Positions 1 through 64,000 of a stretch of DNA of 64,000 nucleotides are shown here, piece after piece. Each line of letters begins with the position of its first letter. Position 1 is the first letter of the stretch. A program made the position numbers and the translations under genes. The stretch lies in the NCBI GenBank assembly GCA_964504365.1, contig CAZDDW010000004.1, positions 14,214 through 78,213 on the forward strand, given 5' to 3'. The notes under the pieces were generated by a model, which worked only from the letters and a program-made list of their open reading frames with translations, searched no databases and had not been told where the DNA came from. Source of the DNA: an uncultured Gammaproteobacteria bacterium (GTDB lineage Bacteria > Patescibacteriota > Patescibacteriia > UBA9934 > CAZDDW01).

Positions 1-444
1 GGTGAGGTTTTGAAAATCCTAATGATTGCAGCCATTGCAGTTTTCTTCGGCTCTTTGACTGGTCACGCCATTGTTGCTCTGGGCTTACAAAAACCCATGA
101 CCTTGGGATATGCTATCACGGCTGTTGTAACAGTAATTGGTTATGTGCTGGTAATTCCAGAACACGGCATGTGGGGCGCGGCCTGGATGACCGTGGTTGC
201 TGAGGTCTTGATTGCCATCTTCACCTTCGCTGTGGTTACCCATAAGAGCAGATTCTTCCCAAAACTAACCACGCTTGGAAAATCAATCATTGCCTGCGCA
301 GCTATGTATTTGGTCCTAATTGGATTACCCCCAATGAATGTGCTTATTCAGATATTAGTCGGCTGTATGACCTTCGGGGTAGTTATCTTTGCTATTGGTG
401 GTGTGCGTATGGAAACAATTAAAGACATGATGCGTCGCGAATAG
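1..444 (+). CDS. C-terminal fragment of a multi-TM polysaccharide-biosynthesis/MOP-family flippase-like membrane protein (gene continues upstream of window)
   Basis: ORF open to window edge; product is entirely hydrophobic TM helices, consistent with the C-terminus of a Wzx/MurJ/MATE-type exporter; next gene is O-antigen-ligase-like. Confidence 0.4.
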   Translation, partial: GEVLKILMIAAIAVFFGSLTGHAIVALGLQKPMTLGYAITAVVTVIGYVLVIPEHGMWGAAWMTVVAEVLIAIFTFAVVTHKSRFFPKLTTLGKSIIACAAMYLVLIGLPPMNVLIQILVGCMTFGVVIFAIGGVRMETIKDMMRRE

Positions 445-445
445 T

Positions 446-1684
446 ATGTTTACCGCATTGATAATACTTTTCACAATCGTTTTCACTGGCCTGGCCTGGG
501 TCAATCTCCGAACGGCCTGTTTTTTCATTTTAGCCACCCTACCACTTTATCTGATTCGTTTTGCAATCGGACCTTTGCCTCTGACTCTGCTCGAACTAAT
601 GCTATTGGCTGTAATCTTGATCTGGCTGATTCGACATCAAGGCTACAAAAAACTTACAACCGACTTTCGTATCCCGATCGTAATCGTCTTAGTCGCAGCA
701 ACAGTGGGTATTTTTGTTGCCCCTGACACAGTGGCCGCACTTGGTGTTTGGAAATCTTATTTTGTCGAACCAATTCTGTTTTTCTATATTCTGCGATCAA
801 TTATCAAGACTCGACAGGATGTCTACCGAGCAGTCTGGGCCCTTGGTCTTGGGGCCGGTTTTGTTGCCTTGTTTGCCTTCTTTCAAAAAATTACTGGCTT
901 AGCCCTCCCAGAACCCTGGGACCTGGCTCGACGGACAACTAGTATTTTCCCTTACCCAAATGCCGTCGGTCTATACCTGGCCCCACTAATCGCTCTTGGC
1001 TTTGCTGCAATATCGCACACAATAAAGCGTCTGCGGCCGGTTTCTAGCATCTTCTGGGCTACAACAATCATCCTGTCAATTCTAGCAATCATTTTTTCAG
1101 AAACCGAGGCTGTCTGGGTTGCTCTGCCAATCGTGCTTTGGATAATGAGCTGGTTCTCAGCCAGACTGCGCCGCTGGTCTGTGCCATTGGGCCTGATCAC
1201 AATCCTTGTGATCTTAGCTGTGCCCTCGATCAACCAGCCACTGTTCGAAAAAATAACTCTGCAAGATTATTCTGGGGGTGTGCGGTTGACACAATGGGAC
1301 GATACGATCGAGCTTCTCAAGGACACACCCCTGCTCGGAGCCGGACTATCTGGTTACCCAATTGCAATTGTGCCGTACCATCAAAATGAACACATTGAAA
1401 TCTTCCAATACCCACACAATGTTTTCCTAAACACCTGGATCGAGTTAGGACTACTCGGCCTGCTTGGCTTGGCTTGGTTATCTATCGAGGTCTTACGCCG
1501 ATCCTGGGCAAGATTCAAAAATCATCCAAAACAACGTTGGCTGATCATCGGCTGCTTAGGAGCCCTGACTGTCATGTTCATTCATGGCCTGGTCGATGTA
1601 CCATATTTCAAAAACGACCTGGCTGTAATGACCTGGTCACTCTTAGCACTTTTATCTGTTGCAACAAACAAATATGAAACTTAA
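446..1684 (+). CDS. O-antigen ligase / Wzy_C-family polytopic membrane protein
   Basis: about 10 TM helices with periplasmic loop motif YPHNVFLNTWIELGLLGLLG resembling the Wzy_C H-x-H-N...E-x-G signature; ATG overlaps previous stop (ATGA-type junction). Confidence 0.55.
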   Translation: MFTALIILFTIVFTGLAWVNLRTACFFILATLPLYLIRFAIGPLPLTLLELMLLAVILIWLIRHQGYKKLTTDFRIPIVIVLVAATVGIFVAPDTVAALGVWKSYFVEPILFFYILRSIIKTRQDVYRAVWALGLGAGFVALFAFFQKITGLALPEPWDLARRTTSIFPYPNAVGLYLAPLIALGFAAISHTIKRLRPVSSIFWATTIILSILAIIFSETEAVWVALPIVLWIMSWFSARLRRWSVPLGLITILVILAVPSINQPLFEKITLQDYSGGVRLTQWDDTIELLKDTPLLGAGLSGYPIAIVPYHQNEHIEIFQYPHNVFLNTWIELGLLGLLGLAWLSIEVLRRSWARFKNHPKQRWLIIGCLGALTVMFIHGLVDVPYFKNDLAVMTWSLLALLSVATNKYET

Positions 1685-2288
1685 AGACGCCGTCGCTGTT
1701 ATTAGTATTTTAATCCTTGTTGCTGTTTCTGGTTGGTTATATTATCGATTTTACTGGACCGATCAATTACCAGAAGCCCCAACCTTTGGCACAGAAGTAG
1801 AGCAACCATTGGCTGATCGTGAATATCACAACGAAACCCTTGGCTTTGGTTTCCGTTATCCAAGCAGTTATGAAATCACCAGGGAACAACTAATTGATTA
1901 TTCTGATGTCCGAGAAATCCGACCCTACATACTCACCCTGACCCTGGAACACAGAGACAATGTTGCCCGACCAAAACTAATCCTGCATGTAAACAAAGAA
2001 CCAACTAGCGAGCGAGCTGAACGAACACTGACTCTTCTACAAGACGATATAGGGGTCTACCTTGCTGATGTTTATGAAGATGACACTTTAGAACGAGATT
2101 ATGTGCGCACGATTGGATCACTTGTGATGACCGACAATAACGTCTACACTTGGGAGTACACTTTCCGCCGTGGTCGGGATGATTATCAACCACACCTTGA
2201 GGCGATGATTAAGTATTTTGGCATTTATCAAAATTTAGAAGCCGGGGAGCAGACAGTTGACACTGAAGAAAAAACCGGGCAAGATTGA
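1659..2288 (+). CDS. hypothetical membrane-anchored protein (single N-terminal TM, soluble acidic C-domain)
   Basis: ORF with N-terminal hydrophobic anchor AVAVISILILVAVSGWLYY; alternative ATG at 1674; no recognisable domain. Confidence 0.45.
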   Translation: MQQTNMKLKDAVAVISILILVAVSGWLYYRFYWTDQLPEAPTFGTEVEQPLADREYHNETLGFGFRYPSSYEITREQLIDYSDVREIRPYILTLTLEHRDNVARPKLILHVNKEPTSERAERTLTLLQDDIGVYLADVYEDDTLERDYVRTIGSLVMTDNNVYTWEYTFRRGRDDYQPHLEAMIKYFGIYQNLEAGEQTVDTEEKTGQD

Positions 2289-2297
2289 TCATCAACT

Positions 2298-2387
2298 GGT
2301 GGAGTGGCCGAGTGGACTAAGGCGCAGCACTCGAAATGCTGTGTGCTCGAAAGGGTACCGTGGGTTCGAATCCCACCTCCACCGCCA
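2298..2387 (+). tRNA. tRNA-Ser (anticodon CGA), CCA encoded
   Basis: GGTGGAG acceptor stem pairing CTCCACC, anticodon stem CAGCA/TGCTG with loop CTCGAAA, long variable arm, T-loop GGTTCGAATCC, 3' GCCA. Confidence 0.8.
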
Positions 2388-2433
2388 AAAACCGCTCGGG
2401 ATATTTCTCGTTTACGGATAAGTTAAAATAAAG

Positions 2434-2466
2434 TATACTAATATCGATATTAATCGATATTTTTTA
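2434..2466 (+). promoter_or_regulatory. -10-like TATACT followed by overlapping ATCGAT palindromes (ATATCGATATTAATCGATAT) upstream of galU
   Basis: sequence aagtatactaatatcgatattaatcgatatttttt immediately 5' of galU ATG at 2473. Confidence 0.3.
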
Positions 2467-2472
2467 GTATTT

Positions 2473-3339
2473 ATGAGCGTAAAAACCGCCATAATTCCTG
2501 TGGCTGGAATGGGAACCAGAATGCTCCCGGCAACCAAGGCCCAGCCCAAAGAAATGATAACCGTGGTAGACAAGCCGGTTATTCAATATATCGTTGAGGA
2601 AGCGGTTGATGCCGGAATTGAAAATATTGTCTTTGTGACAGCAATTGGGAAGCGGGCAATTGAGGACCATTTTGACCGAAACTTCGAACTCGAATATCGA
2701 TTGGAACAAAAAAAGAAAGTTGAGGCACTAAAAGAAGTTGCTGCCATTGGCAAATTAGCCAACTTCTCTTTTGTTCGCCAAAACAAACCGCTTGGTGATG
2801 GGCATGCAGTTTTAACTGCTGTGCCTTTTGTTGATCGGCACGAGCCAGTGGCTGTGCTTTTCGGTGACGATATTATTGATGCCAAGAAACCAGGTATTAA
2901 GCAACTGATCGATGTGTACAACCGATATGGTGATCCGGTAATCATGGTTACTGCCCTGCCAAAGAAAGAGGTTTCTAAGTACGGCGTGATCGACGGAACA
3001 GAGCTTGATGATAGGACATGGGAAATTAAGCGTTTTGTTGAAAAACCCGCACCAGAAAAAGCACCTTCAAATCTGGCTGTAATCGGGCGCTATGTGCTCA
3101 CTCCGGACTATCTTGAAGAACAGTTAATCAATGCCAAGCCAGGGAAGGACGGGGAGATTCGATTAGCTAATGGTTTTGTCGACCGGCTAAAAGCCAAGAA
3201 ACCGGTCTATGCCGGTGTCTTAGACGGTGCTTGGCGACAGTGTGGAGACAAGCTGAACATTATTAAAACCTCGGTTGAGCTTGGCCTGAAAGACCCTGAC
3301 ATCAAAAAAGAACTCAAAAAATACTTGAAGTCCTTATAA
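2473..3339 (+). CDS. galU: UTP--glucose-1-phosphate uridylyltransferase
   Basis: N-terminal AIIPVAGMGTRMLPATKAQPKEMITVVDKPVIQYIVEEA matches the GalU nucleotide-binding signature; length 288 aa. Confidence 0.9.
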   Translation: MSVKTAIIPVAGMGTRMLPATKAQPKEMITVVDKPVIQYIVEEAVDAGIENIVFVTAIGKRAIEDHFDRNFELEYRLEQKKKVEALKEVAAIGKLANFSFVRQNKPLGDGHAVLTAVPFVDRHEPVAVLFGDDIIDAKKPGIKQLIDVYNRYGDPVIMVTALPKKEVSKYGVIDGTELDDRTWEIKRFVEKPAPEKAPSNLAVIGRYVLTPDYLEEQLINAKPGKDGEIRLANGFVDRLKAKKPVYAGVLDGAWRQCGDKLNIIKTSVELGLKDPDIKKELKKYLKSL

Positions 3340-3341
3340 AT

Positions 3342-4736
3342 ATGAAAACAAAAATAATAGGTATTGCTCTGCTCTTGGTTCTGCTGGCTGGCACAGGCCT
3401 GGGTTGCCGCGGCGGTAGCAGCGAAGCCCAGCAAGCAGCTTTAGAAAACGTCACTCTTTATTACTGGCGAGTGTTTGATGATGACGATGATCTTGACGGG
3501 ATTATCAGTGAATATAGAAAATTACATCCAAATGTATCTATCAGGGTGGTTAAAAAACGTTTTGAAGAATTTGAAGAAGAATTGGTTCAAGCCTTTGCCG
3601 AAGACCGTGGCCCGGACATGTTCTCGATTCACAACACCTGGATCGGCCAATATGAACCACTAATCACACCAATGCCTGATTCTGTAGAATTGGTATATCA
3701 TGAGGTCCAAGGAACACTAAAACAGGAGGTTGTTGCGGTTATTCGTGAAAACGATTTAATGAGCCTTGGGGAGTTAGACGATGATTTTGTTGAGGTTGTT
3801 TACGATGATGTGGTTCGTACATACAAAGCCAGCTCATCCAGCAAGAGTGAGAATAGAATCTGGGCTCTTCCATATTCAGTAGACACTTTGACCTTGTTCT
3901 ACAACCAAGACTTGCTTGACGCGGCTGGAATTGCTGAGCCACCATCAAACTGGGAAGATTTCCAGGAGCATGTTCAAAAAATAACCTTGTTGGATCTGGA
4001 GGGTGACATAGTTCAATCAGGAGCAGCCCTAGGCACCACGGAAAACGTTGAACGCGCCTTTGATATTGTTTCTTTGTTAATGATGCAGAACGGCACTCAA
4101 ATGACCACTGATTCAGGATCAGAGGCCACCTTTGCTGAAGCTCCGGAAGGGTCATCAAGCCGGGTTTCTCCAGCCATATCAGCAATCGAGTTCTACACTG
4201 ACTTTGCCAATCCAATAAAAGTTGTTTATTCGTGGAATGAAAATCAACCAAGTTCCTTTGATGCTTTTGCTAATGGTACTGCCGCCTTTTTCTTGGGCTA
4301 CTCTTACCATATCCCAATGTTGCGCGCCCAATCACCAAAACTTAATTTCGACACCGCACCAGTACCCCAACTATCACAAAGCAAAACTGTGAATTATGCC
4401 AACTACTGGGTTGAAGTGGTTTCAAAGAACTCCGAAGACTCAGATTATGCTTGGGACTTTATTAACTTCGCTGCCAGCGCAGAACAAGTTGATTCATACT
4501 TGAGTCGAGCAGACAAGCCAACCGCTCTGCGTGGTTTAATCAGCACCCAACTCGATGACTTAGACCTTTCTGTTTTTGCCAGCCAGGTCTTAACTGCTGA
4601 AAGTTGGTACCGTGGTGATGATGCTTCTGTGGTTGAAGAAGCAATTCTGGATTATGTTGATGACTACTTGTCTGGTATTGAGAGTCCGGAAAGAGAACTG
4701 GGCGTGGCCCAAAGTAAAGTTAATCAAACCTTATGA
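3342..4736 (+). CDS. extracellular solute-binding lipoprotein (ABC-transporter SBP family 1-like), orphan (no adjacent permease/ATPase)
   Basis: signal peptide with Cys (LLAGTGLGC), overall SBP-like length and motifs (YYWRVF..., HNTWIGQY...); no transporter partners in window. Confidence 0.55.
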   Translation: MKTKIIGIALLLVLLAGTGLGCRGGSSEAQQAALENVTLYYWRVFDDDDDLDGIISEYRKLHPNVSIRVVKKRFEEFEEELVQAFAEDRGPDMFSIHNTWIGQYEPLITPMPDSVELVYHEVQGTLKQEVVAVIRENDLMSLGELDDDFVEVVYDDVVRTYKASSSSKSENRIWALPYSVDTLTLFYNQDLLDAAGIAEPPSNWEDFQEHVQKITLLDLEGDIVQSGAALGTTENVERAFDIVSLLMMQNGTQMTTDSGSEATFAEAPEGSSSRVSPAISAIEFYTDFANPIKVVYSWNENQPSSFDAFANGTAAFFLGYSYHIPMLRAQSPKLNFDTAPVPQLSQSKTVNYANYWVEVVSKNSEDSDYAWDFINFAASAEQVDSYLSRADKPTALRGLISTQLDDLDLSVFASQVLTAESWYRGDDASVVEEAILDYVDDYLSGIESPERELGVAQSKVNQTL

Positions 4737-5365
4737 AAAAAGTACTACTAATTGTATTCTTGTTACTAACACCTTCTGTGGCCTTGGCAGCAGACCCTCG
4801 TTGTGCAAGTCTTGTTAGTTGGGAAGAAGCTGGGTTGCTTATGGCAAACATTTGTGAAGAGTGTTGGACCCAAGGCAATTGCCAGCTTGAAGACATTCTA
4901 CAGGTCTTTGCAAATGTTTCTATGTATATTCTAACTATTGTTGGAAGCTTGGCCTTGCTTTTATTTGTTATCGGTGGCTTTTATTGGCTAATCGCCTCTG
5001 GGTCCAGTGACAGAATCACAAAGGGTAAAAAATATATGACTGGGGCAACTGTTGGCTTATTAATTGTTTTCGTTGCATACCTTGGCGTACAAACACTGGC
5101 CACAGCTCTGCAAACCGGGGAGCTTGTAGGAACCTCTGATTTTGACGTTTGTAGTGGTGCTAATGATGGAGTGTCATGTGCCACGCGCAGTCAATGCTAC
5201 CAAGGTATGTGTGTTTCAATTTGTGGTGCCAATTCAGAAATGGCTAGTTCATGTTTTGATCCAGAAAATATTCCAACTGGTATAACCAGCTGCGGCTCCG
5301 GAGCAACCTCTTGTCCTAATGAAGAATATCAGTGCTGTGTTGTTTACACTCCGCCATCAACATAA
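4733..5365 (+). CDS. TrbC/VirB2-like type IV secretion pilin paralog 1 with C-terminal Cys-rich extension
   Basis: signal peptide, then hydrophobic helix-loop-helix with motif IGGFYWLIASGSS shared with the next four ORFs; extra about 75 aa C-terminal domain with many Cys. Confidence 0.6.
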   Translation: MKKVLLIVFLLLTPSVALAADPRCASLVSWEEAGLLMANICEECWTQGNCQLEDILQVFANVSMYILTIVGSLALLLFVIGGFYWLIASGSSDRITKGKKYMTGATVGLLIVFVAYLGVQTLATALQTGELVGTSDFDVCSGANDGVSCATRSQCYQGMCVSICGANSEMASSCFDPENIPTGITSCGSGATSCPNEEYQCCVVYTPPST

Positions 5366-5381
5366 TAGTAATACTTAGAAT

Positions 5382-5717
5382 ATGAAAATAACAAAATACA
5401 TTCTACCTACCGCATTCATGTTTTTCTTGGCAACGCCAACCTTGGCTGTGACACTGTTTGATCCTTTAGGCGGTGCTTCTATACCTGAATTAATTGGTCG
5501 AGTGATTAAGGCGGCGCTTGGACTAAGCGGATCAGTGGCTTTGCTAATGTTTATTTATGGCGGCTTTCGCTGGCTTACTTCAGGCGGAAACAGCAAGAGT
5601 ATCGACGCGGGAAAACAAACTATTACTTGGGCAATTCTTGGTCTAATTATTATTTTTGCCTCTTACCTTATCGTAGACCTTATTATCCGAGCCATTACTT
5701 CTGGAACCACAACTTAA
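5382..5717 (+). CDS. TrbC/VirB2-like pilin paralog 2
   Basis: signal peptide + LLMFIYGGFRWLTSGGNSKS loop + second TM helix; 111 aa. Confidence 0.65.
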   Translation: MKITKYILPTAFMFFLATPTLAVTLFDPLGGASIPELIGRVIKAALGLSGSVALLMFIYGGFRWLTSGGNSKSIDAGKQTITWAILGLIIIFASYLIVDLIIRAITSGTTT

Positions 5718-5796
5718 ATAAGGCTTGTGGATAGTGTTTAGGCTTAATTGTGATATACTTTACTTAAATTAATAAGTTAATTAAATCAATTTATCT

Positions 5797-6231
5797 ATGA
5801 TAAATAAACTAATCGCTTCTGTTGTCGGTCTATCTCTTTGTTTGAGCTTTGCTTTGCCAGCAGTTCCGGCTTTTGCTCAGGACCCAGATCCAGACGAAGA
5901 TGATGCGGACTACATTACTGCAACCGAGCTTTTACAGGCAGGAGATGAGGGGACTATTGGTCAGGTTGCTGGTCTTGGTGAAGAGGACCTAACAGCAGTT
6001 GTTGCCAGAATCATCCGTGCCATTCTCGGATTCCTGGGTATTGTGGCTGTGATAATTATCCTTTGGGGTGGATTCCTTTGGATGACTTCAGGGGGTAGCG
6101 ATGAAAAAGTGGGCAAGGCCCGCAAGTTCATCATTATGGGTATTATCGGTCTAGCTATTGTTCTTGCTGCTTACGCTATTGCTAGTTTCGTTATTACTGC
6201 TCTTGTTGGTGCGGTTACACCGACGGTTTAG
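5797..6231 (+). CDS. TrbC/VirB2-like pilin paralog 3
   Basis: signal peptide (AFA-QD), acidic spacer, IILWGGFLWMTSGGSDEK loop, second TM helix. Confidence 0.65.
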   Translation: MINKLIASVVGLSLCLSFALPAVPAFAQDPDPDEDDADYITATELLQAGDEGTIGQVAGLGEEDLTAVVARIIRAILGFLGIVAVIIILWGGFLWMTSGGSDEKVGKARKFIIMGIIGLAIVLAAYAIASFVITALVGAVTPTV

Positions 6232-6300
6232 TTATAGAAAAATGCCCCTGCCAATGCAGGGGCATAACGTGAGTTGATCTGCCAAAGGTCATTTCACGTT

Positions 6301-6678
6301 ATGCAAAGACTTATTTTAATCATAGCCGCTGCTGTATTGATTCTGTTTCCAGTTTTAACCATGGCTCAAATCGATCCTTCAGCAACTGGTTTGGTTGAAA
6401 CCGCCCAAGAGGCCGGATATGTTGAAGCAGACAATCCACCAACATTAACAGGATTCATTGCAACACTTGTCAACGTGGTTCTTGGTTTAACTGGTCTGGC
6501 TTTAGTGATTCTTTTGATCTATGGTGGAATTAGATGGATGACAGCCATGGGTAATGAAAAAACAGTAACTGCTGCAAAACAAATCATTACCAATAGTATT
6601 ATTGGAATAATCATTATCGTTGCTGCCTATGCTATTGCCAATTATATTATTGTCGCTCTGATTGAAGCAGCTACTTAA
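6301..6678 (+). CDS. TrbC/VirB2-like pilin paralog 4 (start taken at internal ATG 6301; ORF track begins 6274)
   Basis: MQRLILIIAAAVL signal peptide; LLIYGGIRWMTAMGNEK motif; second TM helix. Confidence 0.6.
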   Translation: MQRLILIIAAAVLILFPVLTMAQIDPSATGLVETAQEAGYVEADNPPTLTGFIATLVNVVLGLTGLALVILLIYGGIRWMTAMGNEKTVTAAKQIITNSIIGIIIIVAAYAIANYIIVALIEAAT

Positions 6679-6716
6679 ACTATAAATTAATAAATAGATA
6701 ATTAATTAATTCAACT

Positions 6717-7121
6717 ATGCGAAAACTAATCAAAGGCATCGCAGCCTTGGTTCCCCTCTACTACATCAAAGCCAGTTTGGTATTTGCTCAGGAGCAAGAT
6801 GTTGGTGAAGGATTGACCGGAGCTGAGGAACAACTCGGTGAAGTTGGAGGACAGGTTGAAGGAGGAGCTTTGGCTTCTCAGACCCTACCACAGCTGGTTG
6901 GTAACATTATCAACATTGCCCTGGGTATTCTTGGTATTATCCTGGTTATCCTGATTGTTTACGGAGGGATTCTCTGGATGATAGCTATGGGTGATGAGAA
7001 AAAGATTGACAAAGCCAAGGCTATTTTAACCAATGCTATTGTTGGTCTGGTAATCACAGTTGCTGCTTATGCCATTTCTAGCTACGTCATTTCTGCTTTG
7101 ATCACAGCTGCAACAGGCTAA
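6717..7121 (+). CDS. TrbC/VirB2-like pilin paralog 5
   Basis: signal peptide, LIVYGGILWMIAMGDEKK motif, second TM helix; near-identical architecture to paralog 4. Confidence 0.65.
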   Translation: MRKLIKGIAALVPLYYIKASLVFAQEQDVGEGLTGAEEQLGEVGGQVEGGALASQTLPQLVGNIINIALGILGIILVILIVYGGILWMIAMGDEKKIDKAKAILTNAIVGLVITVAAYAISSYVISALITAATG

Positions 7122-7183
7122 TCGATATTTCGGAAAAGAAAAGGGCGCACCGCGTGCAATCGCGATGCGCCTTTTGAGTTGCC

Positions 7184-7858
7184 TTAGCTCCCGATCAGGA
7201 CGGAGATGTCCATCGGGTCGTTGCCCTGGGGGAGGACCCTGACGAAGCGTCCAGAACGAAGCGTCCGGTACCGCGGAGGCTCATCCGGAGAGAGGCGCGG
7301 CAGCTCGACTAGTAGGTCGACGTAGATCGTGGCCGTGTAGCGCTTCGAACCGCGCTCGTAGGCGTCGTCGAAAACGACCGTGAACAGGCCCCCGTTGGGG
7401 ATCGGTGTCGGCAGGCCGACGTTGATGTCGTGCCCGAGATCGTTCCGGTAGACACCGGCCACACCAGCGTCCAGGAGGTGTCCGATACCCATCCCAACCG
7501 GCTTGCCGTAGTACACGGTGTAGCCGTAGGAGGGCGTGACCATGGCCAGCAGGGGCTGCTCGACCTGGGCCGGTTCACCTTCATGCAAACGGATGGTGAC
7601 CACCTCGTCGTCCGCACGCGGCGGTGCGCTCGGCTCGGCAACTCGCTCGAACTCCATCGTGGCCATGCGGGCCTCGGCGTCGACGTAGAGGTCGCTGTAG
7701 AACAGGATGGCGCACTTCTCGGCATTGCGCTTGCCAGCCAGGCCGTGTTCGGCACAGAAGGCGTCATCCGGCGTGGGAATGCCGGACATGTCCTGTGCTG
7801 TTGCGACCGGAGCCGCAATCAACACGATCAGTACGAAAATGATTCGAATCGTATCCAT
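7184..7858 (-). CDS. hypothetical secreted protein, GC-rich island 1
   Basis: long ORF in about 65% GC DNA; N-terminal signal peptide IIFVLIVLIAAPVATAQD; no recognisable domain. Confidence 0.5.
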   Translation of the reverse strand: MDTIRIIFVLIVLIAAPVATAQDMSGIPTPDDAFCAEHGLAGKRNAEKCAILFYSDLYVDAEARMATMEFERVAEPSAPPRADDEVVTIRLHEGEPAQVEQPLLAMVTPSYGYTVYYGKPVGMGIGHLLDAGVAGVYRNDLGHDINVGLPTPIPNGGLFTVVFDDAYERGSKRYTATIYVDLLVELPRLSPDEPPRYRTLRSGRFVRVLPQGNDPMDISVLIGS

Positions 7859-7860
7859 TT

Positions 7861-8502
7861 CTATTCCTCGAGCAGTTCTCCCAGGCTCCGCAGAGTCCGG
7901 GCGGTTTCGTGGTCTGTGGTTCGCAGTTCACCGTCTGTGTCCTGCAGCTCTTCGATCTCCCGATCGTGTGCATCGAGTCGCTGGAGCACTCCGCTGACGT
8001 CGGTCGGTTCGACCGACAGATGGACACTACCACCCTCTTCGACGTCAGGCGCCACATCCTCGCTGATGTAGATCCGGAAGATCTGCTCCCCAGGACTCAC
8101 ATCCTCACGCTCGACCCGCACTTCCTGGCCACCAAAGGCAGCACTGGTAGTGTAGGCGGCAGCGGATGGACCGGTCACACGTGTGCCCTGGGCGTTTCCG
8201 ACCATGGCACCATTGACCAGGACCTGACCGTTGACACCAACGATCGCTGACCCTTGGCTGAAGCTTGCATCCGAATTGACCGGATCCACATGACTGACGA
8301 ACTGGCAGTACTGCCACTCGCCGGTTTCCCGACAGAGCTCGGCCATCTGCGCGATGTTCGTTGCTGCCCCAGCGTCCTTGCCAACGAGCTGAGCCTCTTC
8401 CAAGACCAACTGACCTGTGTCATTGGCCCTGAGTTCCGCTCGGCTCAGGCAGCCTGTTACGGCGAGCACCAGGCTCACCAACATGATCAAATTCACTCTC
8501 AC
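7861..8502 (-). CDS. hypothetical lipoprotein, GC-rich island 1
   Basis: signal peptide with lipobox-like LAVTGC; 3-nt gap to downstream ORF (operon); no recognisable domain. Confidence 0.5.
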   Translation of the reverse strand: MRVNLIMLVSLVLAVTGCLSRAELRANDTGQLVLEEAQLVGKDAGAATNIAQMAELCRETGEWQYCQFVSHVDPVNSDASFSQGSAIVGVNGQVLVNGAMVGNAQGTRVTGPSAAAYTTSAAFGGQEVRVEREDVSPGEQIFRIYISEDVAPDVEEGGSVHLSVEPTDVSGVLQRLDAHDREIEELQDTDGELRTTDHETARTLRSLGELLEE

Positions 8503-8660
8503 TGTCTTTCCTCTCCCGACATAAAGTCGATTTGTCCGTAAGTCTGTTGGTTTAGTTCTGAAAAGTTCACTATTTTATTTCTTTTTTGACGCTTAAATAT
8601 AGCACGTTTTTGGCTTTTTGTCAACCAGAATAGGCTTATTTTATGTATATTTAAGCTTAG

Positions 8661-8732
8661 GGGGTAGAAAGTAGAAGGTTAATAGTAGAAAGAGTCTGAA
8701 TCTTTCTACCTTCTACTTTCTCCTTTCTACTA
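8661..8732. repeat. cluster of 8-mer GTAGAA(A/G)G repeats (3 forward, 3 inverted copies) forming a complex palindrome in the AT-rich spacer inside island 1
   Basis: ggtagaaagtagaagg...tagtagaaagag...tctttctaccttctactttctcctttctac. Confidence 0.6.
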
Positions 8733-8740
8733 AAGTAAAA

Positions 8741-8781
8741 GACGGCCACCAGATGGTGACCGCCGTTGAGCGTATACGAGT
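8741..8781 (-). terminator. intrinsic terminator after the 856-aa ORF
   Basis: minus-strand ACGGCGGTCACCAtcTGGTGGCCGT hairpin followed by CTTTTACTTT directly after stop. Confidence 0.5.
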
Positions 8782-11352
8782 CTATTCCAGACTGGCCTCG
8801 AGCCGCTCCAGATTGCTCCAGAACTGCTTGGCCTTGTCCGAACGCTCGGGCAAAGAACCCGTCTGTGTGGGGGAATCCGAGGCGACGGGGGTGTTGTCCT
8901 CGGTTTCGTTGTTGGTGGGATCGATCGTCTCGTCGACGTTCGCGTCCTTTTCCCTCTCTTCCAACCACTCTGCGTAGTCTTCCGAGGCCGTGTCGTAGGT
9001 CCAGTTGGCAGCCACGTAGATGTTGGCCAGGAGCGGGTAGAAAACCATGACGCAGACGAGGAGAATCAATGCAACTACACCAGCAACGGTTCCAGCGCCA
9101 CCTGCAACACCCTTTACCCAGGCATTGTCATCGTTGGAGAGCAGACCCCAGGCCAGACTGACCAAGGACCCCCCAAAGAAGAAACAAAGGACGATCAGGA
9201 CGATCAGACCAAGAACGAAGATGCTCCAATGGACATGAAGTCCTTTGAAGACTGCTCCGAACACGGACTTGGGCCCGTGCTCCTTGACCTTGGCTGTCAG
9301 CACCGCTGCACCAACATCATCGACCTCGAGATCCTTCGGGGTGCTCACCACCGGTGTACCGTTCCAGCGCACCTTCCACTTGCGACCCTGCTCGTCGACT
9401 GACAGCACTTTCGCGCCGCGTGGCAGACAAACCGTGCCCACACCTCGTGCGTCATCGCAGGGAACCAGGGTTCCTGCCGCCTGAGCCTTTGCTGCTGGCG
9501 ACTCACTGACCCAGACTCTGTCCTGGTAATCCGTCACCAGGAAAGCGCGCTCCTCGTCGCTCAGGCCGTACTGCGGCGTGTAGCCGAAGTTCGAAGCCGG
9601 AGTATTCGGAAGCATGGCGTAGATCGGAACCAGCGCAACCGCGCCACCGACCATGGCCACCCGAGCCATCACCGCGAAGAACCTGGCCGTTCCACGAGCC
9701 TGCTTGAAGGCGAAAATGGAACCATACCAGCTGTTCGGGTCTCGATCGACCCAACCAGAGGCAGCCACCGTGCTCGGCGCTGCGTAGAAGAAGAACAGGA
9801 AGGCGCTGGCCATTGCGACCATGCAGATGTGATCGTAGCCGAGAATCCAGTTATTGAACATCGCTGTCAGAATCAGCCCAGTCTCGACCAGGATGATCAA
9901 AGCAATGCCAATACCAGTGTTGCGAGCGTGTTTGCCTCGCTCCTGCTCCGACCCCAACTCACTGTCACCTGTCAGCTTTTCCAGCTGTACATAAGCCACC
10001 TGACCTAGCTTGGTGCTAACGTCAGCGACGTGAGCAGCCAGATCGATTCCGCCCTGGATCAAGTACCCCAAGGACCACGGAATTATGGCCATGAACAGAC
10101 CACCGAACGCGTTGGCGCCGATGGAGATCAGCGGATGAAGATCGGTTGCGAAGAGCAAGACGATCCCACTGACCCACATGGAAAAACCGATGACGAACAA
10201 GGCAATAAGGCCAAAGACCACGCTTCGACCGTCGCCTCGAGCGAACTGGACCAGCTTGTCGCCGGCACTGTCAGACGCACCTCGACTGAAATTGACCACC
10301 CGAGTCCAGATGTTCATCCGGTCGGCCACGTCTGCCACTCTTGCCGTGTTCAGCGACCCTTCAGGCTCGAGAAGACCACGGAAACTCTGGACCACCAGAC
10401 CGATGCGGTCAGGGTTGTCCACGCCGGTGTAGCGGCGCTGAATTCCGTCCTTGTCTCCATCTTTGCCAACCAAGTTCATTGTTGCCAAGTGGTCTTCGAT
10501 GGCCTTGATCACCTTTGCCGGCGCGGGCCTGTTCATGCCGTTGCGGATGAAGAAGGAGTCCTCATGACCACCATCATCACGCCACCTCAGCTCTTCTAGA
10601 ACCGCGTGCAACTTCGTGTGCGCATCTCTGGAGAGTTGCTCGAAGGCCGCCTTGACCTTCTTGCTCGGCTCAGGCAGGACACCCATGCAGTGAGGGCACG
10701 GCTGCAGGCTGAGCTGATTCATGGCCGTGTCGTAGTCGATGTAATCGACGGAGTGACCAAACTGCGGAGTATCCGGGATCTGAGGTGCGTTTCTGCCCCT
10801 CTTCGGTGCATTACGCTTCGACAGGAAGTCCATCACCTTGTTCGTGAGCAGACTCTCATCGATGTGCTCGTGCACGGCTGGGCAGGTGCAGGCAGCCTGA
10901 TCGTCTACGCGCACTGCGGTGTGTACGTAACGACCAAGATAGCCAAGCCCCTTGACCCGAGCCACCACCGGAACCAATCCAGTGAAGTCGTCAGGCAGGT
11001 CACCGATGTCCGAACCGACCAGCGCGTCGGCACCACCAGAAGAGATGGCCTCGAGCAGCCGGTTCAGCTTTTCCTCGGCCTGGATGCGCTCTTCCGCGCT
11101 AACGAACAGGTCGTCAGGCAACGGAAAGTCGATCGCGCTCCCAAGACCACGCACTCCCCAGCTAAGCCACTTCACGGCTGCCGGGTTTTTCTGCAGCTTC
11201 TCGAGCGCTTCCCCGAACATCGTGGAAGTCATTTTCTCGGAGCCGTCGCGAATTCCGTCCTCAAGGAAAGGCCAGATGGCCTGCCCAGCGAAACTAGTGA
11301 AGAATGTCACCAGCGGAGCAACCAGCCCCTTTACCATGTCGTTAGTAACCAT
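8782..11352 (-). CDS. large hypothetical polytopic membrane protein (856 aa), GC-rich island 1
   Basis: single long ORF in about 60-65% GC DNA; multiple predicted TM segments in the middle and C-terminal thirds, CxxC/CxHC pairs, acidic C-terminal tail; no recognisable family. Confidence 0.55.
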   Translation of the reverse strand: MVTNDMVKGLVAPLVTFFTSFAGQAIWPFLEDGIRDGSEKMTSTMFGEALEKLQKNPAAVKWLSWGVRGLGSAIDFPLPDDLFVSAEERIQAEEKLNRLLEAISSGGADALVGSDIGDLPDDFTGLVPVVARVKGLGYLGRYVHTAVRVDDQAACTCPAVHEHIDESLLTNKVMDFLSKRNAPKRGRNAPQIPDTPQFGHSVDYIDYDTAMNQLSLQPCPHCMGVLPEPSKKVKAAFEQLSRDAHTKLHAVLEELRWRDDGGHEDSFFIRNGMNRPAPAKVIKAIEDHLATMNLVGKDGDKDGIQRRYTGVDNPDRIGLVVQSFRGLLEPEGSLNTARVADVADRMNIWTRVVNFSRGASDSAGDKLVQFARGDGRSVVFGLIALFVIGFSMWVSGIVLLFATDLHPLISIGANAFGGLFMAIIPWSLGYLIQGGIDLAAHVADVSTKLGQVAYVQLEKLTGDSELGSEQERGKHARNTGIGIALIILVETGLILTAMFNNWILGYDHICMVAMASAFLFFFYAAPSTVAASGWVDRDPNSWYGSIFAFKQARGTARFFAVMARVAMVGGAVALVPIYAMLPNTPASNFGYTPQYGLSDEERAFLVTDYQDRVWVSESPAAKAQAAGTLVPCDDARGVGTVCLPRGAKVLSVDEQGRKWKVRWNGTPVVSTPKDLEVDDVGAAVLTAKVKEHGPKSVFGAVFKGLHVHWSIFVLGLIVLIVLCFFFGGSLVSLAWGLLSNDDNAWVKGVAGGAGTVAGVVALILLVCVMVFYPLLANIYVAANWTYDTASEDYAEWLEEREKDANVDETIDPTNNETEDNTPVASDSPTQTGSLPERSDKAKQFWSNLERLEASLE

Positions 11353-11503
11353 TTCGAACCTCCGTACGCACAGGCTTTACCTGCCGCACTTGTTTGTGTT
11401 GAATTTAACGTCCAATTTTCAGACGAGTTATATTGAAAAGATCCAGAGAAGTTTTACCTCCCCCGAATCCGAATTTGAACTAAAGTGCAGCAAAAGCTGC
11501 GGA

Positions 11504-11555
11504 TACGGAGAAGGGAGAAATATACCACTTTTGAGCCTTTTTGTCAACCTTGAGA
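11504..11555 (-). promoter_or_regulatory. sigma70-type promoter for the 856-aa ORF: TTGACA-N17-TATATT (minus strand), immediately after the upstream terminator T-tract
   Basis: minus strand reads ...cgcttattttttgtgtctcaaggTTGACAaaaaggctcaaaagtggTATATTtctc. Confidence 0.5.
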
Positions 11556-11600
11556 CACAAAAAATAAGCGAGGTATCTTAGCCTCGCTTATTCATAGTTC
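11556..11600 (-). terminator. intrinsic terminator after FAD-oxidoreductase gene
   Basis: minus-strand AAGCGAGGctaagataCCTCGCTT hairpin followed by ATTTTTTGTG. Confidence 0.55.
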
Positions 11601-11604
11601 AAGC

Positions 11605-12786
11605 TTATTTAAGCTTAGGTATCCCCCGCTTATTTTGAATTGCTTCGGTTAAAATCCTGCGGTCTTTATTCCGTCCCAAAATAGCCGCCCCAACAACCTT
11701 ATCGTTTCGAACAAAAATCTGAGTTAAAGCACCTTGTTCCACGCTTCCCCAAACAACGACCTCATCCGCGGCCCGCTTGTCCGTGTCTCCGATAAATGTA
11801 ATATCCAGTCCAAGCAAACTAATTGCATATGAAGACACTTGTTCATGCGCCGTTCGTTCACCTGCCAGTGTTTTAGCAACAGTCCGACCCTGCATCATGG
11901 CCCGACCCCAATTACCTGCACAATACTGACGGTCAACAATTGGATCAAAACTCTCAGCAATATCACCAACAGCAAATACGTCCGTAATATTGGTTTCCAA
12001 AAACTCATCTGTTTTAATTCCCTGATTGATTTCGACCCCTGAGTCTTGAACCCAAGATAGTTCTGATGAATTTCCAATTGCCACTCCAAGAATCGAACAG
12101 GGTAGATCACCCTTGGTTGTATCAACGGCTTCCAGATTTTGTTCACCACAAGTATTTGTCATTTCGGCCTCAGACAAAACTTGAACATTCTCTTTTTCAA
12201 GATGATCCTGAATTAACTTACCGGCCTGACGATTTAAAATCTTATTCCAAAAATGTTTACCACGAAAAGCAACAACAGTATCAATATTATAATTTTGAAA
12301 AACATTAATAAATTCGCAAGCAATAAACCCCCCACCATGAACAACCGCTTGGGTGCGCAACGCATCATGCTTCAGGCCGCTAATCACAGGCAGCATATGA
12401 TCAACATCGTCAATGGTCCAAAAGTAAACCACCCCTTTTGGTTCGCCAGACACTGTCCGCGGCTCAGTTCCACCAGCAATTACCAGCTTGTCGTACGGTA
12501 ACTCACGCGCGTTATCGAGTTCAATAAATTTATTTTTTGTATCCAATCGACCAGCTCTCTGTCCAAGTAATAATTCAATATTCTGATCCTGATACCATTT
12601 CTCAGATTTCAAAAAACACTTCTCCCGCTCGACCTTGCCGGTCGCGTAATGAGGAAGCAGTACCCGAGAATATAGTGGGTGATGTTCTTCAGAAATAATT
12701 GTAATATTGGCTTCGGAATCAAGCTTGTGCAGCTCTTCGGCACAGCTTGTGCCAGCAATCCCACCACCAACGATGATAACCTGCAT
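11605..12786 (-). CDS. FAD-dependent pyridine nucleotide-disulfide oxidoreductase (ferredoxin/rubredoxin-reductase or NADH-oxidase-like)
   Basis: N-terminal MQVIIVGGGIAGTSCAEE Rossmann FAD motif, second GG motif (VVHGGGFIACEF); start placed at ATG 12786 (1 nt after ferredoxin stop) rather than ORF-track 12819. Confidence 0.75.
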   Translation of the reverse strand: MQVIIVGGGIAGTSCAEELHKLDSEANITIISEEHHPLYSRVLLPHYATGKVEREKCFLKSEKWYQDQNIELLLGQRAGRLDTKNKFIELDNARELPYDKLVIAGGTEPRTVSGEPKGVVYFWTIDDVDHMLPVISGLKHDALRTQAVVHGGGFIACEFINVFQNYNIDTVVAFRGKHFWNKILNRQAGKLIQDHLEKENVQVLSEAEMTNTCGEQNLEAVDTTKGDLPCSILGVAIGNSSELSWVQDSGVEINQGIKTDEFLETNITDVFAVGDIAESFDPIVDRQYCAGNWGRAMMQGRTVAKTLAGERTAHEQVSSYAISLLGLDITFIGDTDKRAADEVVVWGSVEQGALTQIFVRNDKVVGAAILGRNKDRRILTEAIQNKRGIPKLK

Positions 12787-12787
12787 G

Positions 12788-13135
12788 TTATTTTGGATAG
12801 ATTTGATTTCCCTGGTCATCGTAAACTATCACGGCCAGAACAGGACATGACTCGGCAGCCAAGAGAACATCTGCCAATTCCGCGTCAGTCACTTCCATTT
12901 CCCTTTCGTAGATATTTTCGTTCTTCCCATGATCCAATACGTAAGCTTTATTTTCATCATTCATTTCAAAAGTCCGGGGGTCAACAATGGCACATGATCC
13001 AGCTCCGATACATAAATCTGGATCTACTTTTACTTTAATTTTAGGCATATTATTTGCTACGATAATTTTCAATGGCGTTGCGCAGGGCCTGATGTGCCAG
13101 AACTGAACAATGGACTTTGCGAGCCGGCAAACCAC
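12788..13135 (-). CDS. small [4Fe-4S]/[3Fe-4S] ferredoxin
   Basis: CIGAGSCA...ESCP cysteine motif typical of single-cluster ferredoxins; 115 aa; operon with oxidoreductase. Confidence 0.65.
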   Translation of the reverse strand: MVCRLAKSIVQFWHIRPCATPLKIIVANNMPKIKVKVDPDLCIGAGSCAIVDPRTFEMNDENKAYVLDHGKNENIYEREMEVTDAELADVLLAAESCPVLAVIVYDDQGNQIYPK

Positions 13136-13508
13136 CGAGTCGCTCCATCACATCTTGAGGTTTCAATTTTACAGCCTCATCTAGAGTCATGCCTTTATTC
13201 TCAAGAACCATGACCGAGGCCATGCTCGTTGCGGCAATGGCCGAAGCACATCCAAAGGTCTTCCACTTGAAATCCCTGATTCGACTGGTCTTGGGATCAA
13301 CCTTGATCCAAACCCTCATCACATCACCACAAGCTGATGAACCGGTCTCACCAACCGCATCAAACTCACCCGGATCTGGATCGTCTTGCATAAAATTTTT
13401 CGGATTAAAAAAATGTTCTTTCACTTCATCGGAATACATCCAGGCCTCATCTCCGGCATGGTTAATAATATCACCATCTGTCATACTATTTGAAATATTT
13501 ATCATCAA
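13050..13508 (-). CDS. iscU: Fe-S cluster assembly scaffold IscU/NifU N-terminal domain protein
   Basis: conserved ...SACGDVMRV..., FGCASAIAATSM and HCSVLAHQAL motifs (three scaffold Cys + His). Confidence 0.85.
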   Translation of the reverse strand: MMINISNSMTDGDIINHAGDEAWMYSDEVKEHFFNPKNFMQDDPDPGEFDAVGETGSSACGDVMRVWIKVDPKTSRIRDFKWKTFGCASAIAATSMASVMVLENKGMTLDEAVKLKPQDVMERLGGLPARKVHCSVLAHQALRNAIENYRSK

Positions 13509-14682
13509 CTTTCACAGGGCTGATCTTACGCAACTTCTCAACCAATGACGGGAACACCTCAAGGACATAATCAATATCTTCTTCGACGGTCGAACGACCA
13601 AGAGTGAAACGAACTGAACCATGTGCAACTTCTGACGGCAGCCCCAAGGCCATAATAACATGTGATGGATCTAAAGATGCGCTGGTGCAGGCCGATCCTG
13701 TTGAACAATAAACCCTCTGCGCATCCAGATATAAAAGCATGGCCTCGCCCTCAACATCTCCGATCGACATGTTTACATTGTTTGGCAAACGTTTTGTTGG
13801 ATGACCGTTCAGTCGTACTTTGTCGACCCGATTCTTAATACCTTCAATCAATTTATCACGCAATTTAATCAAACGCTCAGATTCTTTTTTCTTTTCAGAA
13901 TCAGCAATCTCAAGCGCCTTTGCAAAACCAACTATCCCGGCAATATTTTCTGTGCCCGGACGAACACCTGACTCCTGTCCTCCGCCATACATCAACGACT
14001 CAACTTTTAGTGTGCGGCGTTTAAATAGCATTCCAACACCTTTTGGTCCATAGATTTTTGATCCATTCAAAGTCATCATGTCAACATGAATTTTCTCAAT
14101 ATTGATTTCCAACGCCCCAGCAGCCTGACAAGCATCAGTGTGAAAAACCAAGTGTTCGGCCTCGTTATCACGGCGATGCTTCTGAATCAAGTTCCCAATC
14201 TCAGCAATTGGCTGAATAACACCGATCTCGTTATTTGCATAAATAATCGAAACAAGGATCGTATCCGGACGAATGGCAGCCATAACCTTTTTCGGATCTA
14301 CCAGACCGTCAGAATCAACATTCAAATAAGTGACCTCAAAGCCCTCTTTTTCCAACTGCTGAGCCACATGCAACACCGCGTGATGTTCGGTCTTAGTCGT
14401 GATAACATGCTTGCCTTTGTCTTGATTTTTGCGGGCATATCCAAGCAAAGCCAGGTTATCTGACTCAGTTCCCCCAGAAGTAAATATAATCTCATCAGCC
14501 CGACAACCAATTACCTTAACCACGTCGGCCCGAGCCTGATCCAGATCATCTGCCACAGCCTTACCCACGGTATGAAAACTCGAAGGATTACCATATTTCT
14601 CAGTTAAATATGGCTGCATAACCTTGAGTACCTCAGGAGCCAAAGGGGTTGTTGCCGCATGGTCTAAATAAACCTGTTTCAT
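13486..14682 (-). CDS. iscS: cysteine desulfurase (IscS/NifS family, class V aminotransferase)
   Basis: MKQVYLDHAATTPLAPEV...GNPSSFHTVG...FTSGGTESDNLA; PLP-Lys region SGSKIYGPKGVG; active-site Cys in STGSACTS. Confidence 0.9.
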   Translation of the reverse strand: MKQVYLDHAATTPLAPEVLKVMQPYLTEKYGNPSSFHTVGKAVADDLDQARADVVKVIGCRADEIIFTSGGTESDNLALLGYARKNQDKGKHVITTKTEHHAVLHVAQQLEKEGFEVTYLNVDSDGLVDPKKVMAAIRPDTILVSIIYANNEIGVIQPIAEIGNLIQKHRRDNEAEHLVFHTDACQAAGALEINIEKIHVDMMTLNGSKIYGPKGVGMLFKRRTLKVESLMYGGGQESGVRPGTENIAGIVGFAKALEIADSEKKKESERLIKLRDKLIEGIKNRVDKVRLNGHPTKRLPNNVNMSIGDVEGEAMLLYLDAQRVYCSTGSACTSASLDPSHVIMALGLPSEVAHGSVRFTLGRSTVEEDIDYVLEVFPSLVEKLRKISPVKVDDKYFK

Positions 14683-14705
14683 AATAAAGCGAGTCTAACA
14701 AAAAA

Positions 14706-14727
14706 ACGCCCTTATTTCAAGGGTGTC
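14706..14727. terminator. bidirectional-looking hairpin CCCTTatttcAAGGG flanked by A/T runs (terminates tRNA-Cys transcript on minus strand)
   Basis: aaaaaacgCCCTTatttcAAGGGtgtcctttt. Confidence 0.5.
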
Positions 14728-14734
14728 CTTTTGC

Positions 14735-14809
14735 TGGAGGCCGCGGTCGGGATCGAACCGACGCATCGAGGTTTTGCAGACCCCTGCGTTACCACTTCGC
14801 CACGCGGCC
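14735..14809 (-). tRNA. tRNA-Cys (anticodon GCA), CCA encoded
   Basis: reverse complement GGCCGCGT...GGGGTCTGCAAAACCTC...GGTTCGATCCCGACCGCGGCCTCCA; anticodon loop CTGCAAA. Confidence 0.8.
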
Positions 14810-14835
14810 ACCTGGGCTAGAATTTATCATAAAAA

Positions 14836-15366
14836 TTAAAAGATTTCAACCGTAGCAAACTTAAGTCCAAAGTTAATCGCGTCAGGAGTTTCACTCATCC
14901 AAATATCCATATGATATGTATAACGTCGGTTCATGCGGTCCTCAACAATAAAAATCTTGTCGCCATAAAGCTCAGGAATTCGCACTCGGGTTCCAATTGG
15001 CAAAAAGTTTGTAGCCACAATACCGTCTCGAACATGAGTATTCGAAGCTGTAATAAACGGAGTTGAGTCAGTTTGCCAAGGCTCTGAAGAATAGGCAGTA
15101 ATAGGTAGTTCGATCAAATATCGCGGCTCAGCCATGGCAGATTTTGGAAACTCTCCGTACTCACGCCATTCGTTTTTCAATGCATCAAAAACAAGTTCCA
15201 GCTCGCGCACTTCGGTTGAGCTAATATCAATCATTGGCTGGACATCGGTAAAAGCTACTGCTGGAACGGAAAAATTAGCCAGACCAACTGATCCAACCAA
15301 GATAAGTAAGAGTTGTTTAAGCTTGTTTTTCATAGGAAATAAAAAATTGTCCTTCTTTGAGGACAT
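14836..15366 (-). CDS. secreted 3D-domain protein (MltA/YocH-like cell-wall associated)
   Basis: signal peptide; C-terminal region with conserved Asp pattern ...GTRVRIPELYGDKIFIVEDRMN...MDIWM resembling pfam 3D domain. Confidence 0.55.
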   Translation of the reverse strand: MSSKKDNFLFPMKNKLKQLLLILVGSVGLANFSVPAVAFTDVQPMIDISSTEVRELELVFDALKNEWREYGEFPKSAMAEPRYLIELPITAYSSEPWQTDSTPFITASNTHVRDGIVATNFLPIGTRVRIPELYGDKIFIVEDRMNRRYTYHMDIWMSETPDAINFGLKFATVEIF

Positions 15367-15473
15367 AACTATAATACCATATTTCTATTGACTTGTCAAG
15401 CTTATTTTAACCACAAGCCGTCTTGCCAATCACCTTATTTTAGAGTAATCTGGGACTCAGAAACACTATTAAT

Positions 15474-18416
15474 ATGGCTTACAAATACACCAAACAAGGA
15501 CCGAGTTGGCGTCGACATAAAATAAAGCGTCGCCGAAGACTACCAAAAAAATTCAACAAAGACCTGCTTTTCAAAAACGCTATTCTTCTCTTGGTTGCGT
15601 TGTTTGTTTTGGGATCAATATTCACTTTGGGAATTTTTGCTTGGGCAGTGAAAGACCTGCCAAATCCAGACGAACTGATTGATCGCAATGTGATTCAGTC
15701 AACCAAAATCTATGACAGCACTGGCGAACACCTGCTCTACGAAATCCATGGCGACAAGAACCGAACTCTGGTCGAACTTGAAAATATTCCGCAAACCCTG
15801 ATCGATGCCACTATTACTGTTGAAGACCAACAGTTCTACAAGCATTCGGGATTCAATCCATTCAGAATTTTTGAGGGTGTGGTTATTGGAACACTGTTCC
15901 GGGGAAGGGCCACTGGCGGATCAACTATTACTCAACAATTTGTGAAGAATGCTGTACTAACCAACGAGCGTCGAATTAGCCGAAAGATCAAGGAATTAAT
16001 TTTATCAATCGAGTTAGAGCGCCGGTTCGAAAAAGATGACATTTTGCAGATGTACTTCAACGAAATCCCATACGGCTCTACTAACTACGGTTGTGAGTCT
16101 GCTTCCCAGGCATACTTTGACAAACCAGTTACAGAATTAACTCTGGCTGAATCAGCAACCCTGGCTGCATTACCAAAAGCACCAAGCCGATATCTGAACA
16201 ACCCAGACCTGCTCGACGAGCGGCGCGATTTAATTCTATTCATGATGGTTGGGGAAGAGTACATCACACAAGAAGAAGCTGACGCAGCCATGGCCGAAGA
16301 AGTTGAAATTCAGGAAAGCGTTTCTAATATCGACGCCCCACACTTTGTGCTTTGGGTAAAACAAATGCTTGAAGAAACCTATGGTGAACGTTTGGTTGAA
16401 CAAGGTGGACTAAAAGTAACAACAACGATTGATTACGAAAAACAAATGATTGCTGAAGATGTGGTAGAAGAAAAGGTTGACGAGCTAGGACCACAACTTG
16501 GTTTTAGTAATGCCTCTCTAGTTGCTATTGATCCATCAAATGGTCATATCTTGGCCATGGTTGGTTCTAAAGATTATTTTGATGAAGACATCGATGGAGC
16601 AGTTAACGTGGCCCTGCGACCACGTCAGCCAGGATCTAGTTTCAAACCAATTGTTTATACCACAGCTTTCACAGAAGGATACACTCCGAACTCTATTCTT
16701 TGGGACGTGGAAACAACTTTCCCAACTGTCACTGGAGACTACGCACCAAAAAATTATGATCTTGGCGAACGAGGGCCAGTAACTATTCGAACAGCTGTTC
16801 AAGGTTCTTTAAATATCCCAGCGGTAAAAATGGTTTATTTAACTGAGATCGAAGATGCCCTTACCTTTGCCGAAGGATTGGGCTACACCACTTTTGAGGA
16901 TCGCTCACGTTTTGGTTTATCTGTTGTGCTTGGTGGTGCTGAGGTTGAACTACTTGAACATGTTGGGGCTTATGCCACTTTTGCTAATGAGGGTGTTCAC
17001 CACGAGCCGGTTTCCATTCTAAAAGTTGAGGATCCTGACGGCGAAGTTCTTGAAGAATGGGAAGAATCAAAAGGTTCTCAGGCTCTTGAAGAAAATATTG
17101 CACGCATGATTTCTGATGTGCTTTCAGATAACGCTGCGCGTTCATATGTCTTCGGCACTGGTAGTTATCTTCAACTAGAAGATCGACCAGTGGCAGCCAA
17201 AACCGGAACCACAAACGACTATCGAGACGCCTGGCTTCTTGGTTATACACCATCACTGGCTGCAGGAGTCTGGGCTGGAAACAATGATAACAGCGAAATG
17301 GTTCACGGAGCTGGTGGCTCAACTGCAGCTGGACCAATTTGGAATGCATTCATGAGCCAAGCCTTAGCAGGATCTGCTATTGAACCCTTTACTGAACCAG
17401 AAATCCCAGTAACTGGAAACTCTATTTTGGACGGACAACTTCCAGTACAAACCGTGACCCTCGACACAGCCTCTGGAAAATTGGCAACAGACTATACTCC
17501 TGAGTCATATCGGCAAACAACCACTTACGCCGAATACCACACCACACTACATTACATCGACAAAGACGATCCGCTTGGTGGCACACCAAAAAACCCAGAC
17601 AATGATCCGATGTATGAACCATGGGAAAATGCAGTTGTCGATTGGATCGCCCGCCAGCAAGCTGAGACCGGTATTATTATTGAGCAAGGCTCAGCCCCTA
17701 CTGAATATGATGACCTGCACGTGCCTTCAAATTTCCCTGACGTAGAAATTACATCCCCTGAGTCAAATGAAGAAATAACTTCTCGCAACATAGAATTATC
17801 CACTGACGCCAGTGCGCCGCGTGGCTTGTCACGAATCGAATATTATATCGACGGGCTGTATTTAACGGCAGATACTACCCCGGGTTCTTCAACTCATATT
17901 CTTCTGCCAAACACTATCGGTCGTGGCTGGCACGATCTGGAAGCGATTGCCTACGACGACATCGACAATTCCAGCGTCCACGAAATCAGTATCAATGTTC
18001 AAGTTGAACCAGCTGATAGTTCTTTTAGTTTTCAATCACCAACCAATGGACAAAATATTGACCCAATCGATCAAACATTCTCCGTCGTGCTCGAATTATC
18101 AGATTACGAAAATTATCATTCAATATCTCTTTATGGTGAGCCGGTGGGTACGGGATCAAAAACATTTGCTGGCAGCCTGACTGGTCCATCCTCACCATTC
18201 GTGACCATTGACTGGACACTGCCTGTTGCAGGTGATTACATCCTAACCGCGCGAGCCGATGCTCTCAGTGGCCCAGACATCGAAACTCTGGGAATACTAG
18301 TTCATGTTAGCGACGTGGTTCCAGAACCAGAAGAAGACCTCTCCGAGGGGAATGACGCCGGTAACGGCGTTATCGATGAGGAAGAACCTCCACCAAACCT
18401 AAACCCATTTGAATAG
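15474..18416 (+). CDS. class A penicillin-binding protein (PBP1A; transglycosylase + transpeptidase) with about 300-aa C-terminal extension
   Basis: GT51 motifs EDQQFYKHSGFNPF, GGSTITQQFVKN; transpeptidase SSFKP (SxxK), SLN, KTGTT; N-terminal TM anchor. Confidence 0.9.
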   Translation: MAYKYTKQGPSWRRHKIKRRRRLPKKFNKDLLFKNAILLLVALFVLGSIFTLGIFAWAVKDLPNPDELIDRNVIQSTKIYDSTGEHLLYEIHGDKNRTLVELENIPQTLIDATITVEDQQFYKHSGFNPFRIFEGVVIGTLFRGRATGGSTITQQFVKNAVLTNERRISRKIKELILSIELERRFEKDDILQMYFNEIPYGSTNYGCESASQAYFDKPVTELTLAESATLAALPKAPSRYLNNPDLLDERRDLILFMMVGEEYITQEEADAAMAEEVEIQESVSNIDAPHFVLWVKQMLEETYGERLVEQGGLKVTTTIDYEKQMIAEDVVEEKVDELGPQLGFSNASLVAIDPSNGHILAMVGSKDYFDEDIDGAVNVALRPRQPGSSFKPIVYTTAFTEGYTPNSILWDVETTFPTVTGDYAPKNYDLGERGPVTIRTAVQGSLNIPAVKMVYLTEIEDALTFAEGLGYTTFEDRSRFGLSVVLGGAEVELLEHVGAYATFANEGVHHEPVSILKVEDPDGEVLEEWEESKGSQALEENIARMISDVLSDNAARSYVFGTGSYLQLEDRPVAAKTGTTNDYRDAWLLGYTPSLAAGVWAGNNDNSEMVHGAGGSTAAGPIWNAFMSQALAGSAIEPFTEPEIPVTGNSILDGQLPVQTVTLDTASGKLATDYTPESYRQTTTYAEYHTTLHYIDKDDPLGGTPKNPDNDPMYEPWENAVVDWIARQQAETGIIIEQGSAPTEYDDLHVPSNFPDVEITSPESNEEITSRNIELSTDASAPRGLSRIEYYIDGLYLTADTTPGSSTHILLPNTIGRGWHDLEAIAYDDIDNSSVHEISINVQVEPADSSFSFQSPTNGQNIDPIDQTFSVVLELSDYENYHSISLYGEPVGTGSKTFAGSLTGPSSPFVTIDWTLPVAGDYILTARADALSGPDIETLGILVHVSDVVPEPEEDLSEGNDAGNGVIDEEEPPPNLNPFE

Positions 18417-18420
18417 CATT

Positions 18421-19140
18421 ATGAGTGACGCTAAAGAAGGTGTACAAACAGAAATAGGCCCAGCCACTTCTGAATCTAAGGATGCAGGCAATGAGACCGT
18501 TGTCACACCCGAAAGCCCCTCTCAGGCCTTTGAAAATATATCTGAGGCTGAACACCATCTAATGGCCGCAACCAATACATGCAGAGAGTTTGCAGACAAG
18601 GGCCAACATGGATTGGGCTCGCTTGAAAATGTACTTAGTTTTGGAAATGATATGACTGGTGAAATAGTCTTCAGATTTCAGCAAGAACTATCACAAGAGG
18701 TAGGACCAAGACAAATACAGCTTCGCCAAGATCTTGACCAACTAGAAAACATGCACCGTGACACCATGTCAGAAATTAGTGAAGCAATACAAAATATTAA
18801 TGAAACCAATGAATCCGAGGCCGTTGTACAACTAAAAAATAGACTGGGACAGAGAAAAGAAGAGGTGTCACAAGCCTTAGATTCATCTCGTGCTTTGCGT
18901 CTTGAAATTGCCCGAGCCTTTGAAAACAACACAAATCAAGCCATGTTCAAATTACAGGAAGGCGAGCAAAAGTTTGGAGACATGAGCGGTACCATGCTTT
19001 CAGAATTTGCAAATATCTCCAGAAGGCTTTCATCCGAGATGGCAGAAGACAATGTTAAAATTAGCGGCCTCAATGAAGCTTTTCGACGTGAATTAGAAGA
19101 AAAATTATCAAGACTAGAAGCAGCTCTTGGCTCCATCTAG
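18421..19140 (+). CDS. hypothetical acidic coiled-coil protein
   Basis: ORF directly after PBP gene (ORF-track start 18409 overlaps PBP stop; ATG 18421 used); no recognisable domain. Confidence 0.4.
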   Translation: MSDAKEGVQTEIGPATSESKDAGNETVVTPESPSQAFENISEAEHHLMAATNTCREFADKGQHGLGSLENVLSFGNDMTGEIVFRFQQELSQEVGPRQIQLRQDLDQLENMHRDTMSEISEAIQNINETNESEAVVQLKNRLGQRKEEVSQALDSSRALRLEIARAFENNTNQAMFKLQEGEQKFGDMSGTMLSEFANISRRLSSEMAEDNVKISGLNEAFRRELEEKLSRLEAALGSI

Positions 19141-19154
19141 ATTTATACGACAAT

Positions 19155-19192
19155 AAAACCGACACGCATGAAACGTGTCGGTTTTTTAATTT
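19155..19192. terminator. bidirectional intrinsic terminator between convergent hypothetical gene and dnaN
   Basis: aaaACCGACACGcatgaaaCGTGTCGGTtttttaattt. Confidence 0.65.
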
Positions 19193-19204
19193 ACAGTCCA
19201 GAAT

Positions 19205-20344
19205 TTATTGCTTGATCGGCATGACTATATACTGATAACCCTCAACATCTTTTGGACTAACCAAGCACGGATTTGATCCATCAATTGATCGGAACAAAAC
19301 CTGATCCGTAGACATGGCATTCAAACCATCTAAGAAATATCGATAATTAACTGTTATCGTGTTTTCATTTCCAGTTACATCAGCACTACAGTTTGCTGTA
19401 TTTTCACCACGTGTCGCATCAACCGCAGTGACCACCAGCTGTTTACCAGCAGGATCAACTCGCAAGGTCACATCAAACAAACCGGTTCGTGAGAACAAAC
19501 TTGCTGTCTTTACAGACTTAATCAGATCAGCTCGATTTAATACAGCTTCTGATTGAAAATCTTTTGGGATGATCTGAGCGTAGTCTGGATATTCACCTTC
19601 GATTGTTCGAGAAGTTAGTTCTACTGACCCAAAAGTAAAGACCACTTGATTATCAGTTAGCTGGATCTGCACTGTATCTGGTGACTCCACCCCATCTTTA
19701 AACAACGATAATGTTCTAGCAACCTCTCCTAGTGCCCGAGCTGGAATAATCACATCAAACGGCTCTTCGGCTGAGCCCTGACCTAAAGTAACAGTACTCT
19801 CGGCTAATCGATAACTATCTGTTGCCGCTAAAGTTAAATTATTCTTTCCAGCAGCTGGATTATGGAACCTCATAGAAACACCAGCAAGCTCAGGGCGTGA
19901 CTCGTTGCTAGCAACCGCAAATAAAACCTGGCTCAGGGCCATACGGAGAGCCTCAGCAGGCACTGAGTATGAACGACCTCCTGAAACTGGGGGTACCAAA
20001 GGGAACTCTGAAGCAGCCATTCCTTTTATTTTGGTTTTGTTTCCTCCACACTCAATTTGCAATACATCCCCCTCAATCAATAATTCAACATTCTCGTTAG
20101 GTAGCAGGGCCACATAATCAAAGAATAATTTTGATGGTATTGTAAATTCCCCCTCTTCTTCCACTTTTCCTCGCACCAGACAAGAGGTGGCTGTTTCTAG
20201 GTTCGTGGTTGTCATTCTCATTGAACCACCTTCTGTCTTCATCAGAACATTGTTTAATATTGGAAGGTTTACATTCTTACCAGCCAGGCTACTTGTGATG
20301 GCTAATCCTTGGTGCAAGTTATCTCGTGTACAGGATAGTTTCAT
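19205..20344 (-). CDS. dnaN: DNA polymerase III beta subunit (sliding clamp)
   Basis: MKLSCTRDNLHQGLAITSSLAGKNVNLPILNNVLMKTEGG... three-domain clamp length 379 aa; immediately downstream of dnaA. Confidence 0.9.
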   Translation of the reverse strand: MKLSCTRDNLHQGLAITSSLAGKNVNLPILNNVLMKTEGGSMRMTTTNLETATSCLVRGKVEEEGEFTIPSKLFFDYVALLPNENVELLIEGDVLQIECGGNKTKIKGMAASEFPLVPPVSGGRSYSVPAEALRMALSQVLFAVASNESRPELAGVSMRFHNPAAGKNNLTLAATDSYRLAESTVTLGQGSAEEPFDVIIPARALGEVARTLSLFKDGVESPDTVQIQLTDNQVVFTFGSVELTSRTIEGEYPDYAQIIPKDFQSEAVLNRADLIKSVKTASLFSRTGLFDVTLRVDPAGKQLVVTAVDATRGENTANCSADVTGNENTITVNYRYFLDGLNAMSTDQVLFRSIDGSNPCLVSPKDVEGYQYIVMPIKQ

Positions 20345-20599
20345 AGTTAGTAAGTAATTTATATATTTTTATAGTTGTAATAGTAGGGCCTGTGGACGGA
20401 GTTGATAAGTCGGAAAAAAGGCTCAAGTAATAGACGAATTATAAGTGGTCAATGTGGGTTACTTGTTTTTCAAACATGGTGAAATCTGTGTATGAATTTT
20501 GGGTGATATTTTTTGATAATATTATTGACATTGTTCCCTCTTTTTTCACACAACCCTATCCCCTGCCCATCATTCACTTACACACATTCTTTCGACAAT
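20345..20599. promoter_or_regulatory. dnaA-dnaN intergenic region with AT-rich stretch and degenerate DnaA-box-like 9-mers (possible second oriC half / DUE)
   Basis: taatttatatatttttatagttgtaatag AT tract; cctGTGGAcgg, gTTGATAAg, TTATaAgtg. Confidence 0.35.
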
Positions 20600-21970
20600 C
20601 TATGCAGCGTACAAACGTTGTTTGATCAGTTCCAGATCATGTTGTAACTTTTCATCTTCAGTAAGAATGTTAGAAATTTTGTCGTAAGCATGCATGGCTG
20701 TTGTATGATCACGTCCACCAAGCTCCTGTCCGATCTGCGGATAAGAACTCTTCATTTCTTCACGCATGATATACATAATAATCTGTCGTGGAAAAGCCAG
20801 TCTTTTTTCTCGACTCTTGCTAAGCACCTCATCAATAGCAATGTCATAATATGCAGCCACGGTTTGTATCAGTTGTTTTGGGGTAACGTTCTTACGATTC
20901 CGTGATGGTTGGAAACTAGCCAACATTGGTTTTACTGTTTCAATTGTTGGATCAATATTTTTGAACTGATGGAAAGCAATGATTTTATTTAAGGCACCCT
21001 CAAGCTCTCGGATATTTGACTGAACAACCGTGGCCATGTGGTGCAGAATTTCTCTGTCTAATAAATAGCTTTTATCTCTACTTTTAGCCTCAAGAATAGC
21101 AATTCTTGTTTCAAAATCAGGGGTTCCAATGTCAGTCATCATGCCCCACTCAAAACGTGACAATAAACGATTCTCAAGTGCAGGAATAGCTTTTGGCGGA
21201 CGATCTGAGGAAAGAACAATTTGCTTGTTTTCTTGGTGCAGGGCATTAAAGGTATGAAAGAATTCTTCCTGTGTTCCCTCTTTTCCAGTAAGAAACTGAA
21301 TGTCATCAACTAAAAGAATGTCTACGTTTCGATAGACATCCTTAAATTCCTTGGCGTGTCCTGTGCGCACAGCGTGAATAAAATCATTAGTGAATTTTTC
21401 ACAGGTAACATACAAAACACGGGTATTTGGATTTTGTTTGACTCGCTGGTGTCCAATAGCTTGTAGTAGATGGGTTTTTCCAAGCCCTACCCCACCATAA
21501 ATAAAGAGAGGATTGTATACATCGCCTGGTTGAGCAGAAACAGCCTGGGCAGCAGCATGGGCCAATTCGTTTTGTTTTCCAACAACAAACGAACTAAAAA
21601 TGTATTTTGGATTTAAAGAGACATCTTCATTGTTTTTGGTTGATGTTCCTTCGTTATTATCAACAAAACTAACTGGTTCAAAGGTTTCTTCTTCACTTGG
21701 AATAACTTGCGGGGCAGATTGTCTAGTTTCAACACGATAGATTACGGCTTTGACAGGAGTGTTGGCTAGATTCTGTAAAGAAACAAGAATGTCTTTGTGA
21801 TATTTCTTTTCTAACCAGGCTTTGGTAAAAGTATTAGGGACACCGACGGCTATTTCACCACCGTCCAACGATACAATAAAAGTATTTTTAAACCAGGTAG
21901 TAAAATTTGCTTTGCTTAGCTTCAATTCAAGCTCTCCAAGAGCAGCTTGCCAAAGTTCGTCGGTGTTCAT
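20600..21970 (-). CDS. dnaA: chromosomal replication initiator protein DnaA
   Basis: Walker A GGVGLGKTHLL, AAA+ box, C-terminal DNA-binding domain ...ISNILTEDEKLQHDLELI; 456 aa. Confidence 0.95.
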   Translation of the reverse strand: MNTDELWQAALGELELKLSKANFTTWFKNTFIVSLDGGEIAVGVPNTFTKAWLEKKYHKDILVSLQNLANTPVKAVIYRVETRQSAPQVIPSEEETFEPVSFVDNNEGTSTKNNEDVSLNPKYIFSSFVVGKQNELAHAAAQAVSAQPGDVYNPLFIYGGVGLGKTHLLQAIGHQRVKQNPNTRVLYVTCEKFTNDFIHAVRTGHAKEFKDVYRNVDILLVDDIQFLTGKEGTQEEFFHTFNALHQENKQIVLSSDRPPKAIPALENRLLSRFEWGMMTDIGTPDFETRIAILEAKSRDKSYLLDREILHHMATVVQSNIRELEGALNKIIAFHQFKNIDPTIETVKPMLASFQPSRNRKNVTPKQLIQTVAAYYDIAIDEVLSKSREKRLAFPRQIIMYIMREEMKSSYPQIGQELGGRDHTTAMHAYDKISNILTEDEKLQHDLELIKQRLYAA

Positions 21971-22151
21971 AATATTTTTGTTTTAATTCATTTTTCTATC
22001 TCAGTCACTATATACTAAATATCCACATGTGGGCAAGTGGGTGGATAGTGGGAATTTAGGTTGATTTTTTGGGGATAGTGTGTGTATAATGGGGCTCATT
22101 ACCTGATGGGTATGGCCAATCACTTTCATAAGAGCTAAAATATAGACACCT
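21971..22151. promoter_or_regulatory. putative oriC / dnaA promoter region with convergent DnaA-box-like motifs
   Basis: atATCCACA (22019-22027) and gGGTGGATAg (rc cTATCCACC, 22041-22050), ggGGATAGtg (22071-22080) between divergent dnaA and rpmH. Confidence 0.55.
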
Positions 22152-22307
22152 ATGCCAAAGAGAACATATCAACCTAAGAAGAGACGCAGTGTAAAGGTGC
22201 ACGGATTTCGTAAAAGAATGTCGACTAAAAGTGGACAAAATGTCATTAAGAGTCGTCGTGCTAAAGGACGAAAAAAACTCACTGTTTCCTTAAAAGGTAA
22301 AAAATAA
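22152..22307 (+). CDS. rpmH: 50S ribosomal protein L34 (not in ORF track: 51 aa)
   Basis: translation [51 protein letters not shown] matches L34 consensus; immediately upstream of rnpA. Confidence 0.85.
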
Positions 22308-22318
22308 GCCCAGGAGCT

Positions 22319-22660
22319 ATGCTCCCTCGTGAAAATAGGCTAAAAAGAGATAAAGATTTCCAGGCCCTGTTCAAAAAAGGACAGGGCACTTTTGGTTCTG
22401 TTTGTGGGGCTAAATGGCAAAAAAATGGCTTAGATAAGGTTCGAATTGCCGTTGTGGTTGGAACCAAAGTGTCAAAGAAGGCCGTGGCTCGCAATCGGTT
22501 GCGTCGGCAGATTCGGGAGGTTATTAGGCTTAAACTAGACCAATTTAAGCCCGGCTATGATTTAGTGATAATTGTTAATAAGCAGGCCTTGGATAAAAAG
22601 CAAGAAGAACTAGCCAAAGAAACGCTAAAGTTACTTAAAAAGACCCCTGTTTTTAAGTAA
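22319..22660 (+). CDS. rnpA: ribonuclease P protein component
   Basis: MLPRENRLKRDKDFQALFKKG... basic 113-aa protein with RNR-like motif region, canonical position after rpmH. Confidence 0.9.
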   Translation: MLPRENRLKRDKDFQALFKKGQGTFGSVCGAKWQKNGLDKVRIAVVVGTKVSKKAVARNRLRRQIREVIRLKLDQFKPGYDLVIIVNKQALDKKQEELAKETLKLLKKTPVFK

Positions 22661-22661
22661 T

Positions 22662-22928
22662 ATGTTTAAGCTTATTCCCCGGTTAGGGGTGTTAATTGCC
22701 ATTAGGATTTATCAAAGGACAATATCTTTGGATCACGGATTTCCAAAACACCTGTTCCCTAACGGATATTGTCAGTTTCATCCAACTTGCTCAGAATACG
22801 GATATCAAGCGATTGATCAACATGGAATTATCAAAGGGGGCTGGTTAACTGCTTGGCGAGTAATTAGATGCAATCCCTGGTCTCACGGAGGAATTGATCA
22901 GGTGCCAAACAAAAAAACACGCCCGTAG
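22662..22928 (+). CDS. yidD: membrane protein insertion efficiency factor YidD
   Basis: conserved CxFxPTCSxYxxxAI and NPWxxGGxD motifs (CQFHPTCSEYGYQAI...RCNPWSHGGIDQVP). Confidence 0.85.
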   Translation: MFKLIPRLGVLIAIRIYQRTISLDHGFPKHLFPNGYCQFHPTCSEYGYQAIDQHGIIKGGWLTAWRVIRCNPWSHGGIDQVPNKKTRP

Positions 22929-22938
22929 GCGCGATTTT

Positions 22939-23046
22939 TTATTTTGTGCAGGTGCATTTGCACTCTTTGCAGTCTGAGCACTGAGTACAGTCACACTCAC
23001 CGTCTTTGCACTCAGGACAAACATCCTTACCTTCACAACATCCCAT
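22939..23046 (-). CDS. putative 35-aa cysteine-rich (metallothionein-like) peptide, unannotated small ORF
   Basis: ATG 18 nt downstream of yggU stop, same strand; translation MGCCEGKDVCPECKDGECDCTQCSDCKECKCTCTK (11 Cys/35 aa); followed by hairpin + T-tract shared with yidD. Confidence 0.4.
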   Translation of the reverse strand: MGCCEGKDVCPECKDGECDCTQCSDCKECKCTCTK

Positions 23047-23063
23047 AGAACAATTTTCAATTG

Positions 23064-23327
23064 TTAATTATCAATTTTTAAAATATCACGGACTTGGTCT
23101 TCGGGCAGGTCAATTTTTATTTGTTTGACTCGGCCGGTTAGGCCCCTGTTAATTTGAATCAACGTTTTGGCCACTCCAAGCTTTTTGGACAGAAAGTCGA
23201 TTATGGTTTTGTTGGCCCTTCCTTCTGTTGCTGGTGCAGCAATTCTCATTTTTAGATTAGTTTTATCAATCCACTTAACAATTTTATTCTGTTTGGCATT
23301 CGGTTGTACATGAACAGTTATTGTCAT
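23064..23327 (-). CDS. DUF167/YggU-family protein
   Basis: 87 aa; ...KIVKWIDKTNLKMRIAAPATEGRANKTIIDFLSKKLGV... matches UPF0235 (YggU) pattern. Confidence 0.7.
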   Translation of the reverse strand: MTITVHVQPNAKQNKIVKWIDKTNLKMRIAAPATEGRANKTIIDFLSKKLGVAKTLIQINRGLTGRVKQIKIDLPEDQVRDILKIDN

Positions 23328-24160
23328 ACACGGAGGCCTTTTAATGCCTTCAGGTCCTTGGTAATTTTCCCGGCGGCATGCGGGGTTTCCAGGATCATGT
23401 CAATGTTCTTTAATTTTGGATGTTTGACAATGGCCTTGAATCCTTTTCTACCAATTTTTCCTTTACCAATATTTTCGTGACGATCCTTGTGAGAACCAAG
23501 ATCAGACATTGAATCGTTGGCATGGATTACTACCAAGTGTTTGAGACCAACTATTTTAGCAAACTCTTTTAAAGTTTTATCAACCGAAGCTTTGTCACGC
23601 AGATCATATCCAGACGCAAAGGAGTGCTGGGTGTCCAGACAAACTCCAATTTCCTTGCCTCGCTTTGCGCCCTTAATAAAAGTTGCAATCTCTTCGAATG
23701 TATCGCCCATAACCATACCAGCGCCAGCAGAGTTTTCAATTAGGAGCTGAGTAGATCCAGAGTAGCCATTCATAATTTTGTTTAGACCCTCAATAACAAA
23801 AGCCTCGGCCTGCTCTTGGTTAACATCGCGAGCGCTGCCGATATGAAACATTAGGGCCTTGGCTCCAAGCAAACTGGCTCGTTCCAAGTCCTCACGAACC
23901 ACTCGGGCTGTAGAAGAACGAATCGATTTTTTTGAAGAGGCCAGATTTAAATAATATGGCGCGTGTACATAAACACGAGCCATATTATTTTTTTTCTTTT
24001 CTTGTTTAAATTTAGCCAAGATTTCATCAGTCAGCTTTGATGCCGGTCCGCCCTGTGGTGAACGAGTGAAGATTTGGAAAACCTCGCAACCAATCTCAGC
24101 CGCGTTAGCTGGGGCATTGAACACCCCACCAGCAATTGATACGTGAGCTCCAAATAACAT
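23324..24160 (-). CDS. nfo: endonuclease IV (AP endonuclease family 2)
   Basis: MLFGAHVSIAGG...; His/Asp/Glu metal-ligand pattern of the xylose-isomerase-like TIM barrel (HAPYYLNLAS, VIHANDS). Confidence 0.9.
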   Translation of the reverse strand: MLFGAHVSIAGGVFNAPANAAEIGCEVFQIFTRSPQGGPASKLTDEILAKFKQEKKKNNMARVYVHAPYYLNLASSKKSIRSSTARVVREDLERASLLGAKALMFHIGSARDVNQEQAEAFVIEGLNKIMNGYSGSTQLLIENSAGAGMVMGDTFEEIATFIKGAKRGKEIGVCLDTQHSFASGYDLRDKASVDKTLKEFAKIVGLKHLVVIHANDSMSDLGSHKDRHENIGKGKIGRKGFKAIVKHPKLKNIDMILETPHAAGKITKDLKALKGLRV

Positions 24161-24164
24161 GACT

Positions 24165-25454
24165 TTATTTTACCATGGTCTGTCGTAGAAGGTCGATTAC
24201 CTTTCGGTTTTTAAGCATTACCTCGATATATTCTCGGTTTGCAGGAGAGTAAATATTTTTCTTGGCCTCCTCGTCTTCGTACTGTGAGGCCATCTTGTCT
24301 AATTCAGCATCTACCTCATCTGAGCTAGCGGCAACTCCTTCATCTTTGGCAATAGCCCGTATGACCAAAGCTACTTTAATTCGCAGAAGTGCTTCAGGAG
24401 TGAAATCTAGACGCAGATCACCAAGTGTTTTATTAATTGATTTTAGATAATCGTCAAACACCCCACCTTGATTCTCGACAGTGTGTTCTAGTTCGTGAAC
24501 CATTTTATGAACCTCTTCGTCAACTAATGAATCAGAGATTTCTTCAAATGTTGTTTTACTAGCAATTGTGTCCAGCATGCTGCGTTCCTGTCGTACACGC
24601 TCCTTCTGTTCACCTTCCTTTTCCATGTTGGCCTTTAGCATGTCCTTCATGGTTGCCAAATCCTTCATTCCCAAAGACTTGGCAAAGTCATCATCCATGG
24701 TTGGGCTTTCTAGGCGGTAGATTTCTTGAAGGGTAATTTCAAACTCTACGTCCTGTCCAGCTAAATGTTTTTGATAATGTGTTTCTGGAAATTTTAAAGT
24801 GAAAGTTTTTTTGTCTCCTTCTTTAAGTCCAATAATCTCATCACAGAATCCAGGGATGTAATGGTCCTCACAAAGGAAAATGGCATTTCCCTGTGCCTGG
24901 CCACCTTCTACTGGTACCCCTTCTTTTTTCATGTTCATATCAATCATGGCCTTGTCTTCTTTGGTGGCAACATGGCCTTTTTCCTCACGGATTTCCTTGG
25001 TCTGCATTTTACCTAGTCCTTCCAAAGCCTGATCTAAATCTTTATCAGCCACCTCAACTTTTTTGGATTCAACAGTCAGTGTTTTCCAATCAGCAAGCTT
25101 TGTGATTTTTGGCATCAAGGCCACCTCAACTGTATATTCTAGATCATTATCCGGAGCCATTTTTTCAACTTTGATTGCTGGCTCACCTGCGGTTTCCAAC
25201 TTTTCATTAGTCACTGCCTCGATATAACTTTTGCGAACAATTCCGTCCAAGGCTGCTTCGTAAATTTTCATTTCGCCAACACGATTCTTAACAACATCAT
25301 AAGGGGCCTTTCCGGCACGAAATCCCTCGATTGAGCTTTGTTCAGATAGTTCTTGGGCGGCTCGTTCAAGCTCAGGTCGCATTTCTTCAACCGGAACAGT
25401 GATGGTTAGTTTAACCGTGTTTTTAGGTAAATTTTCAAGTTTTACTTCAGACAT
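24165..25454 (-). CDS. tig: trigger factor
   Basis: N-terminal ribosome-binding region with GFRAGKAPY (GFRxGxxP signature); central PPIase-like and C-terminal domains; 429 aa. Confidence 0.9.
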   Translation of the reverse strand: MSEVKLENLPKNTVKLTITVPVEEMRPELERAAQELSEQSSIEGFRAGKAPYDVVKNRVGEMKIYEAALDGIVRKSYIEAVTNEKLETAGEPAIKVEKMAPDNDLEYTVEVALMPKITKLADWKTLTVESKKVEVADKDLDQALEGLGKMQTKEIREEKGHVATKEDKAMIDMNMKKEGVPVEGGQAQGNAIFLCEDHYIPGFCDEIIGLKEGDKKTFTLKFPETHYQKHLAGQDVEFEITLQEIYRLESPTMDDDFAKSLGMKDLATMKDMLKANMEKEGEQKERVRQERSMLDTIASKTTFEEISDSLVDEEVHKMVHELEHTVENQGGVFDDYLKSINKTLGDLRLDFTPEALLRIKVALVIRAIAKDEGVAASSDEVDAELDKMASQYEDEEAKKNIYSPANREYIEVMLKNRKVIDLLRQTMVK

Positions 25455-25512
25455 AATAGGTTTAAAAAATTAGGTTATGGGCCGAGTTTAATGTAATTTT
25501 AGCAAGATGTCA
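25455..25512 (-). promoter_or_regulatory. promoter for tig: TTGACA-N17-TAAACT fused to upstream terminator T-tract
   Basis: minus strand ...tctttttaTTGACAtcttgctaaaattacatTAAACTcggcc...ATG. Confidence 0.5.
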
Positions 25513-25519
25513 ATAAAAA

Positions 25520-25545
25520 GACCCCTGATACAACAGTGTCAGGGG
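25520..25545 (-). terminator. intrinsic terminator after DGQHR gene (CCCCTGA/TCAGGGG stem + TCTTTTTATT)
   Basis: minus strand cccctcaCCCCTGAcactgttgtaTCAGGGGtctttttattgaca. Confidence 0.7.
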
Positions 25546-25559
25546 TGAGGGGTTGGAGG

Positions 25560-26732
25560 TCAGGGCACGAGAGAAGTGGCCTGCAAAGGCGGTTCTTCCG
25601 GCGTGGCCTGGTTGTCTTCCGGTTTGCTTTCGGGGTCGCCGGGGTAGGTCGCTTCCTCAGGGGCTGGTCGAGAAGAGACCTCGACCTTCCAGAGGTAGTC
25701 ATCCAGTCGCAGAGACAGTGTCCCTGGATTCACAGATGCTGGGTCAGCACGAGTGACCCACTGGAACTTCTTGCCCAAGCTAAGGACTCGCTCCATGTTT
25801 TCTCGGCTGTGATCACGTCCGATCATGCCTGAGAAACGCGGCTGTCGAGACAGCAGGACTAGCAACGTGTCGATTCCGAGGGGTCGGGCCAGCGGGTGTC
25901 CGTCTCGTGTCCAGAAGGCAGGCCAGACCGCAGCCGCGGCCACGAAGAAGTTGACGATGATCTCCACCTGCTCTTCGATCGAGTACCCATGCAAGGAGCT
26001 GGTCTTGCCAACCGCTTGCTTGATGTACTGGAACAAAGACATCAGGTTGTGCCTGTCTCTGGGAAGGCGTCCACGAGTTGCCTGGTCGAAGAAGATCTTG
26101 TTGAGCAGAGGGGAACGCGGGTCCCGGTTCAGCTCAAGAGCGGCCAGGTAGGCTGCTTTCTCAGCGCGATTCTTGAAGCGGTCCACACGGTGAGCCTGAG
26201 CCAGACGAAGTCGTGGGTCAAGCTTCTTGCGCTTGCCCTGCTGGCCGAAGATGGCGATCCGTTGCTTTACCGGCAGGTTCACTGTGGTGGTCACTGGAAA
26301 GGACCAACGACCACGCTGTTCACCATCGAGCATCTCACAGGCAGCCAGTCGATGCTGGCCGTCGTCCACGAGCATGCAGCAGGCGTCCATCAGTTTTTCC
26401 GGATCGTCCTCAACCATGCCGGTCAGGGTGTGGCGCACCTCGTCGTATTCCCAACTGTGAACATCGTCGCCAGAACGCACATCTCCAAGGATGGAATCGA
26501 GCATGACCCCGCCCTCTTCCTTTTCCATGTGCAAGGCAATGCCGATGGCGTGATTGTTGGTCAGAGCCCTGTTCACACCTTCCGGGTGTTCGCCAAAGCG
26601 CAGGACAACAGCGATCTTCATCAAGAGCTCAGCTGAGAGCACGAAGGTGTAAAGGACGGTCTCCTTCTGCATGAACCGAGTAACGTTTGGAATTTCCACT
26701 TTTTGAAGGGCCATGTTTCCTCCCAACAGCAC
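25560..26732 (-). CDS. DGQHR-motif (DndB-like) protein, GC-rich island 2
   Basis: motif LVDDGQHRLAA (the DGQHR signature of DndB/DpdB-like ParB-fold proteins); about 58% GC DNA; 390 aa with acidic/Pro-rich C-terminal tail. Confidence 0.7.
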   Translation of the reverse strand: MLLGGNMALQKVEIPNVTRFMQKETVLYTFVLSAELLMKIAVVLRFGEHPEGVNRALTNNHAIGIALHMEKEEGGVMLDSILGDVRSGDDVHSWEYDEVRHTLTGMVEDDPEKLMDACCMLVDDGQHRLAACEMLDGEQRGRWSFPVTTTVNLPVKQRIAIFGQQGKRKKLDPRLRLAQAHRVDRFKNRAEKAAYLAALELNRDPRSPLLNKIFFDQATRGRLPRDRHNLMSLFQYIKQAVGKTSSLHGYSIEEQVEIIVNFFVAAAAVWPAFWTRDGHPLARPLGIDTLLVLLSRQPRFSGMIGRDHSRENMERVLSLGKKFQWVTRADPASVNPGTLSLRLDDYLWKVEVSSRPAPEEATYPGDPESKPEDNQATPEEPPLQATSLVP

Positions 26733-26790
26733 CGGGCATCACCAGCGTGCCCACACTGAAGAGAATTAACTTAACAGAATAAGCTTATCC

Positions 26791-26830
26791 TGTCAAGTAA
26801 CTGTATAAAAAAAGACCCGAGATTCGGGTC
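26791..26830 (-). terminator. terminator hairpin GACCCGA/TCGGGTC + T7, followed by TTGACA-N17-TAAGTT promoter for the DGQHR gene
   Basis: minus strand ccacttGACCCGAatcTCGGGTCtttttttatacagttacTTGACAggataagcttattctgtTAAGTT. Confidence 0.55.
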
Positions 26831-27203
26831 AAGTGGAATTATCCTGTTGATCAAGGAACTGACGAAGACTGGCTTCATCAGAATGGTCTTGACGTAGCCG
26901 GTCAAGGAAGGAGCCCAGAGTATCGCCTTGCTTGGCGGTCTGTTGGTAAACTTCCAGTATACGAGGCAGGTGACGCTGCAAATCTCCAAGCGGCAGAAGC
27001 TTCTTGGGCTCTGGTTTGCCAACATCCAAAGCTCTTCGCACTTTGGCTGCGAGCCGCTTTTTTATCTCAGGCAGGCGGTCAAGGATTTCCAAAGTACTTT
27101 TGTCGTCCTTGTCCAGGAATTGGCAAAAGGTTCCAGGCTTTCCCGCATCTACCCAGTCTTCGAAAGATTGTTCGATGCGGGGTATGATCAGGTCAGCTAA
27201 CAA
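26829..27203 (-). CDS. hypothetical protein (124 aa), island 2
   Basis: GC-rich ORF, 11 nt downstream of previous ORF stop; no recognisable domain. Confidence 0.4.
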   Translation of the reverse strand: MLADLIIPRIEQSFEDWVDAGKPGTFCQFLDKDDKSTLEILDRLPEIKKRLAAKVRRALDVGKPEPKKLLPLGDLQRHLPRILEVYQQTAKQGDTLGSFLDRLRQDHSDEASLRQFLDQQDNST

Positions 27204-27213
27204 ATTCCACCTC

Positions 27214-27822
27214 TCAGGAGTCCAGCCAGGCCCTGAGCTCGGCTTCGGTTGGGTGGTCTGTGGCTATACGACTGAGGTAATTGTCGAAGCTTTCGTCAGG
27301 AGTTGCCTCTTCGGTGAACCTTGTTGTGATTTGTCCCAGATACTGCTGAAGCACACTGCTTGGAAGTTGTTCTGCTGCTGCCGGCTTTTCCGCAGGCATA
27401 CCACTTGAAGCAACGGTTCCAGGGCTGAGAATACCATCGACCTGCAGCTCCAGGCCGCTACTGTCGGTTTCTTTGATTCGGCCGGTAAGACCATGCTCAT
27501 CGAAACCAAGCACCGTTGACACCCGACCTGCTCCACGTATCTCCTGGTCATCGAACTTGATCCCCTTGATCAAGACACAGCCGCCACTGACCCCTTGGTC
27601 AAGTGCAACAACCAAGAACAGGAACGAGTTTCGCGAACGAGCTACGTACACCTCACCAGGTCGCATTTCCAGCACTGGTTTGTAGATACCAGTGTCGTTA
27701 TCGCTTCGGCGATAAGGAACGGTCTGGGTAATGGTCACCATTCGCCCGTCAGGCAAGGAAAGGGTCAGTCCACGCAAGGTTGTTACCAACTCTTGTACGT
27801 CTTGGGTAAAGATCGAGGTCAT
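27214..27822 (-). CDS. hypothetical protein (202 aa), island 2
   Basis: GC-rich ORF with own TTGACA-N17-TATGGT promoter downstream of helicase terminator; no recognisable domain. Confidence 0.45.
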   Translation of the reverse strand: MTSIFTQDVQELVTTLRGLTLSLPDGRMVTITQTVPYRRSDNDTGIYKPVLEMRPGEVYVARSRNSFLFLVVALDQGVSGGCVLIKGIKFDDQEIRGAGRVSTVLGFDEHGLTGRIKETDSSGLELQVDGILSPGTVASSGMPAEKPAAAEQLPSSVLQQYLGQITTRFTEEATPDESFDNYLSRIATDHPTEAELRAWLDS

Positions 27823-27925
27823 GACTTCATCTCCTTTATGAAGGTAATTACCATATCAGACAACAAAGAGGCTGTCAAACCATATCGTTTGTGTTTACTT
27901 ATTAAAAAAGAGGCACTCAAGTGCC

Positions 27926-30900
27926 TCAAGTTGTTAGAGCAATTGCCCCACGGCTGGCCAGCTTTTGCAAAGTGCGCCAATCATGAGCAAAAAGGTCTAG
28001 TGCAGCCTGGTCTGGCGTCAAAGGTCCTGTGTCCGGACGAGCACCCCATCGTTGGAATTCTCTAAGGATGGTCCTTTTAACTGCCTCGTTATCCAAGACA
28101 GTGCCAGATCGACTGGCTAGCGGGTTGACCACTTCGAAGTCGTTATAGACAACTGTGCTTTGGTTACCAGGCTCAGGTCCTTTTCCTTTGCCGTTACGAA
28201 CGTTGATGTTTCGGGCAAGCTCAAAGGTAAAACGGAAAGCCTCATGGTCTGTAAACCGCGGCTTGTTTCCGTTTAGCGAGAACAGAATGGACCAGAAAGC
28301 AAACTTGGGCTTTGTTTTGTGGCCCTCTCCCTTTGGTACGATCAGACCAGAAAGAGGTAGTACATCACAACCCTCGCTGCGTAAGGCACTTACCCAACAC
28401 TCATAAAGCGTTTCATCAAGAGCCTGTCGGTTAAAGGTCAACCAGATCAAGCCGTATGATTCAGTAACGCGGACGAGTTCACGTAGAATCCGAATGCGCT
28501 CTGGCTCTTGTTGGTCTGCTTCCAGATTGGTCCAATCAATAGCCAAAGAACTTACAGTCAATCGGAACCTGTCTGTCCAATCACTGGGTAGCTGAGAAAG
28601 GCGTCCAACCTCAGCATTAGTGCCTTGGTGTGGGGAAAGGGTTCTGCCAAGATCAACGATCGTTGGGTTGATGTCAATCCCGTAGATCGGTTGGTCAAGG
28701 TAGCGTTCCATGGTCAATGGGCCACAGCCAGCATCAAAGATCAGTTCTGGGCGATCCAGGATCCCTGCTGGGATCAATCCACTGGTTAGCGACCGGGTCA
28801 TGAAACGGGCTATGTGCCCGGAAGCTCCAAAGTCCTGAACTTGGACAAAGCTTCTGGCAAATATCTCCGCATTGGTCCGTATGCCAAACTCGGTTGACAG
28901 TCGACGAATGACGCCGTCCTCACCAGCACCGCGCATGTCAGAGGCGATGAGGTTGACATGGTCGGTTGGAGAGCGGGTTAGGCGCTTTAGTCGAGTACTG
29001 TTGGGAGTAGTGTATTCGTTCCACTCCTCTTCAGTCGGTGGAACACGAGCCCTGAAACGAACCAAGTGTTCCCACTTGCGCTTGACCAGCTCATAGCGAC
29101 TCTCATCAGCAGTATCAACAATGTTGTCGTCTCCGACAAGCACTAGTGACAAGTACTCCACAGGCACAGTCAGACCTTCTCTCCAGAAACGACCAAGGAA
29201 CTGTTTCCAAGGCAACCATCCCTGGGCATAGGCGATCACCTTTACCCCTTGGACAGTTGGGTCGTTTCTGACCAGGACAGACAGGTTGATGCTGTCCGGA
29301 CAGGTCTTCATAGAAACCAGCAGGATCCTGGCACGTGGGTCAGTTCGCCAGCGAGCGATCAAAGAATCTCTCGCGTGACTACCAACGCCAACACTGCCAT
29401 CGAGCAACAAAACAGCTTCGTCGCCGTACCACTCCTTCAAGAGCTTGCCAACCCACACCCCGTCATCATCACCTTTGTAGGGCTGGGTTACCCCCTGGAC
29501 ATAAACGCCGGTAGCAACCACCACCTTATGGTTGTGGAGGCATTCGTCTAGCTGTCTTTTTAGCCAGACAAGCTTGGTTGACAGTCGCCAGTCGCTGAAA
29601 CGCTCAGCCATCTCGTCAGGCCAGTCGTAGGCAGTGTTTCCAGTCAGCACGTGCGGCATGTCCGCTGCATGAAGCAGGTGACGCACCTTGGCACTGGCAT
29701 CGATTCCAATTCCGTTACCATTTCCATTCTCTTGCTCAAGGTCAGGTTCGTGATCCTGAACAAAGCGGTACAACTCAGCATGATCCGGATTCATTTCAAG
29801 TGGCACTGGCCCGAACAGGTCCTCCCACGGCTGTGGGTTGATTGTTGGCAGGTCGCGCACCTCTTGAAGTTCTATGTCCAGGATACAGGTCCCGAAGATG
29901 GCTCGGAGCAAGCGGGGGCTGGCAAACACACCAGAACTGACAAACCGTTCTGGGTCTGGGAACAGGTCTGGTCTCAAGATCGTGGCCAAAGCAGCGCACT
30001 CAACAGGAGAATTCTCCCAAGGAGTTACTGAAAGGGCCAAAACCTTTTTCAGACGTGCCTCAGCACCCTTAATGATCGTCAGACAAGCAAGGGCTCGTTG
30101 TGCCGCGCTTTTTCCAAGGACATTTTTTCCGTATTGACACTCATCCCAAATCACACCATCGAAAGCCAGTTTGCTAAGAGCACTGACAATTTCAGGCCTG
30201 GTAAGGTTTGAATAGCCAACAACGATAAATCTGGCATTCCTTGGAATAAAGGCAACATCACGAATGCCTCGAATTACATGTACCACACCAGGCCGCCTAG
30301 CCCAGGGGAAGTAAATCTTTAGCTCGTTTTCCCAGTTGTCTCGAGCGCCAGGCGCACAAAAGACCAGGGTCTGTTGACAGCCAGCCTGAAGAACGTCAAG
30401 GGCCGCGTAACTGGTTTTGTACGTACCAGTATCTCCAATGTTGAGAACTCGCGACTCGTCTTTGGAACGAGCCAGCCACCAGCGCACATGAAGAGCTGGG
30501 AACATCCGGCTGTTGATCGTTTCGATCGTGTCCGGATAGGTCGTGGTCAAAAGGGCTTCGATGCGTTCGTGAGCGATTTGCCACACCTTACGTTCGTAGT
30601 CGTTGTTTGCTGCGGCCCGCTCTTCTCTTACGAAGTCATGGCCCAAATCAACGTCACGACTGAACCAGTAAAGCAACTCGCGTATACGACAATCAACATC
30701 CAGATCCAGAACCTCGGTTGGAATTCCTTTGATGATTTCCGGGTCGATCACTACCTTGGCGCCTGAATCGGTGCGGTTGGTGTTGAGTGGTCGTACCGTA
30801 ACCACACCCAGATTGGCCCGAAGTTTCATGTCTGCTTGGAGCTTGAGCACCAGGCGCGTCATCCATTCCACGTCTCCGTAGAAGAATTCAGGACAAACAC

Positions 30901-31147
30901 GGACAATCGCGTGAGCCAGGGCTTCGGGGAATGCTTCGAACCGTTCCCAGATAAAACGAAGTAAATCGTTTTTGTTGATTTGCTCAGCAAACAACGACGA
31001 CTTGTTTTCTACAACCTCAGCCAAACACTGATCAAGGTCCTTATCAGTCAGGTCACCACGTTGGTGGAGGAAGCGCAGGAATTCGTACTTCTTCTCGTTC
31101 TCTGGCATTTTGGCTAGCAGCGATACTATTTGTTGATGACTAAGCAT
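27926..31147 (-). CDS. SNF2-family helicase/ATPase fused to C-terminal class-I SAM-dependent methyltransferase domain, island 2
   Basis: helicase motifs IGDTGTYKT (I), VIWDECQYGKN (II), ALSVTPWEN (III), LLVSMKTCPDSINL and QGWLPWKQFLGRFWREG (V/VI); MTase motif I LIFDAGCGPL and IYGIDINP; start set at ATG 31147 (GGAGAGG SD) since the ORF-track GTG at 31240 lies inside the terminator/-35 element. Confidence 0.7.
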   Translation of the reverse strand: MLSHQQIVSLLAKMPENEKKYEFLRFLHQRGDLTDKDLDQCLAEVVENKSSLFAEQINKNDLLRFIWERFEAFPEALAHAIVRVCPEFFYGDVEWMTRLVLKLQADMKLRANLGVVTVRPLNTNRTDSGAKVVIDPEIIKGIPTEVLDLDVDCRIRELLYWFSRDVDLGHDFVREERAAANNDYERKVWQIAHERIEALLTTTYPDTIETINSRMFPALHVRWWLARSKDESRVLNIGDTGTYKTSYAALDVLQAGCQQTLVFCAPGARDNWENELKIYFPWARRPGVVHVIRGIRDVAFIPRNARFIVVGYSNLTRPEIVSALSKLAFDGVIWDECQYGKNVLGKSAAQRALACLTIIKGAEARLKKVLALSVTPWENSPVECAALATILRPDLFPDPERFVSSGVFASPRLLRAIFGTCILDIELQEVRDLPTINPQPWEDLFGPVPLEMNPDHAELYRFVQDHEPDLEQENGNGNGIGIDASAKVRHLLHAADMPHVLTGNTAYDWPDEMAERFSDWRLSTKLVWLKRQLDECLHNHKVVVATGVYVQGVTQPYKGDDDGVWVGKLLKEWYGDEAVLLLDGSVGVGSHARDSLIARWRTDPRARILLVSMKTCPDSINLSVLVRNDPTVQGVKVIAYAQGWLPWKQFLGRFWREGLTVPVEYLSLVLVGDDNIVDTADESRYELVKRKWEHLVRFRARVPPTEEEWNEYTTPNSTRLKRLTRSPTDHVNLIASDMRGAGEDGVIRRLSTEFGIRTNAEIFARSFVQVQDFGASGHIARFMTRSLTSGLIPAGILDRPELIFDAGCGPLTMERYLDQPIYGIDINPTIVDLGRTLSPHQGTNAEVGRLSQLPSDWTDRFRLTVSSLAIDWTNLEADQQEPERIRILRELVRVTESYGLIWLTFNRQALDETLYECWVSALRSEGCDVLPLSGLIVPKGEGHKTKPKFAFWSILFSLNGNKPRFTDHEAFRFTFELARNINVRNGKGKGPEPGNQSTVVYNDFEVVNPLASRSGTVLDNEAVKRTILREFQRWGARPDTGPLTPDQAALDLFAHDWRTLQKLASRGAIALTT

Positions 31148-31224
31148 CAAACCTCTCCGTTCCTTGTATTGCACAAGAAAATATTGAAAAGACCAAGGGA
31201 CCTTTTTAACAGATATAAGCCAAA

Positions 31225-31258
31225 TTGTCAATAAAAACACCCATCCAAGTGGATGGGT
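31225..31258 (-). terminator. intrinsic terminator after sigma-factor gene (ACCCATCC/GGATGGGT + GTTTTTATTGACAA)
   Basis: minus strand ctctaaACCCATCCacttGGATGGGTgtttttattgacaa. Confidence 0.65.
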
Positions 31259-32527
31259 TTAGAGTTCTGTTTCTTGGTTGACAATGGTGTGCAGGTCGCT
31301 GAACCACTGGCCTGGTGGCGCAACCTGATCATCGAGCTCGATTATTGCTTGGCCTCCACCATTGCAATAACTGAATCGGCAGAATTGAGCAGCTCCTGTC
31401 ACCAGTATGGTTTTTTCTTCTTTGTCTATCTTATCAGAGAACAGTAGTCCACAAGCAACTAGTTTCTGATAAAAAGCTTGACCCAGTTGATCCCTGATAC
31501 CAGATACACCATATTCGGCATCGGCTACATGCAATAGTGTTGCGGCTTGAGCGAGGCTGACAGAAATCTCCCAGAACACGGGTGCAGACCCGTTATTTTC
31601 TAGAGGCCGCCTGTCAACGTCTTGTATATCATCCAACTCATCTAGGCTGTTGGCACCTAAGTCAACCAACGCCTGTTTCATTTTATCTTTGGCTCTGATT
31701 TCGAGCTGTCTTATTCTTTCGCGACTGATACCTAGAGATTTTCCAAGTACTCGTAGCGACACTTTTTGCTCTAGGTAGCGGTGCTCAATAATGAAGCGTT
31801 CTCTTTCACTCAAGACGCCCAAAGCCAGTTCGGCTAATGCACGTTGATGCTCATTTTCCCGTGTAGAATCAACAGAATCTTCAGGTGAAGGGGTGTCTTC
31901 ATCTTCCAGCAGATCGATGAACATTACCTCAGAGTCATCCGAGGCTTTGTTGTGCAACGAAAGATCCTGGCCACTTAGACGCATGTCCATTTCGCGCACT
32001 ACTTTTTCATCTACACCGAGCTCGACGGCTATCAAAGACAGGCGCTCGTCTCCTGTTAGATCCAGATTTTTGTACTCTACCTTAGCCCGGGCTCGTCCGA
32101 GCCCACTGAAAACCTTTCTCTGTTTTTGGGTGGTTCCCATGCGGACTTGAGATCGGCTTCTGAGAATGAATTCCTTTATTTCGGCCTTCATCCAGTACTT
32201 GGCGTAGCCCAAGAACCTGACACCGCGGTCTGGATCAAAGCGCGTAATGGCTCGACATATACCAATCAAGGCCTGTTGAAGCAGTTCTTCCGCAGGAACA
32301 TGCCTGTTTGCATAACGCTTTGATAATTTAACAGCGTATTTGATATTTGCATCAACCAGGGCTGAGACAGCCTCTTTGTCTCCTGATTTGGCCAGGGCAA
32401 CCAGATCAAGTTCTTCATTTCGTTTAAGAATACGTACGGTTGGATTGCTAAGGTGCTTTGTTATGATCGGGGACAGGTCTGGTCTTTTGACATAACCCAA
32501 TCTATTCTCCCTTTCAGGTCGGAGCAT
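31259..32527 (-). CDS. sigma-70 family RNA polymerase sigma factor, RpoH (sigma-32)-like, with about 130-aa C-terminal extension of unknown function
   Basis: region 2 FLGYAKYWMKAEIKEFILRSR; RpoH-box-like MGTTQKQRKVFSGLGRA; region 4.2 HTH LGISRERIRQLEIRAKDKM; GC-rich. Confidence 0.75.
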   Translation of the reverse strand: MLRPERENRLGYVKRPDLSPIITKHLSNPTVRILKRNEELDLVALAKSGDKEAVSALVDANIKYAVKLSKRYANRHVPAEELLQQALIGICRAITRFDPDRGVRFLGYAKYWMKAEIKEFILRSRSQVRMGTTQKQRKVFSGLGRARAKVEYKNLDLTGDERLSLIAVELGVDEKVVREMDMRLSGQDLSLHNKASDDSEVMFIDLLEDEDTPSPEDSVDSTRENEHQRALAELALGVLSERERFIIEHRYLEQKVSLRVLGKSLGISRERIRQLEIRAKDKMKQALVDLGANSLDELDDIQDVDRRPLENNGSAPVFWEISVSLAQAATLLHVADAEYGVSGIRDQLGQAFYQKLVACGLLFSDKIDKEEKTILVTGAAQFCRFSYCNGGGQAIIELDDQVAPPGQWFSDLHTIVNQETEL

Positions 32528-32544
32528 AACTTGCTATATCGTTT

Positions 32545-32590
32545 TTGTCAATCAAAAAGCGGGGTCAAGGGACCCCGCCTATTCTATATT
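32545..32590 (-). terminator. intrinsic terminator after hppA (GCGGGGTC/GACCCCGC + CTTTTTGATTGACA)
   Basis: minus strand aggcGGGGTCccttGACCCCgctttttgattgacaaaaac. Confidence 0.65.
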
Positions 32591-32595
32591 CTGTA

Positions 32596-34587
32596 TTAAA
32601 CAATCAGAGCCACAATCAGCAAGGCAACAATGTTTAAGATCTTGATCATTGGGTTAATTGCTGGGCCAGCAGTATCCTTGTAGGGATCACCAACTGTATC
32701 TCCAGTAACCGCGGCATCATGAGCCGCAGATTTTTTACCACCAAAATTACCCATCTCAATGTACTTCTTAGCGTTGTCCCAAGCACCACCACCAGTGGTC
32801 ATGGAAATAGCTACGAACAGGCCAGTCACAATAGAACCGATCAATAGACCACCAAGAGCTTCGGGGCCAAGCAGCCAACCAACTAAGATTGGGGCAACTA
32901 CAGGAATTAACGCAGGCACGACCATTTGACTAATAGCGGATCGGGTTACGATATCTACCGCTTTTCCATATTCAGGCTTTGTTTCACCTTCCATGATTCC
33001 TTTGATCTCACGGAACTGGCGGCGTACTTCTTCAACAACCTTACCAGCTGTTTTTCCAACCGCTTCCATGGCAAACGAGGCAAACAGGTATGGGAGCAAT
33101 CCACCAATAAACAAACCAGCAATAATACGAGGATCAGAAAGCTGGAAAGCAAAGTCGTGTCCCAGGCGCAGTAGCTCTTCTGTATACGCACCAAAGAGAA
33201 CCAAGGTGGCAAGTCCGGCTGAACCAATAGCATATGCCTTGGTTACAGCTTTGGTTGTGTTTCCAACAGCGTCGAGTGGGTCAGTAATCTCGCGCACTTC
33301 TTTTGGTAATCCAGACATTTCAGCAATTCCACCAGCATTATCTGTAATTGGTCCGTAAGCATCAATGGCCACAATTACGCCAGTCAAAGAAAGCATTGCT
33401 ACAGCAGCAATAGCTACTCCATAAAGACCAGAGAAAAAGAAAGCAGCCAAGATTCCCATGGCAATCAAGAATACGGGCAAAGCGGTTGATCGCATTGACA
33501 AGGCCAGTCCGGCAATCACGTTAGTACCATGACCACTCTGGCTTGCTTCAGCAACCTTTTGTACCGGTTTGTACTGAGTTCCTGTGTAGTATTCAGTTAA
33601 GAGAATCAGTGCGGCAGTAACAACTAGTCCAACCAAAGAGCTATAAAATAGATTCATTGGATTTAGATCTACAATACCGCCCATCATCCAGTTTGTAATA
33701 AAGTAGAAACCAATCGCTGACAGAACACCAGAAACAACAAGTCCTTTATATAATGCACCCATGATATTTTTCTTTGGTCCAAGTTTGATAAAGAAAACAC
33801 CAATGATACAAGCAATGATGGCTAAAGCACCAATGGCTAAGGGGTATTCAAGAACAGCAGTTACATCACCGTAAGTCAGCTTCCCTAGGAACATTGTGGC
33901 TACTATGGTCACAGCGTATGTTTCAAATAGGTCAGCGGCCATACCAGCACAGTCACCAACATTATCACCAACATTGTCAGCAATTACAGCCGGGTTGCGC
34001 GGGTCGTCTTCTGGAATTCCTGCCTCTACTTTTCCAACCAAGTCTGCTCCAACGTCAGCGGCTTTGGTAAAGATACCGCCACCAAGCCGAGCAAATACAC
34101 TAATTAATGATCCACCAAAACCAAGACCGATCAAAGCTTCGACGTTATGGGTCAAAGCAAAGAAACCAGCCACGGCCAGCAAACCAAGGCCAACTACAAA
34201 GAAGCCTGTTACAGCCCCACCACGAACGGCCACGGCTAAGGCCTCAAGCATTCCTTTCTTAGCAGCTTCGGTTGTGCGCACGTTGGCACGGACAGAAACG
34301 GCCATTCCAATTGCTCCGGCAATTCCAGAGAACACTGCTCCGACTAAGAAGCCAAGAGCGATAGTCCAACCCAGCCCAAAACCGAGTAGTAAAAAAACAA
34401 CCACCCCGATCCAACCGATCACGGTGTATTGACGCGTCATATAAGCATTAGCTCCTTCCTGAATGGCAAGAGCAATACCCTTCATCTTTCCCTCTCCTGC
34501 TGGCTGACGTAGAATCCAGCGGGCGAGCACCGCACCATATAGGATGGCAATCACTGCGGCAAAAATCGCATAAACTGTTATGCTCAT
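32596..34587 (-). CDS. hppA: membrane-bound proton/sodium-translocating pyrophosphatase
   Basis: conserved [28 protein letters not shown] and EYYT motifs; about 15 TM helices; 663 aa. Confidence 0.95.
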
Positions 34588-34656
34588 AGAGTGAAGTTAT
34601 GTATTAATTGATTTATAAGTTACAAGCGGTTAATATGATATTAGGAATAAGATCTT

Positions 34657-35274
34657 ATGTCAATCCGAAAATCCCCAACCTTTAAAGAAGAGCGAGCCTT
34701 GCTTGAATCTGGTTATACGGCAATTGTTGGTGTTGATGAAGCGGGTTGTGGGGCATTGGCCGGGCCAGTTGTGGCTGCGGCTGTTATTTTTCCGCTCAGT
34801 TCTCGATTGGCTCAGGTTAAGGATTCCAAGCTGCTTAGTCCAGAAGCTCGTGATAAGTTATATAATTTAATCATAGGCAAAGCTGAGGCAGTGGGGGTTG
34901 CCCAGGCCTCAGTTGAAGAAATAACTAAGCACAACATTCGTCAGGCTACATTTTTGGCTATGCGCAGGGCAATTGATCAGATTGATCAGGTCGATTATGT
35001 TTTGGTTGATGGTTGGATGTTGCCTGGTATTCCAGTGCCACAAAAGCGAATTATCAAGGGCGACCGGACCGTAAAGTCAATTGCTGCTGCTTCGATCATT
35101 GCTAAGGTGACTCGGGACCGAATCATGGTACAATATGCTGAGGCACATCCGGAATATGGGTTTGATCAGCACAAGGGGTACGGTACTGAAGGGCACCTAA
35201 AGACGATTGCTAAGCACGGTCCATGCCCGATCCACAGGACCAGTTTCAAACCATTCCATCAGACCTTATTTTAG
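34657..35274 (+). CDS. rnhB: ribonuclease HII
   Basis: VGVDEAGCGALAGPVVAAAVIF active-site region (DEAG), ...DSKLLS..., ...GYGT... motifs; 205 aa. Confidence 0.85.
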   Translation: MSIRKSPTFKEERALLESGYTAIVGVDEAGCGALAGPVVAAAVIFPLSSRLAQVKDSKLLSPEARDKLYNLIIGKAEAVGVAQASVEEITKHNIRQATFLAMRRAIDQIDQVDYVLVDGWMLPGIPVPQKRIIKGDRTVKSIAAASIIAKVTRDRIMVQYAEAHPEYGFDQHKGYGTEGHLKTIAKHGPCPIHRTSFKPFHQTLF

Positions 35275-35408
35275 TCAAAAATTGGGGGTTAGGGGTTGAC
35301 ATTTTAGCCCTTTTATAGTATCCTCTTGGCACTAAATCTTGTAAATTGTCGGTTTGGAAAAGGCCGTAATTCAGGAAAAGGAAGACGTCAGCCGCTCCAG
35401 TTTGCAAG

Positions 35409-36740
35409 ATGTGCGAGGTTTATATAAGTATTACTATCAAACAATTCGGAGTACGATTTCTGCTCGTAATTTTGCGCGGGTTAGTTGTTGTAAAACAGAA
35501 GATTCGACCTACCTGCCGTGTGGTTTTTTGGCCAGTGGCGTTAGTAGGGCGATTTTTGTTTCGTTTTGTGGTTGTGCAGCTATATCGTCTTGGGTTTTTG
35601 ACAAAACGTCAGCTGGGCCGTGTTTACAACCCGGCAAAGAACCGGATCGTATATTTATTTTCCAATCGTTATGCAATTCACTTTGCAGTGATTGCTATTA
35701 CTGCCGTGGTTAGTGTGGTTAACTTTTCTGGTTCTGAGGTGCGAGCTGAAAATTTTGGTGAGCGCAGTACTTTGTATGGATTAGTGGCAGGAAACAAAGA
35801 CAATCTTTCAATTGTAGAAGAAGTTTCTATTGAGGAGGTGCGTGTACCAGAACCATCAAGTTATCTTGGTGAAGGTTTGGTTGTAAATGAGGCACGGATT
35901 TTTTACGGAGAGGCCGAAGGCTTGCTTGTAAAGACCACTGCCGGTGGTGGTGCGTTAGTTGCTCCGACCATGGCCGAGTCTGCAGAGAGCATTGCCCCAA
36001 GAACCGAGGTTGAGTTGTATGTTGTTCAGCCCGGTGATACAGCCAGTGGAATTGCTGAGGGCTTTGGTATTTCAACATCAACCTTGCTCTGGGCCAATGA
36101 CCTTTCATATTGGAGCTACATCCGTCCTGGAGACGAGCTGAACATTCCTCCAGTCAGCGGTGTCTTACACACCGTGGCCAGTGGAGATACGGTTTCAAGT
36201 ATTGCCAAGAAATATGAGGCAAATACAGAAAAGATTATTGCTTTCAATAAATTAGCCAGTGCTGATGATCTGGTAATAGGTGAAGATATTATCGTGCCAG
36301 AAGGAAAAAAGCGTACGGTTGTACCAACAACCACAAGTACGTATTCTGCGCCGTCAAGCTCTTCGTCTGCCCCATATTCTGGTGGTGGTTGGTACTGGCC
36401 AACTGACTGGCGTGTGATTACTCAGTACTATGGATGGCGCCACAATGGTCTTGATATTGATGGTAACTATTCGACCAACAACTATGCAGCTAAGTCTGGT
36501 GTGGTTAAATATGCTGGCTGGTTAGGTGGTTATGGGTTATTGGTGACCATTGATCACGGGGGTGGAATCGAGACTCGATACGGACACTTTAGTTCCATTG
36601 CTGTATCTCCTGGACAATATGTTGATGGCGGTCAGTACTTAGGAAAGGTTGGTACTACTGGACGATCAACTGGAACCCACCTTCACTTTGAGATCCGTGT
36701 TAATGGACAAACCAGAAATCCACTTGAATATATTCGATAA
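35409..36740 (+). CDS. LysM-domain M23-family metallopeptidase (start uncertain; long structured leader 35300-35700)
   Basis: two LysM repeats (YVVQPGDTASGIAEGFGIS..., HTVASGDTVSSIAKKYEAN...), M23 motifs HNGLDIDG and GTHLHFEIRVNG; N-terminal region has no clear start/RBS. Confidence 0.75.
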   Translation: MCEVYISITIKQFGVRFLLVILRGLVVVKQKIRPTCRVVFWPVALVGRFLFRFVVVQLYRLGFLTKRQLGRVYNPAKNRIVYLFSNRYAIHFAVIAITAVVSVVNFSGSEVRAENFGERSTLYGLVAGNKDNLSIVEEVSIEEVRVPEPSSYLGEGLVVNEARIFYGEAEGLLVKTTAGGGALVAPTMAESAESIAPRTEVELYVVQPGDTASGIAEGFGISTSTLLWANDLSYWSYIRPGDELNIPPVSGVLHTVASGDTVSSIAKKYEANTEKIIAFNKLASADDLVIGEDIIVPEGKKRTVVPTTTSTYSAPSSSSSAPYSGGGWYWPTDWRVITQYYGWRHNGLDIDGNYSTNNYAAKSGVVKYAGWLGGYGLLVTIDHGGGIETRYGHFSSIAVSPGQYVDGGQYLGKVGTTGRSTGTHLHFEIRVNGQTRNPLEYIR

Positions 36741-36797
36741 GATGTAAGGGCCGACCAATGTGTCGGCTCTTTTTGATTTCTGCTATAATGCTTTTAT

Positions 36798-37250
36798 ATG
36801 CGAGATAAGTACACTCCACCTGAAGCCCGAGGCGAAGCTGAGTCAATTGTTATTCCGGAGAGTGAAGTTGATGTTACATTTGTTAGATCTAGCGGTCCTG
36901 GAGGCCAAGGCGTGAACAAGACTAATTCAAAAGCTGAGCTGCGCTGGGATCTTAAGGGCTCTGGTTTATTAACGGAAGATCAGAAAGCCCTGGTTCGTGA
37001 GAAATTATCGACACGAATTAATAATGATGGCGTGCTAGTGCTTCATGTTCAGAAAACCAGATCGCAAATTAAGAATCGTGGAATTGCTTTGGAGCGTTTA
37101 AATGATTTGGTAAATGCGGCGCTTGAGGTTCCGAAAGAGCGGATGGCAACTAAAAAGCGTCGCGGCACCCAAGCCAAAGAACGCAAGGCCCGCACATACT
37201 TGAAAAAGAAAAAAGAAATGAGGCGCAAACCAACTCGAGATGATTATTAA
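36798..37250 (+). CDS. arfB: alternative ribosome-rescue factor ArfB (peptidyl-tRNA hydrolase, RF-1 domain)
   Basis: GGQ motif in VRSSGPGGQGVNKTNSKAELRW and basic C-terminal tail KKRRGTQAKERKARTYLKKKKE; 150 aa. Confidence 0.8.
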   Translation: MRDKYTPPEARGEAESIVIPESEVDVTFVRSSGPGGQGVNKTNSKAELRWDLKGSGLLTEDQKALVREKLSTRINNDGVLVLHVQKTRSQIKNRGIALERLNDLVNAALEVPKERMATKKRRGTQAKERKARTYLKKKKEMRRKPTRDDY

Positions 37251-37650
37251 TATGGCCCAGAAGAAACCAAAACAATCTTGCCCGGACTGCAAGGCTCGAG
37301 TTCGAGAACTTCAAGAACAATGCAAGGGCTGTGGGTTTAATATTATTGTTGAACCAAAAGAAGCAGCCCGCGCCAGATATCTGCGCGGCCCATCACTTGG
37401 GGCCTTGTTTTTTACTCAGGGCTGGACACTTGGTTCACGACAATATCTCTGGTTCATTGCTTCGCTGATTCCGGTTGTTGGTATTGCTGCCTTGATTATC
37501 TGCACCCTGTTTGGCCGCCGTTTGGCTTGGAAGTTTGGTGGCTGGGGGTCTTGGGAGGAATATCATCAACGGATGAAATTGCTTGATATCGTTGGTGTGG
37601 TTTGGATTTTAATTCTAATTAGTGCCTATTTAATAGCACGTTACTTATGA
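37240..37650 (+). CDS. hypothetical zinc-ribbon membrane protein
   Basis: N-terminal CPDCKARV...CKGCGF zinc ribbon followed by about 3 TM helices. Confidence 0.45.
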   Translation: MIINMAQKKPKQSCPDCKARVRELQEQCKGCGFNIIVEPKEAARARYLRGPSLGALFFTQGWTLGSRQYLWFIASLIPVVGIAALIICTLFGRRLAWKFGGWGSWEEYHQRMKLLDIVGVVWILILISAYLIARYL

Positions 37651-38654
37651 CTTATTTAATAGTTATTGTTCTGATCATGATGTCGGCCCTGTTTTCTGGG
37701 TTGACCCTAGGTTTCTTTAGTTTGAATAAAGACGACCTTGGTCGTAAAGCGGAGCTTGGTGACAAACAGGCCAAAAAGGTGTACAGCGTGCGCAAGAATG
37801 GGAATCTGCTCCTTTGTACATTGTTGATTGGTAACGTTGCAGTGAACTCTGTCCTGGCCATCTTTTTAGGATCGATTGCCTCTGGTGTTGCTGCTGGATT
37901 ACTGGCCACTGGATTGATTGTTATCTTTGGCGAAATTGTTCCGCAAGCCGCATTTTCTCGATATGCGCTAGCTCTGGGATCAAGGTTGGTTTGGTTGGTT
38001 CGAATTTTCTTAATCATTTTGTTCCCTATATGTTGGCCTTTGGCCTGGATCTTGGACAAGGTCCTTGGCGACGAGTTGGATACTGTTTATTCTAAACGTG
38101 AATTGATCAAAATGATTGAAAAACACGAGGATTTGTCTGAGAGTGAGATTGATGAGGACGAAGAAAGAATTATTAAGGGCGGGCTTTCATATTCTGAAAA
38201 GACTGCACAGGACATCATGACTCCACGTGTGGAAATGGTGGCCCTGAAGAAAGAACAAAGGCTTGATAAAAAAACTTTGGCCAAGGTTGTTGCCACTGGT
38301 CATTCCCGCATTCCTATTTATAAGGAGCGGATGGATAATGTGATTGGAATTTTGTATGTTAAAGATTTGATTGGTGTTGATTTGAAAAATAAGACAGCTG
38401 GATCTCTAGCCCGCAAAAATACTATCTTTGTTGATTCGTTGGCGTTCCTGGATAATCTGCTTGAAGATTTCAAACGAACTCGAAATCACTTGTTTGTTGT
38501 AATAGATAAATATAACAGTGTTGTTGGTGTAGTCACTATTGAAGACGTGCTCGAAGAAATTATTGGTGCAGAGATTGTTGATGAGTTTGATGACAGGGTC
38601 GATTTACAAGAGCAGGCCAAAAAGAAGGCCAAGAAAAGAACCAGAAAATCTTAG
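37647..38654 (+). CDS. CNNM/DUF21-CBS domain transporter-associated protein (CorB/HlyC-like, lacking CorC C-domain)
   Basis: N-terminal 4-TM DUF21 region, then tandem CBS pair (MTPRVEMVALK..., VIGILYVKDLIG...); 335 aa. Confidence 0.8.
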   Translation: MTYLIVIVLIMMSALFSGLTLGFFSLNKDDLGRKAELGDKQAKKVYSVRKNGNLLLCTLLIGNVAVNSVLAIFLGSIASGVAAGLLATGLIVIFGEIVPQAAFSRYALALGSRLVWLVRIFLIILFPICWPLAWILDKVLGDELDTVYSKRELIKMIEKHEDLSESEIDEDEERIIKGGLSYSEKTAQDIMTPRVEMVALKKEQRLDKKTLAKVVATGHSRIPIYKERMDNVIGILYVKDLIGVDLKNKTAGSLARKNTIFVDSLAFLDNLLEDFKRTRNHLFVVIDKYNSVVGVVTIEDVLEEIIGAEIVDEFDDRVDLQEQAKKKAKKRTRKS

Positions 38655-38669
38655 ATGTTTGAAAGAAAT

Positions 38670-38700
38670 AAAAGCACCCGCTGTGAAGCGGGTGTTTGAG
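38670..38700. terminator. bidirectional intrinsic terminator (CACCCGC/GCGGGTG) between convergent CNNM gene and island-3 ORF
   Basis: aaaaGCACCCGCtgtgaaGCGGGTGtttgag. Confidence 0.6.
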
Positions 38701-38701
38701 T

Positions 38702-39805
38702 TTAACTGGTCAGAAGACAGCGGAACGGCTCGTCTTCTCCCAGGCGTGGTGGGTGTATGGCCGCTCCTTCACTAGACAGGACCCAGCGAGCACCCATTCG
38801 ATGTGAGACCCCCATGCTGGTGTATGCTGGCCGTTGGCGTTGGTGTACCTCAAGCATGGGCAGGAAGTTGAAGATCTCAATGTTGATCTGGGCGCTGGTC
38901 TTCTTGTCGCGCAACCGGTCATGGACACTGTCCCAGATCACTGTGGGAATACGCAACTGCCAGGCCCCGAGCAGGCGACGCTCTCTACGGTCCATTCCCT
39001 TGAGAACATCTTTCTGCTCTCCGGGGAACAGGTAGGCCATTTCTCCGGTCCGGCGACCGTTCATTGGTTTTTTCCCTGGTGCGTATGTCTCGATGAACGA
39101 GCCAGGAACCAAGTTCAGCTCCCTGGTGTGCTGCCTGTTGGCTGCCACGTGGAGCGGAATACCGCCAGGCAGGTCGAACTTGGCCAGGATGTCAGCCCCA
39201 TGACTGGAAAGCAGGACATCATCAGCACCAACGCTACCCGGACGGTTGTAGTCGGATCTGAAACGCTGAAGGATCGTTGGGTAGTACTTGAGGAGGAATT
39301 CCGTTTGTGCGTACAACCACGGCACGCGTTCAAGAATTTCGGGCTTGTCCGGGGTTATACCCTCTTCTCTGTACTCGATATGGTCGAAGAGAACACGGGT
39401 TTCTTCGACCCGCATGATCCACTCAAGCAGGATCCAGGTGTAGTCCGCGTTGGGTATGACTATAGTCAGAGGTGTGGTCTGTTCGATCGGCACGGTTTCG
39501 CCGGTGAACAAGAAGTTCGGTTCCCGTAGGGAGCGCAAGAGCTCTTCGACCGCCGTCTGCTGCCCATCTCGATGCAGCTTGGCCAGCATGGTCAACAGAA
39601 CCCGGCCGTCACTTACCAGTTTGTCCCAGCGTCGCAAAGCTTCGCTGGGCGAGCCGGTTTGCTCAAGCAAGAACTTGTACAAACCAACCAGACCTCTGGC
39701 ACGGCCCCGCAACCGGGCAAACACCTGGTTCCCAACCAGCTGTTCGCGCAACGCGGCGATTTGGGTTTCTCTTAAAAGGGCTTCGTTGTTCTTGTCTTCA
39801 GGCAC
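38702..39805 (-). CDS. hypothetical protein (367 aa), GC-rich island 3
   Basis: long ORF in about 57% GC DNA; no recognisable domain. Confidence 0.45.
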   Translation of the reverse strand: MPEDKNNEALLRETQIAALREQLVGNQVFARLRGRARGLVGLYKFLLEQTGSPSEALRRWDKLVSDGRVLLTMLAKLHRDGQQTAVEELLRSLREPNFLFTGETVPIEQTTPLTIVIPNADYTWILLEWIMRVEETRVLFDHIEYREEGITPDKPEILERVPWLYAQTEFLLKYYPTILQRFRSDYNRPGSVGADDVLLSSHGADILAKFDLPGGIPLHVAANRQHTRELNLVPGSFIETYAPGKKPMNGRRTGEMAYLFPGEQKDVLKGMDRRERRLLGAWQLRIPTVIWDSVHDRLRDKKTSAQINIEIFNFLPMLEVHQRQRPAYTSMGVSHRMGARWVLSSEGAAIHPPRLGEDEPFRCLLTS

Positions 39806-39918
39806 TGCTCTTCTCCTTGAGCCATCTGAAGCAGTATCTCCTGGGAGGTACCAAGGTTCGGTCAGCGACCGGTTGTCTCCTGGGAGGCAACGTATCGATC
39901 TTGCCGGAAAATGTTAGA

Positions 39919-39959
39919 TTTGTCAATAAAAAGACCCGACAACAAGTGTCGGGCGAGGT
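39919..39959 (-). terminator. terminator/-35 cassette copy A (CCCGACA/TGTCGGG hairpin + TCTTTTTATTGACAA)
   Basis: ttgtcaataaaaagacccgacaacaagtgtcgggcgaggtt; 40/41 identical to 41166-41206. Confidence 0.7.
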
Positions 39960-39966
39960 TGTTCGA

Positions 39967-41034
39967 TCAGCCGGTGGCAGCTGCGGGCTTGCGTCGGATT
40001 TTGATCAGACGGCTTCGATCCAGTCCGTGAAGTTCCGGGTCGGTCTCTCCGCGGTTGAACCGCTCTAGCACGAGCACCAGCTCGTCGTGTAGCCTTTTGT
40101 CGCGCTGAGATGTCTTGAACTCCGGGCCGAGATAGGCGACCAATTCCTTGATCACGGATTGCAGGAAGCTGGCCCGGTCCACTTCCTTGCCCCACTCAGT
40201 GTCTGCGTGTTCGGTCTGTTTGGTGAACAGGTCGACCAGGTCGCCGTGGGGTCGTAGTCGGACGATCTCTTCGAGCAGATCAAGTCCGTTGGAAGAGATG
40301 CCACCTTCGCCCAAGATCTCCCGGGCGCCACTGTCAGAGACCAGCCAGAACTGCATCCGCATCTGGTCCATGCTCACTTCACGATCGCGAGTGATCTCCA
40401 GATGCCAGCCCATGTTGCCGAGCTCTCGTCCCAACGAGAGTTTTTGTTCCCAGCGTTGGAATGGACAAGCCGGGAAGCGAGAGAGTTCGGTTGTTCCTTC
40501 GGGCGTATTCTCGATCACGTCCAGGCACATCAGGAGCTGTTCGTTCTCTTTCATGCGCACGAGCATATAGGTTTGGTGTCTTAGAACCCAGACCTCTTTC
40601 ACTCGGACGATAGCCAGGATCAGGCGAGCCACCAAGGCGAGACCGATCAGAGCACAGACAAGGATCTGTCGGTACTGATCTACGTTCGGTCCTAGGGTCA
40701 ACGGTTCCGTGATGGCATAAAAACACCAAGCAAGACCAAAAGCCAGAAGTGCGAAGGCCACCACCATGCCAATAAAGATCGTTAGCATGAAGAGTACGAC
40801 GCACATCCACTGGATCCAGAAGAGGAACCCCTTGACCTTTTTGGAAAAGGCCTGGATCCACTTTGGGGAATCCGAGGTGTCCCAGTCGATCCTCTTGATC
40901 GGGTTGGCTCGGCGAAGCCCGCGGACAAGCTTGACCGCACCTCGCCAAAGGGTTTGCTCGAAGCCGAAAGCGATCCAGAAGACCAGTCGCTCCGGCAGGA
41001 GGGAGATGAACTCCCAGGAAAAGAACCACCGCAT
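39967..41034 (-). CDS. hypothetical membrane protein (355 aa; 2-3 TM + cytoplasmic domain), GC-rich island 3
   Basis: ORF with own TTGACA-N17-TAATCT promoter; TM segments FLFWIQWMCVVLFMLTIFIGMVVAFALLAFGLAW; no recognisable domain. Confidence 0.45.
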   Translation of the reverse strand: MRWFFSWEFISLLPERLVFWIAFGFEQTLWRGAVKLVRGLRRANPIKRIDWDTSDSPKWIQAFSKKVKGFLFWIQWMCVVLFMLTIFIGMVVAFALLAFGLAWCFYAITEPLTLGPNVDQYRQILVCALIGLALVARLILAIVRVKEVWVLRHQTYMLVRMKENEQLLMCLDVIENTPEGTTELSRFPACPFQRWEQKLSLGRELGNMGWHLEITRDREVSMDQMRMQFWLVSDSGAREILGEGGISSNGLDLLEEIVRLRPHGDLVDLFTKQTEHADTEWGKEVDRASFLQSVIKELVAYLGPEFKTSQRDKRLHDELVLVLERFNRGETDPELHGLDRSRLIKIRRKPAAATG

Positions 41035-41165
41035 GATTTACCTCCAAGGCCACGCAGTCTCGCCACCAAGCACCCGTTCGGGCATCACCAACACGAACTA
41101 CCGTGCGGATCTAGCTTAGACTTGACTGAAATCATGGAGGGTTAGATTATCATCGTGCCCACGGC

Positions 41166-41206
41166 TTGTCAATAAAAAGACCCGACAACAAGTGTCGGGT
41201 GAGGTG
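41166..41206 (-). terminator. terminator/-35 cassette copy B, then -10 TAATCT 17 nt downstream of TTGACA
   Basis: ttgtcaataaaaagacccgacaacaagtgtcgggtgaggtg; minus strand ...tctttttaTTGACAagccgtgggcacgatgaTAATCT. Confidence 0.7.
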
Positions 41207-42244
41207 TTAGGACCAGTGCCGCTCTGGTACGTAGAACTGCATCAGTTCCTCGATGATTTTTGGGTCACTATCGATGATTTCCAGGCCACGCTGACTTGGA
41301 AATTCCTGGTGGGCTTTTTGGAAGGCCTGGATGACCCGTTCGGGTGTGGGTTCACCACCAGGCCAGCATAGTTGGTTGTGGACTCTGAAAAGCCGGAACT
41401 CAGGGTGCTCGCCCCGGTCGACATGCACGTAGTGGCCAGCCGCCAATCGTTTCAGCTCCTCGTTGGTTGCTCCAGGGATGTGCCAGTAGAGGTTGCTTGA
41501 CCAGTAGGCTGCTTGTCCCAGCCTGCCGTGGGCCCACTCAGGCACCGGGTCTCCCCCTGCGAATAGTGGTTTGAATCCATGAAAGCGCAGGAACCATTCG
41601 ATTGGCGAGGGCCAGTACCGAAGGGCAGGGCCAGTACCACTGTTTGGGATTGGGGTGAAATCATTCCAGTAAGGGGTGAAACGGAAACTGTGGATTGCTG
41701 CCGCACCAAGGACCAGGCTGGTCGGGTAGGCGTCATGGGCAATGCTCCACAAAATCAGTCGCGGTGGATGTTTCTGGTCAAGGGTGTTACGCACCGGCTG
41801 GTTGAGAAGAGCTCTCCCAGCTCTGGTTTGGTCGTGTGGAAGGGGCAGGGTGATGACGATCCGCCCTTCTACGATTTCCAAGAGGTCATTGTCTCTGAGG
41901 CGTCCAATCCATTTGCGGAACATGTCCAGCTGAGGGTGTTCTCCGATTGGGCACGATGCTGATTCCCGAATCCAGGTATCCGGATCGAGTTGAAGGATGT
42001 CGTTGAGCACGATCTGAAACCCAGTCACCTTGTCCGGGCAAACGTGAATGACTCGGCGCAGTCCGGCAAGCCAGTCAGCAAACACGGTCGTGTCACCGGC
42101 CTCAGCCCTCGGGACCACTTGGTTGTTCCACATGTCATTGAACAGCTTGTTGAGGTGGTCAAGGCCGCGCTCGGCAGCGCGCATGATTTTACGATCGAAA
42201 CTACGTAGATTACTTCGATCCCATTTGTCACTTTGTCTACTCAT
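41207..42244 (-). CDS. hypothetical protein (345 aa), GC-rich island 3
   Basis: ORF in about 57% GC DNA, Trp/His-rich; no recognisable domain. Confidence 0.45.
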   Translation of the reverse strand: MSRQSDKWDRSNLRSFDRKIMRAAERGLDHLNKLFNDMWNNQVVPRAEAGDTTVFADWLAGLRRVIHVCPDKVTGFQIVLNDILQLDPDTWIRESASCPIGEHPQLDMFRKWIGRLRDNDLLEIVEGRIVITLPLPHDQTRAGRALLNQPVRNTLDQKHPPRLILWSIAHDAYPTSLVLGAAAIHSFRFTPYWNDFTPIPNSGTGPALRYWPSPIEWFLRFHGFKPLFAGGDPVPEWAHGRLGQAAYWSSNLYWHIPGATNEELKRLAAGHYVHVDRGEHPEFRLFRVHNQLCWPGGEPTPERVIQAFQKAHQEFPSQRGLEIIDSDPKIIEELMQFYVPERHWS

Positions 42245-42317
42245 TGGAAAGTTCTCCGGCTCATACCCGATGAATTCAGGTCGTGATGAGCACAGTCATC
42301 TCATCATTTATGCTTGC

Positions 42318-42356
42318 TTTTGTCAAAATAAAAACCCTGCTGATTACTCAGTAGGG
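42318..42356 (-). terminator. terminator after ABC exporter (ACCCTGCTGA/TCAGTAGGGT + TTTTTATTTTGACA)
   Basis: minus strand aaaACCCTACTGAgtaaTCAGCAGGGTttttattttgacaaaagc. Confidence 0.6.
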
Positions 42357-42358
42357 TT

Positions 42359-44089
42359 TTAGTGTCCGTTCTGGGCGCTAGCCAGGTCGTGGTACAGGCC
42401 GCCATGATTGAAGAGTTGTTTGTGCGTTCCCTCTTCAACAATCTTGCCCTTGTCCAAGACGATAATGCGGTCCGCATTTTGGATCGTGCTCAGACGGTGG
42501 GCGATCAGGATCATGGTTCGGCTGCCTTGCAGCTTAGTGATCGACTCATGGATCAGCTGCTCTGACAATGGATCCAGGTGGGACGTGGCTTCATCAAAGA
42601 TGAGCACGGCTGGGTCGGCGAGAATCGCGCGGGCAATACCCACGCGCTGCCGCTGTCCACCAGAAAGTTTAAGACCGCGCTCACCAACAAAGGTGTCGTA
42701 TCCCTTTTCCAACTGCTCGACAAATTCGTCTACGTTGGCAATCTCAGCTGCCCGACGAATTTCACCCATGGTTGCTTTCGGGTTTCCGTAAGCAATGTTC
42801 TCGGCTACAGTAGAATCAAAGATTTCTACTTCCTGCGGCACGATGGCGATGTGGCTGCGATAGGATGCGAGATTTAGATCACATACATCGTGTCCGTCAA
42901 TCGACACCTGTCCGCTACACACGTCATAGAACCGAGGGATCAGGCGGGCCAGAGTACTCTTGCCTCCACCAGATGGTCCACAAACACCAATGGTTTCTCC
43001 GGCAGCGACATCTAGATCAACTCCGTGCAGACCATTGTTAGTATTTGGGTAACAGAAGTGCACGTTGTCGAAAGCAATACGCCCTTCAGGTGAACGCAGT
43101 TTTTTGGCTGTTGGTTTGGAAGTGATCTCTGTTGGCTCATTCAAGATGTCTGATAGTCGCTCCACGCTTTCTCCTGCATCAACGATACGTTCATACAGAT
43201 GAGAAAAGACGTGTAGACTGTCAAAGAGCTTGTTTGACAACAGGAGTAGGAAGACCAATGTTCCCACAGTGATACTATCTTGAGTTAACTGATATACAGC
43301 AACACCGAGAATGGCTACACGACCAAGATTTACAACACCAGCCTGATACCAGTCGAAGTTAATCATGGTGTACCACTCTTTCAGCTCATCGCCGAAGATC
43401 AATTTTTTCAGCTTGCCAAAGGTGCTGTATTCTCTCGGCTCTTGAGTGAAGGACTGGACACTTTGGACGTTCAGCACCGCCTGAGTCATCATGTGATCTG
43501 CCTTTTCGTAGCGGTCAAAGCGCAGTTGACGCATTGGGCGGATGGTTTTGTCTAGTCTGAATACCGAGTACAGGTAGACAGTAACAACAACCATAAAAAT
43601 TGGTGCGACCTGCCAATCCATGATCAGGAAGATGCCGAAGATGAGAACCATTTCAAACAATACGGGGGAAACATCAAAGAAACACATAATAATGATTTCT
43701 ATTGCCTTCCAAGTGCCTCGGGTTATCTTGCCCATTTTGGCCCCGGTGTTTTCACGGACGTGGTATCCATATGACAGCTCAAGCAGCTTTTTCATACAGC
43801 GCTTTGGAAGATCTCTTTCCAAAATCAAGCTTGTCTTGAAAATGTTTTTGTACTTGATGTTATTCAGTCCAGTAATAATGAACTGAAGTGCCAACATGGT
43901 TGCTGTCAGGATCCAGATCATTTGGACCGACCCCTCGTTCCAGTTTTGGAACTCATCCAGGATCAGCTTGAAGATGTAAGGTCCGATCAGCAGGAAGACC
44001 TGAACAATTCCAATCCAAACGAAAGTGGTAACAATATTTCGTTTGTATGGTTTGATCAATTGCCAGTACTTGCTCCAGAATTCGAACAT
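42359..44089 (-). CDS. ABC transporter, fused permease/ATP-binding protein (MsbA/exporter family)
   Basis: 6-TM N-domain; Walker A GPSGGGKST, signature LSGGQRQRVGIARAIL, Walker B LIFDEATSHLD, H-loop. Confidence 0.9.
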   Translation of the reverse strand: MFEFWSKYWQLIKPYKRNIVTTFVWIGIVQVFLLIGPYIFKLILDEFQNWNEGSVQMIWILTATMLALQFIITGLNNIKYKNIFKTSLILERDLPKRCMKKLLELSYGYHVRENTGAKMGKITRGTWKAIEIIIMCFFDVSPVLFEMVLIFGIFLIMDWQVAPIFMVVVTVYLYSVFRLDKTIRPMRQLRFDRYEKADHMMTQAVLNVQSVQSFTQEPREYSTFGKLKKLIFGDELKEWYTMINFDWYQAGVVNLGRVAILGVAVYQLTQDSITVGTLVFLLLLSNKLFDSLHVFSHLYERIVDAGESVERLSDILNEPTEITSKPTAKKLRSPEGRIAFDNVHFCYPNTNNGLHGVDLDVAAGETIGVCGPSGGGKSTLARLIPRFYDVCSGQVSIDGHDVCDLNLASYRSHIAIVPQEVEIFDSTVAENIAYGNPKATMGEIRRAAEIANVDEFVEQLEKGYDTFVGERGLKLSGGQRQRVGIARAILADPAVLIFDEATSHLDPLSEQLIHESITKLQGSRTMILIAHRLSTIQNADRIIVLDKGKIVEEGTHKQLFNHGGLYHDLASAQNGH

Positions 44090-44118
44090 AGTTGCCTCCG
44101 CGTTAGTTGTGCCCGTTA

Positions 44119-44250
44119 GGCAGGGCGCGGGCGCACCCTGCCACGGACGAATAAGATGCCTAGTCTACAAAAGACCAAGCGAGATTCAACTAAGACGCAC
44201 TTAAACAACCATTTTGGACAAGCCAAAAAGGTTTTGTCTTAAGTTGAATC
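44119..44250 (-). promoter_or_regulatory. structured 5' leader of the ABC exporter gene: two strong hairpins (GGCAGGG/CCCTGCC; 14-bp imperfect IR GATTCAACTTAAGAC/GTCTTAGTTGAATC)
   Basis: inverted repeats at 44119-44142 and 44183-44196/44236-44250. Confidence 0.35.
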
Positions 44251-44279
44251 AAAAAGCCCGACTTGCGTCGGGCTTTCAC
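44251..44279 (-). terminator. intrinsic terminator after comM (GCCCGAC/GTCGGGC + TTTTTGATTC)
   Basis: minus strand gtgaaaGCCCGACgcaaGTCGGGCtttttgattc. Confidence 0.65.
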
Positions 44280-44485
44280 TAAAAAATAAACTTAAATTTA
44301 ACTAAGACATCTATTTTTCAGAGAAAACCCGACCAACCCTGATGCAATTGCAGCAGAGCGGATTACAAAACCGAACACAAGACGTGCAGGGGTTTGTCTG
44401 AAATTGTTCATAGACATCTTATTCATAAAGCTTTCCCGTTATGGGACGCCTTACATTACAATAAGTCACCGGAGCTGTCAAATAA

Positions 44486-46009
44486 TTACACTACGTCCCA
44501 ATTTGGGCGGAAGTTTAGAGCCTCGCCTAGATGTTGTGGTGTAATTTGTTTTGTGTTTTCTAGATCAGCGATAGTGCGTGCAATTTTAAGGATGCGTGTG
44601 TAAGCGCGAGCTGAAAGATGTTTTGAGTTGATTGCTTGGCGGATTAGTTTTGTGCCAGATGTATCGAGCGGACAGAAGCGCTTGATCATTTCAAGTGACA
44701 TCTCGCTGTTTGTAATAATTGGCAGGCTGCTGAATCGGTCAAGCTGTTGATTACGCGCAGACTGCACTCGTTTACGGATTGTTGATGAGGGTTCAGCAGA
44801 ACTGTCTTCAAGCAGTTTGTCAGTTTGCACTTTAGGAACTTCGATCCAGATGTCGATTCGATCCAGTAGCGGACCAGAGATTTTTTTACGATAGCGCACG
44901 ATTCGGGTTGGGGTGCAGGTGCATTGTTTGTCCGGGTCAGTGGCAAAGCCACAAGGGCAAGGGTTCATTGCAGCAACCAGCATGAATTTGGCTGGGAACA
45001 TGAAGGTACCGGCAGCGCGAGCCACAGTGATCGTTCCGTCTTCCAATGGCTGACGCAAGGTTTCAAGTACGTGTCGTGGAAATTCAGGGAACTCATCCAT
45101 GAAGAGTACGCCACGATGGGCCAGACTGATTTCTCCTGGCCGTGGCCAGCTCCCTCCCCCAACAATGGAAACACTGGAAGCGCTGTGGTGGGGGTTGCGG
45201 ATTGGTCGGGTTTTGATTAGTGAATCTTCGGCATTAAGAAGTCCGGCGATTGAATACAGTTTTGAAACTTCCAACGCCTCGCTCATGGTCAGGGCTGGCA
45301 GGATTGAGGGTAGGGTTTTGGCTAGCAGTGTTTTACCAGATCCGGGTGTGCCAGACATGAGTAGGTTATGTGCTCCAGCCGCAGCGATTTCTAAAGCTCG
45401 TTTGATAAACTCTTGGCCGCGCACACTGCTCATGTCCTGAGCGTGCTCTTGGTCCGGTGTGAGATCGTAAGTTGTTGCCGGGATCGGATCAATTGTCTTC
45501 TGGTTTGATAAGTGATCAATTAGTTCAAGTAGTGTTTTGATTGGATACACCTCAAGTCCTTGGACCAATGATGCTTCAGCCGCATTATCAGCTGGAACAA
45601 AGATTTTAGTAAAGCCATTTGTTTGGGCGCCTAGCGCGGCGATCAGTGTACCAGTTACCGGACGGACCGTTCCATCCAAACCTAGTTCGCCAAGGAATAA
45701 ACTTTTTCTTGAATCTCCCAGAGGGATTTCGCCCAGGCTTGCCAATAACGCTAGAGCGATCGGCACATCAAAGTGAGTACCGTGTTTTTTAACGCGAGCA
45801 GGAGCTAGATTAACGATTATCCTGCCTCGAGGAAATGGCAGGTTTGAACGCTTCATTGCCGCTCGAACTCGTTCTCTTGCTTCTTTGACCTCAGTATCAG
45901 GAAGGCCAACAATGAAAAAGTTGGCCATACCAAAGCTGGATGATGCCTCGACCTCGATTGGTTCTGCATCAAGGCCGATGATTGTGGCACTATAAATTTT
46001 TGTGGACAT
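44486..46009 (-). CDS. comM: Mg-chelatase-like AAA+ protein ComM/YifB
   Basis: N-terminal Lon-like domain (IIGLDAEPIEVE...), AAA+ Walker A LMSGTPGSGKT, ...VAAMNPCPCG..., 507 aa. Confidence 0.9.
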   Translation of the reverse strand: MSTKIYSATIIGLDAEPIEVEASSSFGMANFFIVGLPDTEVKEARERVRAAMKRSNLPFPRGRIIVNLAPARVKKHGTHFDVPIALALLASLGEIPLGDSRKSLFLGELGLDGTVRPVTGTLIAALGAQTNGFTKIFVPADNAAEASLVQGLEVYPIKTLLELIDHLSNQKTIDPIPATTYDLTPDQEHAQDMSSVRGQEFIKRALEIAAAGAHNLLMSGTPGSGKTLLAKTLPSILPALTMSEALEVSKLYSIAGLLNAEDSLIKTRPIRNPHHSASSVSIVGGGSWPRPGEISLAHRGVLFMDEFPEFPRHVLETLRQPLEDGTITVARAAGTFMFPAKFMLVAAMNPCPCGFATDPDKQCTCTPTRIVRYRKKISGPLLDRIDIWIEVPKVQTDKLLEDSSAEPSSTIRKRVQSARNQQLDRFSSLPIITNSEMSLEMIKRFCPLDTSGTKLIRQAINSKHLSARAYTRILKIARTIADLENTKQITPQHLGEALNFRPNWDVV

Positions 46010-46060
46010 AAAAAGCTCCTTTCTGGGGGAGCCAAATTTATATTAGTTTTGAGTTGTGAG

Positions 46061-46543
46061 TTAAGAGTTGTGAGTCTTTTGGTGGGGTTGGAAGCGGGCG
46101 ATTAAGAACCAGACCACACCTGCAATAATAACCAGGTCGGATAGGTTGATTGCTGAACGACCAAAGAAGATCAAATAGTCGATTACATATCCGTGGACCA
46201 GGCGATCATACAGATTGCCTAGGGCACCAATAATGATCAGGGCTGAGGCGCCGGTGTACCAAGCGTGTTTGCGATAGGCTTGTAGAAAGATCCAACAGAA
46301 GAACAAGATTAATCCGATCGAGAGCCCAACAATTATATCTCCACCAACAGGGGTGTCAAAAGCAATACCAAAGTTTTTATGTACTCCGAGCTGGAATATA
46401 TTTGGAATCACAAAGCTCCCTTCTGCGGGGAGCTTTTCTAGGGCGATTATTTTTAAGATTTCATCAAGAACAACCAGGAGTGCGGAAATAGTGATGATTA
46501 ACCAGGTTCGCTTCACACTTCTTGAGTCAAGGTCTTTTTGCAT
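46061..46543 (-). CDS. lspA: lipoprotein signal peptidase II
   Basis: 4-TM protein with conserved NxGxAF (NFGIAFD) and GALGNLYDRL...GYVIDY motifs. Confidence 0.8.
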   Translation of the reverse strand: MQKDLDSRSVKRTWLIITISALLVVLDEILKIIALEKLPAEGSFVIPNIFQLGVHKNFGIAFDTPVGGDIIVGLSIGLILFFCWIFLQAYRKHAWYTGASALIIIGALGNLYDRLVHGYVIDYLIFFGRSAINLSDLVIIAGVVWFLIARFQPHQKTHNS

Positions 46544-46845
46544 TTAATACAAGCTGACGAAGTTGGCCGCGCTTCAAGTCGTTGCTCATCAATCTCGTCT
46601 TTACAATACTTACAAACACCATAAGCACCTTTCTCAATTGTAGCCAGAGCAGCTTCAGCATCGCGTAATGACTTTTTTAAGGCATCCTCTAATGATAATT
46701 TGTCACTGTATTGGGCCACCTCGTATGCATTTTCCCCTTCTTCGTCACCAACATCTTCAAAATTAGTACGAGACAACTCTCCTTCTAGCCGCTCTTTATC
46801 AGCCTGAAGTCGTTCTTTCATTTTTTCTAGGAAATCTGGATTCAT
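46513..46845 (-). CDS. DksA/TraR-family C4 zinc-finger protein
   Basis: coiled-coil N-region and C-terminal CKYCKDEI...(17)...CIKCK zinc finger. Confidence 0.75.
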   Translation of the reverse strand: MNPDFLEKMKERLQADKERLEGELSRTNFEDVGDEEGENAYEVAQYSDKLSLEDALKKSLRDAEAALATIEKGAYGVCKYCKDEIDEQRLEARPTSSACIKCKKTLTQEV

Positions 46846-46849
46846 ATAT

Positions 46850-47460
46850 TTGGCGATTCTTATATCTAGAGTATAGGTTAAATTATTCTACTTGGGAAGA
46901 CCCATTCTGTCAAGATATAAGTTTTTAGGCAAACAGAAAAGGGGCATTGCCGCTATATATATAATTTCAAACGGTGCCCCTAAGAGGGACCCGAGTCGCC
47001 CTTGCGGGCACCGGCACTGAAGACAAGTGTTTGTCTGCACTGCTGGTACCCGTTCGGTGTCTCAAAGATCCAAGATTGGACTTGCTACACTACCTTCTTA
47101 TGGTCTTGCCTGCGGATGGCTGCTATAGCCATATAATTGCCGGCTGACCTAGATGTTTGCTTTTGTTTTTGTTTTTGTGACGTGCTATCAAGAGAGTAGC
47201 GTAGTGGGGTGTTTCCCGAAAGAAAGCTCAAAGAGCCGTGGGGACCTTCGGAAAACCTCCCTGTATCCAGGGTGTTTAAAAGAACTACTTGATCGTGTTT
47301 ATAGTTTACCATATTTTAAGCCCAAAGTCAATTCTTGATTATTGACTAAAACTAAATAAAAAATAGACTGTTGATAATGTCTGGTACCGAGCTGTGGGTA
47401 ATTTTTGTGTTCAGTTATCCCCTGAAAAACGGGTTTTTCCCATACTTATCCACAGTTTTG
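46850..47460. ncRNA. about 600-bp ORF-poor, hairpin-rich intergenic region; candidate structured ncRNA(s), identity unresolved
   Basis: nested stems GGTGCCC...GGGCACC (46975-47020), GACAAgtgtTTGTC, CCGAA...TTCGG / CCCTGtatcCAGGG (47215-47275), (TTTTTG)3 tract at 47157-47178; no convincing protein-coding ORF. Confidence 0.3.
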
Positions 47461-48696
47461 TTAAAAACAAGCACGAAAAGTGTTCATATTACCTTCTTTG
47501 TCCAAACCTACCTGGACAAAGCGATTGAATGATTCAATGGGGCTGTTGATGTTGGTGTGTTTCGAGTTCAGGACCTGTAAGAGCGTTAGAAGGTTAACTG
47601 GGTCAATGGTCATGGTTGGTTTGGTAATGCATTCTGTGCTTGCATCAGTGCTGATGCTTTGGAATGGCCCATTTTCAGACTCTGAAGTAATCACAAATAA
47701 AGTTGTGTTGCTTTCTGACATGGTTGTCAAACGATTACTACTCAGAATAGTTGCGTTTCCTAAGGTTGATTCTGATATTTGAATCGATCCGGTGTTTGAA
47801 ATTATTTCTGCTAGTCTAGTGTTATCATCCAGGGTCTTTATCGCTAGATCAGGTTCACTGTATGAAGCTAAGTATTGATGTAGTTGCTTTAGCTCATCAT
47901 TAGGGATTTGGTAGTTAACTGATAAGCTTATTCTCTGCGAATTGGTTTCTTGATTAAGCATAAATACAATTTGGCCACCGTTTGATTGCAAATAATTAAG
48001 TAATGGGGCTGGAACCGAGTTTAAATAGGTGGGCACTTGCGCACCAGCAGAGATTTCTGCGGCCAGAACAGAGTCATGTGGAATAAGGTTGGGTAATGTT
48101 GAGGACTCAAATTTTCCAAGTTTAATATTGAATCCTTGCCCCGTGAGCTTAATTGGAGAAGCACCTGTCTCGTCTTGGTTAACTTCAGTGAGTTGTCCTA
48201 TTGTTCTGGGGTTGATTCGGTTAATCAAGCTTAATTTGTGCTTATAATTTGTTGTTTCATCAATATTTATGTTGATGGTTGTGGTGCTTGAGCTTGGCTC
48301 ATTAACGACAAGTCCATGGGTAAGTAGTGCTTGTTTAACATTTTTAGGCAATTCTCCGTGAAATGCCAGCGATCGATCCCCATTTTTTTGAATAAATATT
48401 GATAATTCACCACGCACGTGTGGGGCGATGGATTGTAAAGATAGGCTGCTGTTAAGTATGGGGGCATGAGAAAAACGATCTAGTAGAACAGGCCAAGTAT
48501 TTTTTGTGGGAGTTAAGTGAATTATGGCTTTGGTGTTTTGTGGGGCATATGCAGCCAAAGTGTCTCTTGTAAACCAGTTATGGATAAGCATACATCCAAG
48601 CAACAACAAAACAACAAAACCAACCATATTCCAAACAGCTCGCCGTTTATGGCGAGCTGTTGTTCTACTATGTAATGGAATGTTTAATCGAGTCAT
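47461..48696 (-). CDS. hypothetical membrane-anchored Ser/Thr/Asn-rich protein (411 aa)
   Basis: N-terminal TM anchor VGFVVLLLLGCMLI; start overlaps pnp stop by 1 nt (operon); no recognisable domain. Confidence 0.5.
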   Translation of the reverse strand: MTRLNIPLHSRTTARHKRRAVWNMVGFVVLLLLGCMLIHNWFTRDTLAAYAPQNTKAIIHLTPTKNTWPVLLDRFSHAPILNSSLSLQSIAPHVRGELSIFIQKNGDRSLAFHGELPKNVKQALLTHGLVVNEPSSSTTTININIDETTNYKHKLSLINRINPRTIGQLTEVNQDETGASPIKLTGQGFNIKLGKFESSTLPNLIPHDSVLAAEISAGAQVPTYLNSVPAPLLNYLQSNGGQIVFMLNQETNSQRISLSVNYQIPNDELKQLHQYLASYSEPDLAIKTLDDNTRLAEIISNTGSIQISESTLGNATILSSNRLTTMSESNTTLFVITSESENGPFQSISTDASTECITKPTMTIDPVNLLTLLQVLNSKHTNINSPIESFNRFVQVGLDKEGNMNTFRACF

Positions 48697-50978
48697 TATC
48701 TCTGATTATTTCGTGGAGGTCTTGATCCGCCACTTCGATTGTTATCACGCCGCGGCTTATCAAAGGACCGTGAGCGGTCTTGTTTTGGGCGTTCAGGATA
48801 AACATTACCAGGAGCTTGTTTCATAGACAGATTAACTCGGCCCATGTTATCAATCTCCATTACCTTAACAGACACCTCATCACCTAGATTAACAATATCA
48901 GTTACTTTGTCAACGTGCCATGGTGCCAGTTCTGAAACGTGTACCATGCCGTCCTTCTTAGGCAGGAGCTCAACAAAAGCACCGAAGTCCATGATTCGAA
49001 CCACTTTACCCTTGAAGATTTCACCAACGGCGATTTCTCTGGTCAGGTTTTTGATCATGGCCAAAGCTTTCTCTGCTGGCTCGCCACCGACTGAGGTGAT
49101 CATGATTAATCCACTATCTTCAATGTCAATTGCTTGTACACCAGTGGTTTCAATAATCTCATTAATAATCTTTCCACCAGGACCAATTACGTCACCGATA
49201 TTTTCTGGATTGATCTTGTGTGTGATAATTCGCGGAGCATACGGAGACATTTCCTTACGTGGTTCAGCGATTGCCTTTGCTATTCCATCAAGGATATCTT
49301 GACGACCTTGCTTGGACTGCTTGAAAGTCTCTTCAACAATGTCGTGCGTAAGACCGTGAGTCTTGGTGTCCATTTGGATTGCAGTAATACCATCCTTTGT
49401 TCCAGTGATTTTGAAATCCATTCCACCAGGACCATCTTCAAGGTCTTGGATATCAGTTATTACTTTCCAGTTACCTTTGTCATCACCAGCCAATCCCATA
49501 GCAACACCAGCCACTGGGTTTTTGATCGGCACACCAGCATCCATCAGTGCCAAAGTAGACGCACATGTAGAAGCCATTGAACTAGATCCGTTTGATTCAA
49601 ACACTTCAGAAACAACACGGATCGCATATGGAAATTCTTCTTTTTCAGGAATCATTGCTGCCAAAGCTTTTTCGGCCAGCGCCCCATGACCAATGTCTCG
49701 TCGTCCAGGACCACGCATGAACTTGGCTTCACCAACAGAGAAAGGAGGGAAGTTGTAGTGGTGCATGTAGCGCTTGGTGCCCATGGTTTCCATGCCATCC
49801 AAAGTCTGTTCATCACCAGGCGAGCCAAGGGTTACTATAGACATGACCTGAGTCTCTCCGCGTTTGAAGTGACCTGAACCATGAACTCGTGGCAGTACAC
49901 CAACTTCATTGACCAGGGTCCGTACTTCAGTCAACTTACGACCATCAACCCGTTTACCTTCTTGAACAATGGCTCGTGACACCTCGGCTTCAATTAATTC
50001 ATAAACTAAACCGCGACCATAACCAAGATATTCCTCATCAATCTCCTTTTCAATTAGGTGTTCAGCAAGCTCATCTTTGATCTGGGCCATAGCAGCCAAG
50101 CGCTCTTTTTTAGCAGCCTTTGGTTTAGAGAAGTAGTATTCTTTGGTTTTTTCAGCTACAAAAGTTTTAGCTAAATCATGCACTTTATCTCGGGTTTCTT
50201 TGGCCGCCTTTTCCTCATCTGTTTTAGGTGACATGACATCAATCTTTTCTGATCCAGCCTTAGTGCGCACCTCTTCCATTAGGTCGATTACTTTCTTTAA
50301 ATGCTTGCGTCCGAAAGCAAAGGCATCAACAACAGTGTCTTCGCTAACTTCTTTTGCGTCAGCTTCGACCATTAAGATTTTTTCTGCGGTTCCAGAAAAA
50401 GCCAGGTCAAGTACAGATTTCTTTCGTGCCTCATATGATGGATTGATCACCCATTCGCCATCGATCTGTCCAACTCGGATGCCACCAAGCGGACCATTCC
50501 AAGGGATATCAGACATGTGTAATACACAAGAGGCACCAATAATGGCTAGGATGTCTGGATCATTCTCTCCGTCAAAAGAGAGCACAGTCAGAACTACCTG
50601 AACCTCGTTACGCATTTCTTGGTCAAACAGTGGGCGAATACCGCGGTCAATTGAACGACCAACCAATACCGCTTCATCAGTGGCTCGGCCCTCACGTTTC
50701 ATAAAACGCGAACCTTTGATACGTCCAGCAGCGTACAGCTTTTCTTCGTATTCAATCATTAGTGGAAAGAAATCAATTCCTTCGCGTTTTTGTTTGCTCA
50801 TTACGGCCGTAGCCAAAAGAACGGTCTCCCCGTACTGAATAGTACAAGCAGCATTTGCTTGAGCGGCATATTTGCCAGTCTCAATGATCAGGGGTTTGCC
50901 ACCCCACTCGATCTCAAATCTTTGTATGTCAGACATAGTGTGATTTGTGTGGTCACACAGAGGCTCAAGACCCTTCAA
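48696..50978 (-). CDS. pnp: polyribonucleotide nucleotidyltransferase (PNPase) with Arg/Gly-rich C-terminal tail
   Basis: two RNase PH domains, KH and S1 domains (GEIFKGKVVRIMDFGAFVEL...); 760 aa. Confidence 0.95.
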   Translation of the reverse strand: MKGLEPLCDHTNHTMSDIQRFEIEWGGKPLIIETGKYAAQANAACTIQYGETVLLATAVMSKQKREGIDFFPLMIEYEEKLYAAGRIKGSRFMKREGRATDEAVLVGRSIDRGIRPLFDQEMRNEVQVVLTVLSFDGENDPDILAIIGASCVLHMSDIPWNGPLGGIRVGQIDGEWVINPSYEARKKSVLDLAFSGTAEKILMVEADAKEVSEDTVVDAFAFGRKHLKKVIDLMEEVRTKAGSEKIDVMSPKTDEEKAAKETRDKVHDLAKTFVAEKTKEYYFSKPKAAKKERLAAMAQIKDELAEHLIEKEIDEEYLGYGRGLVYELIEAEVSRAIVQEGKRVDGRKLTEVRTLVNEVGVLPRVHGSGHFKRGETQVMSIVTLGSPGDEQTLDGMETMGTKRYMHHYNFPPFSVGEAKFMRGPGRRDIGHGALAEKALAAMIPEKEEFPYAIRVVSEVFESNGSSSMASTCASTLALMDAGVPIKNPVAGVAMGLAGDDKGNWKVITDIQDLEDGPGGMDFKITGTKDGITAIQMDTKTHGLTHDIVEETFKQSKQGRQDILDGIAKAIAEPRKEMSPYAPRIITHKINPENIGDVIGPGGKIINEIIETTGVQAIDIEDSGLIMITSVGGEPAEKALAMIKNLTREIAVGEIFKGKVVRIMDFGAFVELLPKKDGMVHVSELAPWHVDKVTDIVNLGDEVSVKVMEIDNMGRVNLSMKQAPGNVYPERPKQDRSRSFDKPRRDNNRSGGSRPPRNNQR

Positions 50979-51022
50979 AGGATCTCATTGTCTCCATGCG
51001 ACCGGAATTAGTTATTAATTAT

Positions 51023-51607
51023 TTATTTTTTTGTTCTTGGTTTTTTAGATTTTGTTTTTCTCTGTGTAACAATCAAGTAGCGCCGCTTGTTTTCTGATAG
51101 GTTGGTATATTTGTCGACCGCTTCGATCAGACGTGAAGAAGTTGTTTCACGAAAAGCTGACACTTCAACTATGCGACCGCGATTTTTCATGTACTCAACC
51201 AATGGAATAAAGTCTCCATCTCCTGAAACCAAGACGACCACGTCGACCATGTCTAGCATCTTGATTGCGTCAACTGCAATCCCCACGTCCCAATCTGCTT
51301 TTTTCAAACCAGACGCGTACTCCATCAGCTCTTTTTCCTTGGTCTCGATTCCAAGATTTTTTAAGGCCTCGAAAAAAGGAGTTTCTTCACCAGTCTTAGT
51401 GCTCACCACATAAGCGATGGCGCGAACCAATTTACGGTCACCAACTGCGTCTTTAACAATGTTTCCAAAATTGACCTTGCGGTTAAAAACATTGCGGGCT
51501 GAATAGTACATGTTTTGGGTGTCGATGAAGACAGCGACACGCTGGTCAGGACGAGAGATCATATTTTTGTTTTTATATGTCAGAACCCGCCTCAAAGAGG
51601 CGGGCAA
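51023..51607 (-). CDS. NYN-domain (LabA/DUF88-like PIN-fold) protein
   Basis: VAVFIDTQNMYYS...VVLVSGDGDFIPLV pattern of NYN/LabA nucleases; sits between rpsO and pnp. Confidence 0.75.
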   Translation of the reverse strand: MPASLRRVLTYKNKNMISRPDQRVAVFIDTQNMYYSARNVFNRKVNFGNIVKDAVGDRKLVRAIAYVVSTKTGEETPFFEALKNLGIETKEKELMEYASGLKKADWDVGIAVDAIKMLDMVDVVVLVSGDGDFIPLVEYMKNRGRIVEVSAFRETTSSRLIEAVDKYTNLSENKRRYLIVTQRKTKSKKPRTKK

Positions 51608-51613
51608 TAAACA

Positions 51614-51889
51614 TTATTTCAATTTCAAGGCCTCTTTTAACTTGGTATACGCTTTTTCATCTTCTCGTTCCAAGTATTTAAGAAGGCGACGTCGCTCTGA
51701 AACCTTTTTAATCAGTCCTCGGCGACTTGAGAAGTCTTTTTTGTGCTCTTTCAAGTGTTTGGTCAGATCAATAACCTCAGCGGTTAGAATAGCGATCTGT
51801 ACTTGAGGAGAACCAGTGTCAGACTCGTGAGTCCGATACTTCTCAATAATCCTCTGCTTCTTTTTTGCAGTAAGCATACTGTGTGACAC
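51614..51889 (-). CDS. rpsO: 30S ribosomal protein S15
   Basis: ...HESDTGSPQVQIAILTAEVIDLTKHLKEHKKDFSSRRGLIKKVSERRRLLKYL... canonical S15. Confidence 0.9.
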   Translation of the reverse strand: MSHSMLTAKKKQRIIEKYRTHESDTGSPQVQIAILTAEVIDLTKHLKEHKKDFSSRRGLIKKVSERRRLLKYLEREDEKAYTKLKEALKLK

Positions 51890-52021
51890 GCAGACCCTAG
51901 AAAACGGAGCTTAAACCACGATCCAAGATATACGTCATTAATTCTTAATACGTCGCTTAATATAGCAGAGCATTGATATTGTGTCAAATATATAAGGCAA
52001 CTAAAAACCGCGAGAGTTACG

Positions 52022-52066
52022 TCCTCTCGCGGCGTGGTTGCTCTACGGTCAGTCTAGCGCAGGTTG
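52022..52066 (-). terminator. intrinsic terminator after island-4 ORF (CCGCGAGAG/CTCTCGCGG + TTTTTAGTTG), followed by TTGACA
   Basis: minus strand cgCCGCGAGAGgacgtaaCTCTCGCGGtttttagttgcc...tttgacacaa. Confidence 0.6.
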
Positions 52067-52068
52067 AG

Positions 52069-53316
52069 CTAGAGGCGCATCGGTCCATTCGGACCGATGA
52101 TGATCGGGCCACCCTCACCCGGGCCGCCGAATCCGGCGAGAGCCTCGGCCAGTTCCGGGGGCATGGAGCCGAGCGCCTCGGCCATGCCAGCGGACATGTC
52201 ACCACCCAATCGGGCTTCCCAGGTCTTGCGGGCCTCGGCCGGAGCCTCGGCGTAGCGTTGCTCTTGGTCATCCTTGTCCAGGGCCATGTCGATGGTCAGC
52301 ATCTGCTGCAGGGCGTGGATGCCCTGTTCTGGCGAAAAGCCGTAGCGCTCCATGAGATCCATGATCATCAGGAGGCCATTGATCACGTTCTCCAGTCGCT
52401 TGCCATTGCCGTGGCTGATGGAGCCGTGCGGCAGCGGGTAGCAGTTTTCGGCCAGGCACTGCTCGAAGCCGAATCCCTCGCCGTCGAAGCCTTCGGGAAG
52501 CTGGAACTCGCGCACGGCTGCCATCAGCACCGCGGTATCCGCGGGCATGGTGACCTTGGTCAAGTCTTCGCGCAGCGGCGCGATCATCTCGTCGCCGAGC
52601 GCCTTGGTCAAGGTGACCAGGTTCCGTTCGGCCTGAGCACCTGTTATCGAGCCGTAGCTCTGGTCGCCGATGAGGATCTGGACGCGACTGAAGCCGACCA
52701 GGCTCAGCAGCGGATCCTTGATGGCCTCCAGGCGCGGCGCGCTCATGGCGGCCTGTTCGCGCAGGTGTGCGTTGAGCGTGTCCGTCCGCTGCCGCTCCTC
52801 CGCGGCCTTGCGGCGGTCCTGCAGCGCATGCGCATCCAGGGCCAGGTCTGCGGCCATGAGCAGCTTGAAGCCGTGGATGCTCTGCTCGGGCGAGATCACG
52901 CCACCCTCGGCCGCCTCGGCCAGCTGTAGCCAGGCCGTGCTCAGGTGCTCGACCGGGATGCGGCCGCCGGGATGGTCCAGGAGACCGTGAGGGATCGGGT
53001 TGCTGCAGTCGCATGGGATGAAGTCGAAGCCTTTGCCATCGAAGCTGTCGGGTAGCTCGATCGCGTTCAGAGCCAGAGCTACTGCTGTGGCGTCTGCGGC
53101 CAAACCGTCGAAGTTGTCGACGGTCGCGCGCGCCTCGGTCAGCATCTCGGTGGTGACGTTGAACTGCGTCATGTGTTCCTCGACTTCGTCCAGGATCGCG
53201 TGCGCTTCGACCTTGTGCGCACCCTTGGCACTGTCACCGGGCACCAACACGACCAGGCGCTTCAGCCCGGCCAACTTGAACATCGGGTCGTTCCCGATCG
53301 TTTCGATTCTCAGCAT
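52069..53316 (-). CDS. hypothetical protein (415 aa) with internal tandem duplication, GC-rich island 4
   Basis: about 65% GC ORF; two homologous halves (LPDSFDGKGFDFIPCDCSNPIPHGLLDHPGG...EQSIHGFKLLMAADLALD vs LPEGFDGEGFGFEQCLAENCYPLPHGSISHGNG...EQGIHALQQMLTIDMALD); Gly/Pro-rich C-terminus. Confidence 0.5.
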   Translation of the reverse strand: MLRIETIGNDPMFKLAGLKRLVVLVPGDSAKGAHKVEAHAILDEVEEHMTQFNVTTEMLTEARATVDNFDGLAADATAVALALNAIELPDSFDGKGFDFIPCDCSNPIPHGLLDHPGGRIPVEHLSTAWLQLAEAAEGGVISPEQSIHGFKLLMAADLALDAHALQDRRKAAEERQRTDTLNAHLREQAAMSAPRLEAIKDPLLSLVGFSRVQILIGDQSYGSITGAQAERNLVTLTKALGDEMIAPLREDLTKVTMPADTAVLMAAVREFQLPEGFDGEGFGFEQCLAENCYPLPHGSISHGNGKRLENVINGLLMIMDLMERYGFSPEQGIHALQQMLTIDMALDKDDQEQRYAEAPAEARKTWEARLGGDMSAGMAEALGSMPPELAEALAGFGGPGEGGPIIIGPNGPMRL

Positions 53317-53526
53317 TCTGCTTTCTCCATCGTTGTGTTCTGTTGCTTTGTTTTCCCTCCAAGCAACAAAACAGTTGTAGGTTCACGAGGGTAGAAAATA
53401 GACTAAATTAGCCTGCTTTCTGCCTTCGTGAACCATGAATTTAAAGAGCAGACAAGAAGAGAAAATATCATGGAAATTATTTTTTGTCAAGCCAAACACA
53501 AAACCCCGAATAAGCTCGGGGCTTTG

Positions 53527-53603
53527 TGGTACACCCGGTAGGACTCGAACCTACAACCTTGAGGTTAGAACCCTCCTGCTCTATCCGGTTGAGCTACGGG
53601 TGC
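53527..53603 (-). tRNA. tRNA-Arg (anticodon TCT), CCA encoded
   Basis: rc GCACCCGTAGCTCAACCGGATAGAGC...GGAGGGTTCTAACCTCA...GTAGGTTCGAGTCCTACCGGGTGTACCA; anticodon loop GTTCTAA (one non-WC pair at base of anticodon stem). Confidence 0.65.
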
Positions 53604-53638
53604 TTGGGTGGCAAAGATACCACTTTTTAGCCTAATTG

Positions 53639-54595
53639 TCAACCTTTCTTCCTGCCTTTGCCGTGAAATTTCTTGTGAATCGTTTTAAGCTGTTTATCCG
53701 TAATATGAGTGTAAATTTGAGTGGTGGTGATTGATGCGTGACCAAGCAGGTCTTGGACAGCTCGCACGTCAGCTCCAGCCATAAGCATGTCAGTAGCAAA
53801 GGTGTGGCGTAAGGTGTGTGGGGTGATCCGTTTGGTGATTCCTGCATCTTTTGCGTAGCGTTGAACTAGGCGTTCGATTGACCGAGGGGTTAGTGGACCA
53901 GATTCTTTGCGGCCCTTTTTTGCTCGGTCGTGTGAAACAAATAAGTATGCTGAGGTGTCAGCCCGCTTTGTTAGGTATTGCTTAACCCACTTCTTAGCCT
54001 CGTCTGACAAAAAGACCACTCGTGGCTTGTCACCCTTCCCACGAACCGTAAATTCGTCACGTTTTAGATTGACTTGCTCGATTTTTAAATTGGCCAGCTC
54101 TGATACACGCAGCCCGGTAGAGAACAACAGTTCTATAATAGCTCGATCGCGCAACTGAACTACAGACCAACCACCAGCTTCCATGTCCTTGCGACGATGT
54201 TTGTTCATTGGCGCGTTGAGTAATCGTTCTAGTTCGTCGTCTTCCAAGAACTCGACCGTACGCACCGGTTGTTTGGCTAGCTCGATCTGTTCCGGGGCCA
54301 GGCTTTGAATGTCACGTTTAGATAAGTATTTCAAAAAAGCACGCAAAGCAATCAAATGATAATTCTGCGTGTTCTTTTTTAGGTTTTCACCAGCGCGTCC
54401 TGGTAACGAACGATTCAGCCATAAACGATATTTACGAACCGATTCTTTTGTAATTTGTTTCGGTGTTGGATTTTTGGCCCACTCTGAAAAACGGCGTAAA
54501 TAAAAATCATAATTACGAATCGTCTTAGGTGAACGACCCTTTTCGATTTCAAGATGTTCGAGAAATTCAGTGATCAGTTTATTTGTGTTCGCCAT
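53639..54595 (-). CDS. XerC/XerD-family tyrosine site-specific recombinase
   Basis: N-terminal core-binding domain (FLEHLEIEKGRSPKTIRNYDFYLRRF), catalytic R...HxxR...Y (LGHASITTTQIYTHI); 318 aa. Confidence 0.85.
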   Translation of the reverse strand: MANTNKLITEFLEHLEIEKGRSPKTIRNYDFYLRRFSEWAKNPTPKQITKESVRKYRLWLNRSLPGRAGENLKKNTQNYHLIALRAFLKYLSKRDIQSLAPEQIELAKQPVRTVEFLEDDELERLLNAPMNKHRRKDMEAGGWSVVQLRDRAIIELLFSTGLRVSELANLKIEQVNLKRDEFTVRGKGDKPRVVFLSDEAKKWVKQYLTKRADTSAYLFVSHDRAKKGRKESGPLTPRSIERLVQRYAKDAGITKRITPHTLRHTFATDMLMAGADVRAVQDLLGHASITTTQIYTHITDKQLKTIHKKFHGKGRKKG

Positions 54596-54671
54596 ATCCT
54601 CCAGAGGTTATCTATTATATTATACGACACAAATCAAAAACACGGAAGCGTTTGCTGTCCGTGTTTTGTTT

Positions 54672-55547
54672 TTATGCTGCTAGAGCCGGTGTTTCTGCTT
54701 CTGGCTTCTCTTTTTCAGCAAAAGCTGCCTGGAACATGTCGATCGGTGGTTCAAGCCCGGTTTCGTTTAAGACTTGTTTCATACCTGAGACAATTGTTTG
54801 ACGCCGTTGTACTGCTTGGCGTTGTCGTTCTATTCCCCACTTAGCTTTTTCTTCACCTGCTTCAGTTGGTTCACCTGGGAGATCAATGTGATCAAAGGCC
54901 TTGTAGGACAAGGTGCCTTCTTTCCATTTGCGGCCGCCATAAGCATGTTCCCCGGCCAACAAGTTAACCGCCTCTTGTGGAGTCTCAAAAACAGTTCCTA
55001 AATATTCTGCTAACCCATCCTTTTGTGCTTCCGGTGGTAAGGTTTGAACAAACTTTTCGAATGTTTTTAGTCTTTCCGTATTGGCTTCTTCAGCCTCTCG
55101 TGTAACTCGCTCTCTAGTTCGTTTTTCCCAACCCGGAGTCCAGCGTTGTATTCTTGTCGGTTCAGGCATGTTGATTTTACGGGTGCGAGCGTACATGGTT
55201 TGTAGTTTCTCAACCTGCGTTTGATCAGGTTCAAATTCAGCCATTGGTTGTGCACGTAATTCAGCTTCTTCTCGAGCGCGCGTGGCCAGCCGCTCTTCTT
55301 TGGCAGCAGTCTTTTGTTTTATTGCCTCAGTCTCAGCTTTTGTCACTTCGGCCTGCTCAATTCGTGCAATCTCTTCTTGAAGGGCAGCCTTTTGTTCAGC
55401 AAAAGACAAAGGCGCCTCAACAACATCCTGAGCTGTTTCAGGGTCTGTTTGAGCTCTAGTCATCTCAACAACATTGTCTGGTGTTGGTTGTTCGTTTTCT
55501 GTCATATTGTTTCCATCATAGCAAAACAAAAACACCTTGCCTAGCAA
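54672..55547 (-). CDS. hypothetical charged coiled-coil protein (moderately GC-rich)
   Basis: long ORF, Glu/Lys/Arg/Ala-rich; no recognisable domain; likely start at internal MTENEQ. Confidence 0.4.
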   Translation of the reverse strand: MLGKVFLFCYDGNNMTENEQPTPDNVVEMTRAQTDPETAQDVVEAPLSFAEQKAALQEEIARIEQAEVTKAETEAIKQKTAAKEERLATRAREEAELRAQPMAEFEPDQTQVEKLQTMYARTRKINMPEPTRIQRWTPGWEKRTRERVTREAEEANTERLKTFEKFVQTLPPEAQKDGLAEYLGTVFETPQEAVNLLAGEHAYGGRKWKEGTLSYKAFDHIDLPGEPTEAGEEKAKWGIERQRQAVQRRQTIVSGMKQVLNETGLEPPIDMFQAAFAEKEKPEAETPALAA

Positions 55548-55593
55548 GATGTTTTTGTGGGTCCGCCATAGCTCCGATAGGAGCGATGGTGGA

Positions 55594-55668
55594 TGGGGCG
55601 GCTAGAGGGAATTGAACCCTCGTGACCGGCTCCACAAGCCGGTGTTCTGCCATTGAACTATAGCCGCC
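55594..55668 (-). tRNA. tRNA-His (anticodon GTG) with encoded G-1 and CCA
   Basis: rc G-GCGGCTATAGTTCAATGG...CCGGCTTGTGGAGCCGG...GGGTTCAATTCCCTCTAGCCGCC-CCA. Confidence 0.8.
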
Positions 55669-55693
55669 ATGTTGTAGAGGAGTTTAGCACGGT

Positions 55694-55745
55694 TTTGAGG
55701 TTGAGTCAAGGCTTTAAGCCATGCCTCAGACGTGATAGAATGCAC
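55694..55745 (+). promoter_or_regulatory. polA promoter with extended -10 (TGaTAGAAT) and -35-like TTGAGT
   Basis: ggTTGAGTcaaggctttaagccatgcctcagacgTGaTAGAATgcactcATG. Confidence 0.45.
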
Positions 55746-55747
55746 TC

Positions 55748-58423
55748 ATGCCTAAGAAGAAAACATTTTTGATTTTAGACGGTAATGCCCTGCTTCACCG
55801 TGCTTGGCATGCCCTACCCCCACTGACTACAAAAGACGGTCGGGTGGTTCATGCTGCCTATGGTTTCACCATGGTCATTGAGAAGCTGCTTGAGACAGTC
55901 AATCCAGAGTACATGGCTGTGGCTTGGGATTTGCCTGGTAAGACTTTCCGGCATGAGAAGTGTGAGTCTTATAAAGGTACACGTAAGAAAAAAGAGCCTG
56001 AGTTATATGAACAGATTCCGATTATCCAAGATATTCTTCTAGCCTTTGGAATCCCGTCGTTGGATGCTGAAGGCTATGAAGCGGATGATGTGATTGGTAC
56101 GTTGACCAAGAAGATAGAAAAGAACAAGGACGTGGTGGTAAAAATAGTGACCGGTGATTTGGACGCTTTGCAGCTTGTTGATACCGACACACACGTCTTG
56201 TTTTTTGTAAAAGGGATTTCTGAGACTAAGCTATATGATGAGAAGGCTGTTAAAGATCGTTATGGTTTTGGTCCTGATCAGTTGATTGACTATAAGGCTT
56301 TGCGTGGTGATCCTTCAGATAATATTCCGGGCGTGCCTGGTGTGGGAGACAAAACAGCAACTGAGATTGTTAAGGAGTTTGGTTCGGTTGAGAGGTTATA
56401 TAAAGACTTGAAGAAGGACAAAGTAGGAGATCTGTCACCACGTATTGTTCAGAAACTACTTGATCACGAGGACGATGCAATGGACTCGTTGGAGCTGGTC
56501 ACGATTGTAACTGATGTGTCAGTAGATTTTCGTTTGACTGATGCAAAAGTGAAAGAGCCAGACGAGGAAGAGTTGGTTGAGATGTATCAGGATTTGGAAT
56601 TTCGAACGTTGTTGAGAAAACGAGGAAAAGAAACCAGACAACTAGAAAATAAGACAACCAGAAAATCCAAGTCCGTGAAAGGGGTTGAATTGATCCGTGA
56701 CAAAAAAGAAACCAAGAAGGCGTTGGAAGCGTTGTCTAAGAAACAAATTGCGTTGTTGGTTGGGCAGAACAAGCAAGTAGATCTTTTTGGTCAAGCCTTG
56801 GCTGTGATTGCTGTGTCGGATGGAGCCAAGACGGTTGTTGTTCCAAACCCCGAAGCTGGTCAGGTTGAATTAATTCTTGATCTGGTTAAAAAAACAGATG
56901 AGGTTGTAATTCATGGGCTAAAAGATTTGATGAGTGTCATTGATGTACAATCCCTGGCCGGCGACATACAATTTATTGATCTCAAGATTGCCTCGTATCT
57001 TCTGCATTCAGGATCACGTTCGCACGATATTGCCTCGATTGCTCACCAAGCAATGAAAACAAAATTGCCAGCATTACCCGAGAGCTATGCTACAGATAAG
57101 GACTATCAAACAATCGGCACTGTTGTGTCAGTCTTCCCTGTCCTGGCAGATGCGATGCAAAAAGATTTAAAAGACAAGGGCATGTCCAAGTTGTTTGAAG
57201 AAATTGAAATGCCTTTAGTGCCGGTTTTATGGGAAATGGAACAAGCGGGAATTAAGATTGATACAAAATTTTTAGATCAGTTTTCTAAGAAACTAAACTC
57301 CAGAATCAATCAATTAACAAAGAAGATATATAAAGAAGCTGGTCAGGAATTTAATGTTCGTTCCCCGATTCAACTGGCTGAGATTTTGTTCGACAAGTTA
57401 GAGCTGCCAACTAAAGGGATTAAAAAAACTAAAACCGGATATTCAACAGCTGCACCAGAACTGATTAAACTGAAAGATACTCATCCGATCATTGTCATGG
57501 TCGAAGAGTATCGTGAATTAGCAAAGCTAGTTTCGACTTATGTTGATGCGCTACCAAAATTGGTGGCAAAAGATGGGCGAGTGCACACAAGCTTCAATCA
57601 AACAGTGACAGCAACCGGGCGCTTGAGTTCGTCGAATCCAAATTTGCAGAATATCCCGATTCGCACTGAGCTGGGGCGTGAGATTCGCAAAGCCTTTGTG
57701 GCTGATCAGGGTAAGGTTTTGATTGCGGCTGATTATTCGCAGATCGAGTTACGTGTGGTTTCGATTATTACCAAAGACAAGGCGTTTGTTAAGGCCTTTA
57801 AAGAAGGTGCTGACATTCATACACGAACCGCGGCTGAGGTTTGGGGGGTTGATGAAAAAGATGTGACCAAAGATCAACGTCGAGCAGCCAAAGCAATTAA
57901 TTTTGGAATTATTTATGGTATGGGGCCACGGGCCCTCGCAGTCTCAACAGGGCTTAGTTTTTCCGAGGCTCAGGATTTTATTCAACGCTATCTTGATCTT
58001 CATGGCGCGGTTCAGAATTATCTTGACGAATCTAAACTAAAGGCACATGAGGATGGTTATGTTGAAACCTTGTTTGGTCGTCGTCGATATTTTCCTGAAA
58101 TTAATTCTGGGGTGCAGATGTTGGTGGCTGCCGCGGAACGCATGGCTGTGAATATGCCAGCTCAAGGAACAGCGGCTGATATGATGAAAATGGCAATGAT
58201 TGCAGTGGGCAAGGAACTGAAGAACTCAAAAACTAAAGAACTGAAGAACATCAAAATGCTGTTACAGGTACATGATGAATTGGTTTTTGAAGTACCTCGG
58301 GCTGATGCAGAAAAGGCTGCAAAACGAATTAAAGATATAATGGAAAATGCAGTTACATTTGAGGTGCCGTTGGTGGTTGATGTGGATGTTGGAAAAAATT
58401 GGGGAGAGATGAAGAGGATTTAA
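55748..58423 (+). CDS. polA: DNA polymerase I
   Basis: 5'-3' exonuclease N-domain (FLILDGNALLHRAWHA), polymerase motifs A (DYSQIELR), B (RRAAKAINFGIIYG), C (VHDELVFE); 891 aa. Confidence 0.95.
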   Translation: MPKKKTFLILDGNALLHRAWHALPPLTTKDGRVVHAAYGFTMVIEKLLETVNPEYMAVAWDLPGKTFRHEKCESYKGTRKKKEPELYEQIPIIQDILLAFGIPSLDAEGYEADDVIGTLTKKIEKNKDVVVKIVTGDLDALQLVDTDTHVLFFVKGISETKLYDEKAVKDRYGFGPDQLIDYKALRGDPSDNIPGVPGVGDKTATEIVKEFGSVERLYKDLKKDKVGDLSPRIVQKLLDHEDDAMDSLELVTIVTDVSVDFRLTDAKVKEPDEEELVEMYQDLEFRTLLRKRGKETRQLENKTTRKSKSVKGVELIRDKKETKKALEALSKKQIALLVGQNKQVDLFGQALAVIAVSDGAKTVVVPNPEAGQVELILDLVKKTDEVVIHGLKDLMSVIDVQSLAGDIQFIDLKIASYLLHSGSRSHDIASIAHQAMKTKLPALPESYATDKDYQTIGTVVSVFPVLADAMQKDLKDKGMSKLFEEIEMPLVPVLWEMEQAGIKIDTKFLDQFSKKLNSRINQLTKKIYKEAGQEFNVRSPIQLAEILFDKLELPTKGIKKTKTGYSTAAPELIKLKDTHPIIVMVEEYRELAKLVSTYVDALPKLVAKDGRVHTSFNQTVTATGRLSSSNPNLQNIPIRTELGREIRKAFVADQGKVLIAADYSQIELRVVSIITKDKAFVKAFKEGADIHTRTAAEVWGVDEKDVTKDQRRAAKAINFGIIYGMGPRALAVSTGLSFSEAQDFIQRYLDLHGAVQNYLDESKLKAHEDGYVETLFGRRRYFPEINSGVQMLVAAAERMAVNMPAQGTAADMMKMAMIAVGKELKNSKTKELKNIKMLLQVHDELVFEVPRADAEKAAKRIKDIMENAVTFEVPLVVDVDVGKNWGEMKRI

Positions 58424-58449
58424 AAAGCGGGGCCAGACCTCGCTTTTTG

Positions 58450-58496
58450 CTTGACAACCTGGGCCAGTCAGATTATGTTGGAAATAGGAGTAAAGG
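58450..58496 (+). promoter_or_regulatory. promoter for pgeF: T-tract + TTGACA-N17-TATGTT
   Basis: cgctttttgcTTGACAacctgggccagtcagatTATGTTggaaataggag. Confidence 0.45.
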
Positions 58497-59246
58497 TTGT
58501 ATATGTCTGATAAACACTGGCAATCAAAGCTCCTTGGCGAATTGCCTTGGGTAACGCACGCTACATCAACGCGGGCTTGGGGTTCGCTTCGTTATCCTGG
58601 TTCTGATGAAGATGAAGACAAAACACTGTCTGATCGTGAAGAGTTTATCCGGTCAGCTGGGATTGATCCAACAACCTCGATTTATTTAGACAACGTACAC
58701 GGAGCCAAGGTCGCTTGTGTTGGGACCAATCTGGCTTCTAATCGAATGAACGGCTGTGATGCCGCTTTTTCTATTATTAAGGGTCGTCACCTGGTGACAA
58801 AGACGGCTGACTGTTTACCGATTTTTATTGTTGACCGACGATTATATTATGTGGGTTTGGTTCACGCTGGTTGGCAAGGTGTGTCACACGGGATTGTTAA
58901 GAATTTAATTGAAGCACTCAAGCAAGAACGTTCATATCCGCACGATTTGTTGGTGGCTATTGGCCCCTCGATCGGAGCTTGTCATTATACGGTTGATCAT
59001 GAGCGCAAGCAAGAAATGTTGCAACGAAGTGGCGGCCTTAGTTCATCAGACTTTACTGGTCAAAAGGATAATCGTCACACCGTTGATTTGCGCGAGGTGG
59101 TTGTTCGTCAGTTTATGGCTCAAGGTGTTCCACAGAAACAAATTGAAAACGCGGCGCCTTGCACCGCGTGTGACAATGATAATTATTTTTCTTATCACCT
59201 AACCCAAGAGCCTGATTGCATGTTGTCCGTGATAGGGATCAAGTGA
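58497..59246 (+). CDS. pgeF: YfiH/PgeF (DUF152, laccase-domain) purine-nucleoside phosphorylase/peptidoglycan-editing family protein
   Basis: TADCLPIFIVD, VHAGWQG, CTACDNDNYFSYH conserved motifs. Confidence 0.85.
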   Translation: MYMSDKHWQSKLLGELPWVTHATSTRAWGSLRYPGSDEDEDKTLSDREEFIRSAGIDPTTSIYLDNVHGAKVACVGTNLASNRMNGCDAAFSIIKGRHLVTKTADCLPIFIVDRRLYYVGLVHAGWQGVSHGIVKNLIEALKQERSYPHDLLVAIGPSIGACHYTVDHERKQEMLQRSGGLSSSDFTGQKDNRHTVDLREVVVRQFMAQGVPQKQIENAAPCTACDNDNYFSYHLTQEPDCMLSVIGIK

Positions 59247-59876
59247 TTATTGAAACTTGTCTCCAACTTTGAGTCGAGTCTCTCCGTTCCAATGCCAGTC
59301 GTGTGGATTAGAACCCTGGATTTCATGCCAGAGTTTTTTTGCTGTTTCAGTATGTAGGCCTTCATTAATAACAATTTGTCGCATCTCAGCAAGCTGTTTC
59401 CTAAGAGAGTGCCCGCGAGCTTCTTGTTCTTTTAGTTCTAGATCACAGTCTAGATTATCAGCATCTTTAACTATCTTGGCTTCAATACTTTCCCGTTTTT
59501 CATACTCTTCCCAAATACTCATCATTTCTTCTTGAAATACAGTGTCGTGCAATATGTGTTTCATGGATTTTTCCTCGTCACGACTAACATACTGACGTGT
59601 TAATTGATTGACATCATTGCTCCTGCTTTCACAAATATCATGAACCAAAGCCATTTTTATTATCTTTTCATGATCACCGACTTTTTCATGGTTGGCAATA
59701 ACTAATGCCAGCCACATTACGCGGAAGGTGTGTTCAGTATTGTTCTGAACATCTGGGTTTAAGAATTGAACCCAATTGCGCTTCTGATTGCGCAAACATC
59801 CAAGTTCATACATTAATTCAAGGTCTCGTTTAATATCCATATTTTGCTTTTTATTAGTACAAGCATTAGAATACAC
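59247..59876 (-). CDS. HD-domain phosphohydrolase
   Basis: H...HD...D metal-ligand pattern (NTEHTFRVMWLALVIANHEK...MALVHDICESR...D). Confidence 0.7.
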   Translation of the reverse strand: MYSNACTNKKQNMDIKRDLELMYELGCLRNQKRNWVQFLNPDVQNNTEHTFRVMWLALVIANHEKVGDHEKIIKMALVHDICESRSNDVNQLTRQYVSRDEEKSMKHILHDTVFQEEMMSIWEEYEKRESIEAKIVKDADNLDCDLELKEQEARGHSLRKQLAEMRQIVINEGLHTETAKKLWHEIQGSNPHDWHWNGETRLKVGDKFQ

Positions 59877-59880
59877 CTGT

Positions 59881-60846
59881 ATGTTGATATTTGTCTATGG
59901 TGAAGACACCTTCCGTGTGCGAGAAAAGGTGCAGGTAATGAAGAAAAAGTTTTCTGAGAAATTCGATAAAGGTGGAATGAACCTGGTTGAATTTTCTAAT
60001 AAGCCGGTTTTAGGTGAGGTGATGCAGGCTATTCAGAGCCCACCATTTTTGGGTGAAAAACGGATGGTAGTTATTCGTGATATCTGTGGAACATTGAAAA
60101 AGGACCAGGTTGAAGTTTGGCAGGATGGATTGTCCAAGGTCCCAGAAACAACGATCGTAATTTTGTGGGAGGAGATTGATCCAAAGAAGCTGGAGAAGCA
60201 TGCTTTATTCAAAGCTCTTTCAAAGCAGTCTGAAGTTCATGCATATTCATTCCCTCTGCTTCAGGGTGCAGCACTAACGCAATGGGTGGTTGGTCGTGTT
60301 CAGGAAATGGGAGCACAGATTGATCAAGCTGCGCTGATGTCTTTGGTTGAGAGGGTTGGATCTGATTTGTGGCAGATGCAACATGAACTTGAGAAGTTGG
60401 TGGCCTATGCTGGATCGAACATGATTACAAATGAGGTGGTTGAGAAACTTGTTCGCGCCAGTTTTGAAGATCAGATATTTCAATTAGTCGATGCCATAAG
60501 TCATCGAAATGCAAATCAGGCTGTTCGTCTGTTGAATGAAGAACGCTGGAGCGGAGCTAGTGATCAGTATATTTTTGGAATGCTTGCACGGCAGGTGCGT
60601 ATTTTGTTGGGAGCACGATCGGTTCTTGATCTGAATGCCAATGCGACAAAAGATTATGTTGCATCAGAGCTATCTTTGCATCCGTTTGTTGCTCAGAAGG
60701 CTGTGGGTCAAGCGCGGTCGTTTGTGACCAAGGATCTGGTGCAAGCACATGAACTTTTATTTGAACTTGATCAGGCTTCAAAGACTGGTCGGTTGGGAGC
60801 TGATCTGGCCGTTGATCTTGTCGTGGCTGAGATGTTGGAAAAATAG
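59881..60846 (+). CDS. holA: DNA polymerase III delta subunit
   Basis: MLIFVYGEDTFRVREKV N-terminus and overall length typical of HolA; start at ATG 59881 (ORF-track 59788 extension overlaps divergent HD gene). Confidence 0.7.
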   Translation: MLIFVYGEDTFRVREKVQVMKKKFSEKFDKGGMNLVEFSNKPVLGEVMQAIQSPPFLGEKRMVVIRDICGTLKKDQVEVWQDGLSKVPETTIVILWEEIDPKKLEKHALFKALSKQSEVHAYSFPLLQGAALTQWVVGRVQEMGAQIDQAALMSLVERVGSDLWQMQHELEKLVAYAGSNMITNEVVEKLVRASFEDQIFQLVDAISHRNANQAVRLLNEERWSGASDQYIFGMLARQVRILLGARSVLDLNANATKDYVASELSLHPFVAQKAVGQARSFVTKDLVQAHELLFELDQASKTGRLGADLAVDLVVAEMLEK

Positions 60847-60849
60847 GAA

Positions 60850-60905
60850 AAACAAAAACCGCGGGCATGACCCGTGGTTTTCTTGTCCACCAAAGCCTTG
60901 GCGAA
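60850..60905. terminator. hairpin (ACCGCGGG/CCCGTGGT) between convergent holA and rpsT
   Basis: aaaaACCGCGGGcatgaCCCGTGGTtttctt. Confidence 0.5.
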
Positions 60906-60911
60906 GGTGGA

Positions 60912-61184
60912 TTATTTTGTCTTTTTCAATTCGTTCAGCCTCTTCATCATTCGTGACTTTACTCGTGCTGCATTGTTGGGGTGAAAGATGTTGTTCTTGG
61001 TAGCCTTATCAATCATTTTACCGATTTTGTGATAAAGTTCCTCAGCTTTTTTTGCATCCTTGGCTTCAATGGCCTTTCGGAAGTATCGCTTGTGTGAGCT
61101 AAGTTCATCTTTCACAATCTTGTTTCGTGCAGCCCGTTTTTCACTTTGACGAAGCGCTTTTTTGGCTTGTCTAAGAATTGGCAT
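60912..61184 (-). CDS. rpsT: 30S ribosomal protein S20
   Basis: MPILRQAKKALRQSEKRAARNKIVKD... basic 90-aa protein matching S20. Confidence 0.9.
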   Translation of the reverse strand: MPILRQAKKALRQSEKRAARNKIVKDELSSHKRYFRKAIEAKDAKKAEELYHKIGKMIDKATKNNIFHPNNAARVKSRMMKRLNELKKTK

Positions 61185-61245
61185 AAATATAGTTGAGCAT
61201 GATATTTAAACTTGGGACGACTGAATTCTAACGGAAACGATAAAA

Positions 61246-62223
61246 TTAGTCAAGGGAGGAGTCTTCTCCACCACCAAGCAGTTTTACCTGCTCGATTTTG
61301 TTTGAAAACCTGTCGTATTGACTATTGGTTGAATCCATCGCACTTTTAGCGTGTGTAAGATGTCGATTAACCAATGATAGACCTTCGCCGAATTTAACGT
61401 TTTCTTTTTGAATTGTTTTTAATAACTCGATTATCCTTTCAGTCTCTTCTTCAATTTTTGCTCGCTCTAGTCCGATCATGATTGTCCGCAGATAGTACAG
61501 GAAGGTATTCGGAGAGACAAGTAGGATGTGTCGGTCGTGTGCGTACTGCAGGAGCTCTTCAGAATCCATAACGATTTCGTAGAATACTTTCTCTGATGGA
61601 ACATACATAACTGCGTATTCAAGAGTTCCCTCACCTGGCAAAATATATTTATTTTGTACGTCGTCAATATGTTTCTTGACTTGTCTTATGAAGTCTTTCA
61701 AACAACGTTTCCGTTCCACATCCGTTTCCGCCTTAGTCATTTGCAGAAAATTTTCCATTGGAAATTTTGCATCAATAGAGATGATCCCGCTATCAGTTTT
61801 AATTACAGCGTCAACTGTTTTTCCTTCTTTAAATTTATACTGTGTCTGATAATGAGAGCTAGGTAGCGTTTGAGATAATGTGTCGTACAATATTTGTTCG
61901 CCCAAGTTACCGCGTAGTTTTGGAGAACTAAGTAGGTTCTGGAAATCTTTTATTGAACGACCAATCTCTGACATTGATCCCAGTTCCTTATTTACTGCTC
62001 CGATTACTTGTGCCGCCTTGTCTAGCCGCTGGTTTAAAGAATCAGTTGTCTTGTCAATTCTGTTTTGCAATCCCTGCATGTTTTGATTCATCATGTGCAG
62101 GGCTTTTGCGTCATCACTTTTTAATTGAAGATCGCGCAGCTCAGAAAGTTTTTTATAAACCAAAAAGATTGATCCAATAATTACAATCGCGAGAATTAAT
62201 AAAATGTATGTGAGAGCTTCCAT
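61246..62223 (-). CDS. rmuC: DNA recombination protein RmuC
   Basis: N-terminal TM + long coiled coil, C-terminal RmuC domain (LEYAVMYVPSEKVFYEI...); start at ATG 62223 (ORF-track extension overlaps tRNA). Confidence 0.8.
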   Translation of the reverse strand: MEALTYILLILAIVIIGSIFLVYKKLSELRDLQLKSDDAKALHMMNQNMQGLQNRIDKTTDSLNQRLDKAAQVIGAVNKELGSMSEIGRSIKDFQNLLSSPKLRGNLGEQILYDTLSQTLPSSHYQTQYKFKEGKTVDAVIKTDSGIISIDAKFPMENFLQMTKAETDVERKRCLKDFIRQVKKHIDDVQNKYILPGEGTLEYAVMYVPSEKVFYEIVMDSEELLQYAHDRHILLVSPNTFLYYLRTIMIGLERAKIEEETERIIELLKTIQKENVKFGEGLSLVNRHLTHAKSAMDSTNSQYDRFSNKIEQVKLLGGGEDSSLD

Positions 62224-62322
62224 GTTGTTTGTCAAAGTTAGATCAGTTATAATCAAGCACGTGTAGTATAGCAGAACAACTGTCTTGAAAGAAGATGAGT
62301 GTTTTACGACACATAATAAAAT

Positions 62323-62397
62323 GCTCCTGTAGTTAAGTGGATATAACAAATCCCTCCTAAGGATTAGTCGCAGGTTCGATTCCTGCCAGGAGCACCA
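62323..62397 (+). tRNA. tRNA-Arg (anticodon CCT), CCA encoded
   Basis: GCTCCTGTAGTTAAGTGGATATAACAAATCCCTCCTAAGGATT...GCAGGTTCGATTCCTGCCAGGAGCACCA. Confidence 0.8.
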
Positions 62398-62410
62398 GAA
62401 ACATACCGTA

Positions 62411-63001
62411 ATGAATCAGACAAAATCAAAAAGAATTTTTATTGTTCACTGCTGGGATGGGTATCCAGAGTATTGTTGGTATTCATGGTTAAAGACAGAG
62501 CTTGAGGTGCGCGGGCACGAAGTTGTTGTTCCTAAGATGCCTCAAACAGAAGAGCCAAGGATCAATAAGTGGGTTCCTGAACTTATCAAGCAAGTCGGTA
62601 AAGTCAATAATAATACATTTTTTGTTGGGCACAGCATGGGCAACCAGGCAATTGCTCGTTTCCTTGAACAATTACCTCAAGATCAGATTGCTGGCGGCGC
62701 GGTGTTTGTAGCTGGTTTTTTCGATAATTTAAGTGGGCTCAAAAATGATACGGTTGTCCGATCAGTTGTGAAGGAGTGGCTGGAGACCAAGATTGATTTA
62801 GACGAGGTTAAACAACACCTATTAAAAAGTGTTGCTATTTTTTCAGATGATGATCCTTACGTTCCCTTAAATAATGCAGATACATTTAGAAATATATTTG
62901 GTGCAGATATACATATATTAGAAAAACAAGGACATTTTAGTGGAGATGATTATCAGCAGTTACCTAAGGCGTTGGAAGAGTTGGAAAAAATGGGGTTATA
63001 A
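62411..63001 (+). CDS. alpha/beta-fold serine hydrolase (YdeN/RBBP9-like)
   Basis: nucleophile elbow VGHSMGN, overall about 190 aa and HCWDG...D...H arrangement of the Ser_hydrolase family. Confidence 0.65.
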   Translation: MNQTKSKRIFIVHCWDGYPEYCWYSWLKTELEVRGHEVVVPKMPQTEEPRINKWVPELIKQVGKVNNNTFFVGHSMGNQAIARFLEQLPQDQIAGGAVFVAGFFDNLSGLKNDTVVRSVVKEWLETKIDLDEVKQHLLKSVAIFSDDDPYVPLNNADTFRNIFGADIHILEKQGHFSGDDYQQLPKALEELEKMGL

Positions 63002-63017
63002 ATTTAAAAACGAATCA

Positions 63018-63047
63018 ATTAAAAAAGCGGCCTTAGTGGCCGTTTTT
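63018..63047 (+). terminator. intrinsic terminator after hydrolase gene
   Basis: aaaaaaGCGGCCttagtGGCCGttttttgat. Confidence 0.65.
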
Positions 63048-63180
63048 TGATATTGAAATTATAAGAACACCCCTAACACTGACACAGTATACCACAAGTC
63101 AGCACTCAGTTCCATAGGGAACCGCAAGATTAAATATCATAAGCATAGATGTCTACACCAGAATGGACAAATAGGCTTGT

Positions 63181-63227
63181 TGTGGATAACGTATAATTTT
63201 TTTGCTCAGTTAAGCTTGATATCCACA
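63181..63227. promoter_or_regulatory. pair of inverted DnaA-box-like 9-mers (TGTGGATAA = rc TTATCCACA perfect; ATATCCACA)
   Basis: ttgTGTGGATAAcg ... cttgATATCCACAgaa. Confidence 0.3.
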
Positions 63228-63258
63228 GAAAAATAGGAAAACTAGTGAAAAATGGTTA

Positions 63259-63320
63259 AAAATTATGCTAAGCTTAGCATAATTTTGGATTGACTAAATT
63301 ATGTATTCATGGTAGAATAA
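63259..63320 (+). promoter_or_regulatory. 28-bp perfect palindrome (operator-like) abutting a TTGACT-N17-TAGAAT promoter for the downstream secreted-protein gene
   Basis: AAAATTATGCTAAGCTTAGCATAATTTTggaTTGACTaaattatgtattcatggTAGAAT. Confidence 0.5.
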
Positions 63321-63339
63321 GAAGGTAGGAAAATAATAT

Positions 63340-64000
63340 ATGCGTGCTTACCTATTAGCCTTATTTTGTATAACGGCATTTTTAGCCGGTAATATTGCAT
63401 TCGCTCAGATGACCTCGACAAATTACGAGATTCGTTGGGATTCTGTTGGTTTCGGTGGTTCTGATACTTCTTCTTCAGCAAGTTATCAGTTAAGGGACAC
63501 TATTGGTAGCATTGGAGCCGGACAAGGCACAAGCACATCCTACATCTTGGACTCAGGCTATCGGGCTGGAATATTCGATCAGATCGTTACATTTGAGCTG
63601 TTTATTCAAGGCACGACTGTTACAACCGCATCGGCCTTATCAAGTACAACAGTAACTGTTGCAGATACTTCTAGTTTTTCTGTGGGAGACAAGATTGTGA
63701 TAATTCAAGATCGTGGAACATCGCAGGTTGCAGGTGTTGGTGAAATCACAGGTATTGCCGGTAGTGATATTACAGTTGATGCGATCGAAGACGGGGCCGG
63801 ATCAGTATCAATTGACGGGACCGATGACTATGTTTATTTGATGGATGCAAGTTCTGTGAATTATGGGGACGTTAGTGATTCCGAGGTTGTTCAATCAATC
63901 ATCGGATGGGAGGTATCTATTGATATGGATGGAGGGTATGCCGTGTCTGTTGTTGATGATGGAAATCTTCGATCAGGTTCAAATGACATAGATGATGTTA
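63340..64000 (+). CDS. hypothetical secreted Ser/Thr/Gly-rich protein, 3'-truncated by window end (not in ORF track)
   Basis: ATG 63340 after AGGTAGGA SD; signal peptide MRAYLLALFCITAFLAGNIAFAQ; open frame to position 64000. Confidence 0.5.
   Translation, partial: MRAYLLALFCITAFLAGNIAFAQMTSTNYEIRWDSVGFGGSDTSSSASYQLRDTIGSIGAGQGTSTSYILDSGYRAGIFDQIVTFELFIQGTTVTTASALSSTTVTVADTSSFSVGDKIVIIQDRGTSQVAGVGEITGIAGSDITVDAIEDGAGSVSIDGTDDYVYLMDASSVNYGDVSDSEVVQSIIGWEVSIDMDGGYAVSVVDDGNLRSGSNDIDDV

Follow-up and report, generated by a model that had tools for sequence, protein, structure and literature searches.

VirB2-like pilin arrays are widespread in Patescibacteria, in which a survey recorded 441 arrays in 383 assemblies, with paralogue identities averaging 25% and reaching at most 54% (PMC12102498). 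In Southlakia epibionticum ML1, SEML1_0014–0019 form a tandem run of five to six small genes of the PF18895 family that lies inside an essential T4SS cluster, alongside VirB4, PrgI, and two VirB6-like proteins of ~1000 aa, with no solute-binding protein (SBP) among its neighbors (PMC10633639 and its supplement; survey, PMC12102498). A review credits Patescibacteria with just a "potential to elaborate conjugative pili" (PMC12857230).

Comparable proteins occur in more distant systems. TrbC/VirB2 pilins of diderm T4SSs (PF04956; T-pilus, RP4, and F-type) consist of a signal peptide and two helices separated by a short basic loop, with a Gly-rich/aromatic motif ending helix 1. Mycoplasma ICEs carry a single-copy, mobile gene for a "pilin-like conjugal transfer protein" (Mbov_0395/MMCAP2_0565; NF045849), and Mycoplasma and Patescibacteria alike are wall-poor or monoderm lineages with an MPF-FATA-type T4SS. 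The tandem, divergent VirB2 arrays of Bartonella, Anaplasma, and Rickettsia, likewise host-dependent bacteria, are read as antigenic or host-range variants, and the archaeal Ced/Ted pilins (8dfu, Aeropyrum pernix) present a VirB2-like hairpin in an organism that lacks an outer membrane. The PrgZ/TraC pheromone-binding proteins of enterococcal conjugative plasmids are SBP-superfamily lipoproteins encoded with, and serving, a monoderm T4SS; they belong to SBP family 5 (oligopeptide) and feed the chromosomal Opp permease for signalling.

Here we describe a pilin array in a 64-kb stretch of DNA (the window, to which all coordinates refer). Among named homologues, a "pilin" of Candidatus Uhrbacteria is the closest, and each of the 80 related loci was recovered from a Patescibacteria MAG; the nine whose class was established belong to ABY1. 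By these sequence relationships, the genome is that of an ABY1-class (Uhrbacteria-like) Patescibacterium. Like the S. epibionticum genes, the array is a tandem run of small PF18895 genes from a monoderm phylum, and it shares with the surveyed arrays an origin-proximal chromosomal location (dnaA lies 13.5 kb away) and a similar spread of paralogue identities (27–55%). In contrast to S. epibionticum, no T4SS core gene is within reach, the array is joined to a galU-like and an SBP gene, and its first pilin is Cys-rich. Comparisons were made with 80 relatives selected by their pilins and 69 metagenome contigs selected by their SBP, and 20 relatives were tabulated for orthology.

Results

On the + strand, galU-like, SBP lipoprotein, and pilin genes form one tightly packed run that ends in the array. 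The galU-like gene (2473–3339, +), predicted to encode a UTP-glucose-1-phosphate uridylyltransferase, matches Pfam NTP_transferase with 108.5 bits and NCBIfam TIGR01099 with E = 8e-95 and 317.3 bits, below the cut-off of 326.8. Two nucleotides separate its stop codon from the SBP gene (3342–4736, +), whose TGA stop overlaps the ATG of the first pilin gene (ATGA), so that the SBP and P1 are probably translationally coupled. The galU-like gene is probably the first gene of the SBP/pilin transcription unit.

Five co-oriented genes follow between 4733 and 7121 (+), as a preliminary description of the locus had reported, and the product of each combines a Sec-type signal peptide with two hydrophobic helices and a GG(F/I)xW(M/L) motif. 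P1 (4733–5365, 210 aa) is followed by P2 (5382–5717, 111 aa), the shortest paralogue and nearly devoid of an ectodomain, and by P3 (5797–6231, 144 aa). For P4, gene callers choose, and we prefer, the ATG at 6301 (6301–6678), and identical public contigs list the protein at 125 aa; with a TTG at 6274 as its start (ORF 6274–6678), it would have 134 aa. P5 (6717–7121) has 134 aa. A 10-bp GC-rich hairpin between P3 and P4, ATGCCCCTGC-caat-GCAGGGGCAT (6242–6265, unstranded), has no U-tract on the + strand and may act in RNA processing or stability, or serve as a partial attenuator. Between P5 and a convergent GC-rich gene lies a bidirectional, intrinsic-terminator-like hairpin of 11 bp with nine G-C pairs (7144–7171, unstranded), flanked by an A-run upstream and a T-run downstream, that likely marks the 3' end of the pilin transcription unit.

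All five proteins pass the T4SS_pilin model PF18895 (27.4, 44.7, 37.7, 40.6, and 43.2 bits for P1 to P5; gathering cut-off 26.6), with matches along the entire length of the model, its conserved GGxxW and loop motif included. The TrbC/VirB2 model PF04956 gives significant scores for P2 (23.7 bits, E = 6e-5) and P3 (25.5 bits, E = 2e-5), and none of the five reaches its cut-off of 27.9 bits in the Pfam search; the initial assignment to TrbC/VirB2-like pilins thus holds through PF18895 and not through PF04956 itself. The closest curated family outside Pfam is NF045849 (E down to 6e-11), which four of the five proteins match over nearly the whole 80-position model, P3 and P5 with 30.2 and 30.3 bits; matches of 20–31 bits remain below the equivalog cut-off of 40. 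Alignment and hydropathy agree with the described architecture: N-terminal hydrophobic signal-like segments end at AxA-type sites (ALA|A, AFA|Q, TMA|Q, VFA|Q), and a short Lys/Arg-rich loop separates two long hydrophobic segments. The aligned motifs (GGFYWLIASG, GGFRWLTSGG, GGFLWMTSGG, GGIRWMTAMG, and GGILWMIAMG, P1 to P5) bear out the loop signature originally proposed, except that its Thr position is occupied by T or I. Pairwise BLASTP yields 27–55% identity over the core (E = 5e-18 to 0.02), highest for P4 and P5 (55%), and it is the N- and C-terminal tails that vary. The five-way similarity and the shared Pfam model are far above chance, and by profile all five are members of the T4SS_pilin family.

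Might these be holins, or other unrelated small two-transmembrane proteins that match a pilin profile through hydrophobic composition? Short hydrophobic proteins do give spurious weak matches (here DctQ, Apq12, and FixQ at E = 0.001–0.05), and a fold search is unable to discriminate helical hairpins. The curated cut-off is nevertheless exceeded by all five over the full model, phage context is absent, and among 59 cores from relatives PF18895 matches 59, NF045849 52, TrbC/VirB2 17, and a holin model one. The possibility of missing profile support or a holin-like identity, raised in advance, is effectively ruled out by these counts.

Solved pilins gave no significant match in profile searches of the PDB or in Foldseek. 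The best Foldseek pilin match, and the only pilin among the top matches, was 8dfu at rank 7 (E = 3.7, not significant; TM 0.59 normalised to the target), which has no sequence similarity to the window pilins. The window proteins differ from diderm TrbC/VirB2 pilins in scoring below the Pfam cut-off, in being unlike solved pilins, in belonging to a host without an outer membrane, and in forming an array of five paralogues with ectodomain fusions and no neighboring virB genes.

P1 carries the additional Cys-rich domain noted at the outset, a C-terminal extension of 82 aa (residues ~129–210) with 10 Cys; its N-terminal ectodomain, behind the signal peptide, has four more. An AF2 model places helices at residues 52–87 and 92–128 (pLDDT ~80), within the two-helix hairpin of residues ~52–128, and small beta strands within 150–205 (pLDDT 55–73). 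Eight Cys are invariant among six homologues, and every homologue that retains the tail also retains its terminal CC; both tails of P1 are Cys-rich modules of the disulfide type. First-position pilins have at least six Cys outside the core in 52 of 81 sequences, and in relatives the extension is either N- or C-terminal; Cys-rich modules at either end of the hairpin fit the VirB2 topology, in which both termini face out and the loop is cytoplasmic. On this comparison, a Cys-rich ectodomain is a hallmark that the first pilin has conserved.

Is the divergence of the paralogues a sign of interchangeable, rapidly diversifying surface variants that serve antigenic or host-range variation, as the 2025 survey offers (PMC12102498) and in the direction of the diversifying surface structures that the preliminary description supposed? 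The low identity among paralogues could be read in this way. Relatives contain 3–14 pilin genes (all 80), with the expansion confined to P4/P5/P3-like copies in the tail, mainly of the P4/P5-like class, and in four of the five paralogues the ectodomains have changed faster than the cores (28–57% versus 56–84% identity to the L007 array), the exception being P2, whose 10-residue ectodomain is identical at eight positions. The positions themselves tell otherwise. P1 has a positional orthologue at array position 1 in 20 of 20 tabulated relatives, and P1, P2, and P3 are retained in order in 19, which span several candidate phylum-level names; L027 alone keeps only P1. Orthologue scores are about twice those of the best paralogue (144, 131, and 165 bits against 57, 65, and 69 for P1, P2, and P3 in L007). 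P2 shares 69% identity with the gene at the second position in L007, and the P3 core, the most conserved of the array, is 84% identical to its orthologue; the positional orthology of P4 is weak. P3 has an acidic N-terminal ectodomain (QDPDPDEDDADY...) and P5 a Gly/Glu-rich one. Since positional orthologues of P1–P3 extend across relatives, these three paralogues are ancient rather than freshly diversifying, and since core identity to orthologues (56–84%) exceeds that between paralogues, the divergence reflects an old, fixed specialisation. Copies of the locus in six metagenome contigs from different samples are identical or 99.9% identical, without a hot-spot of variation within the array, and neither recombination repeats nor silent cassettes were seen. 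The diversification reading is unlikely in our estimation; in contrast to the arrays of Bartonella, Anaplasma, and Rickettsia, window positions 1–3 are conserved orthologous slots, and P1, P2, and P3 are old, non-interchangeable subunits, with variation in copy number limited to the tail.

The SBP, a membrane-anchored lipoprotein, matches SBP_bac_1 (90.7 bits) and SBP_bac_8 (84.1 bits), and its nearest solved relatives are sugar-binding proteins such as the trehalose/maltose-binding protein 1eu8 (E = 6e-14); unlike PrgZ/TraC, it belongs to family 1 (carbohydrate type). Across 16 orthologues, the lipobox residues Cys22 and Gly19 never vary, and neither do many aromatic and acidic residues of the kind that typifies sugar-binding proteins. 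An SBP orthologue is present in 75 of the 80 pilin-selected loci, directly upstream and separated by a median of 6 nt, and reciprocally a pilin gene follows the SBP gene in 63 of 69 SBP-selected loci; counted in both directions, the pairing occurs on ~130 independent contigs. A full-text literature search found no paper joining Candidate Phyla Radiation, solute-binding protein, and T4SS, and the terms solute, substrate-binding, and ABC are absent from the main text of PMC12102498. The preliminary description had missed both this coupling and the published status of such arrays in Patescibacteria.

The coupling allows for a T4SS-independent membrane complex, in which the two-transmembrane "pilins" would remain in the cytoplasmic membrane as partner or anchor of the SBP. 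Together they would make up a novel device that captures, takes up, or senses sugar, with GalU activating the hexose once imported. The SBP–pilin pair would then be the conserved core, in keeping with the single pilin gene that follows the SBP in 12 of the 30 SBP-selected loci that extend 5 kb or more downstream, with the sugar-type residues and relatives of the SBP, and with a co-oriented galU-like homologue upstream in 55 of 81 sequences (80 relatives and the window). Neither an ABC permease nor an ATPase adjoins the SBP in the window, and no VirB4 or VirD4 lies within ~10 kb of the array in any of the 80 relatives, whose Walker-A ORFs near the array are FtsK, ClpB, SMC, and FtsH. Yet the homology is to VirB2-type and ICE pilin-like families and to no transporter family, an SBP-dependent translocator of the two-helix hairpin type is without precedent, and in S. 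epibionticum PF18895 genes lie in a T4SS cluster that has no SBP. Of the nine array-bearing relatives with a Table S1 entry in PMC12102498, seven are moreover listed as VirB4-positive, the gene lying elsewhere than near the array, and the two listed as negative are draft MAGs. We regard such a complex as improbable.

No T4SS ATPase, VirB6, PrgI, or VirB1 was detected in the window or within ~10 kb of the array in the 80 relatives, and VirB4, VirD4, and VirB6 Pfam domains are absent from window ORFs of at least 335 aa; the first reading of the locus had likewise seen no T4SS ATPase or VirB4 there. With no T4SS gene near the array, dependence on a T4SS is argued from homology and from published work on another class, the Saccharimonadia.

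A GC-rich block (GC 0.58–0.63 versus ~0.44) begins 63 nt past P5 and encodes three products, one bearing a signal peptide, one lipoprotein-like, and one a polytopic membrane protein, in line with the exported or membrane proteins first ascribed to it. This atypical block, and the Mycoplasma ICE origin of the nearest curated NCBIfam family, might point to what is left of a chromosomally integrated mobile conjugative element, either an ICE or a plasmid. We consider this highly unlikely: GC (0.39–0.47) and GC3 of the array are genome-typical, the same housekeeping neighborhood (galU, NifU/IscS, Pyr_redox, PBP1) is common to dozens of genomes, no relaxase, integrase, or coupling protein is nearby, and tblastn of P3 against 72,556 plasmids returned no match. 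Unlike the Mycoplasma genes, those of the window form a chromosomal multi-copy array.

Discussion

Our analyses favor, with a probability of roughly 0.6, a chromosomal, vertically inherited pilin module for a T4SS-assembled surface structure with an SBP partner. We propose the following model. The pilins would be exported, lose their signal peptides, and then reside in the membrane, from which a T4SS of monoderm type (MPF-FATA-like), its genes lying at another site in the genome, would assemble them into a surface filament or a short conduit for epibiotic interaction with a host cell. To our knowledge, a filament built of such pilins has never been visualised in any Patescibacterium. As the most conserved members, P2 and P3 may form the bulk of the structure. 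P1 could be a specialised low-copy subunit, at the tip, at the base, or as an adaptor, showing a disulfide-stabilised knob, and the P4/P5-like genes may supply exchangeable, lineage-variable subunits.

What is the role of the SBP lipoprotein? Judged by gene linkage, the probably co-translated protein would be an assembly partner. It is most likely carbohydrate-recognising, and might bind a host or self glycan or capture sugar at the contact site.

While arrays of this kind had already been published, the coupling of SBP and pilin genes, the conserved P1–P3 slots, and the Cys-rich first pilin are newly found here. The conserved linkage to the SBP offers a new handle on the pilin-array system.

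Results

A tandem array of five T4SS-family pilins

ORF calls, a MAFFT alignment and hydropathy analysis bear out the five co-oriented pilin ORFs that the preliminary description had placed at 4733–7121. All lie on the + strand: P1 (4733–5365, 210 aa), P2 (5382–5717, 111 aa), P3 (5797–6231, 144 aa), P4 (6301–6678, 125 aa from ATG) and P5 (6717–7121, 134 aa). A longer P4 starting from TTG at 6274 is less likely than the ATG at 6301, the start taken by public gene calls. The proteins share a common plan. A signal-like segment with an AxA-type site at its end forms the N-terminus, and a variable hydrophilic region separates it from a long hydrophobic helix terminating in GG(F/I)xW(M/L)(T/I)(A/S)xG; a short Lys/Arg-rich loop then leads into another hydrophobic helix, and a brief Thr/Ala-rich tail closes the protein. 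In the AF2 model of P1, the two helices span residues 52–87 and 92–128. This is the PF18895-type hairpin architecture of a signal peptide, a hydrophobic helix, a short basic loop and a second hydrophobic helix. The extreme C-termini are Thr/Ser/Ala-rich (TSGTTT, AVTPTV, EAAT, AATG and TPPST), and the five cores are 27–55% identical in pairwise BLASTP, with E values from 5e-18 to 0.02.

Every member of the array exceeds the gathering cut-off of the PF18895 T4SS_pilin family (26.6 bits), with 27.4 bits for P1, 44.7 for P2, 37.7 for P3, 40.6 for P4 and 43.2 for P5, and identical public proteins carry a precomputed PF18895 assignment. With the PF04956 TrbC/VirB2 model, P2 and P3 score 23.7 and 25.5 bits, significant yet under the gathering cut-off of 27.9, and P1, P4 and P5 give no match; strict membership of that family would not be assigned, its cut-off not being reached. 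The closest NCBIfam model, NF045849, which represents the Mbov_0395 "pilin-like conjugal transfer protein" of Mycoplasma ICEs (NCBIfam), is matched across nearly the full length by P2–P5 at 20.2–30.3 bits (E 3.5e-4 to 2.5e-7), below the equivalog cut-off of 40 bits, and is not matched by P1. A reading of the array as the remnant of an ICE, to which these matches might be thought to point, is very improbable; dnaA and dnaN lie 12–15 kb from the array, in a window that is chromosomal, and a tblastn search of PLSDB with P3 found no plasmid-borne relatives.

As a control for composition artefacts, 59 diverse family cores from related genomes were scanned with profiles. NF045849 was matched by 52 of them and TrbC by 17, both at E ≤ 0.01, the relative's member shown scoring 31.1 bits to NF045849, under the cut-off. 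The preliminary description had held that a lack of profile support, or a likeness to holins, would speak against pilins. PF18895 matches for 5/5 window proteins and 59/59 cores, set beside a single core matching a holin model (Phage_holin_8, E 1e-3) and 0/5 matches of P1–P5 to Pfam holin models, therefore answer this point in favour of pilins, and the identity first given to the array at the family level is real and correct. That these are instead non-pilin proteins with two transmembrane segments is barely credible. Profiles of the five paralogues and of the 59 cores, searched against all PDB sequences, returned only noise (for example DotF and cytochrome oxidase, E > 0.3).

Positional orthology and the Cys-rich first pilin

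We retrieved 80 related loci from GTDB species representatives and counted pilin genes by HMM search of six-frame ORFs. All 80 contain tandem pilin genes, 3–14 per locus and most often five. Of the 20 relatives tabulated, 19 have genes at positions 1, 2 and 3 that best match P1, P2 and P3, respectively, by wide margins (144/131/165 bits against 57/65/69 for the runner-up in the relative L007), the exception being L027, in which P1 alone keeps its position. The genes further along resemble P4, P5 or P3 by small margins and are the source of the copy-number differences. Core identity to the L007 orthologues is 56–84%, highest for P3; ectodomain identity is 28–57% in four of the five paralogues, the 10-residue ectodomain of P2 differing with 8/10. 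The positional orthology, together with the core and ectodomain identities, indicates that the paralogues are old and not freshly diversifying, and argues, at the level of sequence comparison, for fixed specialised subunits with an expandable tail. The earlier suggestion of diversifying surface structures is thus not sustained for P1–P3, given their positional orthologues in 19/20 relatives; as an account of the whole array, a repertoire of diversifying variants is unlikely, and it is partly compatible with our preferred explanation where the tail genes are concerned. At the population level, six public contigs with this locus show 99.9–100% identity, leaving nothing to analyse for diversifying selection.

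P1 differs from this common plan by four Cys in its N-terminal stretch and by an 82-residue C-terminal extension with 10 Cys, in agreement with the Cys-rich C-terminal module noticed at the outset. At least six Cys outside the hairpin occur in 52 of 81 first-position proteins, compared with 3–21 of the 65–81 proteins at each of positions 2–5, and a Cys-rich ectodomain is thus a conserved trait of the array's first pilin. Uhrbacteria-like loci have the same C-terminal 10-Cys domain on their first pilin as P1; first pilins of other lineages carry their Cys-rich region at the N-terminus, with as many as 39 Cys. The placement of Cys-rich domains at either terminus fits a VirB2 topology, with the two termini outside and the basic loop in the cytoplasm. 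The module is uncommon. Searched exhaustively with its profile, 1.84 billion representative proteins gave nine matches, mostly P1-like pilins of ~200–225 aa plus one 1111-aa FG-GAP/STIG1-like repeat protein, and yielded no assignable known domain from which the module might derive.

A solute-binding lipoprotein gene is coupled to the array

Upstream of P1 lies a gene for a solute-binding lipoprotein (SBP; 3342–4736), whose TGA overlaps the P1 ATG by 4 nt, and a galU-like gene (2473–3339) stops 2 nt before the SBP gene. Because of this 2-nt gap and 4-nt overlap, the short AT-rich spacers and a strong, bidirectional terminator-like hairpin at 7144–7171, the operon-like packing suggests a single operon from ~2470 to 7171. 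A second, GC-rich hairpin lacking a U-tract lies between P3 and P4 (6242–6265) and might modulate the ratio of P1–P3 to P4–P5. Sigma-70-like matches numbered 10 against 9.6 expected from shuffled sequence, and we therefore claim no promoter. No recognisable Shine–Dalgarno motif precedes any of the five pilin genes (spacers 5350–5382, 5718–5796 and 6679–6716; P1 and P4 likewise), and the spacers upstream of the pilin genes are AT-rich, as in TTAATAAATAGATAATTAATTAATTCAACT before P5; initiation at these genes may be leader-independent or follow another non-SD route in this lineage.

The SBP scores 90.7 bits to SBP_bac_1 (cut-off 26), and its nearest solved relatives are sugar-binding proteins. 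Its orthologues share an invariant lipobox Cys and many invariant aromatic and acidic residues. No cognate ABC permease or ATPase gene adjoins it, its neighbours being galU and the pilin genes; the window has one ABC gene, 37 kb away, which is fused and of the exporter type, and no permease cluster is found among the frequent neighbours of the 80 loci.

By neighbour clustering, an SBP orthologue is present in 75 of the 80 pilin-selected loci (E 1e-86 to 1e-210 among those listed) and is far better conserved than the pilins. Within the SBP cluster, 61 of 73 members lie upstream of the array on the same strand at a median gap of 6 nt, with a gap of −4 nt in 15 loci, and 55 of 81 sequences have a same-strand galU homologue upstream. 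Because the 80 loci had been picked by pilin similarity, a reciprocal search was run, in which a profile from 16 SBP orthologues selected 80 metagenome contigs, 69 of them with at least 500 nt downstream. A pilin ORF starts within 300 nt downstream of the SBP gene in 63 of these 69. Where at least 5 kb of downstream sequence was available (30 loci), 18 loci have 3–11 pilin genes and 12 have a single one (L120, L121, L125, L127, L128, L133, L137, L138, L140, L153, L156 and L160). The linkage holds in both directions, and the SBP–pilin pair is therefore the conserved core; an SBP with one pilin may represent the minimal or ancestral module. We found no mention of this linkage in the full-text literature on CPR, solute-binding proteins and T4SS, and the main text of the 2025 survey of Patescibacteria arrays does not use the words "solute", "substrate-binding" or "ABC" (PMC12102498).

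Just before galU, at 446–1684 and further upstream (4294–5712 in the locus L001), are encoded a Wzy_C-family membrane protein (O-antigen-ligase/O-oligosaccharyltransferase family) and a Polysacc_synt flippase. In 17 relatives the Wzy_C gene shows synteny with the array, as does the flippase gene in 11. It is conceivable, as a weak idea, that the Wzy_C-family protein O-glycosylates the pilins; Thr and Ser are enriched only 1.5–2-fold in the family's tails, and the synteny extends to those 17 loci only.

Relation to T4SS genes

As the preliminary description had stated for VirB4, no sizeable ORF in the window contains a VirB4, VirD4 or VirB6 domain. Nor was a T4SS core (VirB4, VirB6, PrgI/VirB3) found in the ~80 kb of the source genome examined, and no VirB4-like ATPase is encoded within ~10 kb of the array in the 80 relatives, the Walker-A ORFs of 450–1100 aa across these loci being only FtsK, ClpB, SMC, FtsH and similar proteins. 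Such surroundings would suit a T4SS-independent membrane device built from the SBP and the hairpins. We regard this as improbable. Of the nine array-bearing MAGs found in Table S1 of the survey from 2025, seven are recorded as having VirB4 and the two recorded as negative are scaffold-level drafts, and the same survey reports many assemblies with pilins away from virB4 (PMC12102498).

Tandem VirB2-like arrays, defined as 2–11 tandem genes that match PF18895/PF04956 with low inter-copy identity (PMC12102498, PMC10633639), have been described before. In Southlakia epibionticum, Wang et al. (2023) identified an essential T4SS cluster that includes six PF18895 genes, SEML1_0014–0019 (PMC10633639), and Quinonero-Coronel et al. 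(2025) catalogued 441 arrays of 2–11 genes in 383 Patescibacteria assemblies, with a mean identity of 25%, a maximum of 54% and origin-proximal T4SS genes (PMC12102498). Like these, the window array is tandem (five genes), has paralogues of comparable divergence (27–55% identity) and belongs to a Patescibacterium. Pilin genes stand beside virB4 in S. epibionticum and in 1135 of 1948 assemblies (PMC12102498, PMC10633639). In S. epibionticum, VirB6-like proteins of ~1000 aa also flank the array and no SBP is associated with it, whereas the window array follows an SBP gene and has no VirB4-like ATPase nearby.

A GC-rich locus beside the array

Three genes on the − strand, convergent with the array, encode a signal-peptide protein (7184–7858), a lipoprotein-like protein (7861–8502) and an 856-aa polytopic protein (8782–11352). 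Their GC3 is 0.67–0.80, against 0.27–0.47 in the rest of the genome, and GC2 is equal, so the difference is synonymous and not driven by amino-acid content. None has a Pfam, NCBIfam or PADLOC match and they have essentially no homologues, the 856-aa protein having one in a database of 5.8 billion proteins and no phage match. The slot between the array and a Pyr_redox gene is also GC-rich in the relatives L007, L045, L047 and L048 (0.60–0.69 against 0.45–0.57 in the flanks), and encodes proteins of 738–807 aa with the architecture of the 856-aa protein, namely an N-terminal soluble region of ~370–445 aa followed by several (6–12) predicted hydrophobic segments; their sequence similarity is barely detectable and they are almost unalignable. 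The recurrence of a GC-rich slot with a shared architecture points to a persistent, fast-evolving GC3-rich locus, which does not look like a one-off transfer or a single foreign insertion. Possible causes include a recombination hot-spot with GC-biased conversion and recurrent replacement. As a candidate VirB6, the 856-aa protein finds no match in Pfam, NCBIfam or PADLOC, a seven-sequence profile retrieved nothing relevant from the PDB, and the AF2 model, with a pLDDT of 35, is too low in confidence to judge a VirB6 likeness.

Three further GC-rich blocks, at 25560–31240, 38702–42244 and 52069–53316, have a GC3 of 0.53–0.84 and contain orphan ORFs only, of 202–1104 aa. Pfam and PADLOC gave no significant match for these blocks, only weak ones to DndB (25 bits) and DpdE (13 bits). 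The last block adjoins a tRNA-Arg(tct) gene (53527–53603) and a XerC/D-type integrase gene (53639–54595).

Host genome

Public metagenome contigs from marine and other sources contain this very locus at 100% or 99.9% identity. Of the P1 homologues with an organism name, the closest is a "pilin" from Candidatus Uhrbacteria. Each of the 80 related loci belongs to a Patescibacteria MAG (Uhr-, Magasanik-, Falkow-, Kerfeld- and Buchananbacteria), and the nine found in the published table all belong to class ABY1. Many ~1-Mb MAG records with the locus (L007, L009, L013, L016 and others) bear the title "uncultured Gammaproteobacteria bacterium", which is almost certainly a mistake in how that submission series was labelled. 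Cumulative GC skew is lowest near 35 kb (34587–34657), at a divergent gene pair of H+-PPase (−) and RNase HII (+) and ~13 kb from dnaA (20600–21970); dnaA may not lie next to the origin of replication.

Discussion

In the picture that we favor, with a probability of roughly 0.6, the locus encodes a T4SS-assembled pilin module with an SBP partner, the uncertainty lying mostly in filament formation and in the role of the SBP. The pilins would be exported by Sec and inserted into the membrane, from which an MPF-FATA-like T4SS encoded elsewhere would assemble them into a surface filament or a short conduit for host contact. P2 and P3 would form the conserved bulk of this structure, P1 may act as an adaptor, tip or base subunit that displays a disulfide-stabilised knob, and genes of the P4/P5 type may supply lineage-variable subunits. 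The SBP lipoprotein would serve as a carbohydrate-recognising partner.

We also considered a more specific and unlikely scheme, in which the conserved unit is a machine of SBP and pilins with which the epibiont recognises or harvests host glycans or sugars. The SBP would dock on the Cys-rich ectodomain of P1 in a monoderm T4SS-type filament or conduit, or the hairpins would constitute a new T4SS-independent, SBP-dependent channel, with the GC3-rich block as a fast-evolving, host-specific accessory. If this were true, T4SS pilins would be used for import or for receptor-guided contact.

What, then, does the locus add to what has been described? The array itself is an established feature of Patescibacteria and will not surprise a specialist; if the linkage reflects gene order only, the locus is an ordinary instance of that feature. 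What appears to be undescribed so far is the coupling to an SBP lipoprotein, the galU–SBP–pilin synteny, the conserved subunit order and the Cys-rich first pilin. The consistent matches to the pilin-like protein of Mycoplasma ICEs bear, in addition, on the question raised by the 2025 survey of whether the pilins arrived together with MPF-FATA-type machinery or were taken over from diderm systems (PMC12102498).

The only Patescibacterium that is genetically tractable cannot do without its T4SS or the pilin array (PMC10633639). T4SS function in Patescibacteria is nonetheless termed "completely unknown" in reviews (PMC11665869), and according to reviews a pilus or filament made of such pilins has been reported for no Patescibacterium. 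The new features offer testable leads into this essential system, in a second large class (ABY1). They include a candidate partner, the pilin genes being tightly linked to genes for a binding lipoprotein of the sugar type and an enzyme that forms UDP-glucose; a candidate class of ligand, carbohydrates, suggested by the nearest relatives of the SBP; and a candidate hierarchy of subunits, with P1 as a Cys-rich adaptor, P2 and P3 as a conserved core, and a variable tail.

Follow-up and report, generated by a model that had tools for sequence, protein, structure and literature searches.

The window analysed here, a 64,000-nt stretch of contig CAZDDW010000004.1, has a GC content of 46.4%, or 43.6% without four GC-rich blocks of genes (7184-11352, 25560-32527, 38702-42244 and 52069-53316). 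Compared with 41 core ORFs, which have a GC of 0.433 ± 0.027 (range 0.38-0.49) and a GC3 of 0.388 ± 0.047, eight ORFs in the four blocks stand at a GC of 0.56-0.65 and a GC3 of 0.62-0.84 (z = 4.6-8.1 on GC, z = 4.9-9.5 on GC3), and the strong compositional deviation of the blocks is confirmed as real. All of the features described in and beside the blocks lie on the minus strand. The largest gene of block 1 encodes an 856-aa multi-pass membrane protein, here called BIG (8782..11352; GC.58, GC3.71), with about seven predicted membrane-spanning segments. Its promoter (TTGACA-17-TATATT with a TG extension; 11519..11547) belongs to a repeat family, D2, with copies at 8596-8624 and 53614-53642, and is followed by a 5′ leader of ~165 nt (11353..11518; GC near 0.42), the 3′ part of which is kept across species and comprises a GTGCGGCAGG..CCTGTGCG hairpin and an ACGGAGG ribosome-binding site; a comparison of the leader with Rfam gave no match. 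A terminator hairpin (8741..8764) lies 3′ of BIG, and the D2 copy at 8596..8624, where ~45 nt are nearly identical in the relative L100 (GCA_054038955.1), is the promoter of a two-gene unit. This unit encodes a 213-aa predicted lipoprotein with the lipobox LAVTGC (7861..8502; GC.60, GC3.67), which has no detectable resemblance to its positional counterpart in L100, and a 224-aa protein with a signal peptide (7184..7858; GC.63, GC3.80), followed by a terminator at 7144-7171. The secreted, lipoprotein and membrane products initially proposed for this block are thus borne out by prediction.

Block 2 is uneven in composition. It begins with a DGQHR-domain (DndB/DpdB-like) protein (25560..26732; GC.58, GC3.68; own promoter 26768-26796), which scores 76.8 bits against TIGR03187, above the curated cutoff of 58.85. 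Next come a 124-aa ORF (26829..27203; GC.50), a 202-aa ORF with a similar C-terminus (27214..27822; GC.535; own promoter 27850-27878), and an SNF2-like helicase fused to a methyltransferase-like C-terminus (27926..31240; GC.51-.52, GC3.53), with matches to phrog_62 (E 5e-13), Methyltransf_11 (E 0.0015) and DpdE (13 bits). Translation of the helicase gene probably starts near 31147, since the GTG at 31240 falls within the gene's own promoter. These last three ORFs are only mildly raised (.50-.535 GC, z 2.6-3.8), the GC-rich part of the block stops near 31150, and the sigma-70-family gene at its right end (31259..32527; GC.47, GC3.44), for which the relatives examined offer no counterpart, is ordinary, such that the initial annotation of four GC-rich blocks holds for the eight ORFs but not along the whole of block 2. 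The block encodes a defence-like set that includes the DGQHR protein and the helicase-methyltransferase.

Block 3 consists of ORFs of 367 aa (38702..39805; GC.57, GC3.67; terminator 38675-38694), 355 aa with N-terminal membrane segments (39967..41034; GC.57, GC3.70) and 345 aa (41207..42244; GC.56, GC3.62). A 51-nt junction module made up of a terminator hairpin, a T-run and a TTGACA -35 box (repeat family D3; 41166..41216) recurs at 39920-39970 with 88% identity. Adjoining this block is an ABC transporter gene of intermediate GC3 (42359..44089; GC3.55), 62-67% identical to the orthologues of relatives, and its GC3 lies 0.11-0.17 above core in all four genomes compared. Block 4 holds a single gene for a 415-aa cytoplasmic protein (52069..53316; GC.65, GC3.84; terminator 52007-52033), whose internal duplication, suspected from the outset, scores 181 versus 31 ± 4 in shuffles, and no homologue of which was found anywhere in a search that included a 5.8-billion-cluster set. 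Its promoter (53462-53490) and ~146-nt leader (together 53317..53490) lie directly 3′ of the tRNA-Arg terminator. On its left, this slot is bordered (53527..54595) by tRNA-Arg(tct), 53527-53603, and a Xer-like tyrosine recombinase, 53639-54595; relatives conserve the two, which therefore count as backbone rather than island.

In the named frames of the eight GC-rich ORFs, GC3 lies well above GC1 and GC1 exceeds GC2, with strong three-base periodicity, the pattern of real coding sequence. The shift covers all three codon positions as well as amino-acid usage (the Lys/Arg ratio moves from 1.39 to 0.51), the codon TTA is absent, C-ending codons prevail in two-fold pyrimidine boxes (TAC.91, TTC.85, ATC.80, AAC.77), and purine-ending and four-fold boxes are shifted likewise; the core genes rpsO, tig and pnp, presumed to be highly expressed, do not have this usage. 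High GC is confined to the coding parts and ends at ORF borders. The spacers had been described as AT-rich and built like those of core genes, and the second part stands: TTGACA-N17-TATNNT occurs 11 times versus 0.19 expected, 5′ of core genes (rpsO, tRNA-Arg and others) and of GC-rich ORFs, nearly every ORF is followed by a hairpin and T-run terminator, and the spacers of GC-rich ORFs carry a hairpin terminator and then a TTGACA-N17-TAnnnT promoter, as at core genes. Their GC, however, is genome-typical (0.37-0.44), and both spacers within block 3 reach 0.51-0.52. The picture of foreign-looking coding units within native-style regulatory DNA is upheld. No att-like flanking repeats, transposase, or integrase other than the conserved Xer-like gene were found at the blocks.

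The nearest named relatives are Candidatus Uhrbacteria (72-79% ComM identity), and the others are ABY1-type Patescibacteria; from these comparisons the organism, a small uncultured bacterium, appears to be an Uhrbacteria-like Patescibacterium, not the Saccharibacterium first suggested. That the minus-strand ORFs are nearly all ORFans was well founded: the GC-rich ORFs have no match in Pfam, NCBIfam, PHROG or PADLOC other than the DGQHR domain and the helicase/methyltransferase, and their 90%-identity clusters have only 1-4 members. The BIG family numbers seven among 1.84 billion representative proteins, and all members with a readable contig share one gene neighbourhood. For none of the GC-rich ORFs did a 5.8-billion-cluster search (blocks 2 and 4), an exhaustive search (BIG), or searches of plasmids, phages and viral contigs reveal a homologue in Actinobacteria or any other outside group, the sole homologues being in a few related Patescibacteria contigs.

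The four blocks occupy slots between conserved core genes, namely Pyr_redox | T4SS-pilin array, PPase | tig, ABC transporter | M23-peptidase cluster, and xerD-tRNA-Arg | rpsO. Syntenic relatives lack blocks 2 and 3, and at the position of block 4 they carry other, non-homologous genes, so real gene gain occurs; block 1, in contrast, is syntenic in at least five other species. In relatives, the gaps of blocks 2-4 are either empty or filled by other GC-rich ORFs, mostly non-homologous, with a GC3 0.15-0.32 above local core:.64 and.72 (L103),.71 and.66 (L105) and.60 (L107) in the xerD|rpsO slot,.73 (L103) and.74 (L107) in the PPase|tig slot, and.71 (L105) in the ABC|M23 slot. The more distant Patescibacteria L006, L008 and L088 also have GC-rich ORFs at the same places.

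In block 1, a BIG homologue lies directly 3′ of IscS-NifU-Fer4-Pyr_redox in L100, L102 (GCA_043807295.1), L109 and L110, and its upstream neighbour on the P0023 contig is the same as in the window. In L100 and L110, BIG is followed by two more GC-rich ORFs (GC3.75/.85 and.81/.85, respectively) and then the PF18895 pilin array, while the comparison for L102 and L109 covers the region up to the BIG gene, at or just past which their contigs stop. The promoter and leader are conserved nearly base for base across species (the promoter in L100, L102, L109 and L110), while the ORFs 3′ of them are 24-37% identical or unrecognisable, which gives real support to the pre-existing regulatory slots proposed at the start. 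The GC3 of BIG exceeds that of the local core in the window (.71 vs ~.39), L100 (.76 vs ~.47), L102 (.57 vs ~.34), L109 (.84 vs ~.48) and L110 (.80 vs ~.52); the block 1 offset is +0.22 to +0.35, raised in every species with DNA available, and the spacer GC is.41-.44. Between species, core proteins are 47-78% and BIG proteins 25-32% identical, with a star-like pattern in both, and BIG homologues keep their length and membrane topology. Identity at four-fold sites is.28-.43 for IscS and Pyr_redox, up to.53 for NifU (a small sample, n=45) and.21-.46 for BIG, where.22-.31 is expected of independent sequences; synonymous sites are therefore near saturation between these species. Since block 1 is GC-rich in all of them despite saturated four-fold sites, its GC-richness has been maintained in place. 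This tells against the interpretation initially put forward: the block goes back to the ancestor of the clade, and its composition cannot have come from a donor of high GC in recent times. Long-term maintenance is demonstrated for a single gene family, BIG, and the ABC transporter and the relatives' xerD|rpsO family lend it support.

How the blocks came by their composition can be explained in several ways. An artefact, whether a chimeric assembly or contaminant, chance ORFs in GC-rich non-coding DNA, or GC as a by-product of weak constraint, is refuted. GC-rich DNA does give long shadow ORFs on either strand, but 12 contigs, built from independent samples by independent assemblers, share the block/flank junctions at 99.9-100% identity, which rules out misassembly, the same pattern recurs in other species, and codon periodicity, the conserved form of BIG and a DGQHR domain above its curated cutoff all speak for genuine genes. 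A syntenic 411-aa gene (47461-48696) that diverges equally fast (27-34% identity) lacks the GC-richness (GC3 offset -.03 to -.12), which argues against weak constraint. Transfer from high-GC Actinobacterial hosts to a Saccharibacterial symbiont would account for the composition, but it is largely refuted by the absence of Saccharibacteria among the nearest named relatives, of outside homologues in the cluster, BIG, plasmid, phage and viral-contig searches, and by the ancestry of block 1. Translational selection, where G/C-ending codons are favoured in decoding for expression level or a particular tRNA pool, is improbable. It fits the C-ending pyrimidine codons, the missing TTA, and an effect that is ORF-limited and gene-specific; however, rpsO, tig and pnp lack such usage, the shift extends to purine-ending and four-fold boxes and to the first and second codon positions, and conserved residues of the BIG family are not encoded with a higher GC3, a negative test for translational-accuracy selection.

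The strongest competitor is recurrent import from an unsampled GC-rich pool (mobile elements, GC-richer Patescibacteria or host cells), in which single ORFs would arrive behind promoters already in place, at a few slots prone to recombination, and turn over faster than they ameliorate; we regard this as a possible but not the favoured account. It draws on the presence/absence of blocks 2 and 3 among relatives, the non-homologous replacement in the block 4 slot, and reports that genomic islands and within-phylum transfer are common in Patescibacteria (PMC12455944). The sole homologue found of the DGQHR gene (L099, 35% identity) stands out by GC3 in its own contig as well (.88 vs.62), behind an AT-rich TTGACA spacer, a finding that equally suits the reading favoured below. 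A shift that extends to every codon position and to amino-acid usage and ends at ORF borders has the look of import from a GC-rich genome, and the intermediate GC of block 2 could be foreign composition partly drifted toward that of the recipient; both observations run against maintenance in place. Set against recurrent import are the block 1 orthologues, which keep their promoter, leader and GC-richness in at least five species despite saturated four-fold sites, BIG distances between species that match core-gene distances, and the stable GC3 excess of the conserved ABC transporter. No donor pool is visible for the seven-member, single-neighbourhood BIG family, the block 4 protein is without any homologue, and the blocks lack att-like repeats and mobility genes besides the Xer-like one.

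On balance, we somewhat favour the reading that the four blocks are local cases of clade-wide hypervariable cassette slots with persistently GC-rich cargo. In this bacterium and its relatives, fixed gaps between conserved core genes serve as slots for self-contained expression cassettes. Each cassette opens with a near-consensus TTGACA-17-TAtatT promoter and a leader, carries a single ORF or a pair, and closes with a hairpin terminator. The proteins encoded, by about a dozen genes in the window, are restricted to the lineage and diverge very fast: one secreted protein, one lipoprotein and one multi-pass membrane protein beside the pilin array, the defence-like set, and cytoplasmic proteins. 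In block 1, GC-richness is thus at a gene-specific equilibrium, at a similar offset above each genome's own baseline; it may be kept there by a fixation bias that favours GC, or by selection acting on GC-rich coding mRNA, in cassette coding regions only. In blocks 2-4, which could still be recent imports, relatives demonstrably differ by gain, loss or exchange of slot content; such turnover may proceed by recombination at the conserved flanks, although the sampled population is clonal. Horizontal transfer may bring in new cargo, but is not the sole cause of its composition. In essence, GC-rich genes sit at the same positions in related species, and are thus not simply the trace of a recent transfer from a high-GC host.

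Four GC elevations stand out from the overall GC content of 46.4% when the window is profiled in 1-kb steps, at about 7.0-11.5, 25.5-31, 38.5-42.5, and 52-53.5 kb. The initial annotation had delimited four GC-rich coding blocks here (block 1, 7184-11352; block 2, 25560-32527; block 3, 38702-42244; block 4, 52069-53316), and with minor corrections these are compositionally real. Against a core baseline of 0.433 ± 0.027 for GC and 0.388 ± 0.047 for GC3 (n = 41 core ORFs), eight minus-strand ORFs lie far beyond the core range, with z = 4.6-9.5 for GC and GC3 (z = 4.9-9.5 for GC3 alone). These are, with GC and GC3 in brackets, 7184-7858 (.63,.80), 7861-8502 (.60,.67), and 8782-11352 (.58,.71) in block 1; 25560-26732 (.58,.68) in block 2; 38702-39805 (.57,.67), 39967-41034 (.57,.70), and 41207-42244 (.56,.62) in block 3; and 52069-53316 (.65,.84) in block 4. 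GC3 exceeds GC1, which exceeds GC2, in every named frame of the eight, the signature of genuine coding sequence. Three further block 2 ORFs are only mildly elevated (GC.50-.535), and the sigma-70 gene that had been placed in block 2 is ordinary in composition (.47 GC,.44 GC3). Spacers adjoining the GC-rich ORFs have a genome-typical GC of 0.37-0.44, while the two within block 3 reach 0.51-0.52. The junctions are not an assembly artifact, because all 12 same-species contigs, which were independently sampled and assembled, are 99.9-100% identical to the window; the population is clonal, too much so for dN/dS, with one slot variant seen.

The bias pervades the coding sequence. Every synonymous class is shifted in the GC-rich ORFs, with C at.70-.91 in two-fold Y-ending boxes and G at.57-.79 in R-ending boxes, while GC at four-fold sites is.57-.84 and the TTA codon is absent. 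The shift extends to codon positions 1 and 2 and to amino acid usage, with a Lys/Arg ratio of 0.51 in place of 1.39.

Block 1 is predicted to encode a signal-peptide-bearing protein of 224 aa, a lipoprotein of 213 aa (lipobox LAVTGC), and a protein of 856 aa that has about seven membrane segments (hereafter BIG; 8782-11352, minus strand). Five small tandem T4SS_pilin genes (PF18895; 4733-7121, plus strand) directly adjoin the block, and this pilin array and its place are kept in the related genomes L100 (GCA_054038955.1) and L110; the membrane, lipoprotein, and secreted products of block 1 may belong to the same surface apparatus. A 103-aa ORF at 8657-8968, which covers the terminator/spacer region and the last part of the BIG gene, was treated as spurious. 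An exhaustive search of 1.84 billion representative proteins, run for BIG only, returned seven members. In all homologues with a readable contig (L100, L102 [GCA_043807295.1], L109, and L110), BIG lies directly downstream of IscS-NifU-Fer4-Pyr_redox, and the contig of a further homologue, P0023, has the same upstream neighbor. L100 and L110 continue from BIG through two more ORFs to the pilin array, in the same order as in the window; the L102 and L109 contigs stop at or just after the BIG gene.

The GC3 of BIG is raised wherever it is found, at.71 against a local core of ~.39 in the window,.76 against ~.47 in L100,.57 against ~.34 in L102,.84 against ~.48 in L109, and.80 against ~.52 in L110, an excess of +.22 to +.35 across the five genomes. 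The two small ORFs of the block follow suit, with GC3 values of.75 and.85 in L100 and.81 and.85 in L110, and the spacers remain at.41-.44; between L100 and the window, these small ORFs have no similarity detectable by phmmer or BLASTP. Core proteins are 47-78% identical to those of the window, and BIG only 25-32%, in a star-like pattern like that of core genes. Identity at four-fold sites is.28-.43 in IscS and Pyr_redox, at most.53 in a small NifU sample, and.21-.46 in BIG, near the.22-.31 expected of independent sequences, so that synonymous sites are close to randomized. Nucleotide-level conservation across species is found in the DNA upstream of BIG, in its promoter module and the 3′ part of its leader, and also in the promoter of the two-gene unit. 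The BIG promoter and its ~165-nt leader occupy 11353-11547 (minus strand) in the window, 6851-7090 in L100, 9768-10000 in L102, 9753-10000 in L109, and 4681-4898 in L110, and the promoter and leader 3′ end are kept in these five species far better than the encoded protein. The leader element, a GTGCGGCAGG..CCTGTGCG hairpin adjoining the ribosome-binding site, may be a cis-regulatory RNA; an Rfam search of the conserved leader returned no known RNA family. Since block 1 is orthologous, with conserved regulatory DNA, and GC-rich despite near-saturated sites, the cassette and its regulatory DNA are, as judged from these alignments, ancestral in the clade. By the same comparison, the GC-richness of block 1 must be a maintained, gene-specific equilibrium and not a remnant of foreign composition.

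The initial annotation had proposed that GC-rich genes were captured into pre-existing regulatory slots, an idea that comparison with relatives both supports and extends, as the slots are conserved across species while their cargo is hyperdivergent or replaced. With slashes marking slots, the backbone xerD / rpsO-NYN-pnp … dksA-lspA-comM … ABC transporter / (RF-1)-M23-RNaseHII-PPase / tig is kept in the relatives L086, L103, L105/L106, and L107, and is recognizable even in more distant Patescibacteria; the slot relatives with long enough contigs are no closer than about 79% ComM identity. At the block 2 position, between PPase and tig, L086 has a gap of 121 nt and lacks the block, and L103 and L107 each carry one unrelated ORF (GC3.73 and.74, respectively). 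Block 3 is absent from the ABC transporter-M23 slot in L086, L103, and L107, and L105 has a His_Phos_1 gene there with a GC3 of.71. The xerD-rpsO slot, home of block 4, is always filled, by one or two ORFs that lack a useful family assignment (GC3.64 and.72 in L103,.71 and.66 in L105,.60 in L107); those of the relatives are mostly mutually homologous, secreted, and Cys-rich, and unrelated to the cytoplasmic 415-aa protein of the window. Neither phmmer nor BLASTP could relate the window's cargo, even remotely, to the GC-rich ORFs that fill these slots in relatives. More distant genomes (L006, L008, and L088) also have GC-rich ORFs in the same gaps, and the ABC transporter, a conserved orthologue, exceeds the core in GC3 by a stable.11-.17 in each of four genomes. 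A rough survey found GC-high outlier segments in 8 of 26 Patescibacteria loci and in 2 of 54 others, a count biased by the fetching of several Patescibacteria loci via a GC-rich gene. In the related, complete 1.0-Mb chromosome OZ246408.1 (GCA_965231015.1; L103), a repeat of ~200 nt (83-85% identity) occurs at 3702-3899, 18661-18857, and about 11560-11757, within three long spacers next to the variable slots, and is possibly a small element connected with mobility or recombination.

Cassettes and core genes share one regulatory architecture. The motif TTGACA-N17-TATNNT occurs 11 times (0.19 expected), upstream both of GC-rich ORFs and of core genes such as rpsO and tRNA-Arg, and a hairpin with a T-run terminator follows almost every ORF. 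A 34-nt module (family D2) is common to the BIG, two-gene-unit, and tRNA-Arg promoters at 79-88% identity. Leaders measure 94-167 nt for the GC-rich genes of blocks 1, 3, and 4, and 5-56 nt for most core genes. The near-consensus promoters suggest that the GC-rich cassettes are strongly transcribed, and together with several secreted or membrane products beside the pilin array, they make the cassettes good candidates for functions in host interaction or defense. In block 3, a 51-nt unit of terminator hairpin, T-run, and TTGACA (family D3) recurs at both inner junctions, 39920-39970 and 41166-41216, with 88% identity, which suggests that the block 3 cassettes were joined or duplicated via this shared junction module.

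Two other features of the intergenic DNA were observed. A 615-nt "spacer" (46846-47460, minus strand) between the 411-aa and dksA-like genes is strongly conserved (8514-9118 in L103, 8514-9120 in L105, and 8488-8846 in L107). Two to three DnaA-box-like CTGTGGATAA motifs stand at its start, ahead of a TTGACT-17-TAAACT promoter (47331-47303) and then a conserved, transcript-like stretch of about 230 nt. This stretch, with CAGGGAGGTTTTCCGAAGGTCCCCAC and a CAAAAACAAAAACAAAAG run, has no Rfam match even at E<=1 and may be a new non-coding RNA. The second region, 19205-23323, holds dnaN and dnaA, followed by non-coding stretches of 348 nt and 663 nt, and among genes on the same strand the preference between G and C at third codon positions reverses from those left of about 20 kb to those right of about 23 kb. 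These observations are consistent with a replication origin, which would have all four GC-rich blocks no more than about 30 kb away.

The contents of block 2 look like a defense module. The product of ORF 25560-26732 scores 76.8 bits against TIGR03187 (DGQHR; DndB/DpdB-like; cutoff 58.85) over profile positions 1-265 of 276, and 25.2 against Pfam DndB, below the gathering cutoff of 29.1. Also in the block are two small ORFs that encode proteins of no known family and the gene of an SNF2-like helicase, about 1070 aa long, in which the C-terminus weakly matches a methyltransferase; the helicase's match to DpdE is negligible (13.3 bits). Pfam, NCBIfam, and PADLOC scans of the block 2 ORFs returned no Dnd or Dpd partners (dndACDE; the TGT-like dpdA, dpdC, or the dpdD-K helicases). 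A word-indexed homologue search found one distant homologue of the DGQHR protein, at 35% identity; on its own, unrelated contig (L099), this too is a GC3 outlier (.88 vs.62) behind an AT-rich TTGACA spacer. For the 1104-aa gene and the sigma-70 gene, the start codons of the longest ORFs (GTG 31240 and ATG 32527, respectively) fall within the genes' own predicted promoters, and translation probably begins near 31147 and 32494 instead. The sigma-70-family protein (31259-32527), of native composition, has a ~130-aa C-terminal extension of unknown function, and its gene has no counterpart in the syntenic relatives examined. It also matches the PADLOC MzaA model (E 1.4e-15), probably due only to shared sigma regions.

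The proteins of blocks 3 and 4 match no family in Pfam, NCBIfam, PHROGs, or PADLOC. The 415-aa block 4 protein is internally duplicated (score 181 vs 31 ± 4 for shuffles) and has no detectable homologue in the word-indexed search; its structure prediction is unusable (mean pLDDT 40), while that of BIG, from an 8-sequence alignment, has a mean pLDDT of 55 and yielded nothing below E = 0.09 with Foldseek against the PDB. A 10-nt identity, TAGCTCAACC (minus strand), links the tRNA-Arg D-arm region (53587-53596) with the stop-codon region of the block 4 ORF (52062-52071), but with ~0.13 such matches expected by chance, it is probably meaningless.

How did these genes come to be GC-rich? The initial annotation had raised, as a speculation, a high-GC actinobacterial host as donor, should the organism be an epibiont of Actinobacteria as many Saccharibacteria are. 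Neither such a donor nor that identity is supported. By top protein matches, the nearest named homologues of ComM are from "Candidatus Uhrbacteria bacterium" (72-79% identity), PNPase is 54-58% identical to those of Buchanan-, Uhr-, Magasanik-, and Falkowbacteria MAGs, and Saccharibacteria are absent among the top matches of both. A recent island from a high-GC donor would account for the deviant composition (GC3 z 4.9-9.5), for the absence of blocks 2 and 3 from relatives, and for the non-homologous block 4 cargo there; genomic islands and within-phylum transfer are documented in Patescibacteria (PMC12455944), and a literature search found no description of GC-rich syntenic cassettes. Against it, block 1 is syntenic in at least five species, with GC similarly raised wherever DNA was to hand, an outcome that the initial annotation itself had named as refuting. 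The fading of foreign composition with residence time is not seen either, as old BIG orthologues are still GC3-elevated. Donor homologues are lacking as well: large-database searches with the block 4 protein, the DGQHR protein, and BIG found none outside Patescibacteria contigs; plasmids and phages gave no tblastn match to the block 4 protein, the block 2 helicase, or two block 3 proteins, and scans of viral contigs gave none for the block 4 protein or two from block 3; a DGQHR domain, a generic helicase, and a weak methyltransferase were all that Pfam, NCBIfam, PHROGs, and PADLOC recognized in the GC-rich ORFs; and the 90%-identity clusters of these ORFs hold one to four members. The only recombinase in the window is the conserved Xer-like gene, and no flanking repeat of at least 11 nt occurs at any block, save the shared terminator/-35 motif. 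The blocks are not paralogous to one another, apart from a short C-terminus common to the 124-aa and 202-aa ORFs. A diversity-generating retroelement was also considered and rejected, with no reverse transcriptase among the ORFs scanned and no template/variable repeat pairs.

Selection for translational accuracy would raise GC3 at conserved residues, but in the BIG family GC3 is no higher at conserved than at variable residues and is uniform along BIG, which argues against it; rpsO, tig, and pnp, core genes presumed to be highly expressed, do not have the codon usage of the GC-rich ORFs. A purely regional mutational or conversion effect is opposed by the end of the bias at ORF borders, with leaders and spacers of up to 650 nt keeping native GC, unless the spacers are constrained. 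Weak constraint alone is not the cause, as a syntenic gene for a 411-aa protein (47461-48696) matches BIG in its rate of divergence (27-34% identity) yet is not GC-rich, with GC3 offsets from -.03 to -.12; some variable genes of relatives are also AT-rich, such as an IS200-like Y1 transposase region in L105. Candidate causes are selection for GC-rich coding mRNA and GC-biased gene conversion tied to cassette exchange, or a combination of one of these with continuing import. It is possible, if on balance somewhat doubtful, that Uhrbacteria-like Patescibacteria carry a set of fixed-slot promoter-leader-ORF-terminator cassettes for hyper-diverging envelope, defense, and uncharacterized proteins, with GC3 held 0.2-0.45 above the rest of the genome over times that saturate synonymous sites, by a gene-specific, coding-region-limited process, for which either of these two mechanisms would be a candidate.

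Were this so, a tiny genome would harbor a heritable compositional split, independent of the composition of any donor. Genes of deviant GC are routinely taken for recent arrivals by horizontal transfer and, in ultra-small bacteria that depend on a host, for clues to that host, an inference that fails for at least one block here. The interest of the locus is that atypical GC and recent transfer, usually linked, come apart; if this is general, composition-based predictions of islands and donors in Patescibacteria would be systematically misleading. The locus is also a concrete test case for what maintains bacterial GC content, be it selection, biased gene conversion, or mutation.

Several known systems resemble parts of this arrangement. 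Dnd/Dpd-type DGQHR modules share with block 2 a DGQHR protein above the TIGR03187 cutoff adjoining a large SNF2-like helicase, but no dndACDE, dpdA, or dpdC was seen in the window, and its helicase is fused to a methyltransferase-like domain. Like a tRNA-linked island, block 4 lies directly downstream of the 3′ end of tRNA-Arg beside a tyrosine recombinase, deviates in composition, and varies in content among relatives; unlike one, it is a single gene with no direct repeat of the tRNA end and no donor found, and the recombinase is a conserved backbone gene (57-62% identity even in distant Patescibacteria). Integron cassettes are similar in concept, as single ORFs captured into a resident expression context, and block 3 has a repeated junction module. 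However, integron cassettes are promoterless ORFs, whereas each window cassette carries a promoter of its own, the repeated junction consists of a terminator and a -35 box, and no IntI-type integrase or second tyrosine recombinase was seen in the window; the comparison covers integrase, promoters, and junctions. In the Borrelia vls antigenic-variation locus, a GC-rich region in an AT-rich genome is maintained together with frequent gene conversion. The window similarly has fast-evolving genes for envelope and secreted proteins with GC persistently far above the genome average, but it has no silent cassette arrays or paralogues, and its GC-richness extends to the cytoplasmic proteins of blocks 3 and 4.

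Of the known concepts, replacement flexible genomic islands and moron-like autonomous cassettes come closest. Phage morons, a term of Hendrix and colleagues, are extra genes of deviant composition, with their own promoter and terminator, lying between two phage genes. The window cassettes are likewise self-contained promoter-ORF-terminator units of deviant composition between unrelated genes, but they sit in a bacterial chromosome among housekeeping neighbors, with position and promoter conserved across species, and a PHROG scan found no phage genes near them, its only match being a generic helicase. Replacement flexible genomic islands, or hypervariable regions, a concept of Rodriguez-Valera and Lopez-Perez, occupy the same core-gene-flanked position in related marine and other free-living bacteria; their cargo is non-homologous or extremely divergent, often concerned with the envelope, surface, or defense, and atypical in composition, and they have no classical mobility genes. 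The window slots resemble them in their fixed position between core genes and in their non-homologous or hyperdivergent cargo, and likewise in envelope- or defense-related products, atypical composition, and the lack of classical mobility genes. These islands are usually AT-richer than the core and hold multi-gene biosynthetic clusters, whereas the window cargo lies 0.15-0.45 above the core in GC3, in units of one or two genes with their own promoter and terminator, at least one of which is vertically inherited with its composition preserved. What is unusual here is thus that the cargo is GC-richer, not AT-richer, than the core, and that the excess persists in vertically inherited orthologues.

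Follow-up and report, generated by a model that had tools for sequence, protein, structure and literature searches.

A hyper-divergent, GC-rich three-gene cassette with predicted export signals at a conserved site beside a pilin array

We identify a three-gene cassette on the minus strand of a Patescibacteria-like lineage, at 7184-11352 of the 64,000-nucleotide stretch of DNA that was analysed (the window). The lineage is placed provisionally with the Patescibacteria on account of its PF18895 pilin arrays and gene content. Its genes, here called BIG, S1 and S2, carry export signals, keep a syntenic position in related genomes and are extremely divergent in sequence. We propose, with a probability of roughly 0.55, that this is a vertically inherited, clade-restricted envelope cassette whose GC-richness has been maintained and not imported. 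From these features we infer a role at the cell surface, possibly in host contact.

Genes, products and base composition

The cassette lies between a conserved metabolic gene and a pilin array:

4733..7121, plus strand: five VirB2-like pilin genes in an array, GC content normal, adjacency to the cassette conserved
7184..7858, minus strand: S2, secreted protein, 224 aa, GC3 0.80
7861..8502, minus strand: S1, predicted lipoprotein, 213 aa, GTG start, GC3 0.673
8782..11352, minus strand: BIG, polytopic membrane protein, 856 aa, GC3 0.706
11605..12819, minus strand: pyridine-nucleotide-disulphide oxidoreductase, the conserved gene that anchors the cassette on its upstream side

GC content of the three cassette ORFs is 0.58-0.63, against 0.38-0.49 in the window's ordinary genes, and the surplus sits mainly at codon position 3. 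Measured against 44 ordinary genes (mean GC3 0.393, sd 0.053, maximum 0.553), the z-scores are 7.7 for S2, 5.3 for S1 and 5.9 for BIG, bearing out an anomaly that an earlier note on this DNA had pointed out. GC1, GC2 and amino-acid content have likewise moved GC-ward and resemble those of a 60-65% GC genome, and in BIG GC3 is even along the length of the gene. We regard the three frames as real genes because their codon positions follow the pattern GC1>GC2<GC3 and because a homologue 59% identical is conserved over its full length. Further GC-rich ORFans are scattered through the window (38702-42244 and 52069-53316) and through related genomes, such as 1568-2131 of L012, which lacks a counterpart in the window.

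All three products were predicted by rules of thumb to be exported or embedded in the membrane, as the earlier note had held: S2 by a signal peptide, S1 by a lipobox and BIG by hydrophobic segments. Seven hydrophobic 19-mers in BIG (382-400, 408-426, 481-499, 509-527, 559-577, 713-731 and 756-774) point to a membrane protein with about seven transmembrane (TM) helices. Its N-terminal domain of ~370 aa bears a C-x-C...CPHC cysteine cluster and is followed by five TM helices, a beta-rich loop domain of ~130 aa with two Cys, two more TM helices and a tail that is acidic and helical at its end, a TM pattern kept throughout the family. By the positive-inside rule, the Cys-cluster domain would be cytoplasmic and the beta-rich loop extracytoplasmic. 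Structure prediction, a check suggested in the earlier note and run for BIG, gave a weak AlphaFold model (pLDDT 58.5) that matched no fold in the search.

S1 begins with MRVNLIMLVSLVLAVTGC, its lipoprotein signal reads MRVNLIMLVSLVLAVTG directly before the Cys, and the V-T-G-C there conforms to the lipobox [LVI][ASTVI][GAS]C; the GTG start has GGGAGAGG ahead of it, and the C-terminus is charged and coiled-coil-like. We read S1 as a putative lipoprotein or secreted coiled-coil protein, and its positional counterparts in L008, L011 and L013 all combine a signal peptide or lipobox with a C-terminal coiled-coil-like tail. The signal peptide of S2 (MDTIRIIFVLIVLIAAPVATA, ending in PVATA before QD) is immediately followed by a conserved Cys pair, and S2 is probably a secreted protein with a disulphide. 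Translational coupling of the two genes is suggested by their spacing: 2 nt separate the S1 stop from the start of S2, and GAGGA precedes that start by 9 nt. Sequence searches of Pfam, NCBIfam, PHROGs, PADLOC and the PDB were empty for all three proteins, in keeping with the earlier view that none has a recognisable domain, and database searches with S1 and S2 returned only the queries themselves. Calling all three ORFans is nearly but not strictly right, since BIG has a very small family of its own, confined to the clade.

Promoters, spacer and terminators

The following elements frame the genes:

7144..7171, no strand assigned: bidirectional terminator, a GC-rich hairpin with T-runs on both sides, common to the cassette and the convergent pilin array
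8595..8661, no strand assigned: degenerate direct copy of 11518-11619 (repeats D2, 84%, and D5, 80%)
8596..8624, minus strand: S1-S2 promoter, sigma-70-type, TTGACA-17-TATATT with TG
8664..8730, no strand assigned: imperfect palindrome of convergent heptads G[TG]AGAA[AG], between the BIG terminator and the S1 promoter
8741..8764, minus strand: BIG intrinsic terminator, 10-bp stem with 7 GC pairs, then TTTTACTTTA
11353..11512, minus strand: BIG 5' UTR of ~160 nt, transcription start inferred
11519..11547, minus strand: BIG promoter, sigma-70-type, TTGACA, 17 nt, TATATT, with TG before the -10; 11/12 matches

We propose that the cassette comprises two transcription units, each driven from a sigma-70 promoter that is close to consensus and of a type native to the lineage. 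Unit 1 would run from its promoter through a structured 5' UTR and BIG to the BIG terminator, and unit 2 from the palindrome through the second promoter and the apparently coupled S1 and S2 to the bidirectional terminator. The 29-mer promoter type lies upstream of BIG in 7/7 genomes examined; within the window (≤3 mismatches) it occurs only at 11519-11547, at 8596-8624 and at the tRNA-Arg promoter (53614-53642). The BIG 5' UTR contains a small hairpin (11487-11500), a hairpin GUGCG...CGUAC (11364-11389) and, close to the latter, the Shine-Dalgarno sequence GGAGG (11359-11363), and a predicted hairpin with a variable inner stem ends 1-3 nt ahead of GGAGG in 7/7 genomes; the UTR had no match in Rfam.

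The spacer at 8503-8781 (GC 0.37) holds both the terminator and the repeat palindrome that the earlier note placed there. It had been taken for host-like sequence interrupting the block; it is rather a conserved part of the cassette itself, where its terminator and promoter lie, and the S1 promoter is kept upstream of S1 in L008, L011 and L013. A TTGTCAACC box reported from the spacer is present (TTTTTGTCAACC at 8615-8626), but on the opposite strand it reads GGTTGACAAAAA, which is the S1-S2 promoter's -35 element, and a twin of this promoter (11547..11519) is predicted to drive BIG. The arms of the palindrome (8664-8696 and 8698-8730, 33 nt each) are 79% complementary, and a 14-nt inverted repeat in this element is 100% complementary; its RNA fold is -50.4 kcal/mol (z = -6.7). 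The heptad has 6 matches against 1.46 expected, four of them inside the palindrome, and the palindrome motif is unique within the window. Other repeats occupy the same position in L008, L011 and L013, where the palindrome is not conserved; it could serve as an array of sites for a regulator or as another hairpin terminator. In the degenerate copy at 8595..8661 the promoter is accompanied by 14 nt that match exactly the final codons and stop of the oxidoreductase (CCTAAGCTTAAATA, minus strand), and the terminator hairpin is missing. L011 lacks this copy, which therefore reflects a duplication or conversion that involved both promoter regions and is specific to the lineage.

Conserved position, divergence and GC excess in relatives

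The BIG family is small. A word search of 5.8e9 proteins returned one homologue and a full HMMER search among 1.84e9 returned eight cluster representatives. With one exception these come immediately after the same NifS-NifU-Fer4-oxidoreductase genes; the exception, L014, is the most distant, a marginal match located away from pilins. A BIG homologue directly follows the oxidoreductase in the window, the P0001 contig, L008, L010, L011, L012, L013, L015 and L020, and past BIG, where the contig reaches, come two small exported ORFs and then the pilin array, SBP and NTP-transferase genes. The window allele recurs, essentially identical, in seven contigs from different samples. Because the cassette occupies the same site and is similarly GC-rich in at least eight related genomes, we conclude that it was inherited and not imported. 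The acquired island envisaged in the earlier note is not borne out by this shared NifS-NifU-Fer4-oxidoreductase/pilin position in every related genome recovered. The cassette has no integrase or other mobility gene, the oxidoreductase-cassette-pilin interval of the window has no tRNA gene, and the BIG family was not found, with the patterns tried, in viral contigs, phages, plasmids or GTDB species genomes. Against the refuting case set out in the earlier note, ordinary conserved proteins of the lineage with no odd composition, the outcome is mixed: homology does find lineage-conserved proteins, yet the compositional anomaly persists.

Relative to the window's proteins, the flanks are 48-83% identical, BIG 25-32%, and S1 and S2 near noise; even in the closest pair, L013 and L020, the oxidoreductases are 80-83% identical and the BIG N-domains 52%. 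Homology between window S2 and L011 S2 is weak but detectable (2e-7, small database), and L008 and L013 match at 1e-45 for S2 and 1e-34 for S1, so that similarities of the small proteins fall into the groupings of the flanks (L008-L013; window-L011 for S2). The TM and C-terminal parts of BIG likewise cluster as the flanks do. Over the N-terminal ~130 aa, however, the window's BIG is 44% identical to L008 and no more than 25-26% identical to L010 and L011, the two genomes nearer to it in the flanks. This discordance hints at recombination or domain exchange, against strictly vertical descent.

Synonymous sites between relatives are saturated: at identical residues, four-fold sites match little better than chance (0.21-0.46 against an expected 0.22-0.31), in flanks and BIG alike, so a foreign composition in the ancestor would have been erased by now. 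Despite this saturation the GC3 excess persists in every genome, with cassette values of 0.57-0.85 against 0.24-0.64 in the flanks (a difference of +0.24 to +0.39), and BIG GC3 tracks that of the flanks (r = 0.90, n = 6). Internal spacers have a GC of 0.35-0.44 in all genomes. Four-fold GC in BIG is 0.70 at variable and 0.61 at conserved columns (pooled p = 0.005, same direction in 6/6 genomes); the conserved columns are still far above the flanks, which themselves show no such trend.

Origin of the GC excess and possible roles

Our data suggest that GC-richness is a property of the coding sequences, kept up in every lineage, and not a foreign leftover. A gene-specific GC-ward force would go along with the fast divergence, and GC-biased gene conversion under frequent recombination, a targeted mutational process, and selection on mRNA or codons are candidates for it. 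A regional process of the kind of biased gene conversion would be expected to raise the GC of the spacer too, which has stayed low. Given the GC-rich ORFans scattered through these genomes, an unsampled GC-rich gene pool may also exist.

Recent import from a GC-rich donor, such as the actinobacterial host of an epibiont, with amelioration still to come, would account for a GC3 5-8 sd above the genome's genes, for GC1, GC2 and amino acids like those of a 60-65% GC genome, for the empty family libraries and for the imperfect direct repeats around BIG (8595-8661 and 11518-11619). These repeats are the lineage's own promoter type, seen at a tRNA gene as well, and no homologue occurs outside the cassette context among the 1.84e9 representatives. 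Together with the lack of mobility and tRNA genes, the shared site in relatives with flanks only 48-83% identical and the synonymous saturation make this account highly improbable; synteny and saturation effectively refute it. Another account likens the site to O-antigen or capsule loci, with deeply diverged alleles from an unsampled GC-rich pool swapped in by recombination in the conserved flanks and partly ameliorated in each recipient. Conserved flanks around extremely divergent content, the affinity of the window's BIG N-terminal domain to L008, the gene-conversion-like duplicate joining two promoter regions, the GC-rich ORFans at differing sites per genome (L012 1568-2131) and the natural competence of Saccharibacteria (PMC10633639) all speak for such replacement. 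We nevertheless consider it unlikely, as the family is found at one site in one clade save for the marginal L014, S1, S2 and, in BIG, the TM and C-terminal portions cluster like the flanks, BIG GC3 follows the recipient background, and one allele is shared across samples; a swap would moreover have to replace coding sequences only, leaving a conserved internal spacer and promoter of host composition.

Relaxed selection offers a different source for the excess: mutation, or mutation plus repair, would be GC-ward across the clade, codon selection would hold ordinary genes AT-rich, and weakly constrained ORFans would drift GC-rich. Consistent with this, the excess coincides with the fastest-evolving, family-less genes (the cassette, 38702-42244, 52069-53316 and L012 1568-2131), the shift affects all codon positions in a ratio typical of directional mutation pressure, and four-fold GC is raised at variable columns of BIG with flanks trendless. 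Intergenic DNA, however, stays at GC 0.42-0.44, including stretches of 654 bp in L008 and 405 bp in L013 without assigned function or structure, GC4 at conserved BIG columns is well above the flanks, and the genes are not decaying, as they retain strong promoters, Shine-Dalgarno sequences and long uninterrupted ORFs. Bacterial mutation, moreover, was reportedly found by Hershberg and Petrov and by Hildebrand and colleagues in 2010 to be almost universally AT-biased. We hold this account to be distinctly unlikely.

The neighbouring pilins raise a functional alternative, in which the cassette serves as an accessory of a VirB2-like pilus or type IV secretion system (T4SS), with BIG as a highly diverged VirB6/PrgH-like platform and S1 and S2 as VirB5/VirB8-like or adhesin-like extracellular parts. 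The adjacency claimed in the earlier note holds: the five VirB2-like genes lie beside the cassette in 4/4 genomes with that side on the contig. BIG resembles VirB6 proteins in crossing the membrane several times and in its large predicted loop outside the cytoplasm. Published work (PMC12102498, PMC10633639) reports VirB6 to be scarce, or not to be detectable, in certain classes of Patescibacteria, "suggesting extreme sequence divergence", and finds that Southlakia depends on its pilin arrays as essential components. Adjacency alone is little evidence, because the entire region of ~20 kb is syntenic, and L014 is not near pilins. The BIG family matched no TrbL/VirB6 or other T4SS profile when E-values as high as 1 were allowed, and no VirB4- or VirD4-like protein was present among the scanned ORFs (all ≥400 aa included). 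Cassette and array have their own promoters and are transcribed convergently onto a common terminator. We consider the accessory role unlikely.

On our preferred reading of an independent envelope cassette, BIG, S1 and S2 would probably form a cell-surface complex touching the environment or a host cell, and diversifying or host-specific selection would drive their sequences apart very fast. The adjoining pilins, of a kind of array covered in the literature (PMC12102498), have a GC3 of 0.29-0.41; three of the five in the window were scanned and all three match PF18895, in L008 and in L001-L003, whose loci are identical, precomputed PF18895 matches cover all five, and arrays are present in L011 and L013 too.

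Genes, products and composition of the block

Our data best support an ancestral, clade-restricted envelope cassette of two transcription units, each with its own promoter, whose coding sequences change several times faster than the genes around them and are kept GC-rich by a gene-specific force. In ORF listings and composition profiles of the window it stands out as a sharply bounded GC-rich block at 7184-11352 that comprises three minus-strand genes, BIG, S1 and S2.

Features of the cassette and its control regions
7184-7858, minus strand: S2 gene, 224 aa
7861-8502, minus strand: S1 gene, 213 aa
8624..8596, minus strand: S1 promoter, near-consensus, TTGACA-17-TGnTATATT
8664-8730: heptad palindrome, 67 nt, imperfect, of convergent G[TG]AGAA[AG] heptads
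8764-8741, minus strand: BIG terminator, within the spacer between BIG and S1
8782-11352, minus strand: BIG gene, 856 aa
11547..11519, minus strand: BIG promoter, almost identical to the S1 promoter

The three coding sequences have a GC content of 0.58-0.63, with the surplus lying mostly at codon position 3. GC at this position (GC3) is 0.71 in BIG, 0.67 in S1 and 0.80 in S2, equivalent to z = 5.9, 5.3 and 7.7 against 44 ordinary genes of the window (mean 0.393, sd 0.053, maximum 0.553). The excess is uniform along BIG (0.62-0.84 per 50 codons), and GC1, GC2 and amino-acid usage of the cassette are shifted too, with A, G, V and R enriched and K, I and N depleted. We regard all three frames as real genes because they share the codon pattern GC1>GC2<GC3, are preceded by Shine-Dalgarno sequences (GGAGG before BIG, GGGAGAGG before the S1 GTG, GAGGA before S2) and, for BIG, are conserved at full length in a 59%-identical homologue, P0001. 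The S2 ATG starts 2 nt after the S1 stop. Long plus-strand antisense ORFs within the block, such as 7430-8071 and 10606-11436, are an expected by-product of stop-codon depletion in GC-rich DNA.

All three products carry signals for export or membrane insertion. The S1 N-terminus, MRVNLIMLVSLVLAVTGC, contains a VTGC that fits a lipobox, and S1 is predicted from its sequence to be a lipoprotein (MRVNLIMLVSLVLA-VTG-C) under a rule that looks for [LVI][ASTVI][GAS]C after a positive n-region and a hydrophobic h-region, within about 25 N-terminal residues. Its counterparts in related loci have LIS-S-C (L011) or ordinary signal peptides (L008 and L013), and every S1 combines an export signal with a coiled-coil-like C-terminal tail. 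S2 has an n-h-c signal peptide with an AxA-type cleavage site, placed by inspection between MDTIRIIFVLIVLIAAPVATA (ending PVATA) and QD; a signal peptide is found in 4/4 S2 counterparts, and a Cys pair just behind it is common to all S2 proteins. BIG contains seven hydrophobic 19-mers by a hydropathy rule and has the same order throughout its family: an N-domain of ~370 aa, five transmembrane (TM) helices, a beta-rich loop of ~130 aa with two Cys, two further TM helices and a charged tail that terminates in a short helix. By the positive-inside rule, the K and R residues of the loops would put the N-domain on the cytoplasmic side and the beta-rich loop on the outer side of the membrane. The N-domain bears a cysteine cluster, C-x-C…CPHC, whose cysteines are kept or lost jointly across the family, which suggests a dispensable metal site.

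BIG, S1 and S2 have no match in Pfam, PHROGs, NCBIfam or PADLOC, none of the nine BIG family members matches Pfam, and sequence and profile searches of the PDB returned nothing below E = 0.5. The pLDDT of AlphaFold2 models of BIG was 35 from a 2-sequence alignment and 58.5 from a 9-sequence alignment, the best available. The structure prediction with Foldseek that the earlier note had proposed was run on BIG and found no credible fold: against PDB and BFVD the best E was 0.017, with TM-scores of ~0.1, and we discount weak matches to tape-measure proteins and GPCRs as helical-bundle noise. This is a new protein family. The basic observation of the earlier note, a GC-rich block whose products are exported or membrane-embedded and lack a recognisable domain, is thus borne out by GC3 z-scores of 5.3-7.7, by the export signals and by empty library searches.

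Synteny and divergence among relatives

A word-indexed search of 5.8 billion proteins identified P0001 as the one BIG homologue, and retrieved only S1 and S2 themselves when queried with these proteins. When 1.84 billion cluster representatives were searched exhaustively with HMMER, eight matched BIG. In seven cases (P0001, L008, L010, L011, L012, L013 and L020) the gene directly follows the NifS-NifU-ferredoxin-oxidoreductase genes that also precede it in the window; the most distant match, L014 (E = 1.5e-4), is the sole one outside this context. An eighth locus, L015, was reached via the oxidoreductase, and its GC jumps to 0.60-0.66 some 250 bp past the oxidoreductase stop, so that the cassette is present at the same site in 8/8 related loci recovered. 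In the three loci where the contig continues (L008, L011 and L013), BIG is followed by two small signal-peptide ORFs and then, as in the window, by a convergent VirB2-like pilin array and SBP and NTP-transferase genes. No relatives of the BIG cassette were found among phages, plasmids and viral contigs by tblastn or pattern searches, nor in GTDB species genomes with the patterns tried. Scanning a genome-contig collection with BIG gave nothing and with the oxidoreductase only 27-30% relatives; scanning metagenome contigs with BIG likewise gave nothing, and the oxidoreductase profile recovered L015 and L016. The organism's setting is chromosomal and Patescibacteria-like, with PF18895 pilin arrays ~13 kb from dnaA (20600-21970) and housekeeping neighbours.

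The cassette diverges much faster than its surroundings. Identity to the window is 48-83% for flanking proteins, 25-32% for BIG and near noise for S1 and S2; in the closest pair, L013 and L020, the oxidoreductases are 80-83% identical and the BIG N-domains 52%. Homology of S1 and S2 is recognisable only inside groups defined by the flanks (L008 with L013, 1e-34 for S1 and 1e-45 for S2; window with L011, 2e-7 for S2), as would be predicted if descent was vertical and the sequences evolved very fast. Over its first ~130 residues (window about 10960-11352), BIG is 44% identical to L008 and 25-26% to L010 and L011, which are nearer the window by their flanks; its TM and C-terminal parts group as the flanks do. 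The N-terminal discordance may reflect domain exchange or mosaicism, or rate heterogeneity.

Atypical GC in bacteria is routinely taken as a sign of horizontal transfer, and the cassette does resemble acquired genomic islands in that all codon positions are atypical (GC3 0.67-0.80 vs 0.393±0.053), its content is ORFan and its compositional boundaries are sharp. Unlike such islands, it is not sporadic, has no integrase or transposase genes in or beside the block and no tRNA gene within the window's oxidoreductase-cassette-pilin interval, and lacks donor homologues, its eight representatives in 1.84e9 being syntenic in all cases except L014; moreover, its composition persists over saturated divergence. 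A recent horizontally acquired island is effectively refuted by the same-site presence and by the saturated divergence. The earlier note had proposed a surface or interaction island next to the pilin array: its envelope and surface part is upheld by the export signals and TM helices, but acquisition is contradicted by synteny and by saturated synonymous sites. An rve-family integrase or transposase gene does occur in one relative (L010, 4471-5622), ~1 kb upstream of NifS; it is probably an IS element and is unassociated with the cassette.

A parallel may also be drawn with the O-antigen and capsule loci of Enterobacteria and Streptococcus, which are more AT-rich than the genome, code for enzymes of recognisable families and occur as many within-species alleles exchanged by recombination. 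Like them, the cassette has a fixed place in the chromosome between conserved housekeeping genes, its contents diverge far more than the flanks and are distinct in composition from the genome, and its products are predicted to be destined for the cell surface. Unlike them, it is GC-rich and encodes three family-less proteins that are homologous across genomes. Seven contigs from different samples carry the window's allele at 99.9-100% identity, and L001-L004 are identical to the window. We regard the cassette as an unusual variant of a hypervariable surface locus, GC-rich and compositionally stable. In our literature search, neither this cassette nor any syntenic genes with lasting GC-richness were described for these bacteria, an absence that is not proof of novelty.

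Promoters, spacer and leaders

The AT-rich spacer at 8503-8781, which had been interpreted as host-like DNA interrupting the island, proves to be the cassette's own terminator and promoter region: on the minus strand it holds the BIG terminator, the palindrome and a near-consensus promoter, in that order. The TTGTCAACC sequence noted there as a box is indeed present but is not a box of its own, being the -35 element of the S1 promoter on the opposite strand. A 29-nt promoter type, TTGACAAAAwGGCTAAAATATGnTAtATT, precedes BIG in 7/7 genomes and S1 in all four in which this region is visible, and its sole further occurrence in the window is at tRNA-Arg; we therefore consider it the lineage's own strong promoter. 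The 80-84% direct repeats that might otherwise mark an island are copies of this promoter type. The tRNA-Arg promoter, TTGACAATTAGGCTAAAAAGTGGTATCTT (53614-53642, minus strand), has the unusual spacer GGCTAAAA…TG in common with both cassette promoters, and conservation of the spacer across genomes suggests a lineage-specific extended promoter consensus.

Positions 8595-8661 are a degenerate copy of 11518-11619, in which a stretch of 14 nt matches the final codons of the oxidoreductase gene exactly. The copy is absent from the nearest relative with data, and we read it as a putative lineage-specific duplication of, or conversion between, the two promoter regions. We rejected the pair as att sites, since each half is the standard promoter of the lineage and relatives carry the two promoters but lack the additional 14-nt match.

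The palindrome has arms of 33 nt that are 79% complementary, an RNA fold z of -6.7 and a motif unique in the window. It is not kept in relatives, where other short repeats occupy its place: L013 has ATCCGTAGATCCGT twice at 7786-7818, upstream of the S1 promoter at the site of the window's GTAGAAA heptad palindrome, and L008 has GGAT-N7-ATCC hairpins at the equivalent site upstream of its S1 promoter (9840-9900). These lineage-specific repeats could be rapidly changing operator sites.

The BIG 5' UTR is 120-215 nt across genomes. A hairpin, GUGCG…CGCAC, ends 1-3 nt before the BIG Shine-Dalgarno sequence in 7/7 genomes folded individually (the window, at 11364-11389 on the minus strand, and L008, L010, L011, L012, L013 and L015); its inner stem and loop vary, and close to the UTR's 5' end there is another small hairpin. 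Judged from these predicted folds, the UTR could be an mRNA-stabilising or regulatory leader. In L008 (10243-10320) and L013 (7875-7950) a different, long-stem structure, GGACGGTTAAAGCACTGA … TCAGTGCTTTTATCGTCC, is kept in the leader of 195-232 nt that separates the S1 promoter from the start of S1, and is absent from the window and L011. Rfam had no match to the spacer, to the UTRs or to the leaders of L008 and L013.

The GC excess and the role of the cassette

Cassette GC3 is high in every genome (0.57-0.84 in BIG and 0.74-0.85 in S1 and S2, with flanks at 0.24-0.64), an offset of +0.24 to +0.39 over the flanks, and BIG GC3 rises and falls with that of the flanks in the same genome (r = 0.90, n = 6). 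At four-fold sites of identical residues, third bases match at 0.21-0.46 against 0.22-0.31 expected, barely above what base composition predicts in both flanks and BIG. Synonymous sites have thus turned over completely; a foreign ancestral composition would consequently have decayed, and the GC excess is at equilibrium or renewed. In BIG, four-fold GC is 0.70 at variable and 0.61 at conserved columns (pooled p = 0.005; same direction in six genomes), and NifS and oxidoreductase lack this trend. Internal spacers of 197-654 bp have a GC of 0.35-0.44 in all genomes. Here a block that bears all the compositional hallmarks of foreign DNA is ancestral and syntenic, and its composition is at equilibrium in eight or more diverged genomes; some other force must therefore keep specific coding sequences GC-rich. 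The significance of the locus rests on this reproducible GC3 excess and not on a proven function.

Several candidate forces could maintain the excess, and each meets a different difficulty. Biased gene conversion or a targeted mutational process accounts for the shift at all codon positions and for the link between rate and GC, but should not spare the spacer. Confinement to coding sequence is instead what selection on codons or mRNA would account for, a candidate that leaves the amino-acid shift unaccounted for. If GC-ward mutation were unmasked by weak constraint, it would be clear why the GC-rich genes are the ORFans; against it stand the AT-rich spacers and the AT bias that bacterial mutation generally shows. 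Replacement, time and again, from an unsampled GC-rich pool fits both the discordance of the BIG N-domain and the scattered GC-rich ORFans, yet the family is confined to this site, BIG GC3 correlates with its background and the internal promoter is conserved.

A more far-reaching possibility, to which we give a probability of roughly one in four, is that a gene-specific GC-ward process acts on fast-evolving, mostly exported ORFans of this Patescibacteria clade and spares the intergenic DNA between them. Targeted hypermutation or diversification is one form that such a process could take, and biased gene conversion of unusual strength another; it would hold GC3 some 25-40 points above the genome over genus-level or deeper divergence. 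If true, this would amount to a novel type of locus-targeted diversification, or to the strongest compositional "hot spot" in bacteria that horizontal gene transfer leaves unexplained; biased conversion or targeted mutagenesis tied to surface diversification would constitute a new mechanism and a warning for island-prediction methods. Lassalle et al. are said to have described, in 2015, GC-biased gene conversion in recombining bacterial genes with an effect of a few GC3 points. The cassette is similar in that GC3 is higher at a locus expected to recombine or evolve fast and that its excess is a little larger in variable columns than in conserved ones, and differs in that the offset is 24-39 points, affects coding sequence only and skips an internal spacer of 200-650 bp. 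We also considered and rejected the target of a diversity-generating retroelement, as there is no repeat >35 nt in 7000-11700 and no RT domain in the scanned window ORFs, and the GC excess is uniform over the genes.

With regard to function, we infer that the extracytoplasmic loop and C-terminal helix of BIG would form a surface complex with the S1 coiled coil and S2, facing the host or environment, in which case the fast divergence of the cassette would reflect diversifying or host-specific selection. A possible but unsupported alternative is that BIG is a diverged VirB6-like platform for the adjacent pilins. BIG does resemble VirB6, TrbL and PrgH in being polytopic (at least five TM helices by hydropathy) with a ~130-aa extracytoplasmic loop between TM5 and TM6. 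It also stands beside tandem VirB2-like pilins near dnaA, as in arrays described for Patescibacteria (PMC12102498), and such pilins are essential in a T4SS gene cluster of a cultivated Saccharibacterium (PMC10633639). Synteny is region-wide, however, so pilin adjacency carries little weight. BIG has no sequence or profile similarity to these platform proteins: among the nine family members, no match to TrbL/VirB6, PrgH or another T4SS component was seen in Pfam at E up to 1. The cassette and the pilin array are separately and convergently transcribed, only pilins adjoin the BIG cassette, and VirB4 is not nearby, with no VirB4/VirD4-like protein among the scanned ORFs of the 64-kb window, including all of at least 400 aa. 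BIG also has its ~370-aa N-terminal Cys-cluster domain, which is not known from VirB6. Encoding a family-less transmembrane protein, a predicted lipoprotein and a predicted secreted protein, BIG, S1 and S2 evolve faster than the other genes of a conserved neighbourhood beside pilins of the kind that is essential in the cultivated Saccharibacterium, which makes the cassette a concrete candidate for host-specificity determinants of an uncultivated epibiont lineage.

Other GC-rich ORFans lie elsewhere in the window. One block, 38702-42244, holds three genes of 367, 355 and 345 aa (GC3 0.62-0.70), and a 415-aa ORFan at 52069-53316 (GC3 0.84) adjoins tRNA-Arg (53527-53603) and has its own TTGACA promoter near 53481-53492. 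None has a match in Pfam, PHROGs, NCBIfam or PADLOC, and paralogy with BIG, S1 or S2 was rejected for lack of homology in all-against-all phmmer. Such blocks cover about a fifth of the window, and GC-rich ORFans may accordingly be a general class in this genome. The relative L012 has a 187-aa GC-rich ORFan (1568-2131, GC3 0.72) between dnaN-side genes and a PBP gene, with no counterpart at the equivalent site of the window; GC-rich ORFans thus turn up sporadically as well, which leaves room for an unsampled pool of GC-rich genes. A moderately GC-rich region at 25560-31240 (GC3 0.50-0.68) encodes a DGQHR/DndB-like protein (TIGR03187, 2e-21) together with a protein of 1104 aa that weakly matches Snf2/DpdE-like proteins and methyltransferases, and is probably a DNA-modification or defence island, unlike block 1 in nature.
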